Part shown: positions 1 through 59,400 of the stretch, piece by piece
How the letters are laid out: the number at the start of each line of letters is the position of its first letter
Numbering within the stretch: position 1 is the stretch's first letter
Assembly (NCBI GenBank): GCA_026982555.1
Contig: JALSGT010000097.1
Span: 1-59,400, forward strand
Direction: 5' to 3'
DNA from: Chromatiales bacterium
GTDB lineage: Bacteria; Pseudomonadota; Gammaproteobacteria; SZUA-152
DNA length: 59,400 nt
Notes under the pieces: model-generated
Database searches by the model: none
Seen by the model: the letters and a program-made list of their open reading frames with translations, nothing else
What the model was told of the DNA's origin: nothing
Made by a program: the position numbers and the translations under genes

Positions 1-99
1 TAGCCACATATCAGGCGTAAAGCAATATAGTGCTTCGCGGTGTTTCCTGTACAACATGCATCTGCAAATAGATGCGGGTTACAACGAATGGCAAGGAGC

Positions 100-243
100 T
101 TACATGCCGCCGCCCATACCACCGCCACCACCACCCATACCACCGCCGCCGCCCATACCGCCACCGCCGCCGCCCATACCGCCACCGCCGCCGCCCATAC
201 CGCCACCGCCGCCGCCCATACCGCAGTCTTGTCCCATACCCAT
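100..243 (-). CDS. 47-aa Gly/Met-repeat microprotein MGMGQDCG-MGGGGGG-MGGGGGG-MGGGGGG-MGGGGG-MGGGGGG-MGGGM (below the ORF-track size cutoff)
   Basis: Hand translation of the minus strand: ATG at 243-241, TAA at 102-100. SD GAGGAG (256-251) lies 7 nt upstream with an A/T-rich spacer. Gly is encoded almost entirely by the common GGC/GGT codons with third-position variation. Confidence 0.6.
   Translation of the reverse strand: MGMGQDCGMGGGGGGMGGGGGGMGGGGGGMGGGGGMGGGGGGMGGGM
103..222. repeat. Imperfect tandem repeat, about 21-nt unit (CATACCGCCACCGCCGCCGCC), about 6 copies
   Basis: Directly visible; unit lengths stay multiples of 3 (21 or 18 nt). Confidence 0.9.
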
Positions 244-279
244 AATAAATCTCCTCTCAGGTTTACTGTTAAATTTACG

Positions 280-313
280 ATGTACTCATTGTTTATGAGT
301 TCGATGAGTACAT
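280..313. promoter_or_regulatory. Perfect 10-bp inverted repeat ATGTACTCAT-N14-ATGAGTACAT upstream of the microprotein gene (operator or 5'UTR hairpin)
   Basis: Inverted repeat seen directly; function inferred from position only. Confidence 0.3.
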
Positions 314-364
314 TTTTCGTCAAAAACAACATTGACTTTTTTGTGTTTTATCATCCCGTTGTCG

Positions 365-381
365 GGCAATGAACACGCCGA
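365..381 (-). promoter_or_regulatory. Candidate sigma54 (-24/-12) promoter pointing at the microprotein gene
   Basis: Minus strand reads TCGGCGTGTTCATTGCC, i.e. GG-N10-GC with TTGC. Imperfect match to TGGCAC-N5-TTGC. Confidence 0.25.
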
Positions 382-1496
382 AAATCTAGCAGTGAGGTCG
401 TTTGTTGTCAATTTTTTAAGCTGTTTTTTTAAAGGGAAATACTACCCATAACTTATTGAGTTTTAAGGGGTTATTTTGTGCTTTATGCTGGGTTGACCTG
501 AGGGAAGTAAGGTAAAACAGAACATTTGGTTAGCGGGTAACCAGTTATTGAATTGATTGTCTGATATAGACAGTTTTTTATAATATATAACAATATATAG
601 TTTTTTATTACAGCGCTTGCCTGTCCGATAATTAACACAACAAAAGAGTTGATATGTGAATAAAGTAATCTAAAGAAGATGCTCTTATTTGTTGCCTGTT
701 TAAGGTGTCATGACAGATTATAAACCATAAGAATGCCCCAATAAAATTTTTATACGAAGCCTGCTCAATTATTCATGATTTTTTTCTGTGAGAGACAAGG
801 TTAAATACCTTTGCGCGAAAGTAATATTCAGCCTGATGGTCAGGTGTTTCATCTTCTGGATTATATGAGTGATGATAGTTGGCTGTTTTGTTATTTTTTT
901 CTCTGTTTTATCTGATGGTTTTGAGGTGGTTTTTTTTATTGATTGTGTTATTTATTGAGTCCAGACAGAAATAAACTTCTTTTGAAAATGAAAAGTTGAG
1001 ATATAAAAATATAAGTGATCTATTTTCTTTCGGTTTGTTTTTTACTTTCCGACATTTCAGGTTGAAATATTAATTATTTTTATTAGGTGTAACTGAGAGT
1101 GAGCATCATTGCAATAGTCAGGAATATTTGAATCTGTTTGAATAATGATGGTTGCATTTTTATGTGTTTTTTGGTAAAAATCAGGTGTCGGATATGCATG
1201 AAAGATAACGTTATTAATAAAAGACAATATCCTTATAAGTTAATAAACGGTATGAGGAATTTATGGTGAAAAGTAACGGTTTGTTGTTAGATAAATTAAA
1301 CAACTGTTTCTGAAGCATGTCTTTTAGCTGGTGGTGTTATTAGTCTCTCCGGGCGTTTGCGATGGCAGTATGACTGCATTCCGGAGCTTGAAGTAAGGCG
1401 TATTGCAAGTGCTAACGATATTTGGTGTTATTTATCGTCAGTAGTATTGCTCTATATTTTTATGTTCTGGTTCAGTGACGGAACCTGTGTCAATAA

Positions 1497-2117
1497 GTGG
1501 GTCATATGGATATGAATGAATCAATAAAGGATAACCCACTTGATAAGTCTGAATTTGGCGCGTTGCCCAGGCTGTTCCCGGAAAGGAGTTTTGTTTCTGA
1601 GGGCGCTGCGGTTATTGTTGACCAACCATTAAGTACCTTCCAGAAAATACTGTTAACGACTGACGGTACGGTGACTGATCTTATTGCGCTTTACACGGGT
1701 GAGCCGATAAAAGTTAAAAAAATTGGACAGAAAATGTTTCTTAGCGATAATCGCCAGAATTTTTTTTGTCCACCGGAGACGCCGTTACTTGAAAGAAATG
1801 TTTTGCTTTGTGGCGCCAGCAAAAATTATCTTTATGCAGAATCTGTATTTGTTATTGGGTTGCTGTCCCGTTCGATTCAATACAAACTGCTGGAAACAGA
1901 TTGCCCCATAGGGCTGATGTGGAAGGAGGAAAAACTCGATATGTATCGTGATATTCTTGGTCATAAAACAGAAATATGTGATACCGTCGCCGCATATTTT
2001 GATGTCCCCCCTCAAACCCCGATTATTTCACGAACCTATTCGATTTATCACCGGGGTAAAATTTTAGGCACGATTACAGAAAAATTCCCTATTACCTATT
2101 TCAGGCGGGCGATGTGA
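1497..2117 (+). CDS. Chorismate pyruvate-lyase-like protein (DUF98/Rv2949c-like, putative 4-hydroxybenzoate synthase)
   Basis: LLTTDGTVT..L, RNVLL, YAES, PIG..W and SRTY..ITEKFP motifs. True start may be the ATG at 1506 or 1512. Confidence 0.75.
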   Translation: MGHMDMNESIKDNPLDKSEFGALPRLFPERSFVSEGAAVIVDQPLSTFQKILLTTDGTVTDLIALYTGEPIKVKKIGQKMFLSDNRQNFFCPPETPLLERNVLLCGASKNYLYAESVFVIGLLSRSIQYKLLETDCPIGLMWKEEKLDMYRDILGHKTEICDTVAAYFDVPPQTPIISRTYSIYHRGKILGTITEKFPITYFRRAM

Positions 2118-2251
2118 AAGGGGATAATCCTGTGGCGCGGCATTCGTAACGATCAAAGCCCGGTTTTTTATTCTGTCCCTGATGTTAGCATCGGCGTTCG
2201 GGTGCGAGTATCTCTATTCCTCAGTATCATGTCATACTCCACCGATTTTAC

Positions 2252-3052
2252 ATGGATGTGCTGGATAGCGTGGACCGACCCTTGATGAGTGTTTTTTCTG
2301 AAATGTGTCATTCGGAACCAAAATGGGATTCTTCTCCCGTTGATTTCACGATAAATGACAATGAGGTCCATCTCTGGCAAGCCTGTCTGGATCAGCCCTG
2401 CTCACGTATCCAGACGTTGGAACGGTTGCTGTGTCCGGCAGAAAGGCTGAGAGCGGGAAAATTTGTATTTGATAAACACCGTCGGCGTTTTATTGCCGGG
2501 CGTGGATTTTTACGCAACATTTTGAGCGGGTACTTAAACCAGCAGGCCGTAAACCTGGAGTTTTCCTATGGCCCACAGGGAAAGCCTGCGCTTGTTTCTT
2601 CCGGTGTTCACGATACGCTGTATTTCAATGTGTCTCATTCTCATGAAATGGCGCTTTATGCCATTTCCAGAAACCGCCAAGTGGGTGTTGATGTCGAATA
2701 TCTTCGGGCAAAGCACGATGTGGAAAATATCGCACAGCGTTATTTTTACCGAGGTGAATGTGATGTTATTGATTCTCTTCCTGCAGAGAAAAAAAAGGAG
2801 GCTTTTTTCAAGGCATGGACTGTCAAAGAGGCTTACGCAAAGGCAACAGGAGAGGGATTGTCCGTATTGGAACAGGTTGAGACCTCACTGTCTCCGGATG
2901 GTCCGGCAACATTGCTGAATATCCATGGACATTCTGGCGCAGCGGCCTGTTGGTTGTCCCGCCAGATCCCTCTCTTTCCAGACTATGTGGCGGCACTGGT
3001 GGTTGAGGGTCGGGACTGGGGGTTACGCTGCGTCATGCATCACCCGGATTGA
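2252..3052 (+). CDS. 4'-phosphopantetheinyl transferase, Sfp/HetI type
   Basis: GKP, FNVSHS, VGVDVE and WTVKEAYAKATGEGL motifs. Confidence 0.92.
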   Translation: MDVLDSVDRPLMSVFSEMCHSEPKWDSSPVDFTINDNEVHLWQACLDQPCSRIQTLERLLCPAERLRAGKFVFDKHRRRFIAGRGFLRNILSGYLNQQAVNLEFSYGPQGKPALVSSGVHDTLYFNVSHSHEMALYAISRNRQVGVDVEYLRAKHDVENIAQRYFYRGECDVIDSLPAEKKKEAFFKAWTVKEAYAKATGEGLSVLEQVETSLSPDGPATLLNIHGHSGAAACWLSRQIPLFPDYVAALVVEGRDWGLRCVMHHPD

Positions 3053-3252
3053 TGCGCTTCTTTTACACGGGTGGCCCTCCTCTTGCGTAAAGCTTGTAAA
3101 TTGATTGCCGATAGGACTTGGGAATGGAAATGGGATAAGTTATTCAATTTCAACTCTTTAGAGGCTACAACATCAGAAATTCCTTGTTATTGTTATACCC
3201 TGGGTGCGACGGATTCCTGATGGACATGATATTGGCGGTGTGAGGCAGCTGA

Positions 3253-6102
3253 ATGAAAAAAGCAGCAATGAAAGCAATGCAGGACAACAGTTATTTGTTT
3301 AGCGCAAATGCCGGGTTTGTTGAAGAGCAGTACGCGGTCTTTTTGCAAGACCCGTCAGCCGTGAGTGCTGACTGGCGGGCGCTTTTTTCCGATGAAAAAT
3401 TTGCCGGTTCCCGGGCTGAAGAGGGCACGTCTGGTGTCGAAGTGGACCATCAGGCCATACGCGATGAGTTCAGGCGCATGGCCAGGCAACCCCGGATGCC
3501 CGCCGCCGCGAATGCAGCAGCGCCAGAAAAATCCTGTCTGGATGCCAAGCAGGTGGCTGTTTTGCAACTGATTAATGCGTACCGTTTTCGTGGGCACGAA
3601 CATGCCGATCTGGACCCGCTGGAACTGCGTGATCAGAACCTGGTGCCGGAGCTGCATCCCGCGTTTTACAAGCTGGGCGATGATGATATGGCGACCGTGT
3701 TCAACACCGGCTCGCTGGTGGGTGACGATACCGCGCCGCTACAGGAAATTCTGGAAATTCTGCGCCGCTCGTATTGTGGGCACATTGGTCTGGAATACAT
3801 GCACATCACGGATACGCAACAGAAGCGCTGGATACAGCAACGTGTTGAGGGGGCTGGCAGCCGATATGAATTCCCGAAAAAACAACGCCTGGATATGCTC
3901 AAATCCATTTTGTCCGCCTCGGAATTTGAGCGCTATTTGCATACCCGTTATGTGGGACAGAAACGCTTTTCACTGGAAGGGGCGGAATGTCTGATTCCCA
4001 TGTTACGCCAGCTGGTACAGCAGGCGGGTGAAAACAAAGTGGCCGAAGTGGTGATGGGTATGGCACACCGTGGACGCTTGAATGTATTGACTAATATTCT
4101 GGGCAAGGCACCCAGCTCATTGTTTGATGAATTTGAGGGGAAATCAGCCGGACAGGTGGTTAATGGTTCGGGAGATGTAAAATACCACCAGGGGTTTTCA
4201 TCGGACATCGAAACCTCCGGCGGCATTGTGCATCTGGCTTTGTTGTTTAATCCATCACATCTGGAAATTGTCGGCCCGGTGGTGGGTGGTTCGGTGCGCG
4301 CCCGGCAGCATCGCCGTAAGGATACGACCGGCAGCATGGTGTTGCCCGTACTGATTCATGGTGATGCCGCATTTTCCGGTCAGGGTGTGGTGATGGAAAA
4401 TTTTAATATGTCGCAGGCGCGTGGTTTCAGCATCGGTGGCACAGTACATATTATTATCAACAACCAAATCGGTTTCACCACCAGCAATCCGCTGGATTCG
4501 CGTTCCACGACCTATTGCACCGAAGTGGCACGCATGATCCAGGCTCCGATTTTTCACGTCAACGGCGATGACCCGGAAGCGGTGGCGCGCATCATAAAAA
4601 TCGCCCTGGATTTTCGTATGGTCTACCGTAAGGATGTGGTGGTGGACATGGTGTGTTATCGCCGTCATGGCCATAGTGAAGCCGATGAGCCCGCAGCAAC
4701 ACAGCCGATGATGTATAAAAAAATCCGTCAGCATGCCCGGGTCGCACAACTCTACGCAGATCAACTGATCGACGATGATATTGTCAGCGCAGATGACGTG
4801 GATGCGATGAACCTGCAATACCGGGACCGCCTGGACAACGGTGAAACGGTGGCACCCGACATAGTGAATAAATATTACGATAAACCTTACTGGGTGGACT
4901 GGAAGCCTTATCAGGAAAGCGATTGGAATGAAAATATTGATACCCGCAAATCACCCTCGTACATACAGGATGTGGTGAACCGGTTATACCGCCTGCCGGA
5001 TAATGTGACGCCGCACACCAGCGTGCGCCGCATTCTGGATGATCGCCATAAAATGGCCCGGAATGAAATGCCCATGGACTGGGGGTTTGCAGAAACCATG
5101 GCTTACGCCAGCCTGGTGGAAGAAGGCTCTCCTGTCCGTTTGTCGGGGCAGGACAGCGGTCGCGGCACCTTCTTTCATCGCCATGCGATTATTCATGACC
5201 AGCAGAGCGGTGAGAGTTATACCCCGTTACAACATTTGACAGAAGAGCAGGGTGATTTCGTTGTGATTGACTCCCTGTTATCCGAAGAAGCGGTACTGGG
5301 TTTTGAATATGGCTTCAGTACTGCTGCGCCTGATGCATTGGTTATCTGGGAAGCGCAATTTGGTGACTTTGCCAACGGGGCACAGGTCGTGATTGACCAG
5401 TTTATTACCTCAGGCTTCTCCAAATGGGGGCGTTTGAGTGGTCTTGTGATGTTTTTGCCGCACGGTTTTGATGGACAGGGACCGGAACACTCATCAGCCC
5501 GCCTGGAGCGTTATTTACAGTTATGTGCTGAAAATAACGTGCAGGTGTGTATGCCCAGTGAACCGGCACAAATGTTTCACATGTTGCGCCGCCAGGTGTT
5601 ACGCAAAATGCGCACACCACTGATTGTGATGACCCCCAAAAGCCTGCTGCGACATAAATTGTCAACATCGCGTCTGGAAGACCTGTCCGACGGTGAATTC
5701 AAAACGGTGATTGATGATCCCGATGAGCTGGACGCCAAAAAAGTCACCCGCGTCGTGGTGTGCAGTGGCAAAGTGTTTTTTGATTTGCTGGATGCGCGCA
5801 GAAAGCGTGAGCGGCACAATGTCGCACTGATTCGTATTGAGCAGCTTTATCCTTTCCCTGCCACGCAGTTTTGTGAGGTACTGGCAGCATACCCAAAAGC
5901 GAAGCAAATTGTCTGGTGCCAGGAAGAGCCACAGAACCAGGGCGCATGGCAATATATCCGACCCACCCTGCGCGAGAGCAAACAGGATAAACAGGTATTG
6001 TCTTATGCCGGGCGACCGACCGCAGCCGCACCGGCTGTGGGGAGTTACAAAAAACACATTCAGCAATTACAATCACTGATTGATACCGCATTATCGGAGT
6101 GA
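3253..6102 (+). CDS. sucA: 2-oxoglutarate dehydrogenase E1 component
   Basis: GQKRFSLEG, GMAHRGRLN, GDVKYH, HGDAAFSGQG, WEAQFGDF and GQGPEHSS motifs. Confidence 0.98.
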   Translation: MKKAAMKAMQDNSYLFSANAGFVEEQYAVFLQDPSAVSADWRALFSDEKFAGSRAEEGTSGVEVDHQAIRDEFRRMARQPRMPAAANAAAPEKSCLDAKQVAVLQLINAYRFRGHEHADLDPLELRDQNLVPELHPAFYKLGDDDMATVFNTGSLVGDDTAPLQEILEILRRSYCGHIGLEYMHITDTQQKRWIQQRVEGAGSRYEFPKKQRLDMLKSILSASEFERYLHTRYVGQKRFSLEGAECLIPMLRQLVQQAGENKVAEVVMGMAHRGRLNVLTNILGKAPSSLFDEFEGKSAGQVVNGSGDVKYHQGFSSDIETSGGIVHLALLFNPSHLEIVGPVVGGSVRARQHRRKDTTGSMVLPVLIHGDAAFSGQGVVMENFNMSQARGFSIGGTVHIIINNQIGFTTSNPLDSRSTTYCTEVARMIQAPIFHVNGDDPEAVARIIKIALDFRMVYRKDVVVDMVCYRRHGHSEADEPAATQPMMYKKIRQHARVAQLYADQLIDDDIVSADDVDAMNLQYRDRLDNGETVAPDIVNKYYDKPYWVDWKPYQESDWNENIDTRKSPSYIQDVVNRLYRLPDNVTPHTSVRRILDDRHKMARNEMPMDWGFAETMAYASLVEEGSPVRLSGQDSGRGTFFHRHAIIHDQQSGESYTPLQHLTEEQGDFVVIDSLLSEEAVLGFEYGFSTAAPDALVIWEAQFGDFANGAQVVIDQFITSGFSKWGRLSGLVMFLPHGFDGQGPEHSSARLERYLQLCAENNVQVCMPSEPAQMFHMLRRQVLRKMRTPLIVMTPKSLLRHKLSTSRLEDLSDGEFKTVIDDPDELDAKKVTRVVVCSGKVFFDLLDARRKRERHNVALIRIEQLYPFPATQFCEVLAAYPKAKQIVWCQEEPQNQGAWQYIRPTLRESKQDKQVLSYAGRPTAAAPAVGSYKKHIQQLQSLIDTALSE

Positions 6103-6162
6103 TATTTGTCATGAAATATGCAGCGAACAGTCCGTGTTTACACAATATTCTGGAGAATCTTT

Positions 6163-7401
6163 ATGCTGATTGATGTAAAGGTACCCGCCTTGTCGGAATC
6201 CATTACTGACGGAACCCTGCTTAACTGGCACAAAAAACCCGGCGAATTCGTCCGGCGTGACGAAAATCTTGTGGATTTGGAAACAGATAAAGTCGTGCTG
6301 GAAATTGTGGCACCGAAAGAAGGTGTATTACAGGAAATCAACAAAGGTGATGGTGAATTGGTGGCAAGTGAAGAAATTATTGCCACGATCAACGATGAAG
6401 GCAAACCTGGACAGCGTGAAGAAGAGCAGACGGCTATCGCTGAAAAAATAACAACAACCGAAAAAATACCGGAAGTCCTGTTAAGCCCCGCCGCAAAAAA
6501 ACTGGTGGCAGAAAACAATATCGACCCTGCGCGTGTATCGGGAACCGGTCGGGATAATCGTGTCACCAAGGCCGATATTATCCATTATCTGGAAACACGG
6601 GGTGGTGGCAAAAAACACGAAAAAGTTGCAGATGACATTATCGATGAAAATGTGGCGGTTGATTCTGTAAAAGCACCTATAATGAATGTACCAACGGGAG
6701 CCCGACCGGAAAAGCGTGTACCCATGAGCCGCCTGCGCGCGCGCGTGGCGGAGCGACTCAAGGATGCGCAAAACACAGCAGCCATCCTGACGACATTTAA
6801 TGAAGTCAACATGCAGCCTGTGATGACGCTGCGTGAAAAATACAAAGACGCATTTGAGAAACAGCACGGTACCCGGCTGGGCTTCATGTCCTTTTTTGCC
6901 AAAGCCGTTACTGAAGCGCTAAAGCAATTCCCGGTGATCAACGCCTCAATAGACGGAAAGGACATCGTCTATCACGGTTATTTTGATATTGGCATCGCCA
7001 TAGGTTCACCGCGTGGACTGGTGGTACCGATATTACGTGATGTGGATCAATTGAGTTTTGCGGACATCGAAAAAGGTATTCGTGACTTTGGTCAGCGTGC
7101 CCAGGATGGAAAGTTATTGCTGGATGAACTGACCGGCGGCACTTTCAGTATCACCAACGGAGGCACCTTCGGTTCCATGTTATCCACGCCCATATTGAAT
7201 CCACCACAAAGTGCGATACTGGGCATGCACAACATCCAGCAACGGGCCGTAGTGGAAGAGGGCGAAATAGTGGCGCGACCCATGATGTATCTGGCTCTGT
7301 CTTATGATCATCGCATTGTGGATGGCAGTGATGCCGTATTGTTTCTCGTCGCCATTAAAAATACGCTGGAAGACCCGGCACGTTTGTTGTTGGAAATATA
7401 A
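6163..7401 (+). CDS. sucB: Dihydrolipoyllysine-residue succinyltransferase (E2)
   Basis: Lipoyl motif ETDKV, E3-binding domain, catalytic DHRIVDG. GGAG RBS precedes the ATG at 6163. Confidence 0.97.
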
Positions 7402-7487
7402 TGTCTACAGGGAGCGTGTACGTTCCCGGAGGGTGTTAACGCCCCCCTAAAGCCTGCGACAAAAAAATAAACTCAAGGAATCAAGCC

Positions 7488-8918
7488 ATGGCAGATTTTG
7501 ATGTAATCGTTATTGGCGGTGGCCCCGGTGGTTACGTGGCCGCTATTCGTTGTGCCCAGCTCGGCCTGAAAACAGCCTGTATTGATGACCGTGTGGATGA
7601 AAAGGGAGAGCCTTCACTGGGCGGTGTCTGTCTCAATGTCGGCTGTATTCCCTCCAAGGCATTATTGGACACCAGTCATCATTACCATCGTGCGCAACAT
7701 GAGTTTGCCGGACATGGCATTAGCATTAAAGACCTTGATATCGATATTGCCACCATGATGGCACGCAAAAAGAAAGTGGTTAAAACCCTGACGGACGGTA
7801 TTGCCATGTTGTTCGTCAAACATAAAATTACCTGGTTCAAAGGGCGGGGTGAACTGGTGGGTGGGAATCGCGTGCGCGTATCACCACGCAATGACAACAA
7901 AGGTAATGACAACGAAAGTCACGAATACCAGGCAAACTCCATCATCATCGCCACGGGCTCCTCGCCGGTAATGCCGGATGCAATACCGGAAGACGAAAAA
8001 ATCGTAGATTCTACCGGTGCGCTGGCCTTCGAATCCGTCCCCAAACGCCTTGCCGTTATTGGAGGTGGTGTCATTGGTTTGGAACTGGGCAGTGTGTGGG
8101 CCCGCCTGGGAGCTAAAACCTCCATTATTGTGCGAGGTACTCAATTTCTGAAAAATGTTGACCAGCAGATTGCCAAAGTAATACAGCAGGACCTGGAAAA
8201 ACAAGGCATGAATATTTTACTGGGTGCAAAGCTGGTTTCCGTAAAACCGGGCAAAAAAAATGTCACTATTATTTATGCCACCGATGATGGTGAGAAAAAA
8301 CTGGTCGTAGACAACGTATTGGTTGCCACTGGCCGTACACCCAACACCGAAGGCATCGGCGCGGACATCGTGGGACTGGCGCGGGATGCGCGTGGCTTTA
8401 TTGAAGTGGATGCGGAATGCCGCAGTAACCTGCCCAATGTATTTGCCATTGGTGATGTGGTGCGTGGCCCTATGCTGGCACACAAGGCATCGGAAGAAGG
8501 CGTCGCCGTGGCAGAGCGCATTGCCGGTCAACAACCGGAAGTGAATTACGCCGTAATCCCTTCGGTGGTGTACATCTGGCCGGAGTTGGCATGGGTCGGC
8601 CTGACCACCGAGCAATTACAATCTGCGGGCACTCGTTTTAAATCCGGTGTGTTTCCCTTTGCCGCCAGTGGCCGCGCCCATGCTTCAGGCGATACCCGTG
8701 GCATGGTGAAAATCCTCAGCGATGCCGACACCGACCAGATACTCGGTGTGCATATTTATGGCCCCAATGCCTCAGAATTGATTAGCGAAGCTGTGGTGGC
8801 CATGGAATATTCCGCATCAGCAGAAGACCTTGCACGCATCGTGCATGCTCACCCCACCTTATCGGAAGCCGTGCATGAAGCGGCATTAGCGGTTGACGGG
8901 CGCGCGTTACATGTCTGA
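7488..8918 (+). CDS. lpdA: Dihydrolipoamide dehydrogenase (E3)
   Basis: GGGPGGY FAD motif, redox-active CLNVGC, HPTLSE. Confidence 0.97.
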   Translation: MADFDVIVIGGGPGGYVAAIRCAQLGLKTACIDDRVDEKGEPSLGGVCLNVGCIPSKALLDTSHHYHRAQHEFAGHGISIKDLDIDIATMMARKKKVVKTLTDGIAMLFVKHKITWFKGRGELVGGNRVRVSPRNDNKGNDNESHEYQANSIIIATGSSPVMPDAIPEDEKIVDSTGALAFESVPKRLAVIGGGVIGLELGSVWARLGAKTSIIVRGTQFLKNVDQQIAKVIQQDLEKQGMNILLGAKLVSVKPGKKNVTIIYATDDGEKKLVVDNVLVATGRTPNTEGIGADIVGLARDARGFIEVDAECRSNLPNVFAIGDVVRGPMLAHKASEEGVAVAERIAGQQPEVNYAVIPSVVYIWPELAWVGLTTEQLQSAGTRFKSGVFPFAASGRAHASGDTRGMVKILSDADTDQILGVHIYGPNASELISEAVVAMEYSASAEDLARIVHAHPTLSEAVHEAALAVDGRALHV

Positions 8919-9176
8919 ATATCATCAAGTTAAGTCAATATTCCTGTTTGGTGTGGGCTGGTAGTGAGTTTGCGAACCCAATTTGTTTAGGATCGCTCGA
9001 ACAATAATTGTCATTTTTGTATGAAGGAAGTCACCCAAAAGTTGAAACTACCGGACACTGACCTTCGTCAGTGTGGCGTTAACACTCCATCAGTTTGCGG
9101 TAACGTTGTTTGTTTGAAAAAGTCGGCGTATTGGGTGTCTGGTTTTTTTGTATTTATGATTTTTCCGCTGACACAA

Positions 9177-9237
9177 GGTGGAACCGCTACGCTTGTTCCA
9201 CCCTACCCAATACCACTCCAACCGTAGCGGTTCCACC
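9177..9237. repeat. GTAG-type REP (minus strand GTAGGGTGGAACAAGCGTAGCGGTTCCACC, 9177-9206) plus a truncated inverted copy (9223-9237)
   Basis: GTAG tetranucleotide followed by an imperfect palindrome; near-identical copy at 54610-54639. Confidence 0.75.
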
Positions 9238-9487
9238 ATTGACTTGAAAGGAGCCAGTGATACTTGATTTTGCCCCATATCATTTCAATGATATCGATGT
9301 CATTATCAGTGCCCGATGACAGAAAACACTATTTTTTCAATTTTCACGACACACTGTCAGAATGGGACAATGATTTATCGATCGATCAATCAATCCTTAC
9401 TCATTATTTCTGCGTTGTCATATCTATTTATATCCTGATACCCATTACCCGGACTCCTGAGAAGGAACGAAATATTTTTCGCGGCTC

Positions 9488-11650
9488 TTATTTCACCACC
9501 GTCACTTTGATATTACCTTCCCGTCGTAAAACGTTAACGCCCACGTCGTTGTCGTAACGCTGAAGAAAAACATCAACCGATGCTGTACCTACAGTGAGTT
9601 TTTTGATTTCCAGGGAATCCAGCCAGGGTGGCAGCCAGGGTTTGCAAAAAATAATTTGTGCTTGCGGGGTGTTGCTTATTTCTATGCCCAGGCAGGCTTG
9701 TAGCAGGGCGAATACCACTGTGCTGGACCAGGCTTGTGGCGCACAGGCCAGCGGGTAAAGTGTCGGGCCTTCACCTTTGCGTTTGAGAAACCCGCAAAAT
9801 AATTCCGGCATACGTCGCAGATCAAGAAACAGGCTGGCTTCAAACAGGCCGGTGAGTATTTGTGTGGCTTCTTTACGATAGCCGTAACGGGCAAAGCCCA
9901 GAGCAATCATGGCATTGTCATGAGGCCAGACGGCGCCATTGTGATACGACATGGGGTTGTAACGTTTTTCGCTGGTGGCAATGGTGCGCACTCCCCAGCC
10001 GGAATAACCGGTTTCATCCAACAGGGTTTCAATGGTGCGCCGGGCGTGCTGCCGGGTGGCAATGCCGCTGAACAGGGTATGCCCGGCATTGGAGGAGCGT
10101 ACCTGGCAGGGACGTTTTTCACCGTCCAATGCCAGTGCATAGGTACCCAGTTCATCACACCAAAAGGTACGGTTAAAACGTTTTTTCAAGGCGTGTGCCT
10201 TTTTCTTCAGTGCTTCGGCTTTGTTGTGTTTGTCAAACGCCAGGTAGAGTTTTTCGGCGCAGCACCAGGCATCATAAACATAAGCCTGAACCTCACAAAG
10301 CGCGATGGCCCCACTGGCGGCACTGCCATCGGCGTGAAATATTGAGTCATCGGAATCTTTCCAGCCTTGTTGTGACAGGCCTTTTTTATTTTGGCTGGCA
10401 TATTCAAAAAAACCGTCACCATCTTTGTCACCGTAGCGATCAATCCAGTCCAGTGCGGCTTCGATGTTTTGCCAGATGGCATCAATAAAAGCGCGATCCC
10501 CCGTATGTTGAAAATAAGCACCCGCCAGTACGACAAACAGGGGTGTTGCATCAATGGTGCCGTAATATTGTGCAAAGGGGACTTCGCCCAGCGTGGACAT
10601 TTCACCGCCACGGGTTTCGTGCAGGATTTTGCCGGGTTCGGCTTCGCGAAGGGGGTCAATTTCGGTGGCCTGGTTGGCGGCAAGGAAGGCCAATACGCCA
10701 CGGGCGGTGTTGGGGTTGATCCACAGTGAGTGCAGAGCGGTGATGATGCCATCACGCCCAAAGGGTGTGCTGAACCAGGGTACACCAGCAAAGGGATAGG
10801 GGCCGTAAGGTGTATCACTGATAAGCAGATTAAGGTCCACCTGCGAGCGATTCAGCCAGTCGTTGAATTGCTCGTTGGAGGTATGAATTGCGCAGTGATT
10901 TTCGCGTGCTGTTTTTAACTCGCCTGATAATTTTTGCAGGGCATTGAAATAATCAGTGGTGGGTGCGGCACTCTGGTTCGCATCACAGTGGATATTGATA
11001 TAAATGTCTTTGTCTTCGCCGGGGAGCAGCGCCACTTCAAAATGGGCATTGTTGTTGCTGATCCTGGCATTCGCATTTTCCAGCTGAATGCAGGTGTGGC
11101 GGGTGATTTTGTCCAGGCCGGTGTAAGCCAGGGTGATGGTTTGTTGTTGTTTATCGACGTCCACAGGCAGGCAATGGCCGCGTGCCTTGCGTTGCTTGCC
11201 GCGCACTTCAAAAATGTCGGCAAAATCGGCATCGAAGGCCAGTACAAAGGGAAGGTTGATGGCCGAGGCGCCGTAGTTGCACAGGCGCAGGTGTTCATAG
11301 CAGGTGTCCTGGTAAAGCAGCTTGGCACGAAACACATGTACGGTATCAATATGCACTATGGGTTTGTTTGCGTCGTTGACGATTTCCGGGATGGTCAGGT
11401 CAACGGTAAGCAGGCTGTTGTCCTGTTTGAGCGTTGAGTTCAACAGCACCGGGCGACGGCCATCGGCCAGGCGCAGGTCCAGTTGCGATAAAAACCGGGT
11501 GTCTTGATGGTAAATTCCCTGTTCACTGCGCCCTTGGGCATGAATGTCGCCGTAGCGATCAAACACCGCAAAGCTGTTGCCGTGTTTGAGTACCAGGGTG
11601 CGATCATCCAGTGAACCGCTGTTGGTCTGGATGGTTTCGTTATCGTTCAC
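9488..11650 (-). CDS. Amylo-alpha-1,6-glucosidase / glycogen-debranching-like enzyme
   Basis: AGVPWFSTPFGRD, EPGKILHE, YYGTIDATPLF, QGWKDS, YHNGAVWPHDN and PELFCG motifs. GTG start overlaps the upstream stop (GTGA). Confidence 0.92.
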   Translation of the reverse strand: MNDNETIQTNSGSLDDRTLVLKHGNSFAVFDRYGDIHAQGRSEQGIYHQDTRFLSQLDLRLADGRRPVLLNSTLKQDNSLLTVDLTIPEIVNDANKPIVHIDTVHVFRAKLLYQDTCYEHLRLCNYGASAINLPFVLAFDADFADIFEVRGKQRKARGHCLPVDVDKQQQTITLAYTGLDKITRHTCIQLENANARISNNNAHFEVALLPGEDKDIYINIHCDANQSAAPTTDYFNALQKLSGELKTARENHCAIHTSNEQFNDWLNRSQVDLNLLISDTPYGPYPFAGVPWFSTPFGRDGIITALHSLWINPNTARGVLAFLAANQATEIDPLREAEPGKILHETRGGEMSTLGEVPFAQYYGTIDATPLFVVLAGAYFQHTGDRAFIDAIWQNIEAALDWIDRYGDKDGDGFFEYASQNKKGLSQQGWKDSDDSIFHADGSAASGAIALCEVQAYVYDAWCCAEKLYLAFDKHNKAEALKKKAHALKKRFNRTFWCDELGTYALALDGEKRPCQVRSSNAGHTLFSGIATRQHARRTIETLLDETGYSGWGVRTIATSEKRYNPMSYHNGAVWPHDNAMIALGFARYGYRKEATQILTGLFEASLFLDLRRMPELFCGFLKRKGEGPTLYPLACAPQAWSSTVVFALLQACLGIEISNTPQAQIIFCKPWLPPWLDSLEIKKLTVGTASVDVFLQRYDNDVGVNVLRREGNIKVTVVK

Positions 11651-12795
11651 AGGCTGTTTGTCTGGTCAGTGAAAGTGACCGCTGTTGTTAACGTGTCATC
11701 AGTGGTTGTCATCAGGTTTTGCAGGGCGTGGCTTGTGGTTTCCGGGCGTTTTGTGTGCGGCTCATTTTTTTGGTGCTGGCGGATTTGTTGCTCGTAAAGG
11801 CGCAGATAACTTTGGGTCATGCGCTGTGATGAGAAACGGTGTTCAAAAACCTGGCGGCATTGTTGCCGGTCGATACTGTCCAACCGGTGGATGGCGTTAA
11901 CGGCTTCTCGCTGTGTGTTGACGATAAATCCGCTGACGCCATGTTCTATTACTTCGGGTACTGCGCCGCGATTATAGGCAATCACTGGTGTGCCGCAGGC
12001 CATTGCTTCGGTCATCACCAGACCAAAGGGCTCCGGCCAGCTGATGGGAAACAGCAAGGCGCTGGCATTGCCGAGGAATTCCTGTTTTTGCATGTCGTTA
12101 ATCTCGCCAATGAACTCGACACCAGGCTGTTTCAATAATGGTTGAATGGTTTTCGCAAAATAGTGCTTGTCCACCAGATCAACCTTGGCGGCAATTTTTA
12201 ATTGGCGTCCTGTCTGACGGGCAATGTTGATGGCTTCATCAATGCCTTTTTCCGGGGATGTACGTCCCAGAAAGGCCAGGTAATCCTCCGCTTTGGCGCG
12301 ATATTGGTAGAGGTCAAGCGGCAGACCGTTGTAGACCGTGCCTTGCCAGTTGGCATAGGGCAGGGGTTCGCGCTGCGAGTCAGAAATGGAAACCACGGGA
12401 ATTTCATGAAATTCACGATTCAGTCCTTCCAGTTCCGCGATGTCCAGACGGTCATGCTGGGTGGTGATGTGCGGTGTTGTTAATCGTCGTCCCAGGGGAA
12501 AATGTTGATAACCGGTGTGAAAGTGAATGATGTCAAAGTCAGCTGCCCGCCGGTAAAGTTCTTCAAACATGACCAGGTGGTGTGCCTGTGACTCCTGGCA
12601 GGCATCAAGCCGTAAGGCATGTTTACAAGGTGCGATGAGTCGTGCCGAGGTTACCGAGTCCCCACTGGCAAACAGAGTGACATCATGGCCCTGAGCCACC
12701 AGTTCTTCTGTCAGATAGGAAACGATGCGTTCAATTCCGCCGTATTGTCGGGGAGGTACGCTTTCGATAAGAGGGGAAACCTGGGCTATTTTCAT
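11647..12795 (-). CDS. Glycosyltransferase family 4 protein
   Basis: VPPRQYGGIE, GRTSPEKG and EPFGLVMTEAMACGTPVIA (E-x7-E) motifs. Confidence 0.93.
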   Translation of the reverse strand: MKIAQVSPLIESVPPRQYGGIERIVSYLTEELVAQGHDVTLFASGDSVTSARLIAPCKHALRLDACQESQAHHLVMFEELYRRAADFDIIHFHTGYQHFPLGRRLTTPHITTQHDRLDIAELEGLNREFHEIPVVSISDSQREPLPYANWQGTVYNGLPLDLYQYRAKAEDYLAFLGRTSPEKGIDEAINIARQTGRQLKIAAKVDLVDKHYFAKTIQPLLKQPGVEFIGEINDMQKQEFLGNASALLFPISWPEPFGLVMTEAMACGTPVIAYNRGAVPEVIEHGVSGFIVNTQREAVNAIHRLDSIDRQQCRQVFEHRFSSQRMTQSYLRLYEQQIRQHQKNEPHTKRPETTSHALQNLMTTTDDTLTTAVTFTDQTNSL

Positions 12796-13391
12796 CGTGT
12801 GCTTTTTCCTTGTCAGCGAGACTGCCGGGTTACGCGCAACGACTTTACGTTCCCGGACAGGCTTCTATCGGGGAGGCTATGCAAATTTCTTCAGCCAATG
12901 GTTTATTCGTTGGCTAATTGTAGTTCGTTTTTTAAGATTTCAAGGCAGGTTCCCGGATTTTATGGTTTTTTGAGGAAATTGAGCAAAAATGAGGAAAGGT
13001 GGGGTGGAACTAACTTAGAGGTTTGTGATGCATGGTCTAACGGTGGGTGCCGGGATATTAAGGGTAAATTTCTTGAGGTGTTCGCCGATATTGCTTTTGC
13101 TTGATCAAGATTGCTTTACTCGGAATGGATGAACGATCTGTGGGCGGGTGAACCGCGCAGCGTCACTAAAAAAATATTGCGAAGCGTGATATGCGTAATG
13201 CTGTTTTGCGCCATATCGATAATCACTGATTAGCCGTTTATTCAGGGCAGACTGCCGTGATGAATGTGCCTGAATATATTCTGATGGTATTTCCTGAAGA
13301 ATGTATTTGGGTTGCCGCTAATATCAACACGGAAAGAAAAATATATTAACAGCGTAAGTGACAGTGCGTGCGATTCAGGAGGGCCGGGAGC

Positions 13392-13775
13392 ATGACAAAC
13401 CTTCAAAAAGAAAATATTGATAAGATCATTCGTCCCATACTCAGGACGTTAAACGGAAAATCACCGGAGATGGAAGCATCGGCGGTGATGTCTCGTGATG
13501 GCATGAGCGTTGCCTCGGTATTGGGTGATGGTGTTGACCCGGATCGGCTGGGTGCCATGTGCGCGGCACTGTTGGGCCTGGCTGACCGGACGGCAAACGA
13601 GCTGGCGCGCGGTGAATTGAAACTGGTGTTGCTGCATGGCAGTAAAGGTGTGTTGCTGCTGGTGCATGTTGGCACTACACATGTGTTGGCGGTGTCGGCC
13701 AAGCCCGGTATCAATCTCGGCATGGTTTTGATGGAAGCGAAAAAAACCGCAGCAATGCTGGCAAACACAATGTAA
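13392..13775 (+). CDS. Roadblock/LC7 (MglB-like) domain protein
   Basis: AVMSRDGMSVAS, DRLGAMCAALL, RGEL..V, NLG..L pattern; GGGAG RBS before the ATG at 13392. Confidence 0.88.
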   Translation: MTNLQKENIDKIIRPILRTLNGKSPEMEASAVMSRDGMSVASVLGDGVDPDRLGAMCAALLGLADRTANELARGELKLVLLHGSKGVLLLVHVGTTHVLAVSAKPGINLGMVLMEAKKTAAMLANTM

Positions 13776-14005
13776 AACCGGTTCTGGTACAATAACCACT
13801 CTCAGGTTGTTGTGAATGATTTATTCGTGTCATTTTCGCACGGAATAAAATTCTGTAAATATGATTGATCTGTCTGGATGTCCGTTCAGACTTATACCCC
13901 TACAGCCTCCTGTTTAAGAATAGCCTTGTTATGCCGATGTTATTATGGGATGGCATGGGCGTCGATAAATGGTGGCCAGCAAATGCAAGTACTGAGGGAG
14001 CTTCC

Positions 14006-14365
14006 TTGGAACAAGAAACCATAGAATCAATTCTGAAAGCGCTGAATAATACGAATCCACAGATACTGTTATCCATGGTTGTGATGCCGGATGGTCTGGC
14101 GTTGGCTTATGAAGGCAATGTGGATGATTTTGAAAAAGTGGGTGCCTTGTACATCGAATTGCAACTGATGTGCGAAAAAATCATGTCAGAACTCGAATAC
14201 GGTGAGCTGGAAGAAATGTTTATCCGTTCCAAATCAGGTTGTGTGGTGTTGCTGCCCATCGGTGATAAAGGGCTGCTGGCCTGCATGTCCACCCCGGATG
14301 TGAACGCCTCAAAATTGCAGATGTTTACCTGGAAAGCAGTCAGCCGGTTGTTTGAGCTTATGTGA
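14006..14365 (+). CDS. Second Roadblock/LC7 domain protein
   Basis: [25 protein letters not shown] pattern. TTG at 14006 follows GAGGGAG (ORF track extends to 13865). The 3' end overlaps the dapE stop. Confidence 0.8.
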
Positions 14366-15497
14366 GCAGCTCTTCCAGTATTTGCTCATACATGCCTGAC
14401 AGTTTTTCCAGGTCTTCCACAGCCACGCATTCGTCAATTTTATGAATGGTGGCATTCACCGGACCCAGTTCCACAACCTGTGCGCCTGTCGGTGCAATAA
14501 AACGACCATCCGAAGTGCCGCCTGCCGTTGACAGTTTTGCGGTAACACCAGTGATTTTTTGCGTGGCGGCTTTGGCGGCATCCACCAGCGCACCGCTGGC
14601 GGTTAAAAACGGTTTGCCGGAAAGATTCCACTGGATGGTGTGTTTGAGGTTATGCCGGTTAATAATAGCCTGCACCTGCTGTTGCAATTGCTCGTGCGTG
14701 ACTTCCGTGGAATACCGAAAATTAAAGACCACCACGGCATCACCGGGAATCACATTGGTGGCACCGGTGCCCGCATTAATATTGGAAACCTGGAACGTGG
14801 TTGCAGGAAAAAATGCATTGCCTTGATCCCACGCTTGCATGCACAACTCAGCCAGCAGGGGCGCGAGGCGGTGAATCGGGTTGTCTGCTAAATGGGGATA
14901 GGCGACATGGCCCTGCACTCCGTGGATGGTAAGGGTGCAGCCCAGTGAACCACGACGGCCATTTTTAATCACATCGCCCACCACATCTGTGCTGGAAGGT
15001 TCACCCACCAGACAGCCGTCCATTTTTTCACCGCGTGCTTCAAGGTGTTCGATGACTTTTATTGTGCCGTTAATGGACGGGCCTTCTTCATCGCTGGTGA
15101 TGAGAAAACCGATGGAGCCAGTGTGGTCAGGATGTGCAGCCACGAAACGTTCGCAGGCTGTGACCATGGCTGCGAGGCTGCCTTTCATGTCTGCCGCACC
15201 ACGGCCATGCAACATGCCATCGATAACGGTGGGCTCAAAGGGTGGGGATTGCCACTGTGCCTCCGGGCCAGTGGGCACCACGTCGGTATGTCCGGCGAAG
15301 GCATAGAGCGGGGCACGGGTACCGCGCCGTGCCCAGAAATTATCCACGTCATCAAAACGCAGGCGTTCAACCACAAAGCCCAGTGCTTCAAGGCGTGTGA
15401 TCATCAGCTCCTGGCAACCGGCATCTTCGGGGGTTATTGAGCGACGGGAGATAAGGTCTTTGGCCAGAGTCAGTGTGGCGGATTCTGTTTGTTTCAT
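14358..15497 (-). CDS. dapE: Succinyl-diaminopimelate desuccinylase
   Basis: [31 protein letters not shown] and GGTSDGRF motifs. Confidence 0.97.
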
Positions 15498-15543
15498 TGT
15501 ATTTACAAGCCTCTGCTGTTATCGCCAGCCGGATTACGTGCGG

Positions 15544-15564
15544 GGTGGGCAATGCCCACCCTAC
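15544..15564 (-). repeat. GTAG-type REP (GTAGGGTGGGCATTGCCCACC) whose TAG is the stop codon of the ArsC-family gene
   Basis: GTAG plus the hairpin GGTGGGCA-T-TGCCCACC; CTA at 15561-15563 is the ORF stop. Confidence 0.7.
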
Positions 15565-15914
15565 GGGGTCTGGTCGAATACCGTTGCATAGTCAGCGGGT
15601 TTGAAGCCCACATGGATATTTTTGTTATGTATCAACACAGGGCGTTTAATCAAGGTTGGCTGGCTTGACATTAATTGGATGGCATTGGTTTCGTTGATGT
15701 CTTCTTTATCTTTGTCCGGCAACTGCCGCCAGGTGGTGCTGCGCCGGTTGAGCAGGCTTTCCCAGCCGACAGATTTCACCCAGGCAGACAGATCATTTTT
15801 GTCCAGGCCGTCGTTACGCATATCATGAAAAGTATATTTGATGTTGTGTGCATCCAGCCACTTGCAAGCCTTGCGCACAGTATCGCAGTTTTTAATGCCG
15901 TAGAGTGTTGTCAT
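15561..15914 (-). CDS. ArsC/Spx family reductase (YffB-like)
   Basis: YGIKNCDTVRKA, LLNRRSTTWR and PTLIKRPVL motifs; usual neighbour of dapE. Confidence 0.93.
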   Translation of the reverse strand: MTTLYGIKNCDTVRKACKWLDAHNIKYTFHDMRNDGLDKNDLSAWVKSVGWESLLNRRSTTWRQLPDKDKEDINETNAIQLMSSQPTLIKRPVLIHNKNIHVGFKPADYATVFDQTP

Positions 15915-15928
15915 TGGTCAGAAGGCGA

Positions 15929-16750
15929 CTAAATGTCACGCAGCAGTTCGTTAATGCCCACCTTGCCACGGGTTTTGTCATCGACTTTTTTCACAATAAC
16001 GGCACAGTACAGTGAATAGCTGCCATCTTTAGATGGCAGGTTACCGGACACCACCACGGAACCCGCAGGGATACGGCCATAGGTGACTTCACCGGTTTCA
16101 CGGTCATAGATTTTGGTACTCTGGCCGATGTATACGCCCATGGAAATCACCGAACCTTCTTCGACGATGACACCTTCCACCACTTCAGAGCGCGCGCCGA
16201 TGAAGCAGTTGTCTTCAATGATCGTCGGGGAAGCCTGTAACGGCTCCAGTACGCCGCCGATGCCCACGCCACCGGAGAGGTGAACGTTTTTGCCGATTTG
16301 CGCACAGGAACCTACCGTGGCCCAGGTGTCTACCATGGTGCCACTGTCCACATAGGCGCCAATGTTGACATAGGAAGGCATCAGTATGACACCCGGCGCA
16401 ATATAAGAGCCGGTACGGACAGAGGCGGGTGGCACCACGCGCACACCGGATTCACGAAAATCCCGCGCATTGTAACTGCCAAATTTCGATTGCACTTTGT
16501 CAAAATAATTGGCAAAGCCGCCTTTCATGAATTCGTTGTCTTCAATGCGAAATGACAGCAGTACGGCTTTTTTCAGCCATTCATTGGTGACCCATTCACC
16601 TTCGATTTTTTCAGCAACACGCAGTTCACCAGTATCCAGCAGACGGATGGCTTCGGTAACGTATTCCTTGACATGAGTGTCTACATTGCGGGGGGTGATA
16701 TCGGCGCGTTTTTCAAAGGCGTCTTCGATGACTTTTTTCAGGTCGGTCAT
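15929..16750 (-). CDS. dapD: 2,3,4,5-tetrahydropyridine-2,6-dicarboxylate N-succinyltransferase
   Basis: [25 protein letters not shown] and GGVLEPLQA motifs. Confidence 0.98.
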
Positions 16751-16778
16751 TGTGTTGCTCCAGATTAAACAGATTAAT

Positions 16779-17996
16779 TTATGAATGTTTCAGTGTTTCT
16801 ACATAACTGCGAATACGTTGTGCAGCATCAATGCATTCTTCCAGTGGTGCCACCAGTGCCATGCGTATGCGGTTTTCACCGGGGTTGCCTGTCAGGGTAT
16901 CGCGGGATAAAAAGCATCCCGGCACCACAGTGACGTTTTGCTGCGCAAATAAATCACGGGCGAACGTTTTATCATCGACAGGTGTTTTTGCCCACAGATA
17001 AAAACCGGCATCAGGTCGCTGTGCGTCCAGTACAGGTGACAATATATCCAGCACAGCATCAAATTTTTCACGATAACGCGCGCGGTTATCTGCAACATGT
17101 TGCTCGTCATCCCAGGCTTTGACACTGGCAGCCTGTACAGGAGGAGACATGGTACAGCCGTGATAGGTGCGATAGAGCAAAAATGTGGTCAGTATATCCG
17201 CATCACCCGCCACAAACCCGGAGCGCAGCCCCGGCAGGTTGGAGCGCTTCGACAGGCTGTGAAATACCACGCAACGCTTAAAATCATTACGGCCTATTTT
17301 TGCCGCAACTTCCAGTAGGCCGACGGGCGGTACGGTTTCGTCAAAATAGATTTCCGAATAACATTCGTCGGAAGCAATGATGAAATCGTGCTCATCGGCC
17401 AGAGCAATGAGCTGACGCAGGCCAGCTTCGCCGATGACCGCGCCAGTGGGATTGCCGGGAGAGCACAGGTAAATCAGCTGGCAGCGTTGCCAGATTTCAA
17501 CGGGTACCGTATCGAAATCGGGCACAAAGCCGGTGTCCTCCGAGGTGTTCAAAAACCACGGTTCCGCACCGGCCAAAAGGGTTGCCCCTTCATAAATCTG
17601 GTAAAACGGATTAGGCATGACCACCACAGCACCCTTGCTATGATCCGGGTTGCGATTTACCACCACCTGAGCAAAAGCAAACAACGCTTCGCGAGTGCCG
17701 TTGACGGGCAGGACATGTCGCTCGGGATCGAGCAGGTTCGAGGCAATATCGAAACGCTGTGACAGCCAGCGGGCAACGGTTTCACGCAATGCCAGTGTGC
17801 CTTTGGTGAGCGGATAATTTTCCAGCCCCCGCAATTGCGCGGTCATTTCCGTCAGTACAAAATCCGGCGCAGCATGTTTCGGCTCACCGATGGACAGCAT
17901 GATAGGTGATTTGTGTGCAGGCGGGACGATACCGGCGTTCAGTGCGCGCAGCTTTTCGAACGGGTACGGATGTAGCCGGTGGAGGTCTGGATTCAT
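16779..17996 (-). CDS. dapC: N-succinyldiaminopimelate aminotransferase
   Basis: [14 protein letters not shown] start, [17 protein letters not shown] and PLP-lysine motif SLSKRSN; in the dap operon. Confidence 0.95.
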
Positions 17997-18118
17997 GTTC
18001 GCTTTATTAATTCAAGGCCGGGAAAAACAAGCCGTGTAGTATACCGGAGAACGAGAGTGGGTACACCGCGACAAATCAAAGGGGATATGGATGAAAAACG
18101 ATAACAGGACTCATCACC

Positions 18119-19030
18119 TTGGGGGCTAACGCATTGAAAACCGGCACAATGGGTCCGGTATTATTATTGCTGTGGGCCGCCACTTTTTGGGGCGTGGTGT
18201 GGTATCCGCTGCGGCTACTGGAAGCCGCAGGTCTCAGCGGGCTGTGGACGACCTGGGTGATTTTCGCCGTTGCCTCACTGCCAGGGCTGTGGCTGGTGTG
18301 GCCGCACCGTCATATATTGCGGGATCAGCCAGGGTTACTGTTGCTCATCGCGCTGGCCAATGGCTGGCTGAATACCGCGTTTGTGCTTGCCGTGCTGGAT
18401 GGCAATGTCGTGCGTGTATTGCTGTTGTTTTACCTGTCGCCATTATGGAGCACCCTGCTGGCGTGGTGGTGGCTGGGAGAGCGACCGTCGCGTTTGGGGC
18501 TTGCCACGCTGGCCATGGCGATGGCGGGCGCATTGCTGATGTTGTGGAATCCGCAACTGGGTTTCCCCTGGCCGCAGGATCAGGCTGACTGGCTGGCAAT
18601 CAGCGCCGGTATCGGCTTTTCGTTTTCCAATGTGGCCGTGCGCCGGTTGAAACATATGCCCACCATCGTTAAGGCTGCGGTTACCTGGTGGGGTGTGGTG
18701 GTGGTGGCCGGAATCTGGTTGCTTCTTATACAGGCACCGATGCCTGCCATCTCCGGTGGAGCCTGGATCGGTGCAGTGATTCTGGGAGGTATCGGTATTT
18801 TTAGTGCCTCGCTGGCGCTGATTTATGGCGTGGAAAAAATGCCGGTGCATCGTTCAGCAGTGATTTTATTGTTTGAGCTGGTGGCGGGGGCGGTGTCGTC
18901 GCAATTACTCACCAATGAAATTGTGACAACCATAGAATGGTTCGGCGGGGCGCTGATTGTTCTTGCGGCGTATCTGTCGGTGCAGGGCAGCAGTGATGGC
19001 AATCCGCAAAAAATAATAAAGGAAAAATAA
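18119..19030 (+). CDS. DMT/EamA family transporter
   Basis: About 10 hydrophobic segments; FWG..W, LLFYLSPLW, LGE and ILLFE motifs. Start may be slightly downstream. Confidence 0.9.
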   Translation: MGANALKTGTMGPVLLLLWAATFWGVVWYPLRLLEAAGLSGLWTTWVIFAVASLPGLWLVWPHRHILRDQPGLLLLIALANGWLNTAFVLAVLDGNVVRVLLLFYLSPLWSTLLAWWWLGERPSRLGLATLAMAMAGALLMLWNPQLGFPWPQDQADWLAISAGIGFSFSNVAVRRLKHMPTIVKAAVTWWGVVVVAGIWLLLIQAPMPAISGGAWIGAVILGGIGIFSASLALIYGVEKMPVHRSAVILLFELVAGAVSSQLLTNEIVTTIEWFGGALIVLAAYLSVQGSSDGNPQKIIKEK

Positions 19031-19032
19031 TA

Positions 19033-19404
19033 ATGTATGGTATTTTGCATGTGAGTTTTATTGTCACGGATACAAAGCGCGCACTACGGTTTTATTGTGA
19101 TGTGCTGGGGTTGGAAATAAATCATCACCGCCCGGACCTGGGATATCCCGGTGTATGGCTGGATTGTGGTGGTGATCAGCAGATTCATTTACTGGAACTG
19201 CCAAACCCGGACCCGGTGACAGGTCGTCCGGAACATGGCGGCAGGGACCGGCATGCGGCTTTTGCAATAGACAAGCTGGATGTATTGAGCGCATCGCTGG
19301 AAGCCGCAGGGATTAAGTTTACCCGCAGCAAATCCGGGCGGCAGGCGCTGTTTTGTCGTGACCCGGATGGCAATGCCCTGGAGTTTGTTGAGGCAACCGC
19401 GTGA
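19033..19404 (+). CDS. VOC/glyoxalase family protein
   Basis: HVS, FY.DVLGL, QIHL, GRDRHAAF and DPDGNALE motifs. Confidence 0.92.
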   Translation: MYGILHVSFIVTDTKRALRFYCDVLGLEINHHRPDLGYPGVWLDCGGDQQIHLLELPNPDPVTGRPEHGGRDRHAAFAIDKLDVLSASLEAAGIKFTRSKSGRQALFCRDPDGNALEFVEATA

Positions 19405-19734
19405 CGGGTTTGCATCAACATATCTTTTAATCTACGCCTCATTACTGGTGGGGCAATCGCCCGGTTTTCAACAGGCTCACATATCCTCGAAGCAGTCAAC
19501 TGCGAAATCTGGTACATCAGCCACTTTAACCATGTTTACTTGCATTTCAACACTGACGCGCTGCGCAAATATTCGACAGCCGTGGTATGACTTTCGTTTG
19601 ACTCGCCGTGTTTGTGTGTGCAGTGGTGTTTCGATGAAAAAAAGAATCGTGCTACTCAGGCATACTCCTTGTAACATACGGCGCTGTACTTTTTCTGCAC
19701 CTGCGATGGTCAATTATCCTACACGAGGAATAAC

Positions 19735-20694
19735 ATGGTAAAAGTGTATTTTACAGTTGATGTCGAAATATGGTGTGACGGCTGGAATGATATTGACAAT
19801 AAATTTAACGCCGCATTTCAGCGTTACATTTATGGACCAACAAAAAAAGGAAACTACGGGCTACCCTACAAGCTAGATGTGTTAAATGATCACGGGCTAA
19901 CAGGTGTTTTTTTTGTTGAACCCTTGTTTTCCCTGAGATTTGGTGCTGATTCCCTTTCCGAGATAACCGGATTGATCATGGACGAAAATCAACCGGTAGA
20001 ACTTCATTTACATACCGAGTGGGTTGATGAAGCAAAAGTTTCACCGATACCCAATATCACAGAGAAGCGTCAACATCTCAGGCACTTCCAGCCTGATGAG
20101 CAAAAAATCCTCGTTGAGACAGGAAAAAACCTGCTGAATCAAGCAGGAGTGATGCATATAAATGCATTTAGAGCAGGCAGCTTTGGTTTTAATATCCATA
20201 CGCTCTCCGCGCTTCGCGAGACGGGTATTCGTGTTGACAGTAGTTATAACGCAACATTAATGGGGCTTGATAGTGGCTTAATGCCGGGTCATGTTGTGAC
20301 AGAACCTCTTGTTCATGATGGCGTATATGAAGTACCAATGACGGTTTTTTATGATTGGCGGGATCATTTGCGGCATACCCAGTTATGCGCATGTTCTTCA
20401 AGAGAGCTGGAAGGCATTCTGTGGAAAAGCCTTGAGGAAGGCAGAAAAGAGGTTGTTATCTTGTCCCACAGTTTTGAACTGCTGGATAAAACATGTACCC
20501 GTCCCAATCCCGTTGTCATAAAGCGGTTCCGAAAACTGTGCGCATTTCTGGACAAAAACAGAGATTGTTTCAGTGTTGAAGGATTTTCAGATTTCACTGT
20601 TGATAATTTGTCGGAGCAGCCTTTGCCCTTAAGGTCTCCGGTATGGGCAACAGGGTTAAGGGTTTTAGAGCAGGCATGGAGTAAATATGCATGA
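19735..20694 (+). CDS. Polysaccharide deacetylase-like (CE4/NodB fold) protein
   Basis: FTVDVE, GVFFVE, ELHLHTEW, FRAGSF and DSSYN motifs; GAGG RBS. Confidence 0.8.
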   Translation: MVKVYFTVDVEIWCDGWNDIDNKFNAAFQRYIYGPTKKGNYGLPYKLDVLNDHGLTGVFFVEPLFSLRFGADSLSEITGLIMDENQPVELHLHTEWVDEAKVSPIPNITEKRQHLRHFQPDEQKILVETGKNLLNQAGVMHINAFRAGSFGFNIHTLSALRETGIRVDSSYNATLMGLDSGLMPGHVVTEPLVHDGVYEVPMTVFYDWRDHLRHTQLCACSSRELEGILWKSLEEGRKEVVILSHSFELLDKTCTRPNPVVIKRFRKLCAFLDKNRDCFSVEGFSDFTVDNLSEQPLPLRSPVWATGLRVLEQAWSKYA

Positions 20695-21638
20695 AGAATG
20701 AGTGGCTGACAGGAGAGGTACCCTTCAAATATATGCTGAGTGACTTGACGTTATTCAAGCGTGATATCGTGTTAAAGATTTTGCGATTCAAAATTATTTC
20801 TGAAAACAGTCCCCCTGAAAAAATCCCATTCCCGGATGTAAAGTTAGCGGGCAAGGAAAAAGGGTATCTTCTTCGATCCATTCCTCTTCCATCTGTACAG
20901 CCGGCTTACAGGGTAGAGGATGGATATATATATTATGTGGCTGATCAATTCAGCAGATATTATATTGATTTACAGCAAACCTTTGAGGAGTATATAGCAA
21001 AATTTTCATCCAAAACCCGGTCCACCATTAGAAGAAAAATAAAAAAATTTACGGCCAAGTGTAATGGAAACATGAACTGGAAGAGTTATCGAACAGTTGA
21101 TGAGCTGGCCGAGTTTTATCGTGGTGCCCGTGAAGTATCGAGCAAAAGCTACCAGGAAAAATTACTGGATTCCGGTTTGCCGGATACAGAACAATTCCAG
21201 AAAACAATGGCCAGTCTGGCCAGGGATGATAGCGTCAGAGGCTATTTATTGTTTGATGAGAACAAGCCGGTAGCTTATATGTATTGTCCCGTTCAGGATA
21301 GCGTATTGTTATACCAGTATTTAGGTTATGACCCGGAGTATATTAAATGGTCCGTGGGTACGATTCTTCACTGGTTTGCATTTGAAGATATTCTTGGTGA
21401 GAAAAAATTCAGGTATTTTGATTTTACGGAAGGGCAGTCGGAGCACAAGCGTTTATATTCAACGGGGAGTTTATTGTGTGGCAATGTGTATATATTCCCC
21501 AAAAGTATCAGTGCATGGCTGCTGGTGAAAAGCCACAATGCGGTCAATACATCATCCAAAATACTTGGGAACTTTTTAGAACGGGCAAATCTAAAATCAA
21601 AGATCATAAAAATGATCAGATTTAAAAATAACAGGTGA
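20691..21638 (+). CDS. GNAT family acyltransferase (FemAB/CelD-like)
   Basis: F..Y...FSSKTRSTIRRK, YLGYDPEY..WSVG.IL and FDFTEG...HK motifs; ATGA overlap with the upstream gene. Confidence 0.8.
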   Translation: MKNEWLTGEVPFKYMLSDLTLFKRDIVLKILRFKIISENSPPEKIPFPDVKLAGKEKGYLLRSIPLPSVQPAYRVEDGYIYYVADQFSRYYIDLQQTFEEYIAKFSSKTRSTIRRKIKKFTAKCNGNMNWKSYRTVDELAEFYRGAREVSSKSYQEKLLDSGLPDTEQFQKTMASLARDDSVRGYLLFDENKPVAYMYCPVQDSVLLYQYLGYDPEYIKWSVGTILHWFAFEDILGEKKFRYFDFTEGQSEHKRLYSTGSLLCGNVYIFPKSISAWLLVKSHNAVNTSSKILGNFLERANLKSKIIKMIRFKNNR

Positions 21639-21653
21639 TTTCGACATAGCCCA

Positions 21654-22232
21654 ATGATTAATTCGCTGATTAAGAACGCAAAAAATATTGTCCATACAAT
21701 TCTGAATTATAGTGTTTTTGTTATTTATAAGTGTAACGGTATGCCAGAGAATGTGAGCGTTCCCCGGAAAGGTTATGAACTTCGCCTGATGACCCGCGAA
21801 GATATCATGAGTAGTGATGATACGCTTATTTCTGAGCAGGCATGGTATGGAGGAGACGATACGTGTATTTTTGCCTGCATTGTTGATGGGCGTATTGTTG
21901 CACTCTGTGTGTATTGGTATGGTGACCGGTATTTGACCAGAAATTTCTGGCCTTTAAAAGAAAAAGAGGCAAAGCTTGTTCAGCTTTACACACTGCCGGA
22001 TATGAGAGGAAAAGGAATTGCGCCTATGCTGATCCAGCATTCTGCTCATGTCATGATGAAACACGGATTTACCAATCTTTTTGCGCGAATCTGGCATTCC
22101 AATCATTCATCACGCAAGGCCTTTGAAAAAAGTCACTGGACGGCGATTTCCACCGTGATAGAAATACAGCCGGTGGCAAGCATCAAACCATTCAGGTTCC
22201 GTATTGCTAAAAAGGGATTGGCACAGCAATAA
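21654..22232 (+). CDS. GNAT family N-acetyltransferase
   Basis: TLPDMRGKGIA acetyl-CoA motif; N..SRKAFEK. Confidence 0.82.
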   Translation: MINSLIKNAKNIVHTILNYSVFVIYKCNGMPENVSVPRKGYELRLMTREDIMSSDDTLISEQAWYGGDDTCIFACIVDGRIVALCVYWYGDRYLTRNFWPLKEKEAKLVQLYTLPDMRGKGIAPMLIQHSAHVMMKHGFTNLFARIWHSNHSSRKAFEKSHWTAISTVIEIQPVASIKPFRFRIAKKGLAQQ

Positions 22233-22287
22233 GGAACAGTTTTTTGCGGTGCTCTCATGAGGTTCAATGTTTTCTGGACTGAATGAA

Positions 22288-22311
22288 TTCCCCGCAGTTT
22301 GCTGCGGGGAA
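22288..22311. terminator. GC-rich hairpin TTCCCCGCAG-TTTG-CTGCGGGGAA between convergent genes (possible bidirectional terminator or repeat element)
   Basis: Perfect 10-bp stem; no long U tract. Confidence 0.45.
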
Positions 22312-22349
22312 GTGTCGGCGTCCGGTTTTTGCTGGTGATCAGTGATTGG

Positions 22350-25079
22350 TCAGGGCCGGGTAAAAACAAGCGGGGTAAAACTTGTCGTCATTTCCAGGTT
22401 TCGTACGGTCACTGAACCGTCATCATTCGCGGAGACGGTTCCCGATTTTCCGTTATAACTCCAGTTGATGGCTTCCCCTGGCAACAGCTGGAATTGCTGA
22501 ATACGACGTATTGTCACATCTGCGGTAACGGGAAGCTGCCCATAATAATAATTTCCTTTTGGTGGGTAACCCGGGGCAGGCGGGGTGCCTGTTGTGTCGA
22601 TGTCTACCTTGACCGGCATGCTTAGCTGGTTGCGTGTATCGATGATATTTGTGCTGTCCCAGCGCAGGTAACGATTAATTGCGCCTCGCAAGGTGCCTGT
22701 ATATCCTCCCGCGCCATCGGGCTCTCCAGCGTCATCATCGGCTGAGCCGTTGGAAAAAGCAGGGAATGCCAGGCCTCTCCTCAGAAAGGACGTTGCATCC
22801 AGCGCCAGCTCCTTCCACCAGTCTGCGCTAAGCGGGCTATCTTGACCGGTGTGAGCCCGTTGATCCCAGGCAACAAGGTGCCCAATCTCTTCTTGTTGCA
22901 GTGCCGACAGGAAAGAGATGCCCGTAACCGGGCTCTCCCGTACCATCGCGTCAAAGCTGATAACAGGATCATTTTTCCCGCTTATTGTACTAAAGTGGAG
23001 ATTGCGGAAGTCTTTATTGCTAAGAGCGGCGCGACTGGCATCATACAAATCCCAAACATTGGTTCCTTTGTCGTCACCTGGCAGTCCAAGTTCTTTTGAA
23101 CCCCAGTAAGAAGTAAGCCCAGTCTGATGTCCGGGACTTAAAAAATGAGGCGTGGTACCACCAATACGAGGAAGGATCTCTGTAAAGTGGCGGCCGTAGT
23201 TGATTGCCAGGAAAAGCGCACCGGTGCCTCCCATGGACTGACCAGAGACCAGAACCTGATCCGGGTCAGCACCCGGGCAAGATCCCACTTCAGCAGGCAA
23301 GCCCGGACAGCCTTCCAGCAGGTAAGAGAGCAGGTGCATGACTCTGCGCTGGGTATAATTGGGATTGCTGCCGCTGGTTCTATCGCCACCAGGGAGCCAC
23401 TCATTGTATCCTGTCCACCATGTATTATTGGCATCATGAGGCGCAATACCGAAATAGCCTTCCCTTCCCACTGTGCCGGGGCTGCCACCAAAACCATGCA
23501 GACCAATCCGCACGGGCAGCATGTTAGTCGCACTCGCTTTCGTAGGGATGGCCAGGTTTGCTGTGAATTCACGCCCTTTATAACCGGGACTGTCCAGAAA
23601 ATCATCGGTGACTTGCGTCATTTCCAACTTGGTTACCCTGTATAAATCTTTCGAGCTGACAAATGTAGGCCAGGGTGGCTGGATGGTATTGTTGACCGTT
23701 ACTGTGAACATCTGGGTCTCACTGTCTTCACCGTCTACGGCCTCCATTGTTATTTGCCACGACTTTCCTCCCTGGATAAAATCCGGGCGAAAATCGAAAC
23801 GGCGCTCGACTTCGTTCCAGTGCATTCCGGGTGGCATGCCGCTGACAAAGATTCGCGCACTTGGTCGAGCGATGATGTCAATGGTGTAATCCTGTTCCTC
23901 GTCGAAAGATTGTGGACCGGGGTTGGACAGCAATACTGTCGAATCGGTATCGTCGTTGGTGATGGTTGCCACGCCGACAGCATTGAGCAGGCTGGCATTA
24001 GCGGGATTGGATAATGCCAGTCTGAACGTTTCATTGAGTTCTGCAATGGTGTCACCAACCACATTTACGGCAACAGTTTTGCTGGTTTCTCCGGAAGCAA
24101 AGGACAGGATACCGCTTTTACTCTGATAATCACCCGGTGAGGTCGCGGTAATGTCGCTGGTTTCGTAATTGACGGTAACGGTATCGACGCTGCTGGCGGA
24201 CAGGGTAACAGTGAACATTGCCGCTGTAGTCCCTGAATCACCTTCAGTGATGCTGATGTCTCCAATTTGCAGTGTCGGGAGAGTGCCGACATTATCGTCA
24301 TTGACAATGGTTGCCCAGGCAACAGCATTGCTGCTGTTCAGGTCAGCATTGCCGGGATTTGACAGGGTCAGTTTGAATTTTTCATCAGGTTCCGGAATGG
24401 CATCACCAACCACTTCTACCGTAACCGTCTTGCTGGTTTCTCCGGGTGCAAAGGACAAGGTGCCGTTTTTACTCTGATAATCAGCGGGTTCGGTCGCGGT
24501 ATCGTTACTGGTTGTGTAATCGACAGTAACAGTATCGGTGCTGCTGGCAGATAGAGTGATGTTAAACATTGCTGCCGTAGTACCTGAGTCGCCTTCAGTG
24601 ATGCTGATGTTTCCGATTTGCAGTGTCGGTGTGTCGTCATCGACAATGGTTGCCCAGGCAACCGCATTGTTGCTTGGGTCGTCGGGGTCGGATAAGGTCA
24701 GTTTGAATTTTTCATCCGGTTCCGGAGTGGTATCACCCACCACATTAACTGTTACTGTCTTCTCTGTTTCTCCGGGTGCAAAGGATAAAGTGCCGCTTTT
24801 ACTCTGATAATCAGCGGGTTCGGTCGCGGTATCGTTACTGGTTTCGTAATTGACGGTAATGGTCTCGGTAACGGGGGTAGACAGGACAATGTTGAATGTT
24901 GCCGCTGTAGTACCCGAATTACCCTCGGTAACCCGAATATTGGAGAACTCGAATGTTGGTGTTGTATCGTCATTGTCATTGCCCTTGTCCGAGGCGGAAC
25001 CGCCACATGCGCTGAGGATGGCACTGAATATGAGAATGGTACAAAATTTACCCATCAGGTTTTGATTGACTGATTTCAT
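22350..25079 (-). CDS. Lipoprotein with three Calx-beta domains, an Ig-like domain and a C-terminal alpha/beta-hydrolase-like domain
   Basis: Lipobox LSAC; three ITEG.SGTTAA.F...TV.Y.TS...DY...GTLSFAPGET.KTV.V.VVGD...E.DE.F.L.LS repeats; GLHGFGG and nucleophile elbow GQSMGG. Confidence 0.82.
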   Translation of the reverse strand: MKSVNQNLMGKFCTILIFSAILSACGGSASDKGNDNDDTTPTFEFSNIRVTEGNSGTTAATFNIVLSTPVTETITVNYETSNDTATEPADYQSKSGTLSFAPGETEKTVTVNVVGDTTPEPDEKFKLTLSDPDDPSNNAVAWATIVDDDTPTLQIGNISITEGDSGTTAAMFNITLSASSTDTVTVDYTTSNDTATEPADYQSKNGTLSFAPGETSKTVTVEVVGDAIPEPDEKFKLTLSNPGNADLNSSNAVAWATIVNDDNVGTLPTLQIGDISITEGDSGTTAAMFTVTLSASSVDTVTVNYETSDITATSPGDYQSKSGILSFASGETSKTVAVNVVGDTIAELNETFRLALSNPANASLLNAVGVATITNDDTDSTVLLSNPGPQSFDEEQDYTIDIIARPSARIFVSGMPPGMHWNEVERRFDFRPDFIQGGKSWQITMEAVDGEDSETQMFTVTVNNTIQPPWPTFVSSKDLYRVTKLEMTQVTDDFLDSPGYKGREFTANLAIPTKASATNMLPVRIGLHGFGGSPGTVGREGYFGIAPHDANNTWWTGYNEWLPGGDRTSGSNPNYTQRRVMHLLSYLLEGCPGLPAEVGSCPGADPDQVLVSGQSMGGTGALFLAINYGRHFTEILPRIGGTTPHFLSPGHQTGLTSYWGSKELGLPGDDKGTNVWDLYDASRAALSNKDFRNLHFSTISGKNDPVISFDAMVRESPVTGISFLSALQQEEIGHLVAWDQRAHTGQDSPLSADWWKELALDATSFLRRGLAFPAFSNGSADDDAGEPDGAGGYTGTLRGAINRYLRWDSTNIIDTRNQLSMPVKVDIDTTGTPPAPGYPPKGNYYYGQLPVTADVTIRRIQQFQLLPGEAINWSYNGKSGTVSANDDGSVTVRNLEMTTSFTPLVFTRP

Positions 25080-25337
25080 TCCGTGTAATTGTCCTGTATC
25101 AATATATTGTTAGTGCATTGCGCTGTGCTGATTTGCCAAGGCTTCGAGTAAACGTAAAACAGCGCTGATATTGTTCCGTTTAGCGGGAAATCAACGTCGC
25201 TTCTTTAATGTTAATGCGCTATTGGGCTGCTTACCTATTGATCCGAGTTAATAGAATGTGGTGCCGGTCGCAAAATGGTTCAGTCATGGTCAAGGTTCAG
25301 TGCATGGAGGCGATTAGCAGAGTGCGTGTCATTTCTG

Positions 25338-25356
25338 TTGAGATAATTATTCGCAT
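25338..25356. promoter_or_regulatory. Fur-box-like site in the divergent promoter region
   Basis: Minus strand TGCGAATAATTATCT versus 7-1-7 consensus TGATAAT-N-ATTATCA (3 mismatches). Confidence 0.3.
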
Positions 25357-25490
25357 GTCAAGTCCGATATATCAAGTCTCAATACAGCCTGCCACGTTTG
25401 GAACAGCACCGTCTCAAAACAAATAAATACAGGCGAGAGGGTTATGTATGGGAACCCGGCACTCTTTTGCCGCGTTAGCAGGTATGGAGA

Positions 25491-28400
25491 TTGGCAAGCA
25501 TGAATCCTTTCAAATATAAGCCCCTTTTTACTATGACCATATTTAATATGACTAAATATTTTTTACCCGCATGGGCCATCCTTGGCATTTTAGCAGGTTT
25601 GAGTCTGTCTGAAGCAGCATCTGCGGCACAACATCAGGCCCGGTTTGCTGAAATTGATTACGATGTGGTGTATGTGCGTTGCCCGAGGGGCAAAGAACCG
25701 GTTTTGCGCCCCACCTCTGGAGCTACCCCACAGCAATTACTGAATTGGAACGGCGTTAATGACCTGTGGCTGTCGGCCAACAACAACGTTTATCACCAGC
25801 CTGGTTGTGATCTGGTTTTGCATGACTCCAGCATGACTCCTGGTGATCCTGCCGCAGAGACAGTGCTGGTTGACTGCAACGAAGATGACACCTCAAACCC
25901 TGTGTGCTCGGTGGTGGACCCCAATGTCTCCTTTGATGGGCGTTATGTGGTGTACACCAAGTTTATTGATACCCGCACCTTTGTGACTGGTCTGGGTATT
26001 CGGCAGCTGGGTGGTATAGGCAGGCAGAGCTTTATGAAGCTTGATCCTGAAGGAAAGCTTGGCTCCAACAGGAACTATTTTGCCGTTATGGATCATGTTA
26101 ATTTTAAGCCTTATGACGCGCCGGCATTGATTTTTATGTATGACCTGCTCACGGGCGAAAATGTACAGGTGTCGCCCGACAGCAAAATATTTGCTGGCCG
26201 TGCGCACCCGGGCAAGGACGAAGAGTGGAGCTCCAATATTCCAGTGATGGATACCGGCCCGTTTTTTATGCCCAATGGCCGCATTGGCTTTACCAGTAAC
26301 CGTGAGCAGGGTTTTGGTATGTTCCAGCTGTTTACGATGGATCGTGATGGAAGAAACATGGAAGTCCTGAGCCATCGCGCCATGGCAAACCAATTGCACC
26401 CCTTCACCCTGATGGATGGACGCATTGTTTACACCAACTTTGATCGCATGCTGCAACGTGTGACCAATAATAATTTCTCTTTATTCGAAATCAACCCCGA
26501 TGGTTCCGCGCCGTTTATTTTTGCGGGCAAAAATGATCCCACAAAATGGTCGTATCATTACACGACCCAGTTGTCGGATGGCGACATCGTTACCACCTTG
26601 TATTACAACCATCAGCAGACCGGGCTGGGTGCATTTGAGCGTTTTCCGGTGAATCCGCCGGGGCCGGATTTTGTACACCGTACAATTTCCACCGGTGTAG
26701 CAGGTGATGTGCTCAATACGCTGCCGGATACCTGGAAAACAGGCAACCAGCTGTTACCGTTCGCCCGCCCCGGGCAGTTTCGTCTGACACCGCAGGCGGG
26801 TGCCGGTGACACTCAAATGCCTCGTTACAAAAACAGCGCGGATTATTTTGTACACCCGGTGGATGGTCGTACTGTTGTTATGAGCGGTCGTTTCACCCAT
26901 CCTGCTGCGGCACCCGATAATGATTTGCTGGCCACTTACGCAATAGGTGGTGCCTCTACTATCGGCAGTTCTGTATTTCGGGACACGACGCTGGAGGCGG
27001 TCAAGGAAGTCATTGGCAAGGATGCGGGTATCTGGCTGCTGCCGCTGGAGCCCAACAGTACCCGCCAGATAGGGCACATTGCCGATGATGCCCGGATCGT
27101 GGTGGATTTCCCCCAGTATCACGAAATTATGCCGCGTGCGGTGGTGCGTTATCAGGATATCTATGGCATTCCACGTCCTGACCCTGATGGTGAGCGACCA
27201 CCAACCCGCAATAATGGCGATCAGGATCCGCGTCTGCCTGCTGGCGCGCCCTATGGTCTTACCGGTGCCGCTTCTCTGTACGACCGGGAAACCCGCTCAC
27301 TTAATGGTACCCCCTGGAACATGAAGGATGGTGGTGGTGCCATGTCGGGACGTACCTACATGAATTTGGCGGTCAGTGGTGCCGAACTGGCTATTTTTGA
27401 TAACGATGAAATCTACGGTGTTCGTGTTCTTATCCCTGTGCCCAATATTCCCAAAGAGGCTTACAGGAGCGAGGAAAAGTGGTCTGGTTTCCAGCAACAT
27501 CATTTGCGTATTCTTGGCGAATACCCGGTGCGCAAACCCGGCACGGAAGGGTTGGAGCCCGATGATGCTCAAGGCAACCCGGATACCAGTTTCATCGTAA
27601 GGGTACCGGCTGATACGCCTTTTCTGATGCAGACCATTGACAAACGTGGCATGGCACTGGACATCGAAACCACATCGCGTTCGGTCACGCGTGGTGAGGA
27701 GCAGTTTTGCTCGGGCTGTCATGTCCATACCCGCGAAGGTATGGATACCCTGGATTCACTGGCCAGGAGCAATACCAGCGAATTTGGTGACTTCACTGGT
27801 ATCAGTGCCCCGTTGTTTGTGGGGGAAGACAAGGGTTATCCGGTTGTTGCCAGTGCTCAGGATACTTATTCCGGAGAGGCGGGAGCCACGGCTCGACGCT
27901 CCTTTGCTGCGGACTGGGACAACAACATTGCGGCGATTGTGCAGAATCGTTGCGCGTCTTGTCATGCAGAAGGTGAGTCGGCTCAGCAGCTCACAGGTCT
28001 ACGTTTGGATGGCAGTAACCGGACCTATGAGTTGCTTATCAAGAACAAATACACTCGTGAAGATGGCACTGTCATCGGTGCTGGTTTCAAGCCAGGCAAT
28101 GGTCTCACCGATCTCGATGAGCCGGGAACTGATCGCATTACACCGCACTACCAGTGTTGTACGCCTTCACGATGGGTTTCCGTCAACAGCGCGCGTTCCA
28201 GCATGCTGGTGTGGGCACTCTACGGTGAGCGCCTGGATGGTCGTGACCCTCTTACGGGCTTGCCACCCGCTGGCAGCGGTGTGTTGGTGGACAATGGGAG
28301 TCCCAGGCGTGATTACCCCGAGATATGGCCCAAGGTAAGTGAACACCTGGCTTATGTTTCCGGCATGCCTGAGGCGGAAAAACGCCTGATTGCGCGCTGG

Positions 28401-29024
28401 CTGGATATAGGAGCACCCAAGCTTAATGTACATGATGACATGATGCGCCCGGTGATGACCCTTACACCTGTGGGTGGTGCCTCCAGCGTGGACAGTATTT
28501 TGGTCGGGTTGTGGGATGATTCTCCACTGGATTTTGCCCGATTCAAAGTGGTAATGGCCAATGGTGACGATATTACGCCTCAGGTGACAGGTGCGCCGGA
28601 TGTTATCAGCATACCTTTGCCCGACACAGTGACCGAAAGCAATGCTGATGATGTCACAATCACGCTGGAAATCTGGGATAAGCCCAATCGAAGCTGGAGC
28701 AGAGTGCGTCCTGGCGAAGCTGCTGCCAACCGTACTCGCAAAACTGTGACAGGGCGTGCATTGTTGCGCATGGCAGGTAGTTCCACAGGTGGCGGCTCAA
28801 CAGGCGGAGGCTCGACTGGTGGCGGCTCAACAGGAGGAGGTTCAACAGGAGGAGGCTCAACAGGAGGAGGCTCAACAGGCGGAGGTTCAACAGGAGGAGG
28901 CTCAACTGATGAAGGTTCCAGTGGAGGCGGCGGTAGTCACAGCCCGCTGGGATTGTTGCTGTTGGCTGCCCTGTGGCCTGTATTACGACGCCGAAACAAG
29001 GCAGGCAGTGTTCTCGTAAGGTGA
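25491..29024 (+). CDS. Secreted HzsA-related (hydrazine synthase alpha-like) beta-propeller protein with two c-type heme motifs, (GGGST)8 stalk and GlyGly-CTERM-like anchor
   Basis: Signal peptide (likely start MTKYF at about 25548); TolB-like DPNVSFDGRYVVY and DGRIVY repeats; SFIVRVPADTPFLMQTIDKRGMA followed by CSGCH; second CASCH; C-terminus GGGGS-hydrophobic-RRR. Confidence 0.75.
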   Translation: MASMNPFKYKPLFTMTIFNMTKYFLPAWAILGILAGLSLSEAASAAQHQARFAEIDYDVVYVRCPRGKEPVLRPTSGATPQQLLNWNGVNDLWLSANNNVYHQPGCDLVLHDSSMTPGDPAAETVLVDCNEDDTSNPVCSVVDPNVSFDGRYVVYTKFIDTRTFVTGLGIRQLGGIGRQSFMKLDPEGKLGSNRNYFAVMDHVNFKPYDAPALIFMYDLLTGENVQVSPDSKIFAGRAHPGKDEEWSSNIPVMDTGPFFMPNGRIGFTSNREQGFGMFQLFTMDRDGRNMEVLSHRAMANQLHPFTLMDGRIVYTNFDRMLQRVTNNNFSLFEINPDGSAPFIFAGKNDPTKWSYHYTTQLSDGDIVTTLYYNHQQTGLGAFERFPVNPPGPDFVHRTISTGVAGDVLNTLPDTWKTGNQLLPFARPGQFRLTPQAGAGDTQMPRYKNSADYFVHPVDGRTVVMSGRFTHPAAAPDNDLLATYAIGGASTIGSSVFRDTTLEAVKEVIGKDAGIWLLPLEPNSTRQIGHIADDARIVVDFPQYHEIMPRAVVRYQDIYGIPRPDPDGERPPTRNNGDQDPRLPAGAPYGLTGAASLYDRETRSLNGTPWNMKDGGGAMSGRTYMNLAVSGAELAIFDNDEIYGVRVLIPVPNIPKEAYRSEEKWSGFQQHHLRILGEYPVRKPGTEGLEPDDAQGNPDTSFIVRVPADTPFLMQTIDKRGMALDIETTSRSVTRGEEQFCSGCHVHTREGMDTLDSLARSNTSEFGDFTGISAPLFVGEDKGYPVVASAQDTYSGEAGATARRSFAADWDNNIAAIVQNRCASCHAEGESAQQLTGLRLDGSNRTYELLIKNKYTREDGTVIGAGFKPGNGLTDLDEPGTDRITPHYQCCTPSRWVSVNSARSSMLVWALYGERLDGRDPLTGLPPAGSGVLVDNGSPRRDYPEIWPKVSEHLAYVSGMPEAEKRLIARWLDIGAPKLNVHDDMMRPVMTLTPVGGASSVDSILVGLWDDSPLDFARFKVVMANGDDITPQVTGAPDVISIPLPDTVTESNADDVTITLEIWDKPNRSWSRVRPGEAAANRTRKTVTGRALLRMAGSSTGGGSTGGGSTGGGSTGGGSTGGGSTGGGSTGGGSTGGGSTDEGSSGGGGSHSPLGLLLLAALWPVLRRRNKAGSVLVR
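28788..28907 (+). repeat. 15-bp coding tandem repeat, 8 x GGGST
   Basis: GGNGGNGGYTCRACN units counted by hand. Confidence 0.95.
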
Positions 29025-29232
29025 ATGTCACAGCTGCTAATGATCGATGACCCTGGCAATTTAAGGTGTTGGTGTATCACCGGATGGCTGCTTGGGTTGG
29101 TGATGCAGAAGGGCGCTCATGTCATAACTTAAGCCGGGTTTTTGGTTGAACAGCATTCTTTGACCGGCAAAGCAGAAAAATCAAAAAAACAATCAATAGT
29201 AAGGCACTTTTATTTGTGTCAGGGGGCATTCT

Positions 29233-29829
29233 ATGAAATCACGTCGAATGACGTTGGCTGTGTTGTTGAGTTTCTCTTTCATTTTGTTCCCCATTGTACA
29301 GGCTGCCGAACTGGCGTTGCCGTCCGGTGATCTGATTGCCCCGGCCATTGAACACACACCCATCGAAAAAGATATTTACGCGGGTCAGCAGGTTGATATA
29401 AAAGCCACCGTTACCGACAACGTGGGTGTCAAAAGCGTTATCCTGTTTTATCGTGACAGCAATGCAACCGAATTCAAGCGCCTGAAAATGAATCGTGATC
29501 TGGATTCATTTGTTTACACAACCCAACTCACCGCCACCGCCTCACCCGGCCTGGACTATTACATACAGGCAACAGATCTGGCCGGAAACACACTGTTATT
29601 TGGTTATTCATTTTCACCGTTGACCATTGCCGTGACCCCGGCAGCAGTGGATAACATGGCTGCAACGGACAATACCAATGCAAAGGAAAAATCCGGCATC
29701 AGCAAATGGGTGTGGATCGGCCTGGGTGTGGTCGCTGCTGGTGCAGCGTTATCCGGTGGTGGTGGCGGTGGAAATGATCCAGAACCACCGCCCACAGGCA
29801 CTTTGAGCATTTCAGGGCCGACACCCTAA
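29233..29829 (+). CDS. Exported protein with an Ig-like domain and a C-terminal hydrophobic helix followed by a Gly/Pro tail
   Basis: Signal peptide ending VQA; ATVTDNVGV..V.L.YR and YYIQATD.AGN Ig-like strands; KWVWIGLGVVAAGAA-GGGGGG. Confidence 0.75.
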   Translation: MKSRRMTLAVLLSFSFILFPIVQAAELALPSGDLIAPAIEHTPIEKDIYAGQQVDIKATVTDNVGVKSVILFYRDSNATEFKRLKMNRDLDSFVYTTQLTATASPGLDYYIQATDLAGNTLLFGYSFSPLTIAVTPAAVDNMAATDNTNAKEKSGISKWVWIGLGVVAAGAALSGGGGGGNDPEPPPTGTLSISGPTP

Positions 29830-29869
29830 TGAGGGGTTATTTACATAGAAAAACGAATGGATAGAAAAT

Positions 29870-32083
29870 ATGCAAACTCAAATGAGTGCCCGGCAAAACA
29901 AAGCCACTTGTCGTCAATTATATCAGTGTTTGAGATTGCTGCTTCTTAGCCTCGTCCTGGCCGCCTGCAGCCAGGGCTCAGACCCGCAACAAGGTGTTAT
30001 TTCTGGTGACACGCTCAGCGCGCCCTTGCCGAAAGCTATTACCGGGCTTTCAGTGGATAGTTCTACTCTTATTGTGGATGTAGTGGTCAATGGCGATGTA
30101 GATAAGCCATTGCGGGTTGAAAACCTCGTTGTCAATACAGACACAGGGACTTTTTCCGGCAATGTGTCCGGGTTTCCGACAGGCACATATACCCTGTTAT
30201 TAGTGTATTCCATTATTGATCCTACCCAGGGAATTGTTGAAGTTATTACGACCTCAGACATTACCGTTACTGTTGTAGCCAATCAGGAGGCATCCGCAGA
30301 TTTTTCTTCTGCCGAGGTGAGTTATACCGATACAGACGGGGATTCCATCAGCAACCTGGATGAACTAAATGCAGGTACCAGTACTGGCACCCCTAATTAT
30401 ACCGTGGGTGGACAAGTCGAAGGGCTAACGGGAAGTGGGCTTGTATTGCAAAATAATAATGGCAATGATTTACCGGTTAGTGCCAATGGCACTTTTAGCT
30501 TTAGTAATGCAAGTGCAATGACCAGCGGTAGTCGTTATGCCATCACTGTGTTGACTCAACCCGGCAATCCAAACCAGGTTTGTACTGTTAACAATGGCAA
30601 TGGCATCATCGGCGGTTCTGCGGTATCTGATATCACCGTGACTTGTTCAACGACTGCTTACACGATTAGCGGCACTGTCTTCGGATATACAGGCAGTGGC
30701 CTGATTTTACAAAACAACGGCAGTGATGACTTGGCAATCAGCAAAAATGGTACTTTCACCTTTAGTTCCGGGATAGCTGATGGTGATCAATATGCTGTTA
30801 GTGTACAGACATTACCCAGTAGTCCAAATCAAGCTTGTACCGTTAGTAATGGCAGCGGTGTTGTTAACGGTGTCGTGGTAGCTGATATCGACATTACTTG
30901 TTCAACAACTTCGTACACAGTTGGAGGAACTGTCACTGGCCTGACTGAAAGTGGATTAATTTTACGTATCAATAGCGGCGACACCTTGCCAGTCAGTACA
31001 AATGGCATGTTTACATTCAGTAACGCACTCGCAGACGGAAGCCCCTACATTGTTACTGTGCTGGCTCAACCCGACAATCAATCGCAACTCTGTACCATAT
31101 CCAGAGGCAGCGGCATGATCAGCGGTGAAAATACGGTCAACGTGGATGTCACCTGTACTGATGTCATTAATCCGTTCTCCAATCCACGCAGCATTGCCTT
31201 AGATGTTGCAAATGGTCGTGATCGTGCTCTGGTGGCGGATGAAGCTGCGGTGATTGCCGTAGACCTGACCACGGGTGAACGCACAATTCTGTCAGACAAT
31301 ACCACACCCAATATCAACAACCCTTTCTCCAGTCTGCGGGGTATTACTGTAGACACGACAGATGGTCGCAACCGGGCTTTAGTAGTAGACCAGGCGTTGG
31401 GTTCAGTGATTGCTGTAGATTTGACCACCGGTGAACGCACTGTGCTATCAAATAGCACCATCCCCGATCCTGATAATTCATTTTCTTTTCCAGTGGATAT
31501 TATCCTCGATGCGGAGCATAACCGGGCTCTTGTGGTGGCTTTTTCCTTGAATGCGGTGATTGCGGTAGACCTGACTACCGGCAAACGTACGGTACTGTCA
31601 AACAATACTACGCCCAATGCCAACAACCCATTTTCTGTGCTTCGCGGCATAACTCTGGACAGGGACAAAAACCGTGCATTGGTGTTGATGGAAGATCATC
31701 TTGACACAGTGATCGCGGTAGACTTGAGCAACGGCGCACGCACGATTTTGTCAAATAATGTCATTCCCGATGTTGACACTCCATTTTTTGGTCCACGAGG
31801 CATCACATTGGATACGGGCAATAATCGCAACAGGGCTTTGGTTGTAGACGATAATTTAGATGCGATATTAACAATAGACTTGACCAGTGGTGCCCGTAAA
31901 GTGTTATCGGATAGCACAACACCTGATGACAGTGATTTGCTCTCTGGTCCGTTACGTATTGTGGTGGATATGGCAAATGGGCGTGAGCGAGCACTGGTGG
32001 TCGATTTTCAGCTGGCAGCGGTCATTTCGATTGATTTGATGAGTGGCAAACGTACAGTATTTTCAGACGCCGTGACACCTTAG
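29870..32083 (+). CDS. Lipoprotein with three beta-sandwich repeats and a C-terminal beta-propeller
   Basis: Lipobox LAAC; three YT(V/I).G.V.G....GL.L..N repeats each with a Cys pair; about six NPFS..R.I.LD...RALV.D...VIAVDLTTG.RT.LS blades; DTDGDSISNLDE Ca-binding-like motif. Confidence 0.78.
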   Translation: MQTQMSARQNKATCRQLYQCLRLLLLSLVLAACSQGSDPQQGVISGDTLSAPLPKAITGLSVDSSTLIVDVVVNGDVDKPLRVENLVVNTDTGTFSGNVSGFPTGTYTLLLVYSIIDPTQGIVEVITTSDITVTVVANQEASADFSSAEVSYTDTDGDSISNLDELNAGTSTGTPNYTVGGQVEGLTGSGLVLQNNNGNDLPVSANGTFSFSNASAMTSGSRYAITVLTQPGNPNQVCTVNNGNGIIGGSAVSDITVTCSTTAYTISGTVFGYTGSGLILQNNGSDDLAISKNGTFTFSSGIADGDQYAVSVQTLPSSPNQACTVSNGSGVVNGVVVADIDITCSTTSYTVGGTVTGLTESGLILRINSGDTLPVSTNGMFTFSNALADGSPYIVTVLAQPDNQSQLCTISRGSGMISGENTVNVDVTCTDVINPFSNPRSIALDVANGRDRALVADEAAVIAVDLTTGERTILSDNTTPNINNPFSSLRGITVDTTDGRNRALVVDQALGSVIAVDLTTGERTVLSNSTIPDPDNSFSFPVDIILDAEHNRALVVAFSLNAVIAVDLTTGKRTVLSNNTTPNANNPFSVLRGITLDRDKNRALVLMEDHLDTVIAVDLSNGARTILSNNVIPDVDTPFFGPRGITLDTGNNRNRALVVDDNLDAILTIDLTSGARKVLSDSTTPDDSDLLSGPLRIVVDMANGRERALVVDFQLAAVISIDLMSGKRTVFSDAVTP

Positions 32084-32421
32084 AAGTGAACATGGCAACA
32101 GCAGTCTCTGCAAGTACATATGCTCATTCAGCACAAATTTCTACGCTTCGTAGAACAAATGGCGTTTCTCGACAGTAACAATAAAAATTATGTTCAACGT
32201 TGTTCTTCACTTTGCAAATCAATATTGCGTGCTGTGTATGGTGTTATGGCTGTATGAATATTGAACAATCGGTTTGACTAGTGCCAGACGGCATTCATTT
32301 GTAGGCGAGAAACTGGACTATGAAATCGCGTTCTGGTGACTGATATGGATGTCTCTATCGGGTTTTTGAGAGGAAAATTAGTAGGCGATTCGAGGCTCGA
32401 CCGTTATGATGCGCATGGAAT

Positions 32422-33861
32422 TTGGCACATTACACCGGAATGGGTTTGCTCGTGAAAATGCGGATATTCAGTGCAGATTGTTTTAAAGGGGATGGAGCGA
32501 GGAGCCTCTGGCTGTTATTTGTCATGCTGGTGTTACTCTTCCCATGGTGTGGAGCGCAGGCACAGACTTTTTCTGCCGACCCTGCAACCTATCGCTCAAT
32601 GCTGGGCCTGCTTAAACCAGGGGACATACTTTCGTTACGTTCCGGCACCTACGAAGACGGGTTATCAATTACCCGTCTGCATGGACGAGTTGGCGAGCCT
32701 ATTATTATCACCGGGCCCGAGGAAGGATTTCCTGCCATTTTTCTCGGCAGTCACAATAAATCCAGAAATACCATACAAATCAAAGATTCGAGTTATGTCA
32801 CCATTCGCAACCTGAAACTGGATGGTATGGGGATAGCAGATATTGACGCCGTCAATGCGCGTGGCATCACCCATCACATTACTATCGAAAACCTCAAGAT
32901 TCTTCGCCATGGCGGAAGCCAGTTAACGGTAGGCATTGCCACGCGCGGCCCTGCCTGGAACTGGATTATCCGCAAAAATCTGATTGTTGGTGCCGGTACT
33001 GGAATGTATCTGGGTAATTCCAATGGTGCGGCCCCGTTTGTGGCAGGGTTGATCGAGGGTAATGTGGTGTTACACACACTGGGTTATAACCTGCAAATCA
33101 AACACCAGAAGCCACGCCCCCAAGGCGTTGAGTTTCCGAAAGGGCAAAATACAACCATTATTCGTCATAATGTGTTCAGCAAGGCTGAAAATGCAGCCAT
33201 GGATGACCGCTGGGCTCGCCCCAATGTTTTGTTGGGACATTGGCCTCTGCGAGGAGAAGGGCAGGATGATCAATACCTTGTGTATGGCAATTTTTTCTAC
33301 CAGAACCCCAGTGAAGCCTTGTTCCAAGGTGAAGGGCACATCGCTTTTTATAATAATCTGATGGTCAATGATGTTGGCTCGGCGTTAAACATACAGAAAC
33401 ACAACGATAAACCCCGGCGAATTGATATTTTCCAAAATACCATTGTGGCGCGTAATACCGGCATCAGTGTGCGTCACGGTGTTACTGATTATATGCAACG
33501 GGTAGTTGCAAACGCAGTGTTTGCGTCTACGCCGTTACGACTGACTTCCTCGGTGCAAAAACAGAATAATTTTGCTGGAACCTATCGTTCGGCTTCATCG
33601 TTGTTAGGGAGTCCGCGGGATGAGCCGGGGGAACTGGATCTTTTTCCCGCATCTGCAAAGTTGAAAGGCTCTCTGATTGACATGTCGCCATTTAGGCGCT
33701 TCGAGGATTGGGAACGGGATTTTGACGGTGTTCCGCGTTCCGGCATGTATCGTGGTGCTTATGAAGGGGGACGCGACGGTGCCGCATGGTTTCCCGAGCT
33801 TGCGCAGAAGCCGCTGCTTCCAGACGCGCCTGTTAAGCAAGGACGGATCAAAGATCGCTAA
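32422..33861 (+). CDS. Secreted right-handed beta-helix protein (pectate lyase/chondroitinase B-like fold)
   Basis: Signal peptide ending AQA (true start probably 32452 or 32458); LKPGDILSLRSGTY, IIITGP, YVTIRNLKLD and repeated I..N strands. Confidence 0.75.
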   Translation: MAHYTGMGLLVKMRIFSADCFKGDGARSLWLLFVMLVLLFPWCGAQAQTFSADPATYRSMLGLLKPGDILSLRSGTYEDGLSITRLHGRVGEPIIITGPEEGFPAIFLGSHNKSRNTIQIKDSSYVTIRNLKLDGMGIADIDAVNARGITHHITIENLKILRHGGSQLTVGIATRGPAWNWIIRKNLIVGAGTGMYLGNSNGAAPFVAGLIEGNVVLHTLGYNLQIKHQKPRPQGVEFPKGQNTTIIRHNVFSKAENAAMDDRWARPNVLLGHWPLRGEGQDDQYLVYGNFFYQNPSEALFQGEGHIAFYNNLMVNDVGSALNIQKHNDKPRRIDIFQNTIVARNTGISVRHGVTDYMQRVVANAVFASTPLRLTSSVQKQNNFAGTYRSASSLLGSPRDEPGELDLFPASAKLKGSLIDMSPFRRFEDWERDFDGVPRSGMYRGAYEGGRDGAAWFPELAQKPLLPDAPVKQGRIKDR

Positions 33862-33996
33862 AAAGTGATCGCTGGGCAAAACGCTTGATACCCTAATTTT
33901 TGACTCTGAACGGGAAATAGAAGAGTCACAGGAGAGGCTATTTCACAATTGTGACTGTGTTCTCGTTTCTGGTCAGCTGTCAGGAGTCCAGGATTC

Positions 33997-34018
33997 AAAA
34001 GTGACCTTGCTCACACAA
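33997..34018. promoter_or_regulatory. CRP-family binding site candidate upstream of the alginate-lyase-family gene
   Basis: AAAAGTGA-CCTTGC-TCACACAA versus consensus AAATGTGA-N6-TCACATTT. Confidence 0.5.
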
Positions 34019-34047
34019 TACATCAGTTAATTTTTCGATACCTGAAG

Positions 34048-36852
34048 TTGGATGCGACATACACATGGTTTGTTATTTTTGCTTCGCCAGCTAACAAAAT
34101 TTTGAGGTTCTTATCGATGACATTTTTTTCATTGAGCTTATGCTCACGGACATATCAAGTGAAAGCCAAAAGTATTGTGAGGCTTTTTGGTAAAACACTC
34201 AGGGCTGCATTGCTGGTAAATATATTTTTAGCGGGCAGCATGACAGCGGCTATTGCCCATGAACAACATCCGAATATTCTGATAAATGCGCAGGAAATTG
34301 CCGCAATCAAAGCCAAAATCAGTATCACGGAAAATAACGGCGTGGTCACGGTTGCGGGCGAAGAACCCTGGAAAAGTGCAGCACGAAAAATGATAGAACA
34401 GGCCGATGCCGCATTAGGCCTTAAACCTGTGAGTGTAACATTTGGTGGTAGCAACAGTTGCGGCGGCAGTCGCGTTTTTTGCACAGGCGCATTCTATAAC
34501 GGTGCAGCGGATCGATATGACTGGGAAAAGGCCGCCAAGCCACTGGGGATAGGTGTGCGCGACCTGGGAATGGCGTATGCGTTTACCGGGAATAGTCGAT
34601 ATGCCGAAAAGCTCATTGAGCTGGTGCGTGTCTGGGCGCTTGATCCGGTAACCGGTATGTTGCCGCGATTCAGCAACAACCAGTCGCTTATGGATCTTTT
34701 TGGGACGATGACCGGGGTGATCTATGGTGTTGACTTAGCCTGGAATTATCCTGGTTGGGAGCAGACCGACAAGGATGCATTTAAAGCGTGGGTGCAAACC
34801 TTTGGTAATAACGCCGTCTATGCCTTTGGTCAGTCGGAGACGAATGCGGCACCTAATAACTTTGAAAACTGGCGGAATGCCTTTCTAAGTATCGCCGGTG
34901 CGTTTTTGGGTGACCAGAGACTTTTGGATATCGCATATCGGAATTTTCGCAATGCAATTCCCAAGCAGGTTCACTGGACTGGTCGCCTGGGGCAGGAAAG
35001 TGGTCGCACCAATGGTTGGGCCGGTCTTGGGTATTCAATATATGCAATCCACGCGATGACATTGACAGCGGAAGTTGCCCGTCACCATGGCGTGGATCTT
35101 TACAACTACCTGGGTGAGGACTCCGGCGGGAAACCCATAGGCTTAAAAACCGCACTGGATTTTCATGTGCCTTATGTGATGAACCCAGCTTCGTGGAAAT
35201 GGGGCAAAAACCCTGATTACCCATTGCTCAATAATATTAATGCGAACAGTGGCGTTGGTATTTATGAAGTGGCTTATTCAATGTGGCAGGATCCCGCCTA
35301 CCTGGGTGTAGTGAACCGATGGGGGCGTCCAATGAAAATGAACATGTGGGCGTTGGGTGTTGTGACGCTGACACATGCTTACCGGGGGCAGGATTCAGCG
35401 CTCGTTACGCCAAGCATTGTGGCGCAGCCGGTTTCTGTAACGGTGACTGAAGGTGAAGATGCCCGTTTTAGTGTGGTTGCAGTAGGGAGTGGCCCGCTGA
35501 GTTATCAGTGGTATCGCAACAATGGCAACGACCCTATTACAGGTGCTACCAATAGCAGTTATACGGTGATCGGCGTCAAGGCTCCAGACGATGAGACTAC
35601 CTATCGCTGCCAGGTCACCAACAGCGAGGGAAGTATTTATAGCAGTGATGCAGAGTTGTTTGTGTCGGTGGATTCCACTGCGCCAACGCTGACCTCAGCA
35701 ATGGCGCTTAGCGATACTCGTGTCGATGTTCGGTTCAGTGAAGCAGTGAATATCGCCGATGCTGAAGATCGCACTAATTATCAGATTAGCCTCGGTATTG
35801 CTGTGACCGCAGCCAGCCTGAGCGACGACGGTCTCGTGGTGAGTCTCACCGTCAGTCAACTGGCCACCGATACCTTTTATACTCTCTCGGTCAGTGATAT
35901 ACGAGATCGAGCAAAAACCCCTAACACCATTGCGTCATTGAGCAGCAAAGATTTCACCTATCGCATCGCTGATGGTTTCGAAGATGGTACTGCCGATGGT
36001 TGGACCCCTTCCGATGCAAGCCGTTGGACGGTGGAGATGGATAAAGGCAGCATGGCGTATTACCTCGCGACGAGTTCCGGCAGCCCCGGTGGTGGCCGGT
36101 TGGGTGAATATTCCTTGCTCCCTGGGGAGTATGGCGATTTTACCATCATGCTACGAGCCAGGCTGAGTGACGATGTGGCTGCCAATGCGACGGCTGATTA
36201 CGCTGTGGTGTTCGGGTTCCAGGGTTCTGACAGTAGCCACCCCCAGGATTCTGACAGTTACTACTACATGTTATTTAACAATAACCCGGATTATAATCAA
36301 CTGTTCAAAGTTGTTGATGGCAATCGTACGTTGTTAGCGACGGCTGACAGTGGCGACTGGTTGAATGATAACGCGTACCACAGTATTAAAATTAATCGTA
36401 CGGGAAGTACCATCAGCGTATATTTTGACGACACCCTTATTTTGAAAACCGACGACAGCAGCCTGGGTGCAGGCCGGGTCGGTGTCGGCAGCTATAACGA
36501 TTCTGCGTATTTTGATGACGTAAGTGTAACGGGTGCAATATCCGGTGGTAGTTCCAGTGGTGGCGGTTCAACCGGCGGAGGCTCGACTGGTGGAGGTTCA
36601 ACCGGCGGAGGCTCAACCGGCGGAGGCTCAACAGGAGGAGGCTCAACCGGCGGAGGCTCAACAGGAGGAGGCTCAACAGGAGGAGGCTCAACAGGAGGAG
36701 GTTCAACGGGTGGAGGCTCTGTAAATGGTGATACATCCGATACTGAAGGCGGTGGTGCCTTTAACCCCTTCTTTGCTGGTCTCGTGCTGTTACTGATGGG
36801 TATTCGAGGGTTACGTCGAAGGATAACTTCCATGGCGTCAACGCAGGCTTAA
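34048..36852 (+). CDS. Alginate-lyase-family (alpha/alpha toroid) protein with Ig and Ig-like domains, a lectin-like beta-sandwich, (GGGST)10 stalk and GlyGly-CTERM-like anchor
   Basis: LGMAYAFTG...YAEK....VRVWALDP..GM.P, NNFENW, G...QES.R and YSIYA...M...AE motifs; PSIVAQP..LSYQWY Ig domain; GRVGVGSYNDSAYFDDV; EGGGAF-hydrophobic-RRR tail. Real start is probably downstream of 34048. Confidence 0.78.
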   Translation: MDATYTWFVIFASPANKILRFLSMTFFSLSLCSRTYQVKAKSIVRLFGKTLRAALLVNIFLAGSMTAAIAHEQHPNILINAQEIAAIKAKISITENNGVVTVAGEEPWKSAARKMIEQADAALGLKPVSVTFGGSNSCGGSRVFCTGAFYNGAADRYDWEKAAKPLGIGVRDLGMAYAFTGNSRYAEKLIELVRVWALDPVTGMLPRFSNNQSLMDLFGTMTGVIYGVDLAWNYPGWEQTDKDAFKAWVQTFGNNAVYAFGQSETNAAPNNFENWRNAFLSIAGAFLGDQRLLDIAYRNFRNAIPKQVHWTGRLGQESGRTNGWAGLGYSIYAIHAMTLTAEVARHHGVDLYNYLGEDSGGKPIGLKTALDFHVPYVMNPASWKWGKNPDYPLLNNINANSGVGIYEVAYSMWQDPAYLGVVNRWGRPMKMNMWALGVVTLTHAYRGQDSALVTPSIVAQPVSVTVTEGEDARFSVVAVGSGPLSYQWYRNNGNDPITGATNSSYTVIGVKAPDDETTYRCQVTNSEGSIYSSDAELFVSVDSTAPTLTSAMALSDTRVDVRFSEAVNIADAEDRTNYQISLGIAVTAASLSDDGLVVSLTVSQLATDTFYTLSVSDIRDRAKTPNTIASLSSKDFTYRIADGFEDGTADGWTPSDASRWTVEMDKGSMAYYLATSSGSPGGGRLGEYSLLPGEYGDFTIMLRARLSDDVAANATADYAVVFGFQGSDSSHPQDSDSYYYMLFNNNPDYNQLFKVVDGNRTLLATADSGDWLNDNAYHSIKINRTGSTISVYFDDTLILKTDDSSLGAGRVGVGSYNDSAYFDDVSVTGAISGGSSSGGGSTGGGSTGGGSTGGGSTGGGSTGGGSTGGGSTGGGSTGGGSTGGGSTGGGSVNGDTSDTEGGGAFNPFFAGLVLLLMGIRGLRRRITSMASTQA
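35971..36720 (+). repeat. Copy 1 of a near-identical cassette of about 630 bp plus (GGGST)10 repeat
   Basis: Colinear with 38918-39543 at a constant offset of 2947; GGGST array at 36559-36720. Confidence 0.95.
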
Positions 36853-36894
36853 TACAGTTGTTGATCAGCTTTTCAACGTTGGTGATTTAATCCT

Positions 36895-36923
36895 GTTGCC
36901 GGGCGACCAAAATGCCCGGCAAC
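36895..36923 (+). terminator. Hairpin GTTGCCGGGC-N9-GCCCGGCAAC after the lyase gene
   Basis: Perfect 10-bp stem about 40 nt after the stop; weak U tract. Confidence 0.45.
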
Positions 36924-37051
36924 GGTTGCTGCCTTGCGCTCAATCACACTCGTTTCGTATGTTCGGTAGCCTTAATGCTGTAGCTGATTTTATGTGCATT
37001 AATGGTTTTGAATAAAGCCCTGAAAATATATTTTCCTTCGAAGGCAGGTAA

Positions 37052-39916
37052 ATGAAGATGAACACAGGCACGCACACGCTCTTAGCAATAGAGTCAGGAG
37101 AACGGATAATGATGACACGATTGAGAGCGTTTGGATTGAGTTTATTGTTGATGACGGCTCCTGCGCTCGGATTTGCCAGTGTTTTGAGTGATCTTGCTGT
37201 GAAAGTCCGGCCGGGTACTTTTGTTGAGCTTAAAATTAATGGCGATATATCAACATGTCAGGCGATGGTGCCATCTTTGCCTGAGAGGCATCCCGATGCA
37301 TGCAAGAAAGACGAATCGTTTAGCAATCCCGAACATTGTCTTGTGCCACAGACTCCGTGGAAAGATCTTGGGAATATTCTCGAATTTACCGATGAGGCTT
37401 CGTGGGATCCAGTAGATCGCGAGATTTACATCATGGGTACGCGGAGGCCGTATAAGCGATGGGATCAAGGGTTTGCCAAATATTCTGAAGAGACAAACAG
37501 CTGGACGATCCTGGATCTTCCGCCGTTTGGTGTCGGAGCCCATGGTTATGATAATGGTGCTATCGATGTTGTTGGCAGAAGATACTATTGGTCACGGATA
37601 TCAGCTGCTTACATTGTGTGGTCAATGAACCTGGATACGGGGGAATGGCAAAGACTGCCTGATGCCCCCATCGATACGGGTGAATTTAGCGCCATCGATT
37701 TCTTTCCGGAACTTAACAAACTGGTTTTTTTCGATGGACATTTTGGAGCCAGACCTGGTTCATACGGGTCTGAATATGCGCTGTATGATCCAGATACGAA
37801 CACATGGGAGGCATCCACTGCTTTGGATGGTCCCACTGCCGTGACCCAGGCACCTTTCGGTGCGATTTCTCACTTTAGTGAATACAATCCAAGTCACGGC
37901 GTGATGTTTTTCGGTGGAGGATATCACTATACCAACGGCGGTCAACTTCAAGAGCCAACACCGGAAATCGATGAGTCACGACGACTTTACATGCTCGATA
38001 AGGACAGGGTAGTGACCCGGTTAGCGGATGCCCCAACCAAACTTGGGCAGCATGGTGAGGGTCCACTGCAAACCATTGACCCCAACAGTGGTAATCTCGT
38101 CGTATTTCAGGGGCGACTGAACGACGGTTCTTGTCCCAGTGGCCCGTTGCCGATCTGGGAGTACGATCTCGATCAAGGAGTATGGAATAAAACGGGTGAG
38201 CATAATATTTCGAATTTGTACTGCGGCATGGATTCAGTTGTAGTGCCACTTTACGAATATGGGGTTAACTTCATTGTTTCTGTCCGGAATAACTCAAATT
38301 GCAATGTGTATTTATATCGACATTCAGCCATGGAGCCAGCGCCTCCCGGTATCATCACTCAGCCTGCTTCGCAAAGCATTGAAGAGGGCTCAGCAGTCAC
38401 ATTCAGTGTGGCCGCCAATGGCAGCGGTCCTCTGGAGTATCAGTGGTACCGTAAGGGTAAGGATGAATCAGATGGTAAGTTAATTGCTGGAGCGAACAGC
38501 GCCAGTTTTACAATAGAGCCAGTAACGGTAGTTGATCATGAAGCAAGATATCGCAGCACGGTCACTAACCGTCTGGGGAATGCGGTGAGTGATTACGCGA
38601 CATTACGTGTTGTCCGGGATGAGGCTGCACCAACACTGGCTTCAGCAATGGCGCTTAGCGACACCCGCGTCAATATTCTGTTCAGTGAAACTGTCAATGC
38701 TGACAGCGCTGAAAACAATGCCAATTATGAAATTGACTCTGGTATTGCCGTGACATCTGCCACCTTGAGTGGGGATGGCCGTACTGTCAGTCTGGTAGTC
38801 AGTCAGCTCACGGAGGATATGGTCTATACGGTGCAGGTCAGCAATGTACAAGATTTGGCAGAAACTCCCAACACTATTATCGCTCAGAGCAGTCAGACTT
38901 TTACCTATCGCACGGCAGATGGTTTCGAAGATGGTACTGCCGATGGTTGGACCCCTTCCGATGCAAGCCGTTGGACGGTGGAGATGGACGAAGGCGATAT
39001 GGCGTATTACCTCGCGACGAGTGCCGGCAGCCCCGGTGGTGGCCGGTTGGGTGAATATTCCTTGCTTCCTGGGAGGTATGGCGATTTTACCATCATGCTG
39101 CAAGCCAGGCTGAGTGACGATGTGGCTGCCAATGCGACGGCTGATTACGCTGTGGTGTTCGGGTTCCAGGGTTCTGACAGTAGCCATCCCCAGGATTCTG
39201 ACAGTTACTACTACATGTTATTTAACAATAACCCGGATTATAATCAACTGTTCAAAGTTGTTGATGGCAATCGTACGTTGTTAGCGACGGCTGACAGTGG
39301 CGACTGGTTGAATGATAACGCGTACCACAGTATTAAAATTAATCGTACGGGAAGTACCATCAGCGTATATTTTGACGGCACCCTTATTTTGAGAACCGAC
39401 GACAGCAGCCTGGGTGCAGGCCGGGTCGGTGTCGGCAGCTATAACGATTCTGCGTATTTTGATGACGTAAGTGTAACGGGCGCAATATCCGGTGGTAGCT
39501 CCAGTGGTGGCGGTTCAACCGGCGGAGGCTCGACTGGTGGAGGCTCGACAGGAGGAGGCTCAACAGGAGGAGGCTCAACAGGAGGAGGCTCAACAGGAGG
39601 AGGCTCAACAGGAGGAGGCTCAACAGGAGGAGGCTCAACAGGAGGAGGTTCAACAGGAGGAGGTTCAACAGGAGGAGGTTCAACAGGAGGAGGTTCAACA
39701 GGAGGAGGTTCAACAGGAGGAGGTTCAACAGGAGGAGGCTCAACAGGGGGAGGTTCAACAGGAGGAGGTTCAACAGGAGGTGACGAACCCGGTGCGGGTG
39801 GTGGTGGCGCACTTAGCTTCTTTACGAGCCTTGCATTGCTTCTGATGAGTGCCTGGACTTTGCGCCGAAGAGTACATCTGTGTTGTCAGCAGAGTTCGGA
39901 TGCTGATGTTGTTTAG
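37052..39916 (+). CDS. Secreted Kelch-like beta-propeller protein with Ig and Ig-like domains, a lectin-like beta-sandwich, (GGGST)18 stalk and GlyGly-CTERM-like anchor
   Basis: Signal peptide (likely start MMTRL at about 37109); Y.....N.W, W.RLPDAP, YDPDTNTW and FFGGG Kelch-like blades; same C-terminal architecture as 34048-36852; GGGGAL-hydrophobic-RRR. Confidence 0.78.
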   Translation: MKMNTGTHTLLAIESGERIMMTRLRAFGLSLLLMTAPALGFASVLSDLAVKVRPGTFVELKINGDISTCQAMVPSLPERHPDACKKDESFSNPEHCLVPQTPWKDLGNILEFTDEASWDPVDREIYIMGTRRPYKRWDQGFAKYSEETNSWTILDLPPFGVGAHGYDNGAIDVVGRRYYWSRISAAYIVWSMNLDTGEWQRLPDAPIDTGEFSAIDFFPELNKLVFFDGHFGARPGSYGSEYALYDPDTNTWEASTALDGPTAVTQAPFGAISHFSEYNPSHGVMFFGGGYHYTNGGQLQEPTPEIDESRRLYMLDKDRVVTRLADAPTKLGQHGEGPLQTIDPNSGNLVVFQGRLNDGSCPSGPLPIWEYDLDQGVWNKTGEHNISNLYCGMDSVVVPLYEYGVNFIVSVRNNSNCNVYLYRHSAMEPAPPGIITQPASQSIEEGSAVTFSVAANGSGPLEYQWYRKGKDESDGKLIAGANSASFTIEPVTVVDHEARYRSTVTNRLGNAVSDYATLRVVRDEAAPTLASAMALSDTRVNILFSETVNADSAENNANYEIDSGIAVTSATLSGDGRTVSLVVSQLTEDMVYTVQVSNVQDLAETPNTIIAQSSQTFTYRTADGFEDGTADGWTPSDASRWTVEMDEGDMAYYLATSAGSPGGGRLGEYSLLPGRYGDFTIMLQARLSDDVAANATADYAVVFGFQGSDSSHPQDSDSYYYMLFNNNPDYNQLFKVVDGNRTLLATADSGDWLNDNAYHSIKINRTGSTISVYFDGTLILRTDDSSLGAGRVGVGSYNDSAYFDDVSVTGAISGGSSSGGGSTGGGSTGGGSTGGGSTGGGSTGGGSTGGGSTGGGSTGGGSTGGGSTGGGSTGGGSTGGGSTGGGSTGGGSTGGGSTGGGSTGGGSTGGDEPGAGGGGALSFFTSLALLLMSAWTLRRRVHLCCQQSSDADVV
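38918..39781 (+). repeat. Copy 2 of the near-identical cassette plus (GGGST)18 repeat
   Basis: Matches 35971 onward; GGGST array at 39506-39775 = 18 x 15 nt. Confidence 0.95.
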
Positions 39917-40265
39917 TCAATTTTTAGTTGTTACAACGGTGAGGATCTCTACATCTTCAGCCCCCTTGCGTTAGGTTTTATGGGGCTGTGGTTTGTGGAC
40001 TGATTTTTGGGTGTCTTACGCAGGTTTCGTGTTAATGATGAATATTCGGGACTTGTGCTAACGGGCTATGTCGTTTTTTTAACCACGAGTTGTTCTCGTT
40101 CATTCGTTATCTTTGATTTATTCCCGATTTTTTGCCGACACAGTCAATACTTCCGTTGTTATCCCTGCCGTGACATTGTCACTACCCGAGCAGTGGCTGA
40201 AAAATTGCCCCTCTGCTTTTTACCCTTTTTGTAGGTGTATTCAGTGAAAACAGGGGGTGTTGGTT

Positions 40266-40283
40266 TGTAGGGGTTTTCTGAAA
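40266..40283. promoter_or_regulatory. Degenerate GacA/UvrY-box-like upstream activating sequence
   Basis: TGTAGG-GGTTTT-CTGAAA versus TGTAAG-N6-CTTACA; about 170-190 nt upstream of the putative sRNA start. Confidence 0.3.
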
Positions 40284-40454
40284 GGTTCGTAGTCCCTTCG
40301 CGGTGGTTGTGCTTGTGTGTGACGGTTGATCATTTGATAACCCTTTGTTTTTGCAAGGTAAGTGAAAATCCTGCTATCTTTATCCTATAAAGTGGTATTG
40401 AAAGTGCTACTTATAAAGACTTGTGATGAAGTGATGATTTGGTATTATAGATCT

Positions 40455-40600
40455 CGATTCCGCAGATTGCTCTCCGGAGCAAGTACAGGGAAAGTGGCAA
40501 GGATCGGAATGGAATACTGTCGAAGGATCGACGTGGTCAAGGATTGACCAGTACGGAGGTAAACGGGGGCGGTTACTGGGATGTGCCGCCTTCGCTCGTT
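40455..40600 (+). ncRNA. CsrB/RsmY/RsmZ-like CsrA-sequestering sRNA candidate
   Basis: About 9 GGA motifs in about 110 nt, several in hairpin loops (GTCGA-AGGA-TCGAC; TGGTCA-AGGAT-TGACCA); sigma70-like promoter TTGTGA-N16-TATTAT with TG extension (40421-40448); terminal GC stem GGCGG...CCGCC. Confidence 0.7.
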
Positions 40601-40638
40601 CCGCCTCGGATATCTTCCCTCAGTCGGAATACTCCCTA

Positions 40639-43620
40639 TCAGTTTTCAGCTAAATCCTGCCAGGTTTCCCGGCGACAGATACCCGACATCTGACAATATC
40701 CGCAAGTAATTTCATCACCCCAGGCTGGTATAGGGGTCCCCGTGGTCATTTGATTTACCAGCAAGTCCAGTCGCGTGGCCGTGTTTTGCATCAGTGTGTC
40801 CAGTGTCTCGGTTTCCAGCGTTCCTGCCGTTTTTACCATTGAGGAAGCTCCTTTTTTGGTGGCCGTATCCAGCGAAAGGTATTCGACTTGAGTAATGGTT
40901 TCGCGACCAATGTGTTCTGCCAGTAGGGCATAAAAGGGTAGTTGCACGGACTCGCCATTGAGTACATCAGCATTTTTGGGAATACTGCCGGTTTTGTAGT
41001 CAATAATGCCAGCAATGGGGACACCGGAATCATTATCGGTGCCCGCATCGATCCGGTCGAGACGACCACGAAGTGTTATCTGTCCATGTTTACGAGTGAC
41101 CTTCAGTTCTGTGGATTTCACCCGCCACTGTCGCTGTCGTTCACGTTGCCACTCAATGTAAGCAGGGATCGCTTCCTGCCAGCGCCTAAGCCAGCCACGG
41201 TGTAAAAAGTTGTCTTCAAGGTCACGGGCAAAAACGGCTGCGGCAATTTCGTTGAGGCATTTAATGGCGGCGGGTTTATTGTCACTTGTGATTGTTGCGT
41301 TAAATGGTCCGGGCAGGCCGCGTACGTTTTCGTGAAATGCGTGCAGGCTGAGGTGTACCCGTTCGCCATAGTCTGCTTTGGCGAGCATTTCACGAATGCT
41401 GTCGGGGGCTTCCAGTTGCAGGCAGCGCGCTGCAAAAAACTGATACGGGCAGTTGATGAGCTGTTGATAGCCACTGGCCGACAAATGTGTGGGAAAAAGT
41501 TCGCTGGAAATCCGAACGGTGGGATTAGCGGGCAATGGCTGCGGCATAGGTTCAGCAGGGTGTGTGACCTGCATGTCCGCCTGATTGACACGTTCTGTCA
41601 GCGAGGTGTTGATGAGCCGGTCGGAATAGGCAATCTGATGAAAGGATTGCAACCGTTCCAGCCAGGGGGAGGGAATAATCTCTTCACCGTCCTGTTCACT
41701 GCGACGGGTGAGCAAAATGGTGTCAGCAGATTCCAGCAGGCAGCGAAAGTGGTAGAATTTTTCCGAGAATTGTTGTGTGTGGCTGGTTAACCCAAGGGAT
41801 TGACGCACGCCATCATTAAAAAATGGTGAGCCTGGATTGCTGCCTGGCAGGTAGTCGGCTTCGGCCCCGGCGATAATCAGTGCATCAAATCGAGCCAAAC
41901 TGCTTTGTGCAAGATTGGTTAGTTGTACTTGCCCGGATTGCGCAGGGGGTTGGAAGTTGTAGCATTCCAGGGTGCGTCCCAGCCAGGCGCGAAATTCGTC
42001 CCAGCACATGTGCAGCTCACTGTTATTGCTTGCTGTTTGCATGGCGTGCAGTTCTTCGAGGATGCGTTCTCCAGCGGCATCGGCGGCCAGAGATGTATTG
42101 AGCCCCAATTGTGTAAAACTGTCATTGAGCGCTTGCAAAAATGTTGTTGGTGCATATTTTTTGTTATCGGCTTCGTTGCCGATTAACGCACGTAAGGGTG
42201 CGGCGGCAGATTCGATCACATCCAGCAATAAGTGGATGTCATCATAATCGGCGGCCAGTTCGGCAGGCAGGCGATTCTGCCGATACTGCAAATGTTCCCG
42301 ATAGCGGGCCATATTGCGCGCGACATTTTCTTTGAGCACCACGCCTTGTTCAAAACGATAAACACAGGATAACAGCGCTTCGCGTTCGTGCCCGGGCAAT
42401 AAAAAAGGTGATTTGAGAAAATCCAGCAATGGCTGGTGAGCAAAATCCTCTTCCACGGTTTCCAGCCAGCGTTCTACGGTGGCTGCGGCACTGGTGGTGG
42501 ATAGTGCCCAGCCGGCAGCGTCCTGCAATTCAATGCCCGAACGTTCCAGCAGAGCGCGTACCCGCCGTGCCAGCCGTCGGTTTTCTGTGACGATGCCGAT
42601 GTTGCGTTTGCCTGCGTTCCACCAGAGCCGCACTTGTATATCAATAGCCTGCGCTTCTTTTTCCGCGTTGTTGGCGTTGAATATGGACAGGTGTGCCGAT
42701 AGGGGGCTTTCCGGGATATCCCGGGCCAGGTTGTGGGCGCGGGCACGCAATGGAGACTCACTGTTGCTGAATACGCTGTCCAGGCAGCGTGTGTATTTGC
42801 TGTTTGTCTGCGGGAAAGGTGTGTCTGCTGGTTTAGGTGGTAAATTGATAGCCTGCAATAACTGTTGTGCAACAGCATCCGGGTGATAATCAACACCGGT
42901 TTGCTCTCCTGAGCTTTGTAACAATAAAAAGGCACGCTCTTGTTGCAGTAACGGCGTAAGCCACTGTGCCTCAGCGGGGGAAAGCCGAGGCAGGCCGGCG
43001 ATGTAAAAAACGAGATTGTCAGGCAGGGATTCACGATGGCTGGCAAGCTTCAATGTGTAATCTGTATGCCGGTCAATAACGCCATTTTGTTGCATTTCCT
43101 GCTGCCAGGCCTGCCACAGGGTATGTACCAGCCGGGCTTCGCCAAACAGGCTGTCGTGGTTTTTGTTGTTCAGGCCATAAGCTGTGCCCAGCGTGTCGAG
43201 GAACGGCTCCAGTGACTCAGGCAGGCCAGGGTGGGTGGAGCCTAAATCATCAAACAGAGTCAGCAGGCTGTCGGCCAGTGTCCAGGGGTTTCCTTCGCCG
43301 TAAAGATATTTGTGGCCAGCCAGTGCCTCTACCAGCATCAGCTCGCGCTGGTGTTCAGAAAGTACCGGTCGTTTGCTGGGTGACTGCTGACGGATCCAGT
43401 GTGGCAGTGTATCGATATTCGGTCCTAATAATGCCGAATGATGGTGGCTGGCAGCAACGTCGAGTAAAAGCTGCCGAAAACGGGTGGATGCCTGAGGATT
43501 CGGCAGCAGAACCACAATCTCAGTGAGATCGGGTAACGCGGTATGATGTTTTTCAATAATATGTTCTGCAAGCCTGCGCAGTGGATCGTCACCATAGGTG
43601 ATGATAGACAGGTAGGACAC
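40639..43620 (-). CDS. addB: AddB-like double-strand-break repair protein (inactive helicase-like body plus PD-(D/E)XK nuclease with Fe-S cysteines)
   Basis: LARRVRALL....I...D..GW.LS, PSPWL, CPYQFFA, LRGRLDRID, IIDYKTG, QLPFYA and C..C.....CR motifs. Confidence 0.85.
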   Translation of the reverse strand: MSYLSIITYGDDPLRRLAEHIIEKHHTALPDLTEIVVLLPNPQASTRFRQLLLDVAASHHHSALLGPNIDTLPHWIRQQSPSKRPVLSEHQRELMLVEALAGHKYLYGEGNPWTLADSLLTLFDDLGSTHPGLPESLEPFLDTLGTAYGLNNKNHDSLFGEARLVHTLWQAWQQEMQQNGVIDRHTDYTLKLASHRESLPDNLVFYIAGLPRLSPAEAQWLTPLLQQERAFLLLQSSGEQTGVDYHPDAVAQQLLQAINLPPKPADTPFPQTNSKYTRCLDSVFSNSESPLRARAHNLARDIPESPLSAHLSIFNANNAEKEAQAIDIQVRLWWNAGKRNIGIVTENRRLARRVRALLERSGIELQDAAGWALSTTSAAATVERWLETVEEDFAHQPLLDFLKSPFLLPGHEREALLSCVYRFEQGVVLKENVARNMARYREHLQYRQNRLPAELAADYDDIHLLLDVIESAAAPLRALIGNEADNKKYAPTTFLQALNDSFTQLGLNTSLAADAAGERILEELHAMQTASNNSELHMCWDEFRAWLGRTLECYNFQPPAQSGQVQLTNLAQSSLARFDALIIAGAEADYLPGSNPGSPFFNDGVRQSLGLTSHTQQFSEKFYHFRCLLESADTILLTRRSEQDGEEIIPSPWLERLQSFHQIAYSDRLINTSLTERVNQADMQVTHPAEPMPQPLPANPTVRISSELFPTHLSASGYQQLINCPYQFFAARCLQLEAPDSIREMLAKADYGERVHLSLHAFHENVRGLPGPFNATITSDNKPAAIKCLNEIAAAVFARDLEDNFLHRGWLRRWQEAIPAYIEWQRERQRQWRVKSTELKVTRKHGQITLRGRLDRIDAGTDNDSGVPIAGIIDYKTGSIPKNADVLNGESVQLPFYALLAEHIGRETITQVEYLSLDTATKKGASSMVKTAGTLETETLDTLMQNTATRLDLLVNQMTTGTPIPAWGDEITCGYCQMSGICRRETWQDLAEN

Positions 43621-43623
43621 TCC

Positions 43624-43947
43624 TTAACGTTCCAGGTGTTCCAGTTTATTGGGCACGTCTTCCCACTCTTTGGCATCGGCGGGGGCCGGTTTCATTTCGC
43701 TGATTACTGGCCACAGTAAACTCAATTCAGCGTTCAGGGCAATGAACGGTTCCTGATCCTCCGGCAGATCGTCTTCGGAATAAATCGCATTAATGGGGCA
43801 CTCGGGTTCGCAGAGAGTGCAGTCAATGCACTCGTCCGGATTAATAACCAAAAAATTGGGCCCTTCATGGAAACAGTCCACCGGACATGCCTCCACGCAA
43901 TCGGTGTATTTACATTTGATGCAGTTTTCGGTGACGACGTAAGTCAT
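43624..43947 (-). CDS. fdxA: 7Fe ferredoxin (Azotobacter FdI type)
   Basis: [26 protein letters not shown] and [13 protein letters not shown]; GGAGG RBS before the ATG at 43947. Confidence 0.95.
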
Positions 43948-44352
43948 TGGTTCCTCCCAGCCAATTTTCCGCCGCAAGTCTACCAAGTAAAGGGGCGTTC
44001 AGCCATGCAGCGTCAAAAATAATGCGAGGTTTTTTTAAGGGTGACAATCTTCCCGGCGGGTAACAAAAAAGAGTACCTTTTAACGTTTTCAGATGGGTAA
44101 CGGGCCGTAAACTACTTTGGGATGGCCAGTCGGCGCCCGTTAATGGCATCAGGTGTCATTATTTTGCGGAGTAGCGTTGCCGGGTATCTGCGGGCACTGA
44201 TATTAAAGTGATGTGTGCATTATAATCACTGGTCAGGGAGGGGTATTTGAATTGCTGTGAAGAGTATGGGGTTAACCCGTTTTCGAGCAGGTGTTCTGAA
44301 GTATCAATGCGGTATTTTGTAAAATAAGGGAATCCAAAATGAACAACACAGT

Positions 44353-45255
44353 GTGATCAAAATGACAGCGTTATTTTTCCGGGTAGTCTTATTGCTTTCT
44401 GTCAGCCCTCTGGCTTATGCAGCGCCGCCTGTTTTGTTGCCTGACTCATTGCAAATGACCCGGCCTGCGATAGCATACCAACCTAGAGAGTATGTCCCGA
44501 CGGACGAGGCTTCAATTCTTTCTGACGAACAGATAATAGCAGATCTGCAACTACTGGCAGGTGTGGGTTTCAGAAGCCTGGTAACGTATAGCGCAACCGA
44601 TGCGATGGGAAAAATTCCGGGTATTGCACGTAAAGAAGGCTTCGATGAAACCATCATAATGGGGATCTGGGATCCGTTTTCCAATGAAGAATGGCGCAAT
44701 GCCGTACAAAACTCGCCTTTTGTTGATGGTTATTGTATTGGAAACGAAGGGCTGGGTATTCGCTACACTCCAGAAGAGCTGGCGGTGAAAATGGAGGAGT
44801 TAAGACGATTAACCGGAAAGCCGGTGACGACGTCTGAACCAATAGATGCTTACATCAGTGGTCCTCACAAAGCATGGTTATTAAAGCATTCAGACTGGCT
44901 GTTCCCCATAGCCCACCCTTATTGGGCAAACTATACAGACCCGGCGAAGGGGGTTGCCTGGGTGGCCGCGTATCATGATCTTCTCGTGGTATTGGCAAAC
45001 AGACAGGTCATGCTGAAAGAAGTAGGGCACCCAACAGTTTCTCCTGTCGGGTTTAACGAAAACCGTCAAGCCGAGTTTTTTCAGTTGCTGGACTCACACA
45101 GAATGTCTTTTTTCTTTTTTGAAGCGTTTGATCAGCCGTGGAAGGGAAATACAATTGAAGAACGTAGTGTAGAAGGTTACTGGGGGATATTTCGCGCCGA
45201 CGGGACACCGAAAAAAGTGGTTCCATGGATAACAAAAAGATGGAATAAATTGTGA
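44353..45255 (+). CDS. Exported glycoside hydrolase family 17-like protein (beta-1,3-glucanase/transglycosylase)
   Basis: Signal peptide; IGNE acid/base motif, PVTTSE, HPYW, LKEVGHPT nucleophile region, FEAFDQPWK and EGYWGIF. Confidence 0.85.
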   Translation: MIKMTALFFRVVLLLSVSPLAYAAPPVLLPDSLQMTRPAIAYQPREYVPTDEASILSDEQIIADLQLLAGVGFRSLVTYSATDAMGKIPGIARKEGFDETIIMGIWDPFSNEEWRNAVQNSPFVDGYCIGNEGLGIRYTPEELAVKMEELRRLTGKPVTTSEPIDAYISGPHKAWLLKHSDWLFPIAHPYWANYTDPAKGVAWVAAYHDLLVVLANRQVMLKEVGHPTVSPVGFNENRQAEFFQLLDSHRMSFFFFEAFDQPWKGNTIEERSVEGYWGIFRADGTPKKVVPWITKRWNKL

Positions 45256-45935
45256 GTAATTATCTATTCATAATATTGTTTTTTCTGGTCAGTGCTTTTT
45301 CGGGCCAGTCAGCTTTTGGTTCTGGTGGAATGGCGACGGGTGTTGGCACCTTTACGACCGGGGTGGGTGACAGTGGCACTAAAAGATACCGTGTTGTGCT
45401 TGATGAAACTGGCCAACGACTTCATGGAAACGTCAATGGTGAAATAATCGAACGGATCACAATTGACGCGCCTGATACCGATATTCGGGAAATATTAATC
45501 AGGGAAACCAAAGACAGTGATGGTGGCGTTTCCTTGTTAATTACTGCCGAGGATGAGTTTCTGGAGAAATTCAATCAGGCGACATTGTATGTAAAATCCA
45601 CTTATTCAACACTGAAACTCATTGAGCGCGTTGATGGGTACTGGGAGCAACGGAACCCGGTATTCATTTCATTGACACAGAATAATCCCGACCAGGAATT
45701 ACAAGATCATATTGCAGCCTTTCAACTGACATCTTTAGGTGAAAAAAAGCTGGTAGAGGATGGGTCACCCTTTATCAAGGGTACAAATGATTATTCAGGT
45801 ATATTGGCGGGAAATACCTCAGACAGAAATATGACCAGTGCATTATGGCCCTGGGTAATGTCTGGTGTGTTGCTGATTATGGCATGGTTTATTTCCCGTT
45901 GGATGCATGCCCTGGGCTGGCGAGGCGGGCGTTGA
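45252..45935 (+). CDS. Hypothetical exported protein with a C-terminal transmembrane helix
   Basis: GTGA overlap with the GH17 stop; N-terminal signal peptide; C-terminal ALWPWVMSGVLLIMAWFI plus basic tail. Confidence 0.7.
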   Translation: MSNYLFIILFFLVSAFSGQSAFGSGGMATGVGTFTTGVGDSGTKRYRVVLDETGQRLHGNVNGEIIERITIDAPDTDIREILIRETKDSDGGVSLLITAEDEFLEKFNQATLYVKSTYSTLKLIERVDGYWEQRNPVFISLTQNNPDQELQDHIAAFQLTSLGEKKLVEDGSPFIKGTNDYSGILAGNTSDRNMTSALWPWVMSGVLLIMAWFISRWMHALGWRGGR

Positions 45936-45936
45936 C

Positions 45937-47460
45937 ATGGAATGGCCTGCGATTACCTTGTTAGCGACCCAATGTCTATTACTGATTGTTTTTTGTTTCT
46001 TTGCTTTTTTTAATTACCTATATGGCTTTGCCAGTTTATGGACGCCGAAGATTCAGCGGGTCAAACCATCAAATAAACAGGTGGCTGTTGTGGTGGTTTC
46101 TTTTAACGAAAAAAACGTTATAGAAGAAACAATAAAAGCATGTGATCAGCTGACTTACAAAAACAGGCTGATTGTTCTGGCAGATGATTCATCAGACATT
46201 GAAACCATCGAAAAAAACAGGGGAATCGCCAGGGCACATGGATGTAAACGGGTTGAGCAGCATTCTTTTGTAGAGGAAATCACAAGGCCGGATGGGACGC
46301 ATTATTGTGAATCCATCGAAATATGGGAGTCGCCGGGTTTTGTCTTTTTTCACCGGCCAGTGAATACGGGATTCAAAGCCGGCAGCTTGAAAAAAATACA
46401 TAATTATCTCAAAGGGCGGGGCATTGATTTGATGTATCTGCTCGACGCAGACTGGCATCCCCAGAAGGACGCCATTGAACGCACCATGGAAGTGTTGGAG
46501 GCGGATAAGAAAATCGCTTTTGTACAAACGAAAAGAGTGTCATCAAGGGATGGAATGAATCTCTTTCAGAAATATGTCGCTCTTCATGAGGAGGGGTGTT
46601 ATTACTCCGACTTCGAAGGACGTCAGGTCTTAAATCATCCTACACTTTTTTCCGGTTGTTGCACGTTATTAAAACTGGATGTGATTGAACAAGTCGGTGG
46701 ATTCACGTCGGGGCACCTTACGGAAGACCTGGATTTGACAGACCGGTTTTGGCTCAATGGCTGGAAAGGCATTTATCTGGGCAGCGTTGTCAATTACGGT
46801 GAAGTTCCATTTACCTATGAACATTTTCGTCGTCAGCAGGAACGTTGGGCCGCAGGCTCTGCAAGGGCTTTGCGGGAGTTTTTCTGGCCAATTTTGAAAA
46901 CGGATCAGTTGGGAGGGTTCGCGAAATTTTCTGCTATTCGGCAGAATGCTTATTTTACCAGCACACTGTTTACCGGCATTGCATTGATCGTTGGTATCAT
47001 TACGATTACCTGGTTGACGGTCAACCGGAATACTTATTCCGCAGAATATTATCTTTATCTTTTCAGTATCATAAAAGGCCCGTTTCTGATTTTGGTATAT
47101 GCTTGCATTCTTGCAAATTTTATTGAGCCGTTAGTGATGATACTGGTAAAAAAACGCAGTTATGAAGAGTTGTTTCACTTGCCCATGTCATTCTGGTATG
47201 CGTGGGGCAATCTTCATACTTACATCGCAGGGAATATTAAAGGACTGCTTAATCTAAAGCTGGGCTGGTTTTGTACGCCAAAATTCAATCGTGACAATGT
47301 AGGGCATTTGCCCCGCATACCCACATCCATGCGTTTGTTAAATATTTTCACTTTTGTGGCTTTTCTGGGGTTTTATTTCAGTGAAGGGTGGGTGTTTGGT
47401 TGGCGTGATGAGTTTGCCCTTCTTTGGTTGCCTGCATTTTTAATTGCTTCTGTGAAATAA
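45937..47460 (+). CDS. Processive membrane glycosyltransferase family 2 (glucan/cellulose-synthase-like)
   Basis: DDSSD, GFKAG, LDAD, VQT, LTEDLDL and QQERW motifs; N- and C-terminal TM helices. Confidence 0.9.
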   Translation: MEWPAITLLATQCLLLIVFCFFAFFNYLYGFASLWTPKIQRVKPSNKQVAVVVVSFNEKNVIEETIKACDQLTYKNRLIVLADDSSDIETIEKNRGIARAHGCKRVEQHSFVEEITRPDGTHYCESIEIWESPGFVFFHRPVNTGFKAGSLKKIHNYLKGRGIDLMYLLDADWHPQKDAIERTMEVLEADKKIAFVQTKRVSSRDGMNLFQKYVALHEEGCYYSDFEGRQVLNHPTLFSGCCTLLKLDVIEQVGGFTSGHLTEDLDLTDRFWLNGWKGIYLGSVVNYGEVPFTYEHFRRQQERWAAGSARALREFFWPILKTDQLGGFAKFSAIRQNAYFTSTLFTGIALIVGIITITWLTVNRNTYSAEYYLYLFSIIKGPFLILVYACILANFIEPLVMILVKKRSYEELFHLPMSFWYAWGNLHTYIAGNIKGLLNLKLGWFCTPKFNRDNVGHLPRIPTSMRLLNIFTFVAFLGFYFSEGWVFGWRDEFALLWLPAFLIASVK

Positions 47461-47551
47461 CCTGCTCTTGTTGACCGTTTAGGGGGGCAATAACACATTG
47501 CTCAACGCGCCCTGCCTGCCATTCAACGGCGGGTACCGGCCAAAACCACTC

Positions 47552-47581
47552 AACAAGCTATTGATCAAAATGTTAATACAT
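47552..47581. repeat. 30-nt direct repeat shared with 50437-50466, possibly within a degenerate miniature element (about 47461-47614)
   Basis: AACAAGCTATTGATCAAAATGTTAATACAT versus AACAGGCTATTGATCAAAATGTTAATATAT (28/30). Confidence 0.75.
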
Positions 47582-47619
47582 TCTCAAAGCGGGCTGGTGA
47601 CCGGATTGAGCGGGTGCTG

Positions 47620-50241
47620 TTATTTGCTGTCCAAATCACATAAACGATAGAGTGCTTCCAGTGCTTCGCGGGGTGTCAGTTCATCGGGGTTGATGGCTTT
47701 CAGTGCATCCAGTGCGGGGTGATTTTCCGCCGGGGGGGCGAACAGTGAAAACTGTTCCACCGCTTCTCCAGCGGGTGCATTGGCGTTTTGGTTTTCCAGT
47801 TGCAACAGGCGCTGCCGCGCACGTTTGATCACGGTTTTAGGTACGCCCGCCAGTGCGGCCACTTGCAAACCATAACTTTGATTGGCTGGTCCTTCTTTTA
47901 CCGCATGCATAAACACGATGCCGTCGCCGTGTTCTACAGCATCAAGGTGTACATTGGCCACTGGCGAGAGGGTTTCCGGCAGGGTGGTGAGTTCAAAATA
48001 ATGCGTGGCAAACAAGGTAAAAGCCTGCACGGTGGTGGCCAGTTCTTCAGCGCAGGCCCAGGCCAGTGACAGGCCGTCGAAGGTGGAGGTGCCGCGACCT
48101 ACTTCGTCCATTAATACCAGGCTGTGATTCGTGGCGTTGTGCAGGATGTTGGCGGTTTCGGTCATTTCCACCATAAACGTGGAGCGGCCACCGGCAAGGT
48201 CATCCGAGGCGCCGATGCGGGTGAATATACGATCAAACGGGCCGATGACTGCGCGACGGGCGGGCACAAAGCTGCCGACGTGGGCGAGCAGGGTGATTAA
48301 GGCAGTTTGGCGCATGTAGGTGGATTTTCCGCCCATGTTGGGGCCGGTAATTACCAGCATGCGGCGTTGTTCATCGAAATGCACGTCGTTGGGTATGAAC
48401 GGGTCTTCCAGTACTTGTTCCACCACTGGATGACGGCCTCCTTCGATCAACAGGCCGGGTTTGTCCACTAACGCCGGTTGGCACAGGTCGAGGGTTTCGG
48501 CACGTTCGGCGAGGCTGGTCAGCGCATCCAGTTCTGCCAGTGCGGTGGCGCTATCCTGCATGGCGGGCAATACGTCAGCCAGTTGATCAAAGAGTTTTTC
48601 GTAGAGTATTTTCTCCCGTGTCAGCGCGCGTTCTTTGGAAGACAGTGCTTTGTCTTCAAACGATTTTAATTCAGGAGTGATGTAACGCTCGGCACCTTTC
48701 AGGGTCTGGCGGCGAATGTAATCGTCCGGTGCGTTGGCGGATTGTGCTTTGCTGATTTCAATGTAATAACCGTGTACCCGGTTGTAGGCGACTTTCAGGG
48801 TGGCGATACCGGTGCGTTCGCGTTCGCGGGTTTCAAGATCTAACAGGAATTGTCCGGCGTTGTCCTTGATGGCGCGCAGTTCGTCCAGCTCGGTATCGAA
48901 GCCGGGGGCAATCACGCCGCCATCCCGGATTAACATGGGCGGCACGTCGATGATGGCGGCACTGAGCAGGGCGTGTTGCTCGGGGTAGTCGCCGATGCGG
49001 GCATCGAGGGCTTCCAGCAGAGTGCAGTCTTGTCCGGCGAAGATACCGGTTAACGTGCTGCGTAATTCCGGCAGGCGTCCCAGGGTGTCGCGCAGTTGCG
49101 AAAAATCCCGTGGCCGGGCATTACGAATGGCAATACGTGCGAGGATGCGCTCCACATCACCAATAGCACGCAGGATGCCTTGCAGTTCTTCGTAGCGGTG
49201 GCCGTCCAGTAACACGGCAATGGTCTGATGACGCTGGCGCAGGGCGGTGTGGCTGGCCAATGGACGATTGATCCAGCGCCGCAGCAGGCGACTACCCATG
49301 GGGGTCACGGTACGGTCCATCACCCAGGCCAGGGTGTGTTCACGACCGCCACCGAGGTTGGTCTCCAGTTCCAGGTTGCGACGGCTGGCGGCGTCCAGCA
49401 CGATGCTGTCTTCGCGACGCTCCACTTGCAAGCCACGTAAGTGCGGCAGAGCGGTGCGCTGGGTGTCCTTGACGTATTGCAGCAGGCAGCCGGCGGCACT
49501 GACGGCGAGATGGAGCTGTTCGCAGCCGAATCCCGCCAGGTCGTGAGTGCCGAACTGTTGCGTCAGAAGGCGGGTGGCCGTGTCCCGTTCAAAGTACCAC
49601 GGTGGTTGGCGGCGCAGGCCGGGGCGCGCGGTATCAATGCCCGCAGGTATAGCTTCTTCATTCAGCAACAGCTCGGAGGGATTCAGTCGCTCCAATTCAC
49701 CATGCAGTGCCTCTTCACCCTCTACTTCCAGTACGCTGAAACGACCACTGGTGACATCCAGTGAGGCGATGCCGAAAGACCCGTCGAGTGCCTGTACTGC
49801 TACCACCAGATTGTCACGGCGCTCTTCCAGCAGGGCTTCATCGGTGACCGTGCCGGGGGTGACGATGCGGACCACCTTGCGTTCCACTGGCCCTTTGGAC
49901 GTGGCCGGGTCGCCCACTTGCTCGCAAATGGCAACGGATTCTCCCTTGCGTACCAGTTTGGCAAGATAGCCATCAGCCGAATGATAGGGAATGCCGCACA
50001 TGGGAATGGGATCACCACCGGATTTGCCGCGTGCGGTGAGGGTGATATCCAGCAGTTTTGCGGCCTTGCGGGCATCCTCGAAAAACAGTTCGTAAAAATC
50101 ACCCATGCGGTAAAACAGCAGAGTATCCGGGAATTCTGCCTTGATGCGCAGAAACTGGGTGATCATCGGCGTGTGCTGGCCGGTGGGTTTTGGTTTTTTT
50201 GACACGTTGGTTGTTGGGGCTTGGGGAGTGGTAGTAGACAT
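47620..50241 (-). CDS. mutS: DNA mismatch repair protein MutS
   Basis: [47 protein letters not shown] and SYG motifs. Confidence 0.99.
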
Positions 50242-50363
50242 CAGTGAAGTTTATCGAAATTGAGGAGTAGGTACTACCGGTGGCCGGAGTTTCCGGGGAG
50301 TATAATATTGTGAACATCGAAAAAGGCAGAAAAACATGGGAGTGCTGACGGTGTACAGTTAGG

Positions 50364-50495
50364 TCTAAAACCCGCAGTTGAACGGCCTGTAGAGTGCGTT
50401 GAATGTTGTGGCTGGCACGGCGCGATAAGGCAACTAAACAGGCTATTGATCAAAATGTTAATATATCCGTGAAGCGGTCGACTGCGGAATTTAGG
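50364..50495. mobile_element. 132-bp non-autonomous miniature element with IS1380-like terminal inverted repeats
   Basis: Left TCTAAAACCCGCAGTTGA and right TCGACTGCGGAATTTAGG form an imperfect 18-bp IR; the right end resembles the GGAATTTAGG end of ISEcp1; flanks are TTAGG and TTAAG. Confidence 0.5.
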
Positions 50496-50685
50496 TTAAG
50501 GGCTGTTATGAAAACGGTCTCCGGTGTTGGTTAACTGTTTGGCCACAGTGAGTTTGTCAGCGGGACAGCAGCTTTCTTTCTTTAAATTAATGACTTACCA
50601 TTGACTGAGTGCCCTTCGGGTCAGAGTCTGGCGGTTTCCCGCAAAAATTAATCGAATCATTGGAAACATCGAGAAAATAAATATC

Positions 50686-52344
50686 ATGTTTTTTGTCTTC
50701 CCCTGTCGATTTTGTTACTTCCCTAAATTTATTTTTCAGGAACAGCACATGGATTACAGGCGTGCCAGGTCATCAGGTTATTGGAAGATTTATCGGGTCA
50801 TTTTCAGCTCACTTCTTTTTTTATTCATACCACAACAGATATTTGCAAATCCCACTGTCAAAAATGTCATTCTCCTGATCGGTGATGGCATGGGGCCGCA
50901 ACAATATGCATTAGCCATGGCATATGCCCGGCTGGCACCCAATGCGTATACCCGCGAGCTGAATTTAGAAAAATTCATGTCTCAGGGCGAGCTTGGGTTA
51001 ATGACGACTCATCCCAATAATGCGCTTGTCGTTGATTCTGCGGCATCGGCGACGCAACTGGCGACAGGTTATTATGCGGGATCAGAAATGATTGGCCTGG
51101 ATTATAAGGGCAATCCACAAAAAACTATCCTGGAGCGTGCGCGTGATGCAGGGAAATCCACAGGGCTGGTATCTGATACCCGTATTACCCACGCAACGCC
51201 TGCTGCATTTGCCGCTCACCAGCCTCACCGGTCAATGGAAGATAACATTGCTGCCGATTTGATAAACAGCCATGTTGATGTGATGTTGTCTGCCGGTCTG
51301 TGGGCGTTTCTTCCTCAGGGTGTCGAAGACAGGGGAAGCAAAGTATATGCTCGTCTTCGTCAACAAATTCCTGAACACATTAAACTGAATTCCAAAAGGA
51401 TGGATGATCGCAATGTGTTAAATGAAGCTGAAGATAAAGGCTATCATCTTGTGTTTGACCGGGAGTCAATGTGGGCAGCACCTGAAAACAAGAAGCTGTT
51501 GGGGCTTTTTGATAGCAAAAAAATGCCCAATGGTATTCGTGAACATCAAACGGAACATCAAAAATCAAGAAAGCATCCTACGCTGAAAGAGATGACTATC
51601 AAGGCGCTTGATCATTTGTCCAAAAACAAAAAAGGATTCTTTTTAATGGTTGAGTCAGGCCAAATCGATTGGGCCGGTCATACCAGTGATGCAGGTACAA
51701 TGTTGCATCAACTGTTGCAGTTTGATAAAACGATTGGATACGTCATGGAGTGGGCTGAGAAAAAGGGTGATACTCTGGTTGTATTAACAGCAGATCATGA
51801 AACCGGGTCATTCGGTTTCAGTTATTCAAACTTTGATGTGCCAAAAGCAAAGAGGCTTGAAGGTTCTGCGTTTAAGGATGTCACCTTCAAGCCAAAATAC
51901 AATTTTGGTGCGCCAAAAATAATCGATATGCTTTATCGGCAGAAAAAATCCTATACAGAAATGATGTCTGAGTTTGCAGCCTTGCCTGAAGAACAGGAAA
52001 CGGCAGAAAGTTTGATGAATATCGTCAATGGAAGTTCTGAGTTCAAAATATCTCTGGCCGAAGCAGAAGCAATTTTAAAGCCTGTGAGTGACGGATTTTA
52101 TGTAAACGATTTTAAGGAATTTTATGTTTACTTCAACAATCATCGGCAAAACAGGCTGGGGATAATTTTGTCACGACACCAAAATGTCGTGTGGGGTACA
52201 GGTACACATACGGACACACCTGTTCCGGTGATGGCGCTTGGACCGGAAGCAATTACCCGGCAATTCAATGGCATTCACCACAGCACAGAAATTGCAATAA
52301 TGATGAAAAAAGCACTGGGTCTGACAGTCCCCCGGCCCCACTGA
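50686..52344 (+). CDS. Alkaline phosphatase (PhoA family)
   Basis: IGDGMG, catalytic DSAASAT, THATPA, VESGQIDWAGH, TADHETG and HT motifs. Likely start at ATG 50749. Confidence 0.93.
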   Translation: MFFVFPCRFCYFPKFIFQEQHMDYRRARSSGYWKIYRVIFSSLLFLFIPQQIFANPTVKNVILLIGDGMGPQQYALAMAYARLAPNAYTRELNLEKFMSQGELGLMTTHPNNALVVDSAASATQLATGYYAGSEMIGLDYKGNPQKTILERARDAGKSTGLVSDTRITHATPAAFAAHQPHRSMEDNIAADLINSHVDVMLSAGLWAFLPQGVEDRGSKVYARLRQQIPEHIKLNSKRMDDRNVLNEAEDKGYHLVFDRESMWAAPENKKLLGLFDSKKMPNGIREHQTEHQKSRKHPTLKEMTIKALDHLSKNKKGFFLMVESGQIDWAGHTSDAGTMLHQLLQFDKTIGYVMEWAEKKGDTLVVLTADHETGSFGFSYSNFDVPKAKRLEGSAFKDVTFKPKYNFGAPKIIDMLYRQKKSYTEMMSEFAALPEEQETAESLMNIVNGSSEFKISLAEAEAILKPVSDGFYVNDFKEFYVYFNNHRQNRLGIILSRHQNVVWGTGTHTDTPVPVMALGPEAITRQFNGIHHSTEIAIMMKKALGLTVPRPH

Positions 52345-52469
52345 TTGGTGGGCAGGTGGTGAACCCGCGAATTTGTTAATGTAATAACCGGGGGCAAACG
52401 CTATTTACCCAAACCAGAGTCGTTTTCGGTATAGTATGGCCCCTCGACTATTGAATCCTGATTATCTCC

Positions 52470-53936
52470 ATGTTTTTTACAGACAACCGCAGCCACTTTT
52501 TTCGCCCCTTTTTTGGTAAATACCGGGAACAGGTGGTGGAATGCCTGCGTATTTTGCATGCCTGTCTTTATGGTTCACTGGCGGATTACAAGCGTGCCTT
52601 TACCCGGGAACAGGTGCTGGAATCCTTCACCGAGGCCATTACTCGTACCCCCGTGCTGGACGAGGAAGAAGAGGATTTTTCCGCACCGGTGCGCAGTGAG
52701 CGGGAGCAGGCCAACTGGGTTCTCAACCTGCTGCTGGAGCATGGCTGGATTGAGCGTCATGCCGATGAGGCTACCTTGCAAAGCAGCTATGCCTTCAGTC
52801 GTATTGGCCGCCTGTTCACCCAGCCCATGGTGGAAACAGCGGGTGGCGGTTTTCGTACCCGGCATCGCAATACCCGTAACACCCGCAATGCCCTGCAATC
52901 TTTTCTTGAGCGTGGCGAGGTGTATGATCTGCTTGATGCCTACGAATACTCGGAACGCATTATCAGTGATTTCAGTGATGTAATTGCTGAGCTGGACGAG
53001 CGCAAACGCATGCTGGTAAAGGAAGTAGAGGCTCAACAGGTCGTTCAGCGGGCCAGTGACGAGTTTTTCGACTTTATGGAAAAACGTTTCATGCCGGATC
53101 TTTCGGTACGCCTGTCGGCGGATAGCGTGGAAAAATATCGTGATGAAATCGAGTCACTGTTGCGCAAAGCTAAACGCAAGCAGAAAAAATTCAAGACCGG
53201 TGCCGAGATCGAATTGCGCAAGCTGGCGCCGGAATTATTACAGGACAAGCAGGCTTCACTTTATTATTTCATTCTCGACAGCATCGAATCACGCATTCAC
53301 AGTGCCAGTGACATCATGCTGCCTGCGTTGCGTAATGCGCTGCATAGCTTCACCCGTCGTGCTGACATCATTATTCGCCAGCTCAGTTACACCCTGGGTG
53401 GTGAACAGGGTGATTTGCTCAATCTCTGTCAGCAATTGGGCGCGTTGCGGAAAGAAAAACAACCGCAGGCTCTGGATGCTGTGGCCGATGCCATGGCCAT
53501 ACTTGATCTCAGTGTGCCCGACCCCGGTGCATTGCGCCTGCACGCCGGGCGGCAGCGGCGACTGGTGAACAGTTCTGTCGAGGCACAGGCACCCATGGAC
53601 AAGGTTTCGCGTCGTGAGCTGTTTATCCAGCAGTCACTGCAAAAGGCTTTTGTGGTTAACAACCAGCAGGTAGGGGAGTTTATTGTTGCAGCGCTTAAAA
53701 ATGGCCATCGTATCCACAGTAAACAATTACCCGTGCAAAATGCTCGTGATCTGTTGATGGCTGCCCATGCCATTGAAGCGGGTGCTGCGGGGCGTCGCTC
53801 CAGTGAATTTTATTTTCGCGTAGCGCCCACCGGCCAGCAAGTGCAGACGGATTATTATCACATGACCGATGACTTCATCATTGAGCTGGTGGAGCACTCC
53901 CCGGAACATTCTCAGGAAAAAAATCATGCTGACTGA
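52470..53936 (+). CDS. Wadjet JetA / MksF-like kleisin subunit
   Basis: MFF.....FFRP..GKYRE N-terminus, L...GWI winged-helix segment, helical body; first gene before DUF4194-like and SMC-like genes. Confidence 0.7.
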   Translation: MFFTDNRSHFFRPFFGKYREQVVECLRILHACLYGSLADYKRAFTREQVLESFTEAITRTPVLDEEEEDFSAPVRSEREQANWVLNLLLEHGWIERHADEATLQSSYAFSRIGRLFTQPMVETAGGGFRTRHRNTRNTRNALQSFLERGEVYDLLDAYEYSERIISDFSDVIAELDERKRMLVKEVEAQQVVQRASDEFFDFMEKRFMPDLSVRLSADSVEKYRDEIESLLRKAKRKQKKFKTGAEIELRKLAPELLQDKQASLYYFILDSIESRIHSASDIMLPALRNALHSFTRRADIIIRQLSYTLGGEQGDLLNLCQQLGALRKEKQPQALDAVADAMAILDLSVPDPGALRLHAGRQRRLVNSSVEAQAPMDKVSRRELFIQQSLQKAFVVNNQQVGEFIVAALKNGHRIHSKQLPVQNARDLLMAAHAIEAGAAGRRSSEFYFRVAPTGQQVQTDYYHMTDDFIIELVEHSPEHSQEKNHAD

Positions 53937-54600
53937 CGTACTGAGTCAACGACTCGAAAAAGCCAACCTGGGACTTGATGAGTTTCGTGAACTCACTATT
54001 CGTTTGCTCAACTATGGTGTGTTATGCCGGAGTGAAAGCCAGACCGAACAACAGCTTTATGACCGCTATCTGCGTATTGCCGATCTGGTGCAGGATTATC
54101 TGCATATTATGGACATCAGCGTATTTCACGACCGGCGTTTTGAATACCTGAGACTTTACCCGCCGGGCAGCGAAACACCCGGTATGGACGAAGCGGAGAC
54201 CTCGGCTTTTGCAGGCAGCCTGCGCAACCGGTTGTCCCAGTCCGAAGTGGCCATGGTGCTGGTGCTGCGTTTGCAATATGACAAAGCGTTACGCGAAGGT
54301 CAGGTGGATGACAAAGGTTACGTCACCGAGTCCATGGAAGCCTTGAGTATTGCCATGAAAAATATCCTGGCGCGCAGCCTGCCGGAAAAACTCACTGAAC
54401 GAAAACAGTTGTTTATTCATTTACGCCGTTTGCGTCTTATCGAATTTCACAGTGAAGAAGATTTAGTGAGCGGCGAAGCCTGGTTGAAAATTCATCCGAT
54501 GATTGTCAGTTTTGTTAACGATGAGGCTGTGCAGACGCTGTCCCGGGTAACAGCGTCGGAAAATAAAAATAGCGAAGGCACTGTCACCAAAACTGAATAG
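53926..54600 (+). CDS. Wadjet JetB / MksE-like KITE subunit (DUF4194-like)
   Basis: LLNYGVL.R, LVLRLQYD and IHPMI motifs; ATG at 53926 overlaps the jetA-like 3' end. Confidence 0.72.
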   Translation: MLTDVLSQRLEKANLGLDEFRELTIRLLNYGVLCRSESQTEQQLYDRYLRIADLVQDYLHIMDISVFHDRRFEYLRLYPPGSETPGMDEAETSAFAGSLRNRLSQSEVAMVLVLRLQYDKALREGQVDDKGYVTESMEALSIAMKNILARSLPEKLTERKQLFIHLRRLRLIEFHSEEDLVSGEAWLKIHPMIVSFVNDEAVQTLSRVTASENKNSEGTVTKTE

Positions 54601-54609
54601 GTCAGCCGG

Positions 54610-54639
54610 GCAGGGTGGAACAAGCGCAGCGGTTCCACC
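54610..54639 (+). repeat. REP copy GCAGGGTGGAACAAGCGCAGCGGTTCCACC between the jetB- and jetC-like genes
   Basis: 28/30 identical to the reverse complement of 9177-9206. Confidence 0.75.
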
Positions 54640-54772
54640 AACAAGCTGGCAGGAACAACAAGTCGTCCCTGTGCTCACTACCGCTGACAAAAAATCGATA
54701 AAACCCCAGCTTCACTCTTTTCCCTTGAGGGAAAATAGAAAAGTATTCACACAAGTGTAGAGTTAAGTATTT

Positions 54773-57700
54773 ATGTTTCTGAAAAAATTTATTTTTGTAA
54801 ACTGGGGTAACATCCCTCAGCTTGAATTTGAAATGGGTCCCATTAACCTGCTGTCAGGCGGCAACGGTTCAGGAAAAACCACCGCCGCAGATGCTATTCA
54901 GACCATCATGACTGCGGCCCACGAAAATCTTTTTCAATACAATCCGGGACAGGATGAAACCACCCAGCGTGGCCGTGGCGGCAAGCGCGTGCGCACCCTG
55001 GCGTCTTATGTGCTGGGTTGTGACGATGGCAGTTATGCACGGCTCGACCCGATTGACGGTTATCTTGCTGCGGTGTTCTGCCCCACCAAAGGTGAATCGG
55101 CAGACCCTTTCACTGCCGTTATTGGTGTGCGTGCCTGGCTGGATGCTACCGGTGGGCAACAGATAGCACGGCAGGATGACTTGTTATTTTTGATTCTTCC
55201 CGGTGAAGCACTGACGCTGGCGCATTTTGTCCGTGAGGATAAAATCGGCGACAAAAAAACCGGCCAATACATCACGCCACTGGATAAAATCCAGAACCTG
55301 CTGATTCGTGAATTCGGTCAGCGTCGCGTACAAAAATACGACACCAAAAAAACCTATCTGCGCCGTCTCTATGCGGCCCTGCGTGGCCAGCATGACAGCG
55401 TTTCCGAAACAGAAGCCACCGCAGCAGCGCGCGCCTTTTCCCGCTTTATGGCTTACAAACCGGTACGCAGTATCAATGACTTTGTTGCCCATGAAATTCT
55501 TGAAAGAAAAGATCTTGGCGAAGCAATTCGTGCCATTTCAGGTCAGCTCAAAACCATTCATGCCATGGAACGTGACGCAGCCCAGCTGGTGGAATCCATT
55601 GGTATTCTGGAAAATGCCGAGCAACAGGCCAGCCAGTACATTCAGCAATGGATCGAACTGAACAGCCTGGACTTCACGCTTGCGCAATATGAGTACCTGC
55701 AACGTCAGCGTGATTACGTCAAAACCAAAAAACAGCAAAGTGATTACCAGCGCAGTCTGAAAGAAAACGAAGCTGAAACAGAACTGACCGAACAACGACA
55801 AAAACAACTGAACGAGCAACTGGTTCATCTGGAAGCCCAGCGTCTGGGCATCAGCGCCTTGCAACAAAAAGATGAACTGGAGCAACAAAGGAAACAGCAA
55901 CAGGATAAATTGACGGGCATGGCACGCCGTCTATTGGAACAGGACAATTCGCTGGACAACAATCTGCAAGCCACCAAAGCCATCACAAAAGATTTGCAAC
56001 ATGCAGATTTAATGGACGAGCTGCCAATGATGGCTGATTTACAGATTCGTCAGTCCGCACAGAATGTAGTGAAGGAAGGCGGGCGCGGTGAGCTGGACAT
56101 TCCTGCACTGCTGCAAACAGACCTGCTGAATGATTTGTCACCACTGGAACTGCATCTGGATCAGGCCCGTGCCGCCCAGCGGTTACACAATCAATGGTAT
56201 GAACAATGGCATCAGTCCGGCAGCCTGCCGGATAATACCTCGTTGTATGAACAGCTGGCGAAGTTGGTTCATAACCGGGGCGCGCGTTACGAAAAACTGA
56301 AAAACCAGTGTCGACAAAAAGAGCAGGACATCGAACGCCTGGAAGCAAAACAAGTCAGCTATCCACTTTTTGTGGAACGTGCCCTGGCCGCCATTCGCCG
56401 TGACTGCCCGCAGGCTGATCCGCGTGTGCTGTGTGACCATGTGGAAGTCAGCGACCCGCGCTGGCAAATGGCCATCGAAGGTTATCTGGGTATGACACGC
56501 TTTTCTATTATTGTGGATGCGGACTGTGAAGCCGAAGCCATTCGCATCGTGCGCCAGCTGCCGGGACGTGATAACCGTGCGCGCATCATTCAAGGCAACA
56601 AGGCACAACAGGACGCTGAGCGTTCCAGTCTGCCGACGGATTCGCTGATTCACTTACTGTCGTTTAGCCATGCCACCGCCAAACATTATCTGACTGCCAG
56701 TTATGGCAATGTAATACAGGTAGCCTCTGCCGATGCTCTGCGACAAACCCGTCGTGGTCTTACTGCTGACGGTATGGGCGCGGGTGGTTACAGTATGTTT
56801 CGTTGTGACCTGCCGGAGGGCGAACTGGTCTTCGGCGTGGCCGCACGGGAAAGAGCCCTGAAAGCCAAACAGCAAGAACTGGCCAGCCTCAACGAGCAAT
56901 GGCAGCAGGCCAATGACCAGATGCAGCAGGCCAGCAATATGCTCGACAATGTCAAAAAACTACAGTCGCTGGACTATGCCGATGCCATTACCTACATGCT
57001 GGAAATACACCGTGAATTGCACAAACTGGAAAACCTGCTGGCACAACTGGACCTGTCTGAACACACAGACCTGGAAAACAAACTCACCGAATTGAGGGGG
57101 CAGGAACAACAATTACGCCAACAGCAAGGCAGCCTGAAAGAAGGCAAGGGTGAACTACAGGAAAAAATACGCAAGATTAACAAACGTTGCGAAACACTGG
57201 CTGACGAACAGGAGAAAACCCAGCAGGTGGCAGAAGACCGTGAAAAAAACCTGCTGGCCATTGCCAGTGAATGGCCAGCGTTTGATGCTGACACACGACT
57301 GACCTGCGCAGAAAAAGAAGCGGGTGAACTGAATGAGAATACTGCCGGCATTGCCATCAACCATCGCCGGGGAATCCAGAGTGACCTGCATAAATCAGAG
57401 CGTAAAATGGATGAAGAGATCCAGAAACATAACCAGCATTGTTTACCGGGTGATGCCATCATTTATCACCATTTCAATGGTGATTATGATGCCGCCTTGT
57501 TTCGTGCCATTTGCGGACTGCAACGTGATCTGGACAGAGTTTTCAATCGCCTGAAAAATAACATCCTGGTGGAAAAATACGATAACCTGCGACAACTCAA
57601 GGAAAGCTTTAACAACGCTTTCGTCACCCACTTCTGTCACACCATTCATCAGGCTATCAATGACGGCAAACGCCAGATTGAACGGCTCAACAAAGAATTA

Positions 57701-58444
57701 CAGCATCACCGGTTTGGCGATGATCGTGAACGTTTTCGTTTCGACAGTGACTGGATTCCTGAATTCCGTGACTATGCCCGTTTCTTCGAAGAAATCATCA
57801 AGCAACCCGGCGTCGGTGATGACATCGACTTGTTCCAAATGGAGCTGTCGGTAAAATCACAAAAAGTCCGGGAGGAATTGATGCGGATGCTGCTTGATGA
57901 AGATGCCAATAAAGCGCTGCGGGAACTGGATCGCATTGGTGATTATCGCAACTACCGAAAATACGAAATCTACAAAGAAGTGGAAAACAAAGAACCCATT
58001 GCCCTGAGTGAATACGGCACTGGCAGCGGCGGCCAATTGGAAACCCCGGCTTATATTATTCGTTCGGCAGCCATCACCTCTGCATTTCGTTTTGCTGAAG
58101 GCAGTAATCACCTGCGTATGGTGCTGGTGGATGAGGCCTTCTCAAAAATGGATGAAACCCGCTCACGGGAAGTTATTGACTATTTGACCAAAGCCCTCGG
58201 TTTGCAACTGATCTTCATCATGCCCACCAGTAAATGTGGACCGTTTATGGATTTGATCAGTAATGAATTTGTATTCGCCAAATGTCCCAGTGAACAGCCC
58301 CGTGGCCAGCTTAACACCCGGGTACTGGTAGATCGCAAACAATGCAATACCGAAAAAATTCAGCAACTATGGGCTAACCATAAACGTACTGTTTACCAAC
58401 AGGCCGAACTGGATTTTATGGATGAAGTGTTGGAAGGGCAATGA
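54773..58444 (+). CDS. Wadjet JetC / MksB-like SMC ATPase
   Basis: VNWG start, Walker A GGNGSGKT, long coiled coils around a hinge, signature GSGGQ, Walker B/D-loop VLVDEAFSKMD. Confidence 0.88.
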   Translation: MFLKKFIFVNWGNIPQLEFEMGPINLLSGGNGSGKTTAADAIQTIMTAAHENLFQYNPGQDETTQRGRGGKRVRTLASYVLGCDDGSYARLDPIDGYLAAVFCPTKGESADPFTAVIGVRAWLDATGGQQIARQDDLLFLILPGEALTLAHFVREDKIGDKKTGQYITPLDKIQNLLIREFGQRRVQKYDTKKTYLRRLYAALRGQHDSVSETEATAAARAFSRFMAYKPVRSINDFVAHEILERKDLGEAIRAISGQLKTIHAMERDAAQLVESIGILENAEQQASQYIQQWIELNSLDFTLAQYEYLQRQRDYVKTKKQQSDYQRSLKENEAETELTEQRQKQLNEQLVHLEAQRLGISALQQKDELEQQRKQQQDKLTGMARRLLEQDNSLDNNLQATKAITKDLQHADLMDELPMMADLQIRQSAQNVVKEGGRGELDIPALLQTDLLNDLSPLELHLDQARAAQRLHNQWYEQWHQSGSLPDNTSLYEQLAKLVHNRGARYEKLKNQCRQKEQDIERLEAKQVSYPLFVERALAAIRRDCPQADPRVLCDHVEVSDPRWQMAIEGYLGMTRFSIIVDADCEAEAIRIVRQLPGRDNRARIIQGNKAQQDAERSSLPTDSLIHLLSFSHATAKHYLTASYGNVIQVASADALRQTRRGLTADGMGAGGYSMFRCDLPEGELVFGVAARERALKAKQQELASLNEQWQQANDQMQQASNMLDNVKKLQSLDYADAITYMLEIHRELHKLENLLAQLDLSEHTDLENKLTELRGQEQQLRQQQGSLKEGKGELQEKIRKINKRCETLADEQEKTQQVAEDREKNLLAIASEWPAFDADTRLTCAEKEAGELNENTAGIAINHRRGIQSDLHKSERKMDEEIQKHNQHCLPGDAIIYHHFNGDYDAALFRAICGLQRDLDRVFNRLKNNILVEKYDNLRQLKESFNNAFVTHFCHTIHQAINDGKRQIERLNKELQHHRFGDDRERFRFDSDWIPEFRDYARFFEEIIKQPGVGDDIDLFQMELSVKSQKVREELMRMLLDEDANKALRELDRIGDYRNYRKYEIYKEVENKEPIALSEYGTGSGGQLETPAYIIRSAAITSAFRFAEGSNHLRMVLVDEAFSKMDETRSREVIDYLTKALGLQLIFIMPTSKCGPFMDLISNEFVFAKCPSEQPRGQLNTRVLVDRKQCNTEKIQQLWANHKRTVYQQAELDFMDEVLEGQ

Positions 58445-58487
58445 TAAAAGGGCAGGGGGCGCGTAGTTTATTGATAATGCTGTGGGG

Positions 58488-59191
58488 TCAGTTAACGGAA
58501 TTCAGCCTCCGGTAAACATTGATTGGCGCTTTGTGGTGTGTCCGGGTGAATATCAATAAATCAGAATGCCTGCCAAATGCTTTGCGGGCATACCATTCTG
58601 TTTTAACCCGTAAATCTTCGATTCCATCATGGGTAAAGTCACCTCTGGCAAGCAGGGTGACATAAATTTCATCTTCATCATTTTTGTGACTGAGATGATG
58701 ATTTTTGCAGTGCTATCCATTTCAAGTGAAATGTTTGTTTCAGGTGCATAGTCGCCAAGCGTTTTGTGACTGAGTTGCTTTAGCTCATTATTAGTTAAAA
58801 GTGGTTTGGTCATGGCTGGCAGTTCAGAATAAAATGATATATCCGGTTTTGCCGGAAAGTAGGTGGTTTGGGCCTTCATTGCTTTTGCGAATTGTTTAAT
58901 GGCATTGCATGAGATGATGAGTTGTTTAAATCGAAAATATTCAAAATCAGCGATTGTGGATGAATCAATGTTTATGGCTTGATTACAGCTTTCCGGCTTT
59001 ATTGGTGTCCCTTTAATTGCCTGGTATTCATAACCGCTGAGCGAAGCATCCGTTTTATTTTTGTCAACGTCAAAGCCAGGAAGTGCCTGTATGTTTAAAG
59101 TGGCTTTTATCGGGTGATGCGTGTCGGCACAAGCCGATGAACCGATAGCCAGAAAAAAGCTGACAAGAATTAAAAAATATAATTTCTTCAT
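58488..59191 (-). pseudogene. Exported hypothetical protein gene with an apparent frameshift near 58680-58690
   Basis: Signal peptide MKKLYFLILVSFFLAIGSSACA from 59191. After the A5 run, the shifted frame reads NDEDEIYVTLLARGDFTHDGIEDL...RLNSVN* (stop at 58488), which is more protein-like than the in-frame tail. Confidence 0.55.
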
Positions 59192-59400
59192 GAGGGTTTG
59201 TGGTGTCAAGCCCGGATTATTTTTCACAGAAAGTTCATATAATCGCAATGAAAGATTCATGTTATATCTCCAGAATCAGCTGCGTCACTACAACTGAAAG
59301 GAGAATAGACAATGACTTTTTTTATCAGGGAATGGCCCAATAAAACGGCAACGTTAATGGCGGATAATGGCACGGTGTTGTGGACGTTTCCCAGTGTTGA

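Follow-up and report, generated by a model that had tools for sequence, protein, structure and literature searches.

Stand-alone Gly/Met peptide genes associated with an MsbA-like ABC exporter in uncultured Gammaproteobacteria

The minus-strand stretch 100-243 of the window, encoding a peptide composed almost wholly of glycine and methionine, is on sequence grounds a genuine stand-alone gene, neither a groEL fragment nor a chance ORF. Related genomes show a family-wide association of predicted Gly/Met genes of this type with one ABC exporter paralog. The best explanation, which we favor by a modest measure, is a translated, leaderless, repeat-hypervariable Gly/Met peptide that is coupled to a dedicated ABC exporter and has a role exerted by bulk chemistry. 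The peptide is probably a new kind of exported peptide. The window, meaning the whole stretch of DNA that was analyzed, comprises 59,400 nucleotides and is the entire contig C97 of the source genome (G000, 73% complete).

The Gly/Met gene and its transcription unit

The features of the gene and of its downstream flank are listed below, with positions in the window unless contig C10 is named.

383..411, minus strand: sigma-70-type promoter, TTGACA-17-TAGATT, with the TG of an extended -10 element (10 of 12 matches, TG present)
244..376, minus strand: 5'UTR of about 133 nt with three helices; arms of the main hairpin at 313-304 and 289-280
251..255, minus strand: Shine-Dalgarno (SD) AGGAG, 7 nt 5' of the ATG of the Gly/Met ORF
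100..243, minus strand: Gly/Met microprotein ORF, 47 codons plus TAA (ATG 243-241, TAA 102-100)
106..224, no strand assigned: 21-nt tandem repeat (7 codons, G6M) within the Gly/Met ORF, 5.8 copies with 87% matches (Tandem Repeats Finder)
1..99, minus strand: conserved 3'UTR with a hairpin at 75-58; the transcript continues into contig C10
C10:6208-6161: intrinsic terminator, a 20-pair stem and T run, ending the peptide-gene transcript
C10:5344-5844, plus strand: Hsp20, convergent with the peptide gene
C10:3770-5257, plus strand: HtrA/DegP, downstream flank
C10:1579-3396, plus strand: MsbA-like ABC exporter, downstream flank

The product of the ORF, MGMGQDCGMGGGGGGMGGGGGGMGGGGGGMGGGGGMGGGGGGMGGGM (47 aa), contains 35 Gly, 9 Met and one Q-D-C. 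It opens with MGMGQDCG, continues with runs of five to six Gly parted by Met and ends in GGGM. Because the 35 Gly codons are GGC (19), GGT (15) and GGA (1), the repeat units differ at third bases only; the copy number of the 21-nt repeat varies among strains. The original prediction had described a complete 47-codon minus-strand ORF with Q-D-C as the sole exception, a good SD and repeat units that vary synonymously in frame, and the ORF with its AGGAG, the third-base changes among Gly codons and the period of 21 agree with it on each point. A six-frame scan of the source assembly (2.43 Mb, 162 contigs, 50% GC) for 20-aa windows with at least 17 G+M returned the window ORF, its overlapping copy where contig C10 ends, and one C-terminal tail without relation to the Gly/Met gene. 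This Gly/Arg/His/Met-rich tail, GGRGGHGHGRGGRGGRGGMGGGMMGGGRMGGR, ends an ORF on the minus strand of contig C38.

Contig C10 ends in 155 bases that are 99% identical to window positions 1-155, and it therefore supplies the downstream flank of the peptide gene. Two synonymous GGC/GGT changes within the repeat distinguish the copies, which indicates that the assembly broke there. In this flank, HtrA and Hsp20 stand between the peptide gene and the exporter. It had been supposed that the gene is transcribed toward modifying enzymes left of the window; C10 carries the convergent Hsp20, HtrA/DegP and the ABC exporter instead. The suggested inspection of the left-hand genes yielded an ABC transporter, but no radical SAM, YcaO or adenylation gene was seen in these 6.4 kb or among the eight ORFs scanned in the first 15.5 kb to the right. 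On that side, a 1.25-kb spacer is followed by a DUF98 chorismate-lyase-like gene, a PPTase gene and then sucA, sucB and lpd. The chorismate lyase and PPTase had been read as a biosynthetic context. For this genome that reading is not supported: DUF98/PPTase adjoin sucA-sucB-lpd, and their synteny with the peptide gene is confined to the genus.

The promoter element AAATTGACAA (-35) and TGCTA are invariant in all eight genus loci, and transcription is inferred to start near 376. The 5'UTR helices contain 18 pairs; 95% of the cells are paired, and six pairs are altered on both sides. Only 0-1 of 500 shuffles scored as high, and slid controls pair at 28-50%. In the 3'UTR, the hairpin at 75-58 has four compensatory pairs. 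Taken together, these elements show a complete predicted transcription unit with its own promoter, a structured 5'UTR, SD, ATG and an intrinsic terminator. Farther upstream, the spacer between the peptide gene and DUF98 (244-1496, 1.25 kb, 27-43% GC) is 75-80% identical between genus species. Well 5' of the promoter, it includes conserved blocks as well as inverted repeats; one of the repeats, TGGTTA-CCCGC-TAACCA at 543-527, has a compensating variant in locus L006.

These conserved and structured 5' and 3' UTRs raise the possibility, which we consider quite unlikely, that the locus is a regulatory RNA or leader in which the translation of a Gly/Met-rich ORF, or the structured RNA itself, is what matters. 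Such an element might sense the supply of Gly, Met or one-carbon units and control antisense read-through into the convergent gene. Consistent with this, codons one to five (ATGGGTATGGGACAA) hardly vary among the genus loci, even at third bases (identical in five of eight), a hint that the RNA, too, is under constraint. Classical attenuator leaders abound in the amino acids that they sense, and at most loci the gene is directed into the 3' end of either the exporter gene or hsp20. However, a convergent rather than a co-directional gene comes next, both here and at 13 of the 14 adjacent loci, and a single strong terminator follows, which is not the arrangement of an attenuation leader. The 3' hairpin is deleted in two of the eight genus loci. 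Between genera the UTR sequences diverge, while the G/M composition, SD and ATG persist, and a length range of 13-75 codons differs from that of known leaders. Rfam gave no credible match, the one MIR405 match being far below the gathering score and in an unrelated part of locus L007; a second search gave none.

Alleles, distribution and the GroEL tail

The alleles of the genus argue for a coding gene. The set consists of eight distinct ORFs from same-genus genomes and four further complete ORFs on metagenome contigs (of seven metagenome loci, five were complete, one of them repeating a known allele, and two were cut by contig ends). Their lengths are 13, 18, 19, 23, 39, 47, 48, 51, 57, 58, 58 and 61 codons, and in all 12 the frame stays open from the conserved ATG to a Met codon that is immediately followed by the stop. 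Alleles near the window's own (18, 47, 58 and 61 codons) differ by whole repeat units; in some others, GDI or GDIDF/M units or Ser/Asp-containing stretches replace Gly runs, and the frame is kept. Pooled over eight genus ORFs, the 154 Gly codons are GGC (80), GGT (67) and GGA (7), with no GGG, and variation within Gly codons is at the third base only. These patterns show that the length of the predicted gene shifts fast, apparently through in-frame slippage of triplet-based repeats, with start, frame and final Met-stop kept.

Frame-breaking indels, or loss of the ribosome-binding site or ATG in relatives, had been named as evidence against a gene. The frame and ATG are intact in all 12 genus alleles, but the SD, AGGAG in eight and AGGGG in two, is degenerate in the remaining two, and a Ser-containing Gly/Met ORF in genome G017 (L008:1418-1639) has one extra base (+1) in its repeat and so falls into two frames. 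The shift may be a real frameshift or an assembly error. The forecast of a stand-alone, undescribed coding gene is nonetheless well supported by the gene's own promoter, SD and terminator together with the frame of the 12 alleles; what did not survive of the forecast of a functional gene is its biosynthetic context in G000.

We also weighed whether the ORF could be a GGY/ATG triplet repeat that expands in intergenic DNA and is open by chance, or else a misassembled groEL tail. The low-complexity repeat does lie at a contig end and is a frequent site of contig breaks; over the GC-rich repeats no stop closes any of the six frames, and the G017 repeat contains the +1 shift. Against this, at least 12 assemblies show the locus in synteny, among them a 79-kb metagenome contig, and the promoter, SD, ATG and Met-stop are conserved, with third-base variation only. 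Non-repeat alleles keep the frame too, and the GroEL tails of relatives have another pattern and another location. A non-functional or artefactual origin is thereby largely refuted, and we regard it as extremely improbable. On the opposite strand, a Pro/Ile-rich ORF (2..298, plus strand, start at C10:6038) was rejected as a gene, since the antisense lengths range from 16 to 158 aa and the start is not conserved; antisense frames are open only because the Gly/Met repeat is without stops.

A strict Gly/Met pattern matched 15 of 41 related genomes, all of the window's family, and the reversed control pattern matched none of the 41. Other genera of the family, and further MAGs titled Gammaproteobacteria or Proteobacteria, carry Gly/Met ORFs whose UTRs are unrelated and whose SD lies 5-10 nt upstream of the ATG. 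The five N-terminal residues MGMGQ are conserved within the genus only, and other genera begin with MGGG. Variants include a pure (GM)n dipeptide repeat, GQ-containing and Ser-containing forms and a form with a central (AP)n linker. In a species-level collection, the matches listed were mostly GroEL/thermosome tails and C-termini of large proteins, and among them stand-alone ORFs occurred only in Gammaproteobacteria- or Proteobacteria-titled MAGs.

Some loci hold more than one such gene. In another gammaproteobacterial MAG (L230:1934-2567), two tandem Gly/Met genes, one pure G/M and the other with an (AP/AV)n linker, each have their own TTGGAGG SD and are convergent with the exporter. In genome G012 (L288:970-1128 and 1825-1923), adjacent genes encode a pure G/M peptide of 52 aa and a GQ/GM repeat of 32 aa, both convergent with Hsp20-HtrA. 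In genus g4 (L380:3018-5888, L381:1110-3812, L382:864-3581), GVGWMNGGGMGGGMGGGG-SEACNNVP forms the end of a protein of about 900-957 aa; these matches were rejected as stand-alone peptide genes, the Gly/Met stretch being the C-terminus of the large protein.

Database searches returned no relative. Seven Gly/Met peptides that were looked up are absent among about 15 billion predicted proteins. Pfam and NCBIfam gave no credible model match (NCBIfam only chance matches at E of at least 0.8, for one peptide), and a protein homology search (3497 candidates, none scored) and the ESM Atlas gave no homologue, although low-complexity correction probably masks matches. At the level of titles and abstract openings, the literature contained papers on GroEL tails and none on a stand-alone Gly/Met peptide. 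Within these sources, no family, database entry or publication describing the peptide was found.

The closest likeness is to the (GGM)n tail of GroEL/Hsp60, which is likewise Gly/Met-only, flexible, of low complexity and ended by Met, and in several relatives the peptide gene lies within two genes of groEL. GroEL tails are treated as functionally important and polyproline-II-like in two papers (PMC11978752, PMC12571646). Upstream of the Gly/Met ORF there is no Cpn60 body but the 1.25-kb non-coding spacer, and PF00118 was not found in the 73% complete source genome. In four of the five relatives searched, groEL is intact elsewhere, on another contig or parted from the peptide gene by the exporter. 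The GroEL ends of four relatives have GGM repeats and then MM (MGGMGGMGGMGGMM in three, MGGMGGGMGGMM in G005). A Cpn60 C-terminal tail was therefore rejected: the ORF has its own SD and promoter, contains no Cpn60 body and does not follow (GGM)n-MM. The original statement that no groEL body lies upstream is confirmed by the spacer, and a groEL 3' end, which had been named as a refuting outcome, is opposed by the promoter and the different tail pattern. In contrast to the tail, the peptide is a separate gene with G3-G9 rather than GGM between Met residues, hypervariable length and an ABC exporter pairing.

The exporter partner and neighboring systems

By its model scores, the partner exporter is a predicted MsbA-like ABC half-transporter, a paralog of MsbA. 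It reaches 325-397 bits against the MsbA model, and a true MsbA (743-778 bits) is encoded elsewhere in all five genomes checked. Its identification as MsbA, the lipid A flippase, was rejected on both counts, the equivalog cut-off of the model being 602 bits. The exporter has no peptidase domain and no membrane-fusion partner, and a PDB sequence search with it returned generic ABCB-type matches only, with no solved relative of peptide specificity.

Gly/Met ORFs lie within 8.1 kb of the exporter at 17 of 20 exporter loci, against none at 80 loci (480,707 bases) around unrelated ABC exporters. The control loci came from an exporter-alignment search on generic ABC motifs, which returned only unrelated exporters of 29-46% identity. 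At thirteen of the 20 exporter loci, a convergent Gly/Met ORF lies 132-513 nt beyond the exporter 3' end; at one, a co-directional ORF lies about 700 nt upstream. At three, the ORF is 2.9-8.1 kb off, with HtrA-Hsp20 (G000, G012) or a PqqD/ATP-grasp cluster (G005) between. Three loci are without a nearby Gly/Met ORF; one of these contigs stops 679 nt beyond the exporter. Genomes G004 (gap of 516 nt) and G002 (2.9 kb) also fit the pairing. Among 41 related genomes scanned at an ortholog threshold of E <=1e-120, exporter orthologs occur in 19, all in the window's family, and every one of the 19 has a Gly/Met ORF. With both linkage and co-occurrence, the pair has the gene linkage that marks a leaderless peptide with a dedicated ABC exporter. 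The original prediction had not anticipated this family-wide pairing.

The family genomes in which no exporter ortholog was found point the same way. Of these six, G008 and three g4 genomes have no stand-alone ORF, and G003 and G009 have short versions (13 and 23 codons) with the Gly runs lost and, in G009, the SD lost as well. Neither exporter nor Gly/Met gene was found in 16 genomes of other families. In the exporter tree (20 loci), a 100/100-supported clade pairs with the (AP)n-linker peptide type at three of its four loci, and several genomes hold two exporter/peptide modules, which shows that two predicted paralogous lineages of the pair exist. Gly/Met ORFs away from any exporter occur at G019:C51, G020:C93 and L165. 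Related genomes share gene order by descent, so the adjacency counts overstate independent support. Because these genomes are not independent, and because a convergent pair does not form an operon, the link is strong as an association, whereas the status of the peptide as cargo is inferred.

The neighbors suggest another role that we consider unlikely: a cytoplasmic proteostasis peptide, an unexported partner of chaperones that would act in trans as a free analogue of the GroEL tail, with the exporter merely syntenic. Besides the composition, this would account for the Hsp20 and HtrA genes that adjoin the peptide gene in G000, G002 and G012 (Hsp20 alone in G006) and for Hsp20 and a DnaJ-domain protein near it in G019 and G022; it is the recurrence of these proteostasis genes that keeps the role as a rival. 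An ORF with a GroEL-type tail also stands directly upstream of the exporter at 7 of the 20 loci, verified as Cpn60 in G005 and G017. However, in all seven intergenic regions read, groEL has its own terminator before the exporter, and the promoter of the peptide gene is sigma-70-like, not heat-shock-like. Moreover, a chaperone partner would leave unexplained both the decay of the peptide in G003 and G009, in which no exporter ortholog was detected, and the separate peptide type of each paralogous exporter clade. Just 5' of the exporter ORF in genus loci (L151, L291, L288, L286), after the groEL terminator, we observed a conserved TGTGGTAATCT-like element, possibly an extended -10.

A second neighboring system, detected in 10 of the 41 related genomes, is a five-gene cluster (L026:646-7381 in G003; also L027, L151, L152, L153, L154 and L155) that encodes a PqqD-like protein, an ATP-grasp ligase, an Orn/DAP-type PLP decarboxylase (FslC/LysA-like), a urea-transporter/M23 fusion and a TolC-like outer-membrane factor. 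A leader of about 120 nt before its PqqD gene is conserved in the genus and has no Rfam match, and no conserved precursor ORF was seen upstream of the cluster.

We think it very unlikely that the Gly/Met peptide is the RiPP precursor or scaffold for this cluster, whose PqqD-like protein would be the RRE. In G003 and G009 the peptide gene is directly 5' of the cluster and shares its strand; in G005 it is convergent at the cluster's end, and in G022:C116 it follows the cluster in the same direction. Glycyl-glycine endopeptidases are found among M23 domains, and by analogy such an activity would suit a polyglycine substrate. On the other hand, the ATP-grasp gene is present in only 10 of the 41 genomes and was not found in G000 (73% complete), G002 (99%), G006 (96%) or G017 (97%), all four of which have the peptide gene. 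A Gly/Met ORF is near only 4 of the 10 cluster loci examined (G003, G009, G005, G022:C116); among the eight that were fetched, two have one (G005, G022:C116) and six, some on short contigs, do not. The peptide has no conserved leader region, nor a conserved leader or follower around a variable core, and the tightest-linked genomes (G003, G009) have the shortest and most decayed peptides. In G000, no modifying enzyme or RRE of this kind neighbors the gene in the window.

Possible role and significance

In the favored explanation of a peptide coupled to its exporter, the product would be translated, would lack a leader or signal sequence and would be the cargo of the MsbA-like exporter or depend on it in some other way. 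As cargo, it would act in the envelope or outside the cell. Conservation of composition alone, not of sequence or length, suggests that bulk chemistry matters, namely that of a flexible polyglycine chain with many thioethers.

The relatives of the source genome are uncultured Gammaproteobacteria. DsrB scored above its cut-off in all five genomes checked, G000 included, and one locus has a flavocytochrome c sulfide dehydrogenase; these genes point to sulfur oxidizers. We conjecture, as a first choice, that the peptide could bind soft metals such as Cu(I), or absorb oxidants or reactive sulfur species, in an rDsr-type sulfur oxidizer. A second conjecture would be a GroEL-tail-like, weakly hydrophobic anti-aggregation function, and a third a structural polyglycine-II material.

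Several known systems can be compared with the pair. Staphylococcal phenol-soluble modulins with Pmt, and leaderless bacteriocins, are Gram-positive amphipathic helices of defined sequence. They share with the Gly/Met pair a small ribosomal peptide without signal or leader that adjoins an ABC exporter without a peptidase domain; here, however, the peptide is G/M-only and repetitive, the host Gram-negative and the gene convergent to the exporter.

Met-rich Cu(I)/Ag(I) motifs are found in the periplasmic copper proteins CopA/PcoA, in the CueO insert and in the 'Mets' motifs of Ctr1. The repeated M-x(n)-M thioether spacing with Gly, present in the window peptide by inspection, resembles them, as does the oxidizing compartment that would be expected. 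In contrast, most Gly/Met alleles are without His/Asp partners, there is no folded carrier protein, and no cop/cus/pco copper-resistance genes were seen in the loci read, only cutA1-dsbD, which in G017 lies 3.7 kb from the exporter. Likewise, the genes seen next to the exporter/peptide pair included none for copper, silver or methionine sulfoxide reductase.

The combination of a low-complexity, sulfur-rich peptide with an ABCB-type half-transporter also recalls phytochelatin or metallothionein with HMT1-type transporters, but the sulfur of the Gly/Met peptide is thioether rather than thiol, the peptide is gene-encoded, unlike phytochelatin, and the metal link is only putative. The sulfur globule proteins SgpA-D of purple sulfur bacteria have Sec signal peptides and are Gly/Tyr-rich. 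They too are small, Gly-rich, repetitive envelope proteins of Dsr-type sulfur oxidizers; the Gly/Met peptide has no detectable homology to them and is not Gly/Tyr-rich.

At its broadest, our proposal is speculative and, on balance, doubtful. The Gly/Met peptides may represent a new class of gene-encoded thioether polyglycine material, exported by a dedicated ABCB-type pump into the envelope of Dsr-type sulfur oxidizers. There it would coat or buffer elemental sulfur, polysulfide or soft metals, or else, outside the cytoplasm, counter aggregation without ATP in the manner of the GroEL tail, with its length tuned between strains by triplet-repeat slippage.

Gene callers overlook the Gly/Met genes, yet these are conserved, together with the exporter, in all five genera of the family that carry it. 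Having no Lys or Arg, the peptide would be invisible to standard tryptic proteomics, and similar peptides may therefore be widely overlooked. The family offers an example of protein length evolving by in-frame repeat slippage at constant composition, and a simple natural system for studying what a pure Gly/Met chain does. In the peptide, the GroEL Gly-Met tail, the function of which is debated, would have its first free-standing counterpart.

What the first reader, a model, noticed from the sequence alone, without database searches (positions are those of the whole stretch)
22350..39916. 18-kb island of seven exported or surface proteins, a candidate uncharacterised cell-surface glycan-processing system
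Seen: seven consecutive genes, all with export signals. They are two lipoproteins, three (GGGST)n plus GlyGly-CTERM-like proteins, one C-terminally anchored protein and one soluble beta-helix protein. Their heads are an alpha/beta-hydrolase, a di-heme HzsA-like propeller, an alginate-lyase-like toroid, a pectate-lyase-like beta-helix and two other propellers. No TonB receptor, sugar transporter or cytoplasmic catabolic gene is present. Known: GlyGly-CTERM proteins are processed by rhombosortase and surface-displayed via type II secretion in Gammaproteobacteria. Inference: a surface-tethered toolkit for remodelling own EPS or biofilm or a host glycan, possibly coupling a heme redox enzyme with lyases, rather than a classical uptake PUL.
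Basis: partly seen in the sequence, partly recalled or inferred. Interest (0 to 1): 0.75.

Follow-up and report, generated by a model that had tools for sequence, protein, structure and literature searches.

The report
Surface-displayed slime-processing enzyme island
A vent bacterium carries seven neighbouring genes for exported or cell-anchored enzyme-like proteins that most likely trim or remodel the cell's own slime coat, and one of them is an unusual two-haem relative of the anammox hydrazine synthase.

Summary
Seven consecutive ORFs (22350-39916) all start with export signals. Three of them end in (GGGST)8/10/18 plus a Gly-rich/TM/RRR tail.

The genome has a rhombosortase (156 bits, cut-off 84) next to gspG. 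The three tails score below the TIGR03501 cut-off and are longer than canonical tails. A genome-specific tail model built without them still ranks them first among the ORF tails it was not built from (apart from a near-copy of one seed).

New here: in other genera of the same family, homologues of G2, G5 and G6 sit together in shuffled combinations. They are sometimes fused to Kelch domains, and several lie inside exosortase-A (XrtA/PEP-CTERM) EPS loci. In Nitrosospira the G5 family lies near homologues of the window's upstream genes. This supports the reading "remodels its own EPS".

Caveats: G6 and all 10 lineage homologues carry Phe at the catalytic His of PL38. The island is patchy within the genus. 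No RNA data exist. The role of the haem protein is unknown.

Verdict: a new variant of known kinds, of moderate interest.

The parts
19735..20694 (+). U3: 319-aa cytoplasmic protein, polysaccharide-deacetylase-like (a lead only). It flanks the island, and its homologues accompany G5/G2 homologues elsewhere.
   Evidence: No Pfam or NCBIfam hit. Atlas feature score 0.98 to clusters auto-named polysaccharide deacetylase (the first hit may be its own cluster). Homologues of 55-59% identity lie 4-9 kb from G5 homologues in 14 of 80 loci, and next to G2-like or G5-like genes in L082 and L089.
20691..21638 (+). U2: FemAB-type GNAT (Acetyltransf_6)
   Evidence: PF13480 70 bits. Homologues travel with U3 in the Nitrosospira-type loci.
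21654..22232 (+). U1: small GNAT acetyltransferase
   Evidence: PF00583 47.8 bits.
22350..25079 (-). G1: lipoprotein with 3x Calx-beta, a middle domain and an alpha/beta-hydrolase (esterase-like) domain. Divergent from G2.
   Evidence: Calx-beta 197 bits; Esterase 22.3-23.4 bits. PDB LC-Est1C E 1.4e-5. Lipobox and GQSMGG read. Homologues sit next to G2, G5 or G6 homologues in L002, L009, L085 and L096.
25491..29024 (+). G2: signal peptide, propeller, HzsA-like middle and C-terminal di-haem c domains, (GGGST)8, tail
   Evidence: PF18582 37 bits. The family profile hits only HzsA 5c2v_A in the PDB (E 7.9e-21), with both CXXCH motifs aligned. CXXCH at aa 740 and 821. At least 350 homologues.
28785..28906 (+). 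15-nt tandem array encoding (GGGST)8 in G2
   Evidence: TRF 8.1 copies, 85% matches.
28923..29021 (+). G2 C-terminal tail: GGGGS motif, TM, RRR, plus 9 residues
   Evidence: No TIGR03501 hit. MYXO-CTERM 19.8 bits (cut-off 20) but no Cys in the motif. Leave-out tail HMM 17.0 bits, E 2.4e-3.
29233..29829 (+). G3: small exported protein with a TM near the C-terminus followed by a Gly6/Pro-rich end
   Evidence: Read. Big_7 17 bits, weak. A 41% paralogue on C65 also precedes a lipoprotein gene. Missing together with G4 in some strains.
29870..32083 (+). G4: lipoprotein with three about 75-aa beta-sandwich repeats plus an NHL-type beta-propeller
   Evidence: PQQ_2 and DUF4369 below cut-offs. Atlas structure row TM 0.55 to an NHL/TEN_NHL cluster and feature scores of 0.78 or less (leads only).
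32422..33861 (+). G5: secreted right-handed beta-helix, carbohydrate-active-enzyme-like, without a tail here
   Evidence: AF2 pLDDT 87.2. VIA-align top row RbmB 9ozl, Z 29.7, rmsd 2.5 over 295 aa, tied within about 3 Z with AlgE4, PL31, Pel9A and PL6. 147 relatives in genome contigs. 67 invariant columns in 31 sequences. Paralogues and orthologues are fused to the display cassette.
34048..36852 (+). G6: PL38/PL5-like (alpha/alpha) toroid, Ig_3, Big_5, DUF1080 (ConA-like), (GGGST)10, tail
   Evidence: PF05426 140 bits plus Ig_3, Big_5 and 3keto-disac_hyd. PDB 8bdq (PL38) E 1e-11. Arg and Tyr are conserved, but the catalytic His is Phe (NNFENW, from about aa 271).
36568..36719 (+). 15-nt tandem array encoding (GGGST)10 in G6
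   Evidence: TRF 10.1 copies.
36745..36849 (+). G6 tail: EGGGA motif, TM, RRR, plus 9 residues
   Evidence: TIGR03501 7.7 bits (cut-off 15.5); MprA_tail 11.7; leave-out HMM 12.9 bits, E 0.045.
37052..39916 (+). G7: Kelch-type six-bladed propeller head plus the same Ig_3/Big_5/DUF1080 cassette, (GGGST)18, tail
   Evidence: Pfam. AF2 pLDDT 82.3, pTM 0.87. Foldseek: KLHL Kelch domains at E 1e-10, with AA5 copper oxidases also listed. Only 19 homologues found in the 524-1670 aa length range.
39515..39780 (+). 15-nt tandem array encoding (GGGST)18 in G7
   Evidence: TRF 17.7 copies, 95% matches.
39797..39913 (+). G7 tail: GGGGA motif, TM, RRR, plus 14 residues
   Evidence: TIGR03501 10.6 bits (cut-off 15.5); leave-out HMM 18.9 bits, E 6e-4.
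35678..36719 (+). Shared display cassette (copy in G6); the second copy is at 38625-39666 in G7
   Evidence: blastn: 1045 nt at 88% identity between G6 and G7, although their heads are unrelated. Protein identity 74%.

Best explanation
This is an accessory gene island that supplies the cell envelope with enzymes and binding proteins directed at the organism's own exosortase-A-type exopolysaccharide (EPS).

Proposed mechanism:
1. All seven products cross the inner membrane by Sec (inferred from the leaders).
2. G1 and G4 become lipoproteins.
3. G5 is released into the periplasm or medium.
4. G2, G6 and G7 are first held in the inner membrane by a C-terminal helix. A Gly-rich motif just outside that helix is cut by the genome's rhombosortase, and the proteins are then taken to the cell surface by the type II secretion system, as shown for VesB of Vibrio cholerae. 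This step is inferred by analogy and not shown here.
5. A 40-90-residue (GGGST)n stalk and an Ig/Big_5/ConA-like (DUF1080) cassette hold the heads away from the membrane and probably bind glycan.
6. The heads then cut, epimerise, de-esterify or bind the EPS. They are the PL38-like toroid, the beta-helix, the esterase and the Kelch and NHL propellers.
7. The HzsA-like di-haem protein G2 adds a redox activity of unknown substrate.

Shown here: domain identities, the tail class, the presence of rhombosortase and gspG, and the recurrent neighbourhood with EPS loci. Inferred: localisation, substrate and all enzymatic activities.
For: (1) Domain assignments.

(2) Sorting:
- Rhombosortase TIGR03902 scores 156.2 bits (cut-off 84) at C2:26069-26524. 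It lies about 130 nt from gspG (TIGR01710, 194 bits, cut-off 88.85), with gspH-K-like ORFs beside it.
- Rhombosortase is above its cut-off in 28 of 32 genomes of the family.
- A tail HMM built from four non-island tails, one of which passes TIGR03501 at 18.5 bits, ranks the three island tails directly after the four seeds and a near-duplicate of one seed (C29), among 9159 ORF tails. Their scores are 18.9, 17.0 and 12.9 bits; the best shuffled tail scores 8.8.

(3) The display cassette is modular. G6 and G7 share 1045 nt at 88% identity. The same cassette and tail follow a G5-like beta-helix on C75 and a G6 paralogue on C68, and follow beta-helix heads in L009 and L010.

(4) Recurrent clustering beyond close kin:
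- G2+G5-like in G014:C12.
- G2+G6-like in G002:C96, and G017:C90 (about 10 kb apart).
- G5+G6 in G002:C10.
- G1+G2 in G008:C150.
- G1+G6-like in G017:C86.
- Domain fusions: Kelch+beta-helix (the L082 1557-aa ORF) and Kelch+HZS_alpha (P0068).
- Kelch or heparinase-II/III-like genes flank G2-like genes in L084, L088 and L097.

(5) EPS link:
- G2-like genes sit among exosortase-A-system markers that pass their curated cut-offs in L088 (TIGR03098 806 bits, 03099 631, 03100 356, 03101 280) and L089 (TIGR03097 489, 03098 821, 03099 645).
- The genes upstream of G2 in G002:C96 are 68-84% identical to the own genome's C62 locus, which holds the exosortase (TIGR04178, 72.5 bits) and an O-ligase homologue.
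- In Nitrosospira (L071) the G5 homologue lies near U3 and U2 homologues and an XrtA-system amidotransferase (TIGR03108, 867 bits, cut-off 817).
- In 31 of 76 distant loci the G5 homologue is followed, a median of 74 nt downstream, by a VanZ/Wzy_C-type membrane protein.

(6) The top structural row for G5 is RbmB, which the PDB entry title calls the polysaccharide lyase of V. cholerae, solved bound to Vibrio polysaccharide.

(7) Lifestyle: a RuBisCO large-subunit fragment is present and no Eda was found in the 73%-complete genome. The DNA-holding runs are vent and mat metagenomes.
Against: - The tails score below the TIGR03501 cut-off (7.7, 10.6, no hit) and have 9, 9 and 14 residues after RRR. 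Haft and Varghese give 0-5.
- GspD was found only below its cut-off (175 and 171 bits against 351).
- G6 and 10 of 10 lineage homologues have Phe where BoPL38 has the catalytic His243, and the H243N variant of BoPL38 is reported inactive. G6 may therefore bind rather than cleave.
- In this genome the island lies between housekeeping genes, not inside the XrtA locus on C62.
- Within the genus the parts are patchy: G2 in 4 of 13 genomes, G5 in 8 of 13, the G6 head in 5 of 13, the G7 head in 2 of 13. G3-G4 are missing in G003/L002 and in a contig of run X4.
- The related genomes are kin, so the neighbourhood counts are not independent.
- In most distant lineages G5 has no island partner within 10 kb.
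- There is no expression, localisation or activity evidence, and the EPS composition is unknown.
Confidence: 0.5

Rival explanations
1. Non-catalytic matrix or adhesion proteins. The heads are lectin-like binders, with a toroid that has lost its catalytic His and with Kelch and NHL propellers. They tether the cell to its EPS, to mineral surfaces or to neighbouring cells, so the island builds biofilm architecture rather than processing glycan.
For: His243-to-Phe in G6 and in 10 of 10 lineage homologues. The Kelch and NHL folds carry no enzyme signature here. There are many Ig, Calx-beta and ConA-like modules. The repeat stalks vary in length, as in adhesins.
Against: Arg292 and Tyr298 equivalents are conserved in G6. 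G5 has 67 invariant columns across 31 sequences of 46-92% identity, typical of an enzyme. G1 keeps a GxSxG elbow. G2 keeps both haem motifs.
Confidence: 0.2
2. Permanently inner-membrane-anchored periplasmic machinery that modifies the nascent polymer during export. This would be analogous to AlgL, AlgG and AlgX in alginate synthesis. On this reading the tails are plain anchors, not sorting signals.
For: The tails are atypically long on the cytoplasmic side and score below the HMM cut-off. Alginate epimerases AlgE4/AlgE6 are among the tied top structural rows for G5. G6 belongs to the Pfam family named Alginate_lyase. AlgI-like MBOAT genes lie near G1/G6-like genes in L096 and in the C62 locus (the MBOAT identity is my reading of the N-terminal sequence, not a tool result).
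Against: The tails form one class with a TIGR03501-passing tail. Rhombosortase sits next to gspG. A 40-90-residue flexible stalk plus three spacer domains would overshoot a periplasm. G005 has a tail-less G5 homologue and no rhombosortase hit, but that is a single genome.
Confidence: 0.1
3. Foraging. The proteins are surface enzymes that degrade foreign uronate-rich polysaccharides from the mat (alginate-like or glucuronan-like) for carbon, without a classical PUL.
For: PL38/PL5-like and PL6/PL31-like folds. The habitat is a mat or vent community.
Against: No TonB receptor, sugar transporter or uronate catabolic gene lies in or next to the island. No Eda was found, and a RuBisCO fragment is present, in the 73%-complete genome. 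Homologues lie in EPS biosynthesis loci. The catalytic His is missing in G6.
Confidence: 0.08
4. No common function. A flexible genomic spot has accumulated unrelated exported proteins that share only a mobile display cassette.
For: Presence is patchy within the genus. G3-G4 come and go between strains. G2 and G5 copies are decayed in G008. The island sits at different genomic sites in G000 and G008.
Against: The same families re-associate in different orders, with different paralogues and in fusions, in at least four other genera of the family and in one further family.
Confidence: 0.12

Closest known systems
GlyGly-CTERM / rhombosortase / T2SS surface display (VesB of Vibrio cholerae; TIGR03501, TIGR03902)
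   Same: N-terminal signal peptide, and a C-terminal Gly-rich motif, TM helix and basic cluster. A rhombosortase that passes its curated cut-off is in the genome, next to gspG. Several otherwise unrelated proteins share only the tail (abstract of PMC6219818; passages of PMC3237569).
   Different: The tails are below the HMM cut-off and have 9-14 residues (21 in the passing C28 tail) after the basic cluster instead of 0-5. A long (GGGST)n stalk and an Ig/Big_5/DUF1080 cassette precede the tail. Processing has not been tested.
Matrix-polysaccharide enzymes encoded with their own EPS systems (RbmB/VPS; AlgL and AlgG of alginate)
   Same: A beta-helix whose top structural row is RbmB (Z 29.7). A toroid in Pfam Alginate_lyase. 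Homologues are encoded in or beside EPS biosynthesis loci.
   Different: The EPS system is the exosortase-A type, of unknown composition. The enzymes are tethered by a sorting tail. The toroid has Phe at the catalytic His. The statement that RbmB, AlgL and AlgG are encoded within their own EPS operons is recalled, not taken from a call; the PDB entry title for RbmB does say it is a lyase solved bound to Vibrio polysaccharide.
BoPL38 (PDB 8BDQ), PL38 alginate lyase/epimerase; PL5 A1-III
   Same: Best solved relatives of the G6 head (E 1e-11; A1-III E 1e-4). Equivalents of E236, R292 and Y298 are conserved.
   Different: H243 is Phe in G6 and in all 10 aligned lineage homologues. Identity is low and the protein has extra C-terminal modules.
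Hydrazine synthase alpha subunit HzsA (PDB 5C2V) and its non-anammox homologues
   Same: It is the only PDB hit of the G2-family profile. The order is collinear: propeller, middle domain with the first CXXCH, C-terminal domain with the second CXXCH. PF18582 scores above its cut-off.
   Different: The NCBIfam equivalog scores 30 bits against a cut-off of 800. No beta-gamma-like or other CXXCH gene is nearby. The residues after the first CXXCH differ. The protein is fused to a surface tail and sits in an EPS context. PMC12758564 (passages read) reports that non-anammox homologues lack the key residues and have no known function.

Membership tests
GlyGly-CTERM sorting domain (TIGR03501) | HMM score at or above the curated cut-off (15.5 bits) | tested here: not met
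   G6 7.7, G7 10.6, G2 no hit. None of the three was listed in the six-frame genome search at E<=10.
GlyGly-CTERM sorting domain (TIGR03501) | C-terminal tripartite architecture (Gly-rich motif, TM helix, basic cluster), no Cys in the motif, and an N-terminal signal peptide | tested here: met
   Read in the translations. The criteria come from passages of PMC3237569.
GlyGly-CTERM sorting domain (TIGR03501) | Zero to five residues after the basic cluster | tested here: not met
   9, 9 and 14 residues follow RRR. The criterion is quoted.
GlyGly-CTERM sorting domain (TIGR03501) | Rhombosortase (TIGR03902) encoded in the same genome | tested here: met
   156.2 bits against a cut-off of 84. Above the cut-off in 28 of 32 family genomes.
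GlyGly-CTERM sorting domain (TIGR03501) | In-register similarity to a trusted instance in the same genome (the curators' promotion rule) | tested here: inconclusive
   The leave-out HMM, which includes the passing C28 tail, scores the island tails at 18.9, 17.0 and 12.9 bits. They rank next after the seeds and the C29 duplicate among 9159 tails; the best shuffled tail scores 8.8. Homology running upstream of the tail into a trusted instance was not shown.
Polysaccharide lyase PL38/PL5 (Pfam Alginate_lyase PF05426) | Domain match above the gathering score | tested here: met
   140 bits against 22.2.
Polysaccharide lyase PL38/PL5 (Pfam Alginate_lyase PF05426) | Catalytic His (H243 of BoPL38) | tested here: not met
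   It aligns with Phe (NNFENW) in G6 and in 10 of 10 lineage homologues.
Polysaccharide lyase PL38/PL5 (Pfam Alginate_lyase PF05426) | Catalytic Tyr (Y298) and Arg (R292) | tested here: met
   Both are aligned and conserved in 11 of 11 sequences.
Hydrazine synthase alpha subunit (NF052339 equivalog) | Equivalog score of at least 800 bits | tested here: not met
   30.3 bits.
HZS_alpha-domain di-haem proteins (PF18582) | Middle-domain match above the cut-off, with two CXXCH motifs collinear with HzsA | tested here: met
   37 bits against 26.6. The profile-to-5c2v_A alignment spans both motifs.
Hydrazine synthase complex | Adjacent beta/gamma (CCP-like di-haem plus propeller) subunit genes | tested here: not met
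   G2 has two CXXCH and G6/G7 none; none seen reading G1, G3-G5. CXXCH=0 in all ORFs listed next to G2-subfamily genes in L082-L089 and L097.
Beta-helix polysaccharide lyases/epimerases (PL6, PL9, PL31, RbmB, AlgE) | Right-handed parallel beta-helix fold | tested here: met
   Z 24-30 over 270-330 residues to many such enzymes.
Beta-helix polysaccharide lyases/epimerases (PL6, PL9, PL31, RbmB, AlgE) | Family-specific catalytic residues or a Ca site | not tested
   I made no residue-level superposition. The top rows are tied within about 3 Z, so no single family can be named.
Exosortase-A (XrtA/PEP-CTERM) EPS locus | Curated XrtA-system marker genes in the same neighbourhood | tested here: not met
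   None was found in the window. The markers lie on C62 in this genome. The feature is met for G2-like genes in L088 and L089 and for the G5 homologue in L071 and L095.
Polysaccharide utilisation locus | TonB-dependent receptor or SusD, transporter and catabolic genes adjacent | tested here: not met
   None among the ORFs of 9488-47460.
AA5 copper-radical oxidases (galactose-oxidase type Kelch) | Cu ligands and the Tyr-Cys cofactor | not tested
   Only fold-level hits at E about 1e-9 with low TM scores.

The most novel reading that the evidence does not exclude
The G2 subfamily of HzsA-like di-haem cytochromes is a cell-surface redox enzyme that belongs functionally to exosortase-A exopolysaccharide systems. 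It would work with Kelch, beta-helix and His-less PL38-like partners. Two possibilities are an oxidative or redox polysaccharide-modifying module, and an EPS-embedded electron-transfer or metal-oxidising module in vent chemolithoautotrophs. Either would give this orphan branch of the hydrazine-synthase fold its first physiological context.
Probability: 0.15. Interest if true: 0.85.

Novelty: new variant of a known kind. Interest (0 to 1): 0.55.

Why it matters
- It extends rhombosortase-type surface display to a lineage-specific variant tail, and to a reusable stalk-plus-cassette that is swapped between unrelated heads.
- It ties three poorly understood protein families to the widespread but biochemically obscure exosortase-A EPS system. 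The families are HzsA-like di-haem proteins, a conserved beta-helix family with 147 relatives among GTDB species genomes, and a His-less PL38-like toroid.
- It gives concrete candidates for the enzymes that shape biofilm matrix in vent and mat chemolithoautotrophs.
- It gives a testable context for non-anammox HzsA homologues. A 2025 study (PMC12758564, passages read) found no homologue with another experimentally confirmed function among the top hits.

Tried and rejected
- Promoter and terminator scans of 21500-41000 were at chance level (27 sites against 22.0±4.7; 19 against 18.8±4.0), so I make no operon statement.
- No RNA holder was listed for the island, so expression is untested.
- Contig laying gives presence and variants only.
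- phmmer of single G2 against the PDB found only linker-like noise; a family profile was needed.
- phmmer of G5 against the PDB: only chondroitinase B, at E 0.77.
- MYXO-CTERM for the G2 tail (19.8 against 20): rejected because the motif has no Cys.
- The 'invert_tail' match of G3 (14 against 37 bits): rejected.
- PEP-CTERM or exosortase as the sorter of the island tails: an exosortase exists, but the tails have no PEP motif.
- VanZ/Wzy_C partner of G5: not found in the own genome by tblastn at E<=1e-3 (genome 73% complete).
- U3 and U2 gave no NCBIfam hit at 1e-5, so they are not the curated PEP-CTERM-locus deacetylase or FemAB families.
- The generic gammaproteobacterial HZS_alpha family has a different conserved neighbourhood and no EPS link, so the EPS association holds only for the G2 subfamily.
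- The search of earlier findings was not open.
- I made no structure model for G1, G2, G3, G4 or G6, because the two prediction jobs went to G7 and G5.

Full report
**What is there**

The window is contig C97 of a 2.43-Mb, 162-contig, 73%-complete MAG. Its closest public relatives are Gammaproteobacteria MAGs whose record titles point to vent and mat samples, and the DNA-holding runs are labelled hydrothermal vent and microbial mat metagenomes.

Mechanical ORF calling gives seven large consecutive ORFs: G1 on the minus strand and G2-G7 on the plus strand. The flanks are:
- Upstream: dapD, dapE, an aminotransferase, EamA, a glyoxalase and three small genes, U3, U2 and U1.
- Downstream: an AddB-like nuclease, a GT2, MutS, PhoA and a Wadjet JetABC set.

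**The observation**

Every product begins with a leader that I read as a Sec or lipoprotein signal (no predictor was available).

| Gene | Content |
|---|---|
| G1 | 3x Calx-beta plus a weak esterase match with GQSMGG |
| G2 | HZS_alpha and two CXXCH |
| G4 | Repeats plus an NHL-like propeller (Atlas leads only) |
| G5 | A beta-helix |
| G6 | Alginate_lyase 140 bits, then Ig_3, Big_5, DUF1080 |
| G7 | A Kelch-type propeller with the same three C-terminal modules |

The (GGGST) runs are 15-nt tandem arrays of 8, 10 and 18 units. Within the genome they occur only in these three ORFs, 3 of 9304.

**Sorting signal**

- The tails fail the curated model. TIGR03501 gives 7.7 and 10.6 bits and no hit, against a cut-off of 15.5.
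- They carry 9-14 residues after the basic cluster, where the describing paper states 0-5 (passages of PMC3237569).
- The genome does encode a rhombosortase well above its cut-off. It is placed divergently beside gspG (194 bits) and gspH-K-like ORFs.
- Rhombosortase is above its cut-off in 28 of 32 genomes of the family.
- One tail elsewhere in the genome (C28) passes TIGR03501.
- A genome-specific HMM finds eight tails and then a clear gap.
- A model built without the island tails places them next after its seeds and a near-duplicate of one seed (C29), among 9159 ORF tails. A shuffled control scores lower.

I therefore read the tails as a lineage variant of GlyGly-CTERM. Function is inferred by analogy to VesB (abstract of PMC6219818). 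A 2026 paper on the tail acting as an independent targeting motif was seen only in the search listing. GspD was found only below its cut-off.

**A reusable display cassette**

G6 and G7 have unrelated heads but share 1045 nt at 88% identity, covering Big_5/DUF1080 and the start of the repeat. The same cassette and tail follow other heads:
- a G5-like beta-helix on C75 and a G6 paralogue on C68 of this genome;
- beta-helix heads in L009 and L010.

G2 orthologues in relatives carry varied Ig or cadherin modules before the tail.

**The heads**

*G5.* It belongs to a well-conserved family. There are 147 relatives among 225 candidate stretches in the species-genome collection, and 67 invariant columns in 31 aligned sequences. 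Its model matches many beta-helix carbohydrate enzymes at Z 24-30. RbmB is first, and AlgE4, PL31, Pel9A and PL6 lie within about 3 Z, so no single family can be named.

*G6.* Its nearest solved relatives are the PL38 enzyme 8BDQ and PL5 A1-III. Using the residues named in the BoPL38 preprint (passages), the E236, R292 and Y298 equivalents are kept. H243 aligns with Phe in G6 and in all 10 lineage homologues examined. The preprint reports H243N as inactive, so lyase activity is doubtful or mechanistically altered.

*G7.* The head is a Kelch propeller with only 19 homologues in the length range searched. All carry Ig-type modules, and the seven that bear an organism name are Gammaproteobacteria or Xanthomonadales MAGs.

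*G2.* The family is large, with at least 350 hits. Its profile finds only HzsA in the PDB, aligned across both haem motifs. However:
- The NCBIfam equivalog is missed by a wide margin.
- No beta-gamma-like gene is nearby.
- The residues that follow the first CXXCH differ. The significance of the Tyr in HzsA at this point is recalled, not taken from a call.
- PMC12758564 (passages) likewise reports that non-anammox homologues lack the key residues and have no known function.

**Is it a system?**

Close relatives (82-92% identity) share synteny, which proves little. More telling is what happens in other genera of the family and in one further family. The same families re-associate in different orders and with different paralogues:
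- G2+G5-like in G014.
- G2+G6-like in G002:C96 and G017.
- G5+G6 in G002:C10.
- G1+G2 in G008.
- G1+G6-like in G017:C86.

There are also two fusions, Kelch+beta-helix (L082) and Kelch+HZS_alpha (P0068). Kelch or heparinase-II/III-like genes lie next to G2-like genes in L084, L088 and L097.

Several of these loci are exosortase-A EPS loci by curated markers (L088 and L089). G002:C96 continues the orthologue of this genome's own C62 EPS locus directly into G2 and a G6-like gene.

In Nitrosospira-type loci the G5 homologue lies 4-9 kb from homologues of the window's U3 and U2 (14 of 80 loci) and beside an XrtA-system amidotransferase. In 31 of 76 distant loci it is followed by a Wzy_C-type membrane protein.

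The generic gammaproteobacterial HZS_alpha family occurs in 39 of 300 sampled genomes. It has a different, non-EPS neighbourhood, so the EPS link is specific to the G2 subfamily.

**Against a fixed system**

- The parts are patchy within the genus: G2 in 4 of 13 genomes, G5 in 8, G6 in 5, G7 in 2.
- G3-G4 are absent in L002 and in a contig of run X4.
- G008 holds decayed copies.
- In this genome the island is not inside the EPS locus.
- The genomes compared are related, so the counts are not independent.

**Verdict**

The open points are whether G6 is catalytic and what the haem protein does.

It is a new variant of known kinds, namely rhombosortase-type display and EPS-locus enzymes. The HzsA-like/EPS association is the most interesting lead.

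Supplementary files of the cited papers were not consulted. The tables of PMC3237569 (the list of curated tails) and of PMC12758564 (the lists of homologues) might bear on the tail and G2 claims.

Noticed in passing
window 52470-58444: A Wadjet-type set: JetA (PF18982, 103 bits), a DUF4194 protein and an SbcC/Walker-B ATPase of 1223 aa. JetD was not looked for.
   Followed up: no
window 40639-43620 (-) and G000:C62:36811-40230 (-): An AddB-like PD-(D/E)XK nuclease lies right after the island. It also follows G7 in L003 (90% identity). A 1139-aa ORF whose N-terminus reads like a UvrD/AddA-type helicase (my reading) lies on C62 just beyond the EPS locus. The two usually adjacent genes may have been separated by island or EPS DNA.
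   Followed up: no
L098-L104, L106-L110 (12 loci): The generic gammaproteobacterial HZS_alpha proteins (880-980 aa, 2-3 CXXCH) sit in a strongly conserved cluster. It holds two small proteins ending in aromatic 'FF' (outer-membrane-barrel-like), a redoxin-like protein and two long, possibly TPR-like proteins. In 7 of the 12 loci there are also divergent one- and two-CXXCH proteins. This looks like an uncharacterised conserved system. G002 and G016 have both this and the G2 subfamily.
   Followed up: partly
L016, L021, L025, L030 ... L079 (31 of 76 loci): G5 homologues are followed, at a median of 74 nt and mostly on the same strand, by a 700-1280-aa membrane protein. In L071 this protein carries VanZ, weak Rce1-like and weak Wzy_C matches. 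It is a conserved two-gene unit across Nitrosomonadaceae, Gallionellaceae and some Gammaproteobacteria.
   Followed up: partly
window 29198-31810 and 31403-31707: A contig of run X4 joins 29198 to 31810, so G3 and most of G4 are absent. A contig of run X3 lacks 303 nt inside the G4 propeller repeats. These are natural strain variants.
   Followed up: partly
G000:C65:3-1502 (-): A 41% paralogue of G3 is again followed by a lipoprotein gene with Calx-like text. This suggests a recurring small-anchor-protein plus lipoprotein pair.
   Followed up: no
window 20001-22000 and 1-2000: GC drops to 0.415 over U3-U1 and to 0.384 at the contig start, against about 0.50 elsewhere.
   Followed up: no
L085 (G008:C150), L086, L087: In G008 the G2 orthologue is interrupted by a TAG. 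Only fragments of G5 remain, and G6-like pieces carry TGA stops. The module is decaying in one species.
   Followed up: partly
window 44353-47460: Two ORFs without any family hit (300 and 227 aa) precede a GT2 with CelA/PgaC-like partial matches of 63-85 bits, far below the cut-offs. This may be another small glycan-synthesis unit.
   Followed up: no
G005 (same genus, 100% complete): Its G5 homologue has no tail and lies beside an exosortase-A O-ligase homologue (TIGR03097, 357 bits). The genome gave no rhombosortase hit. This is a single case, consistent with tail and rhombosortase going together.
   Followed up: partly
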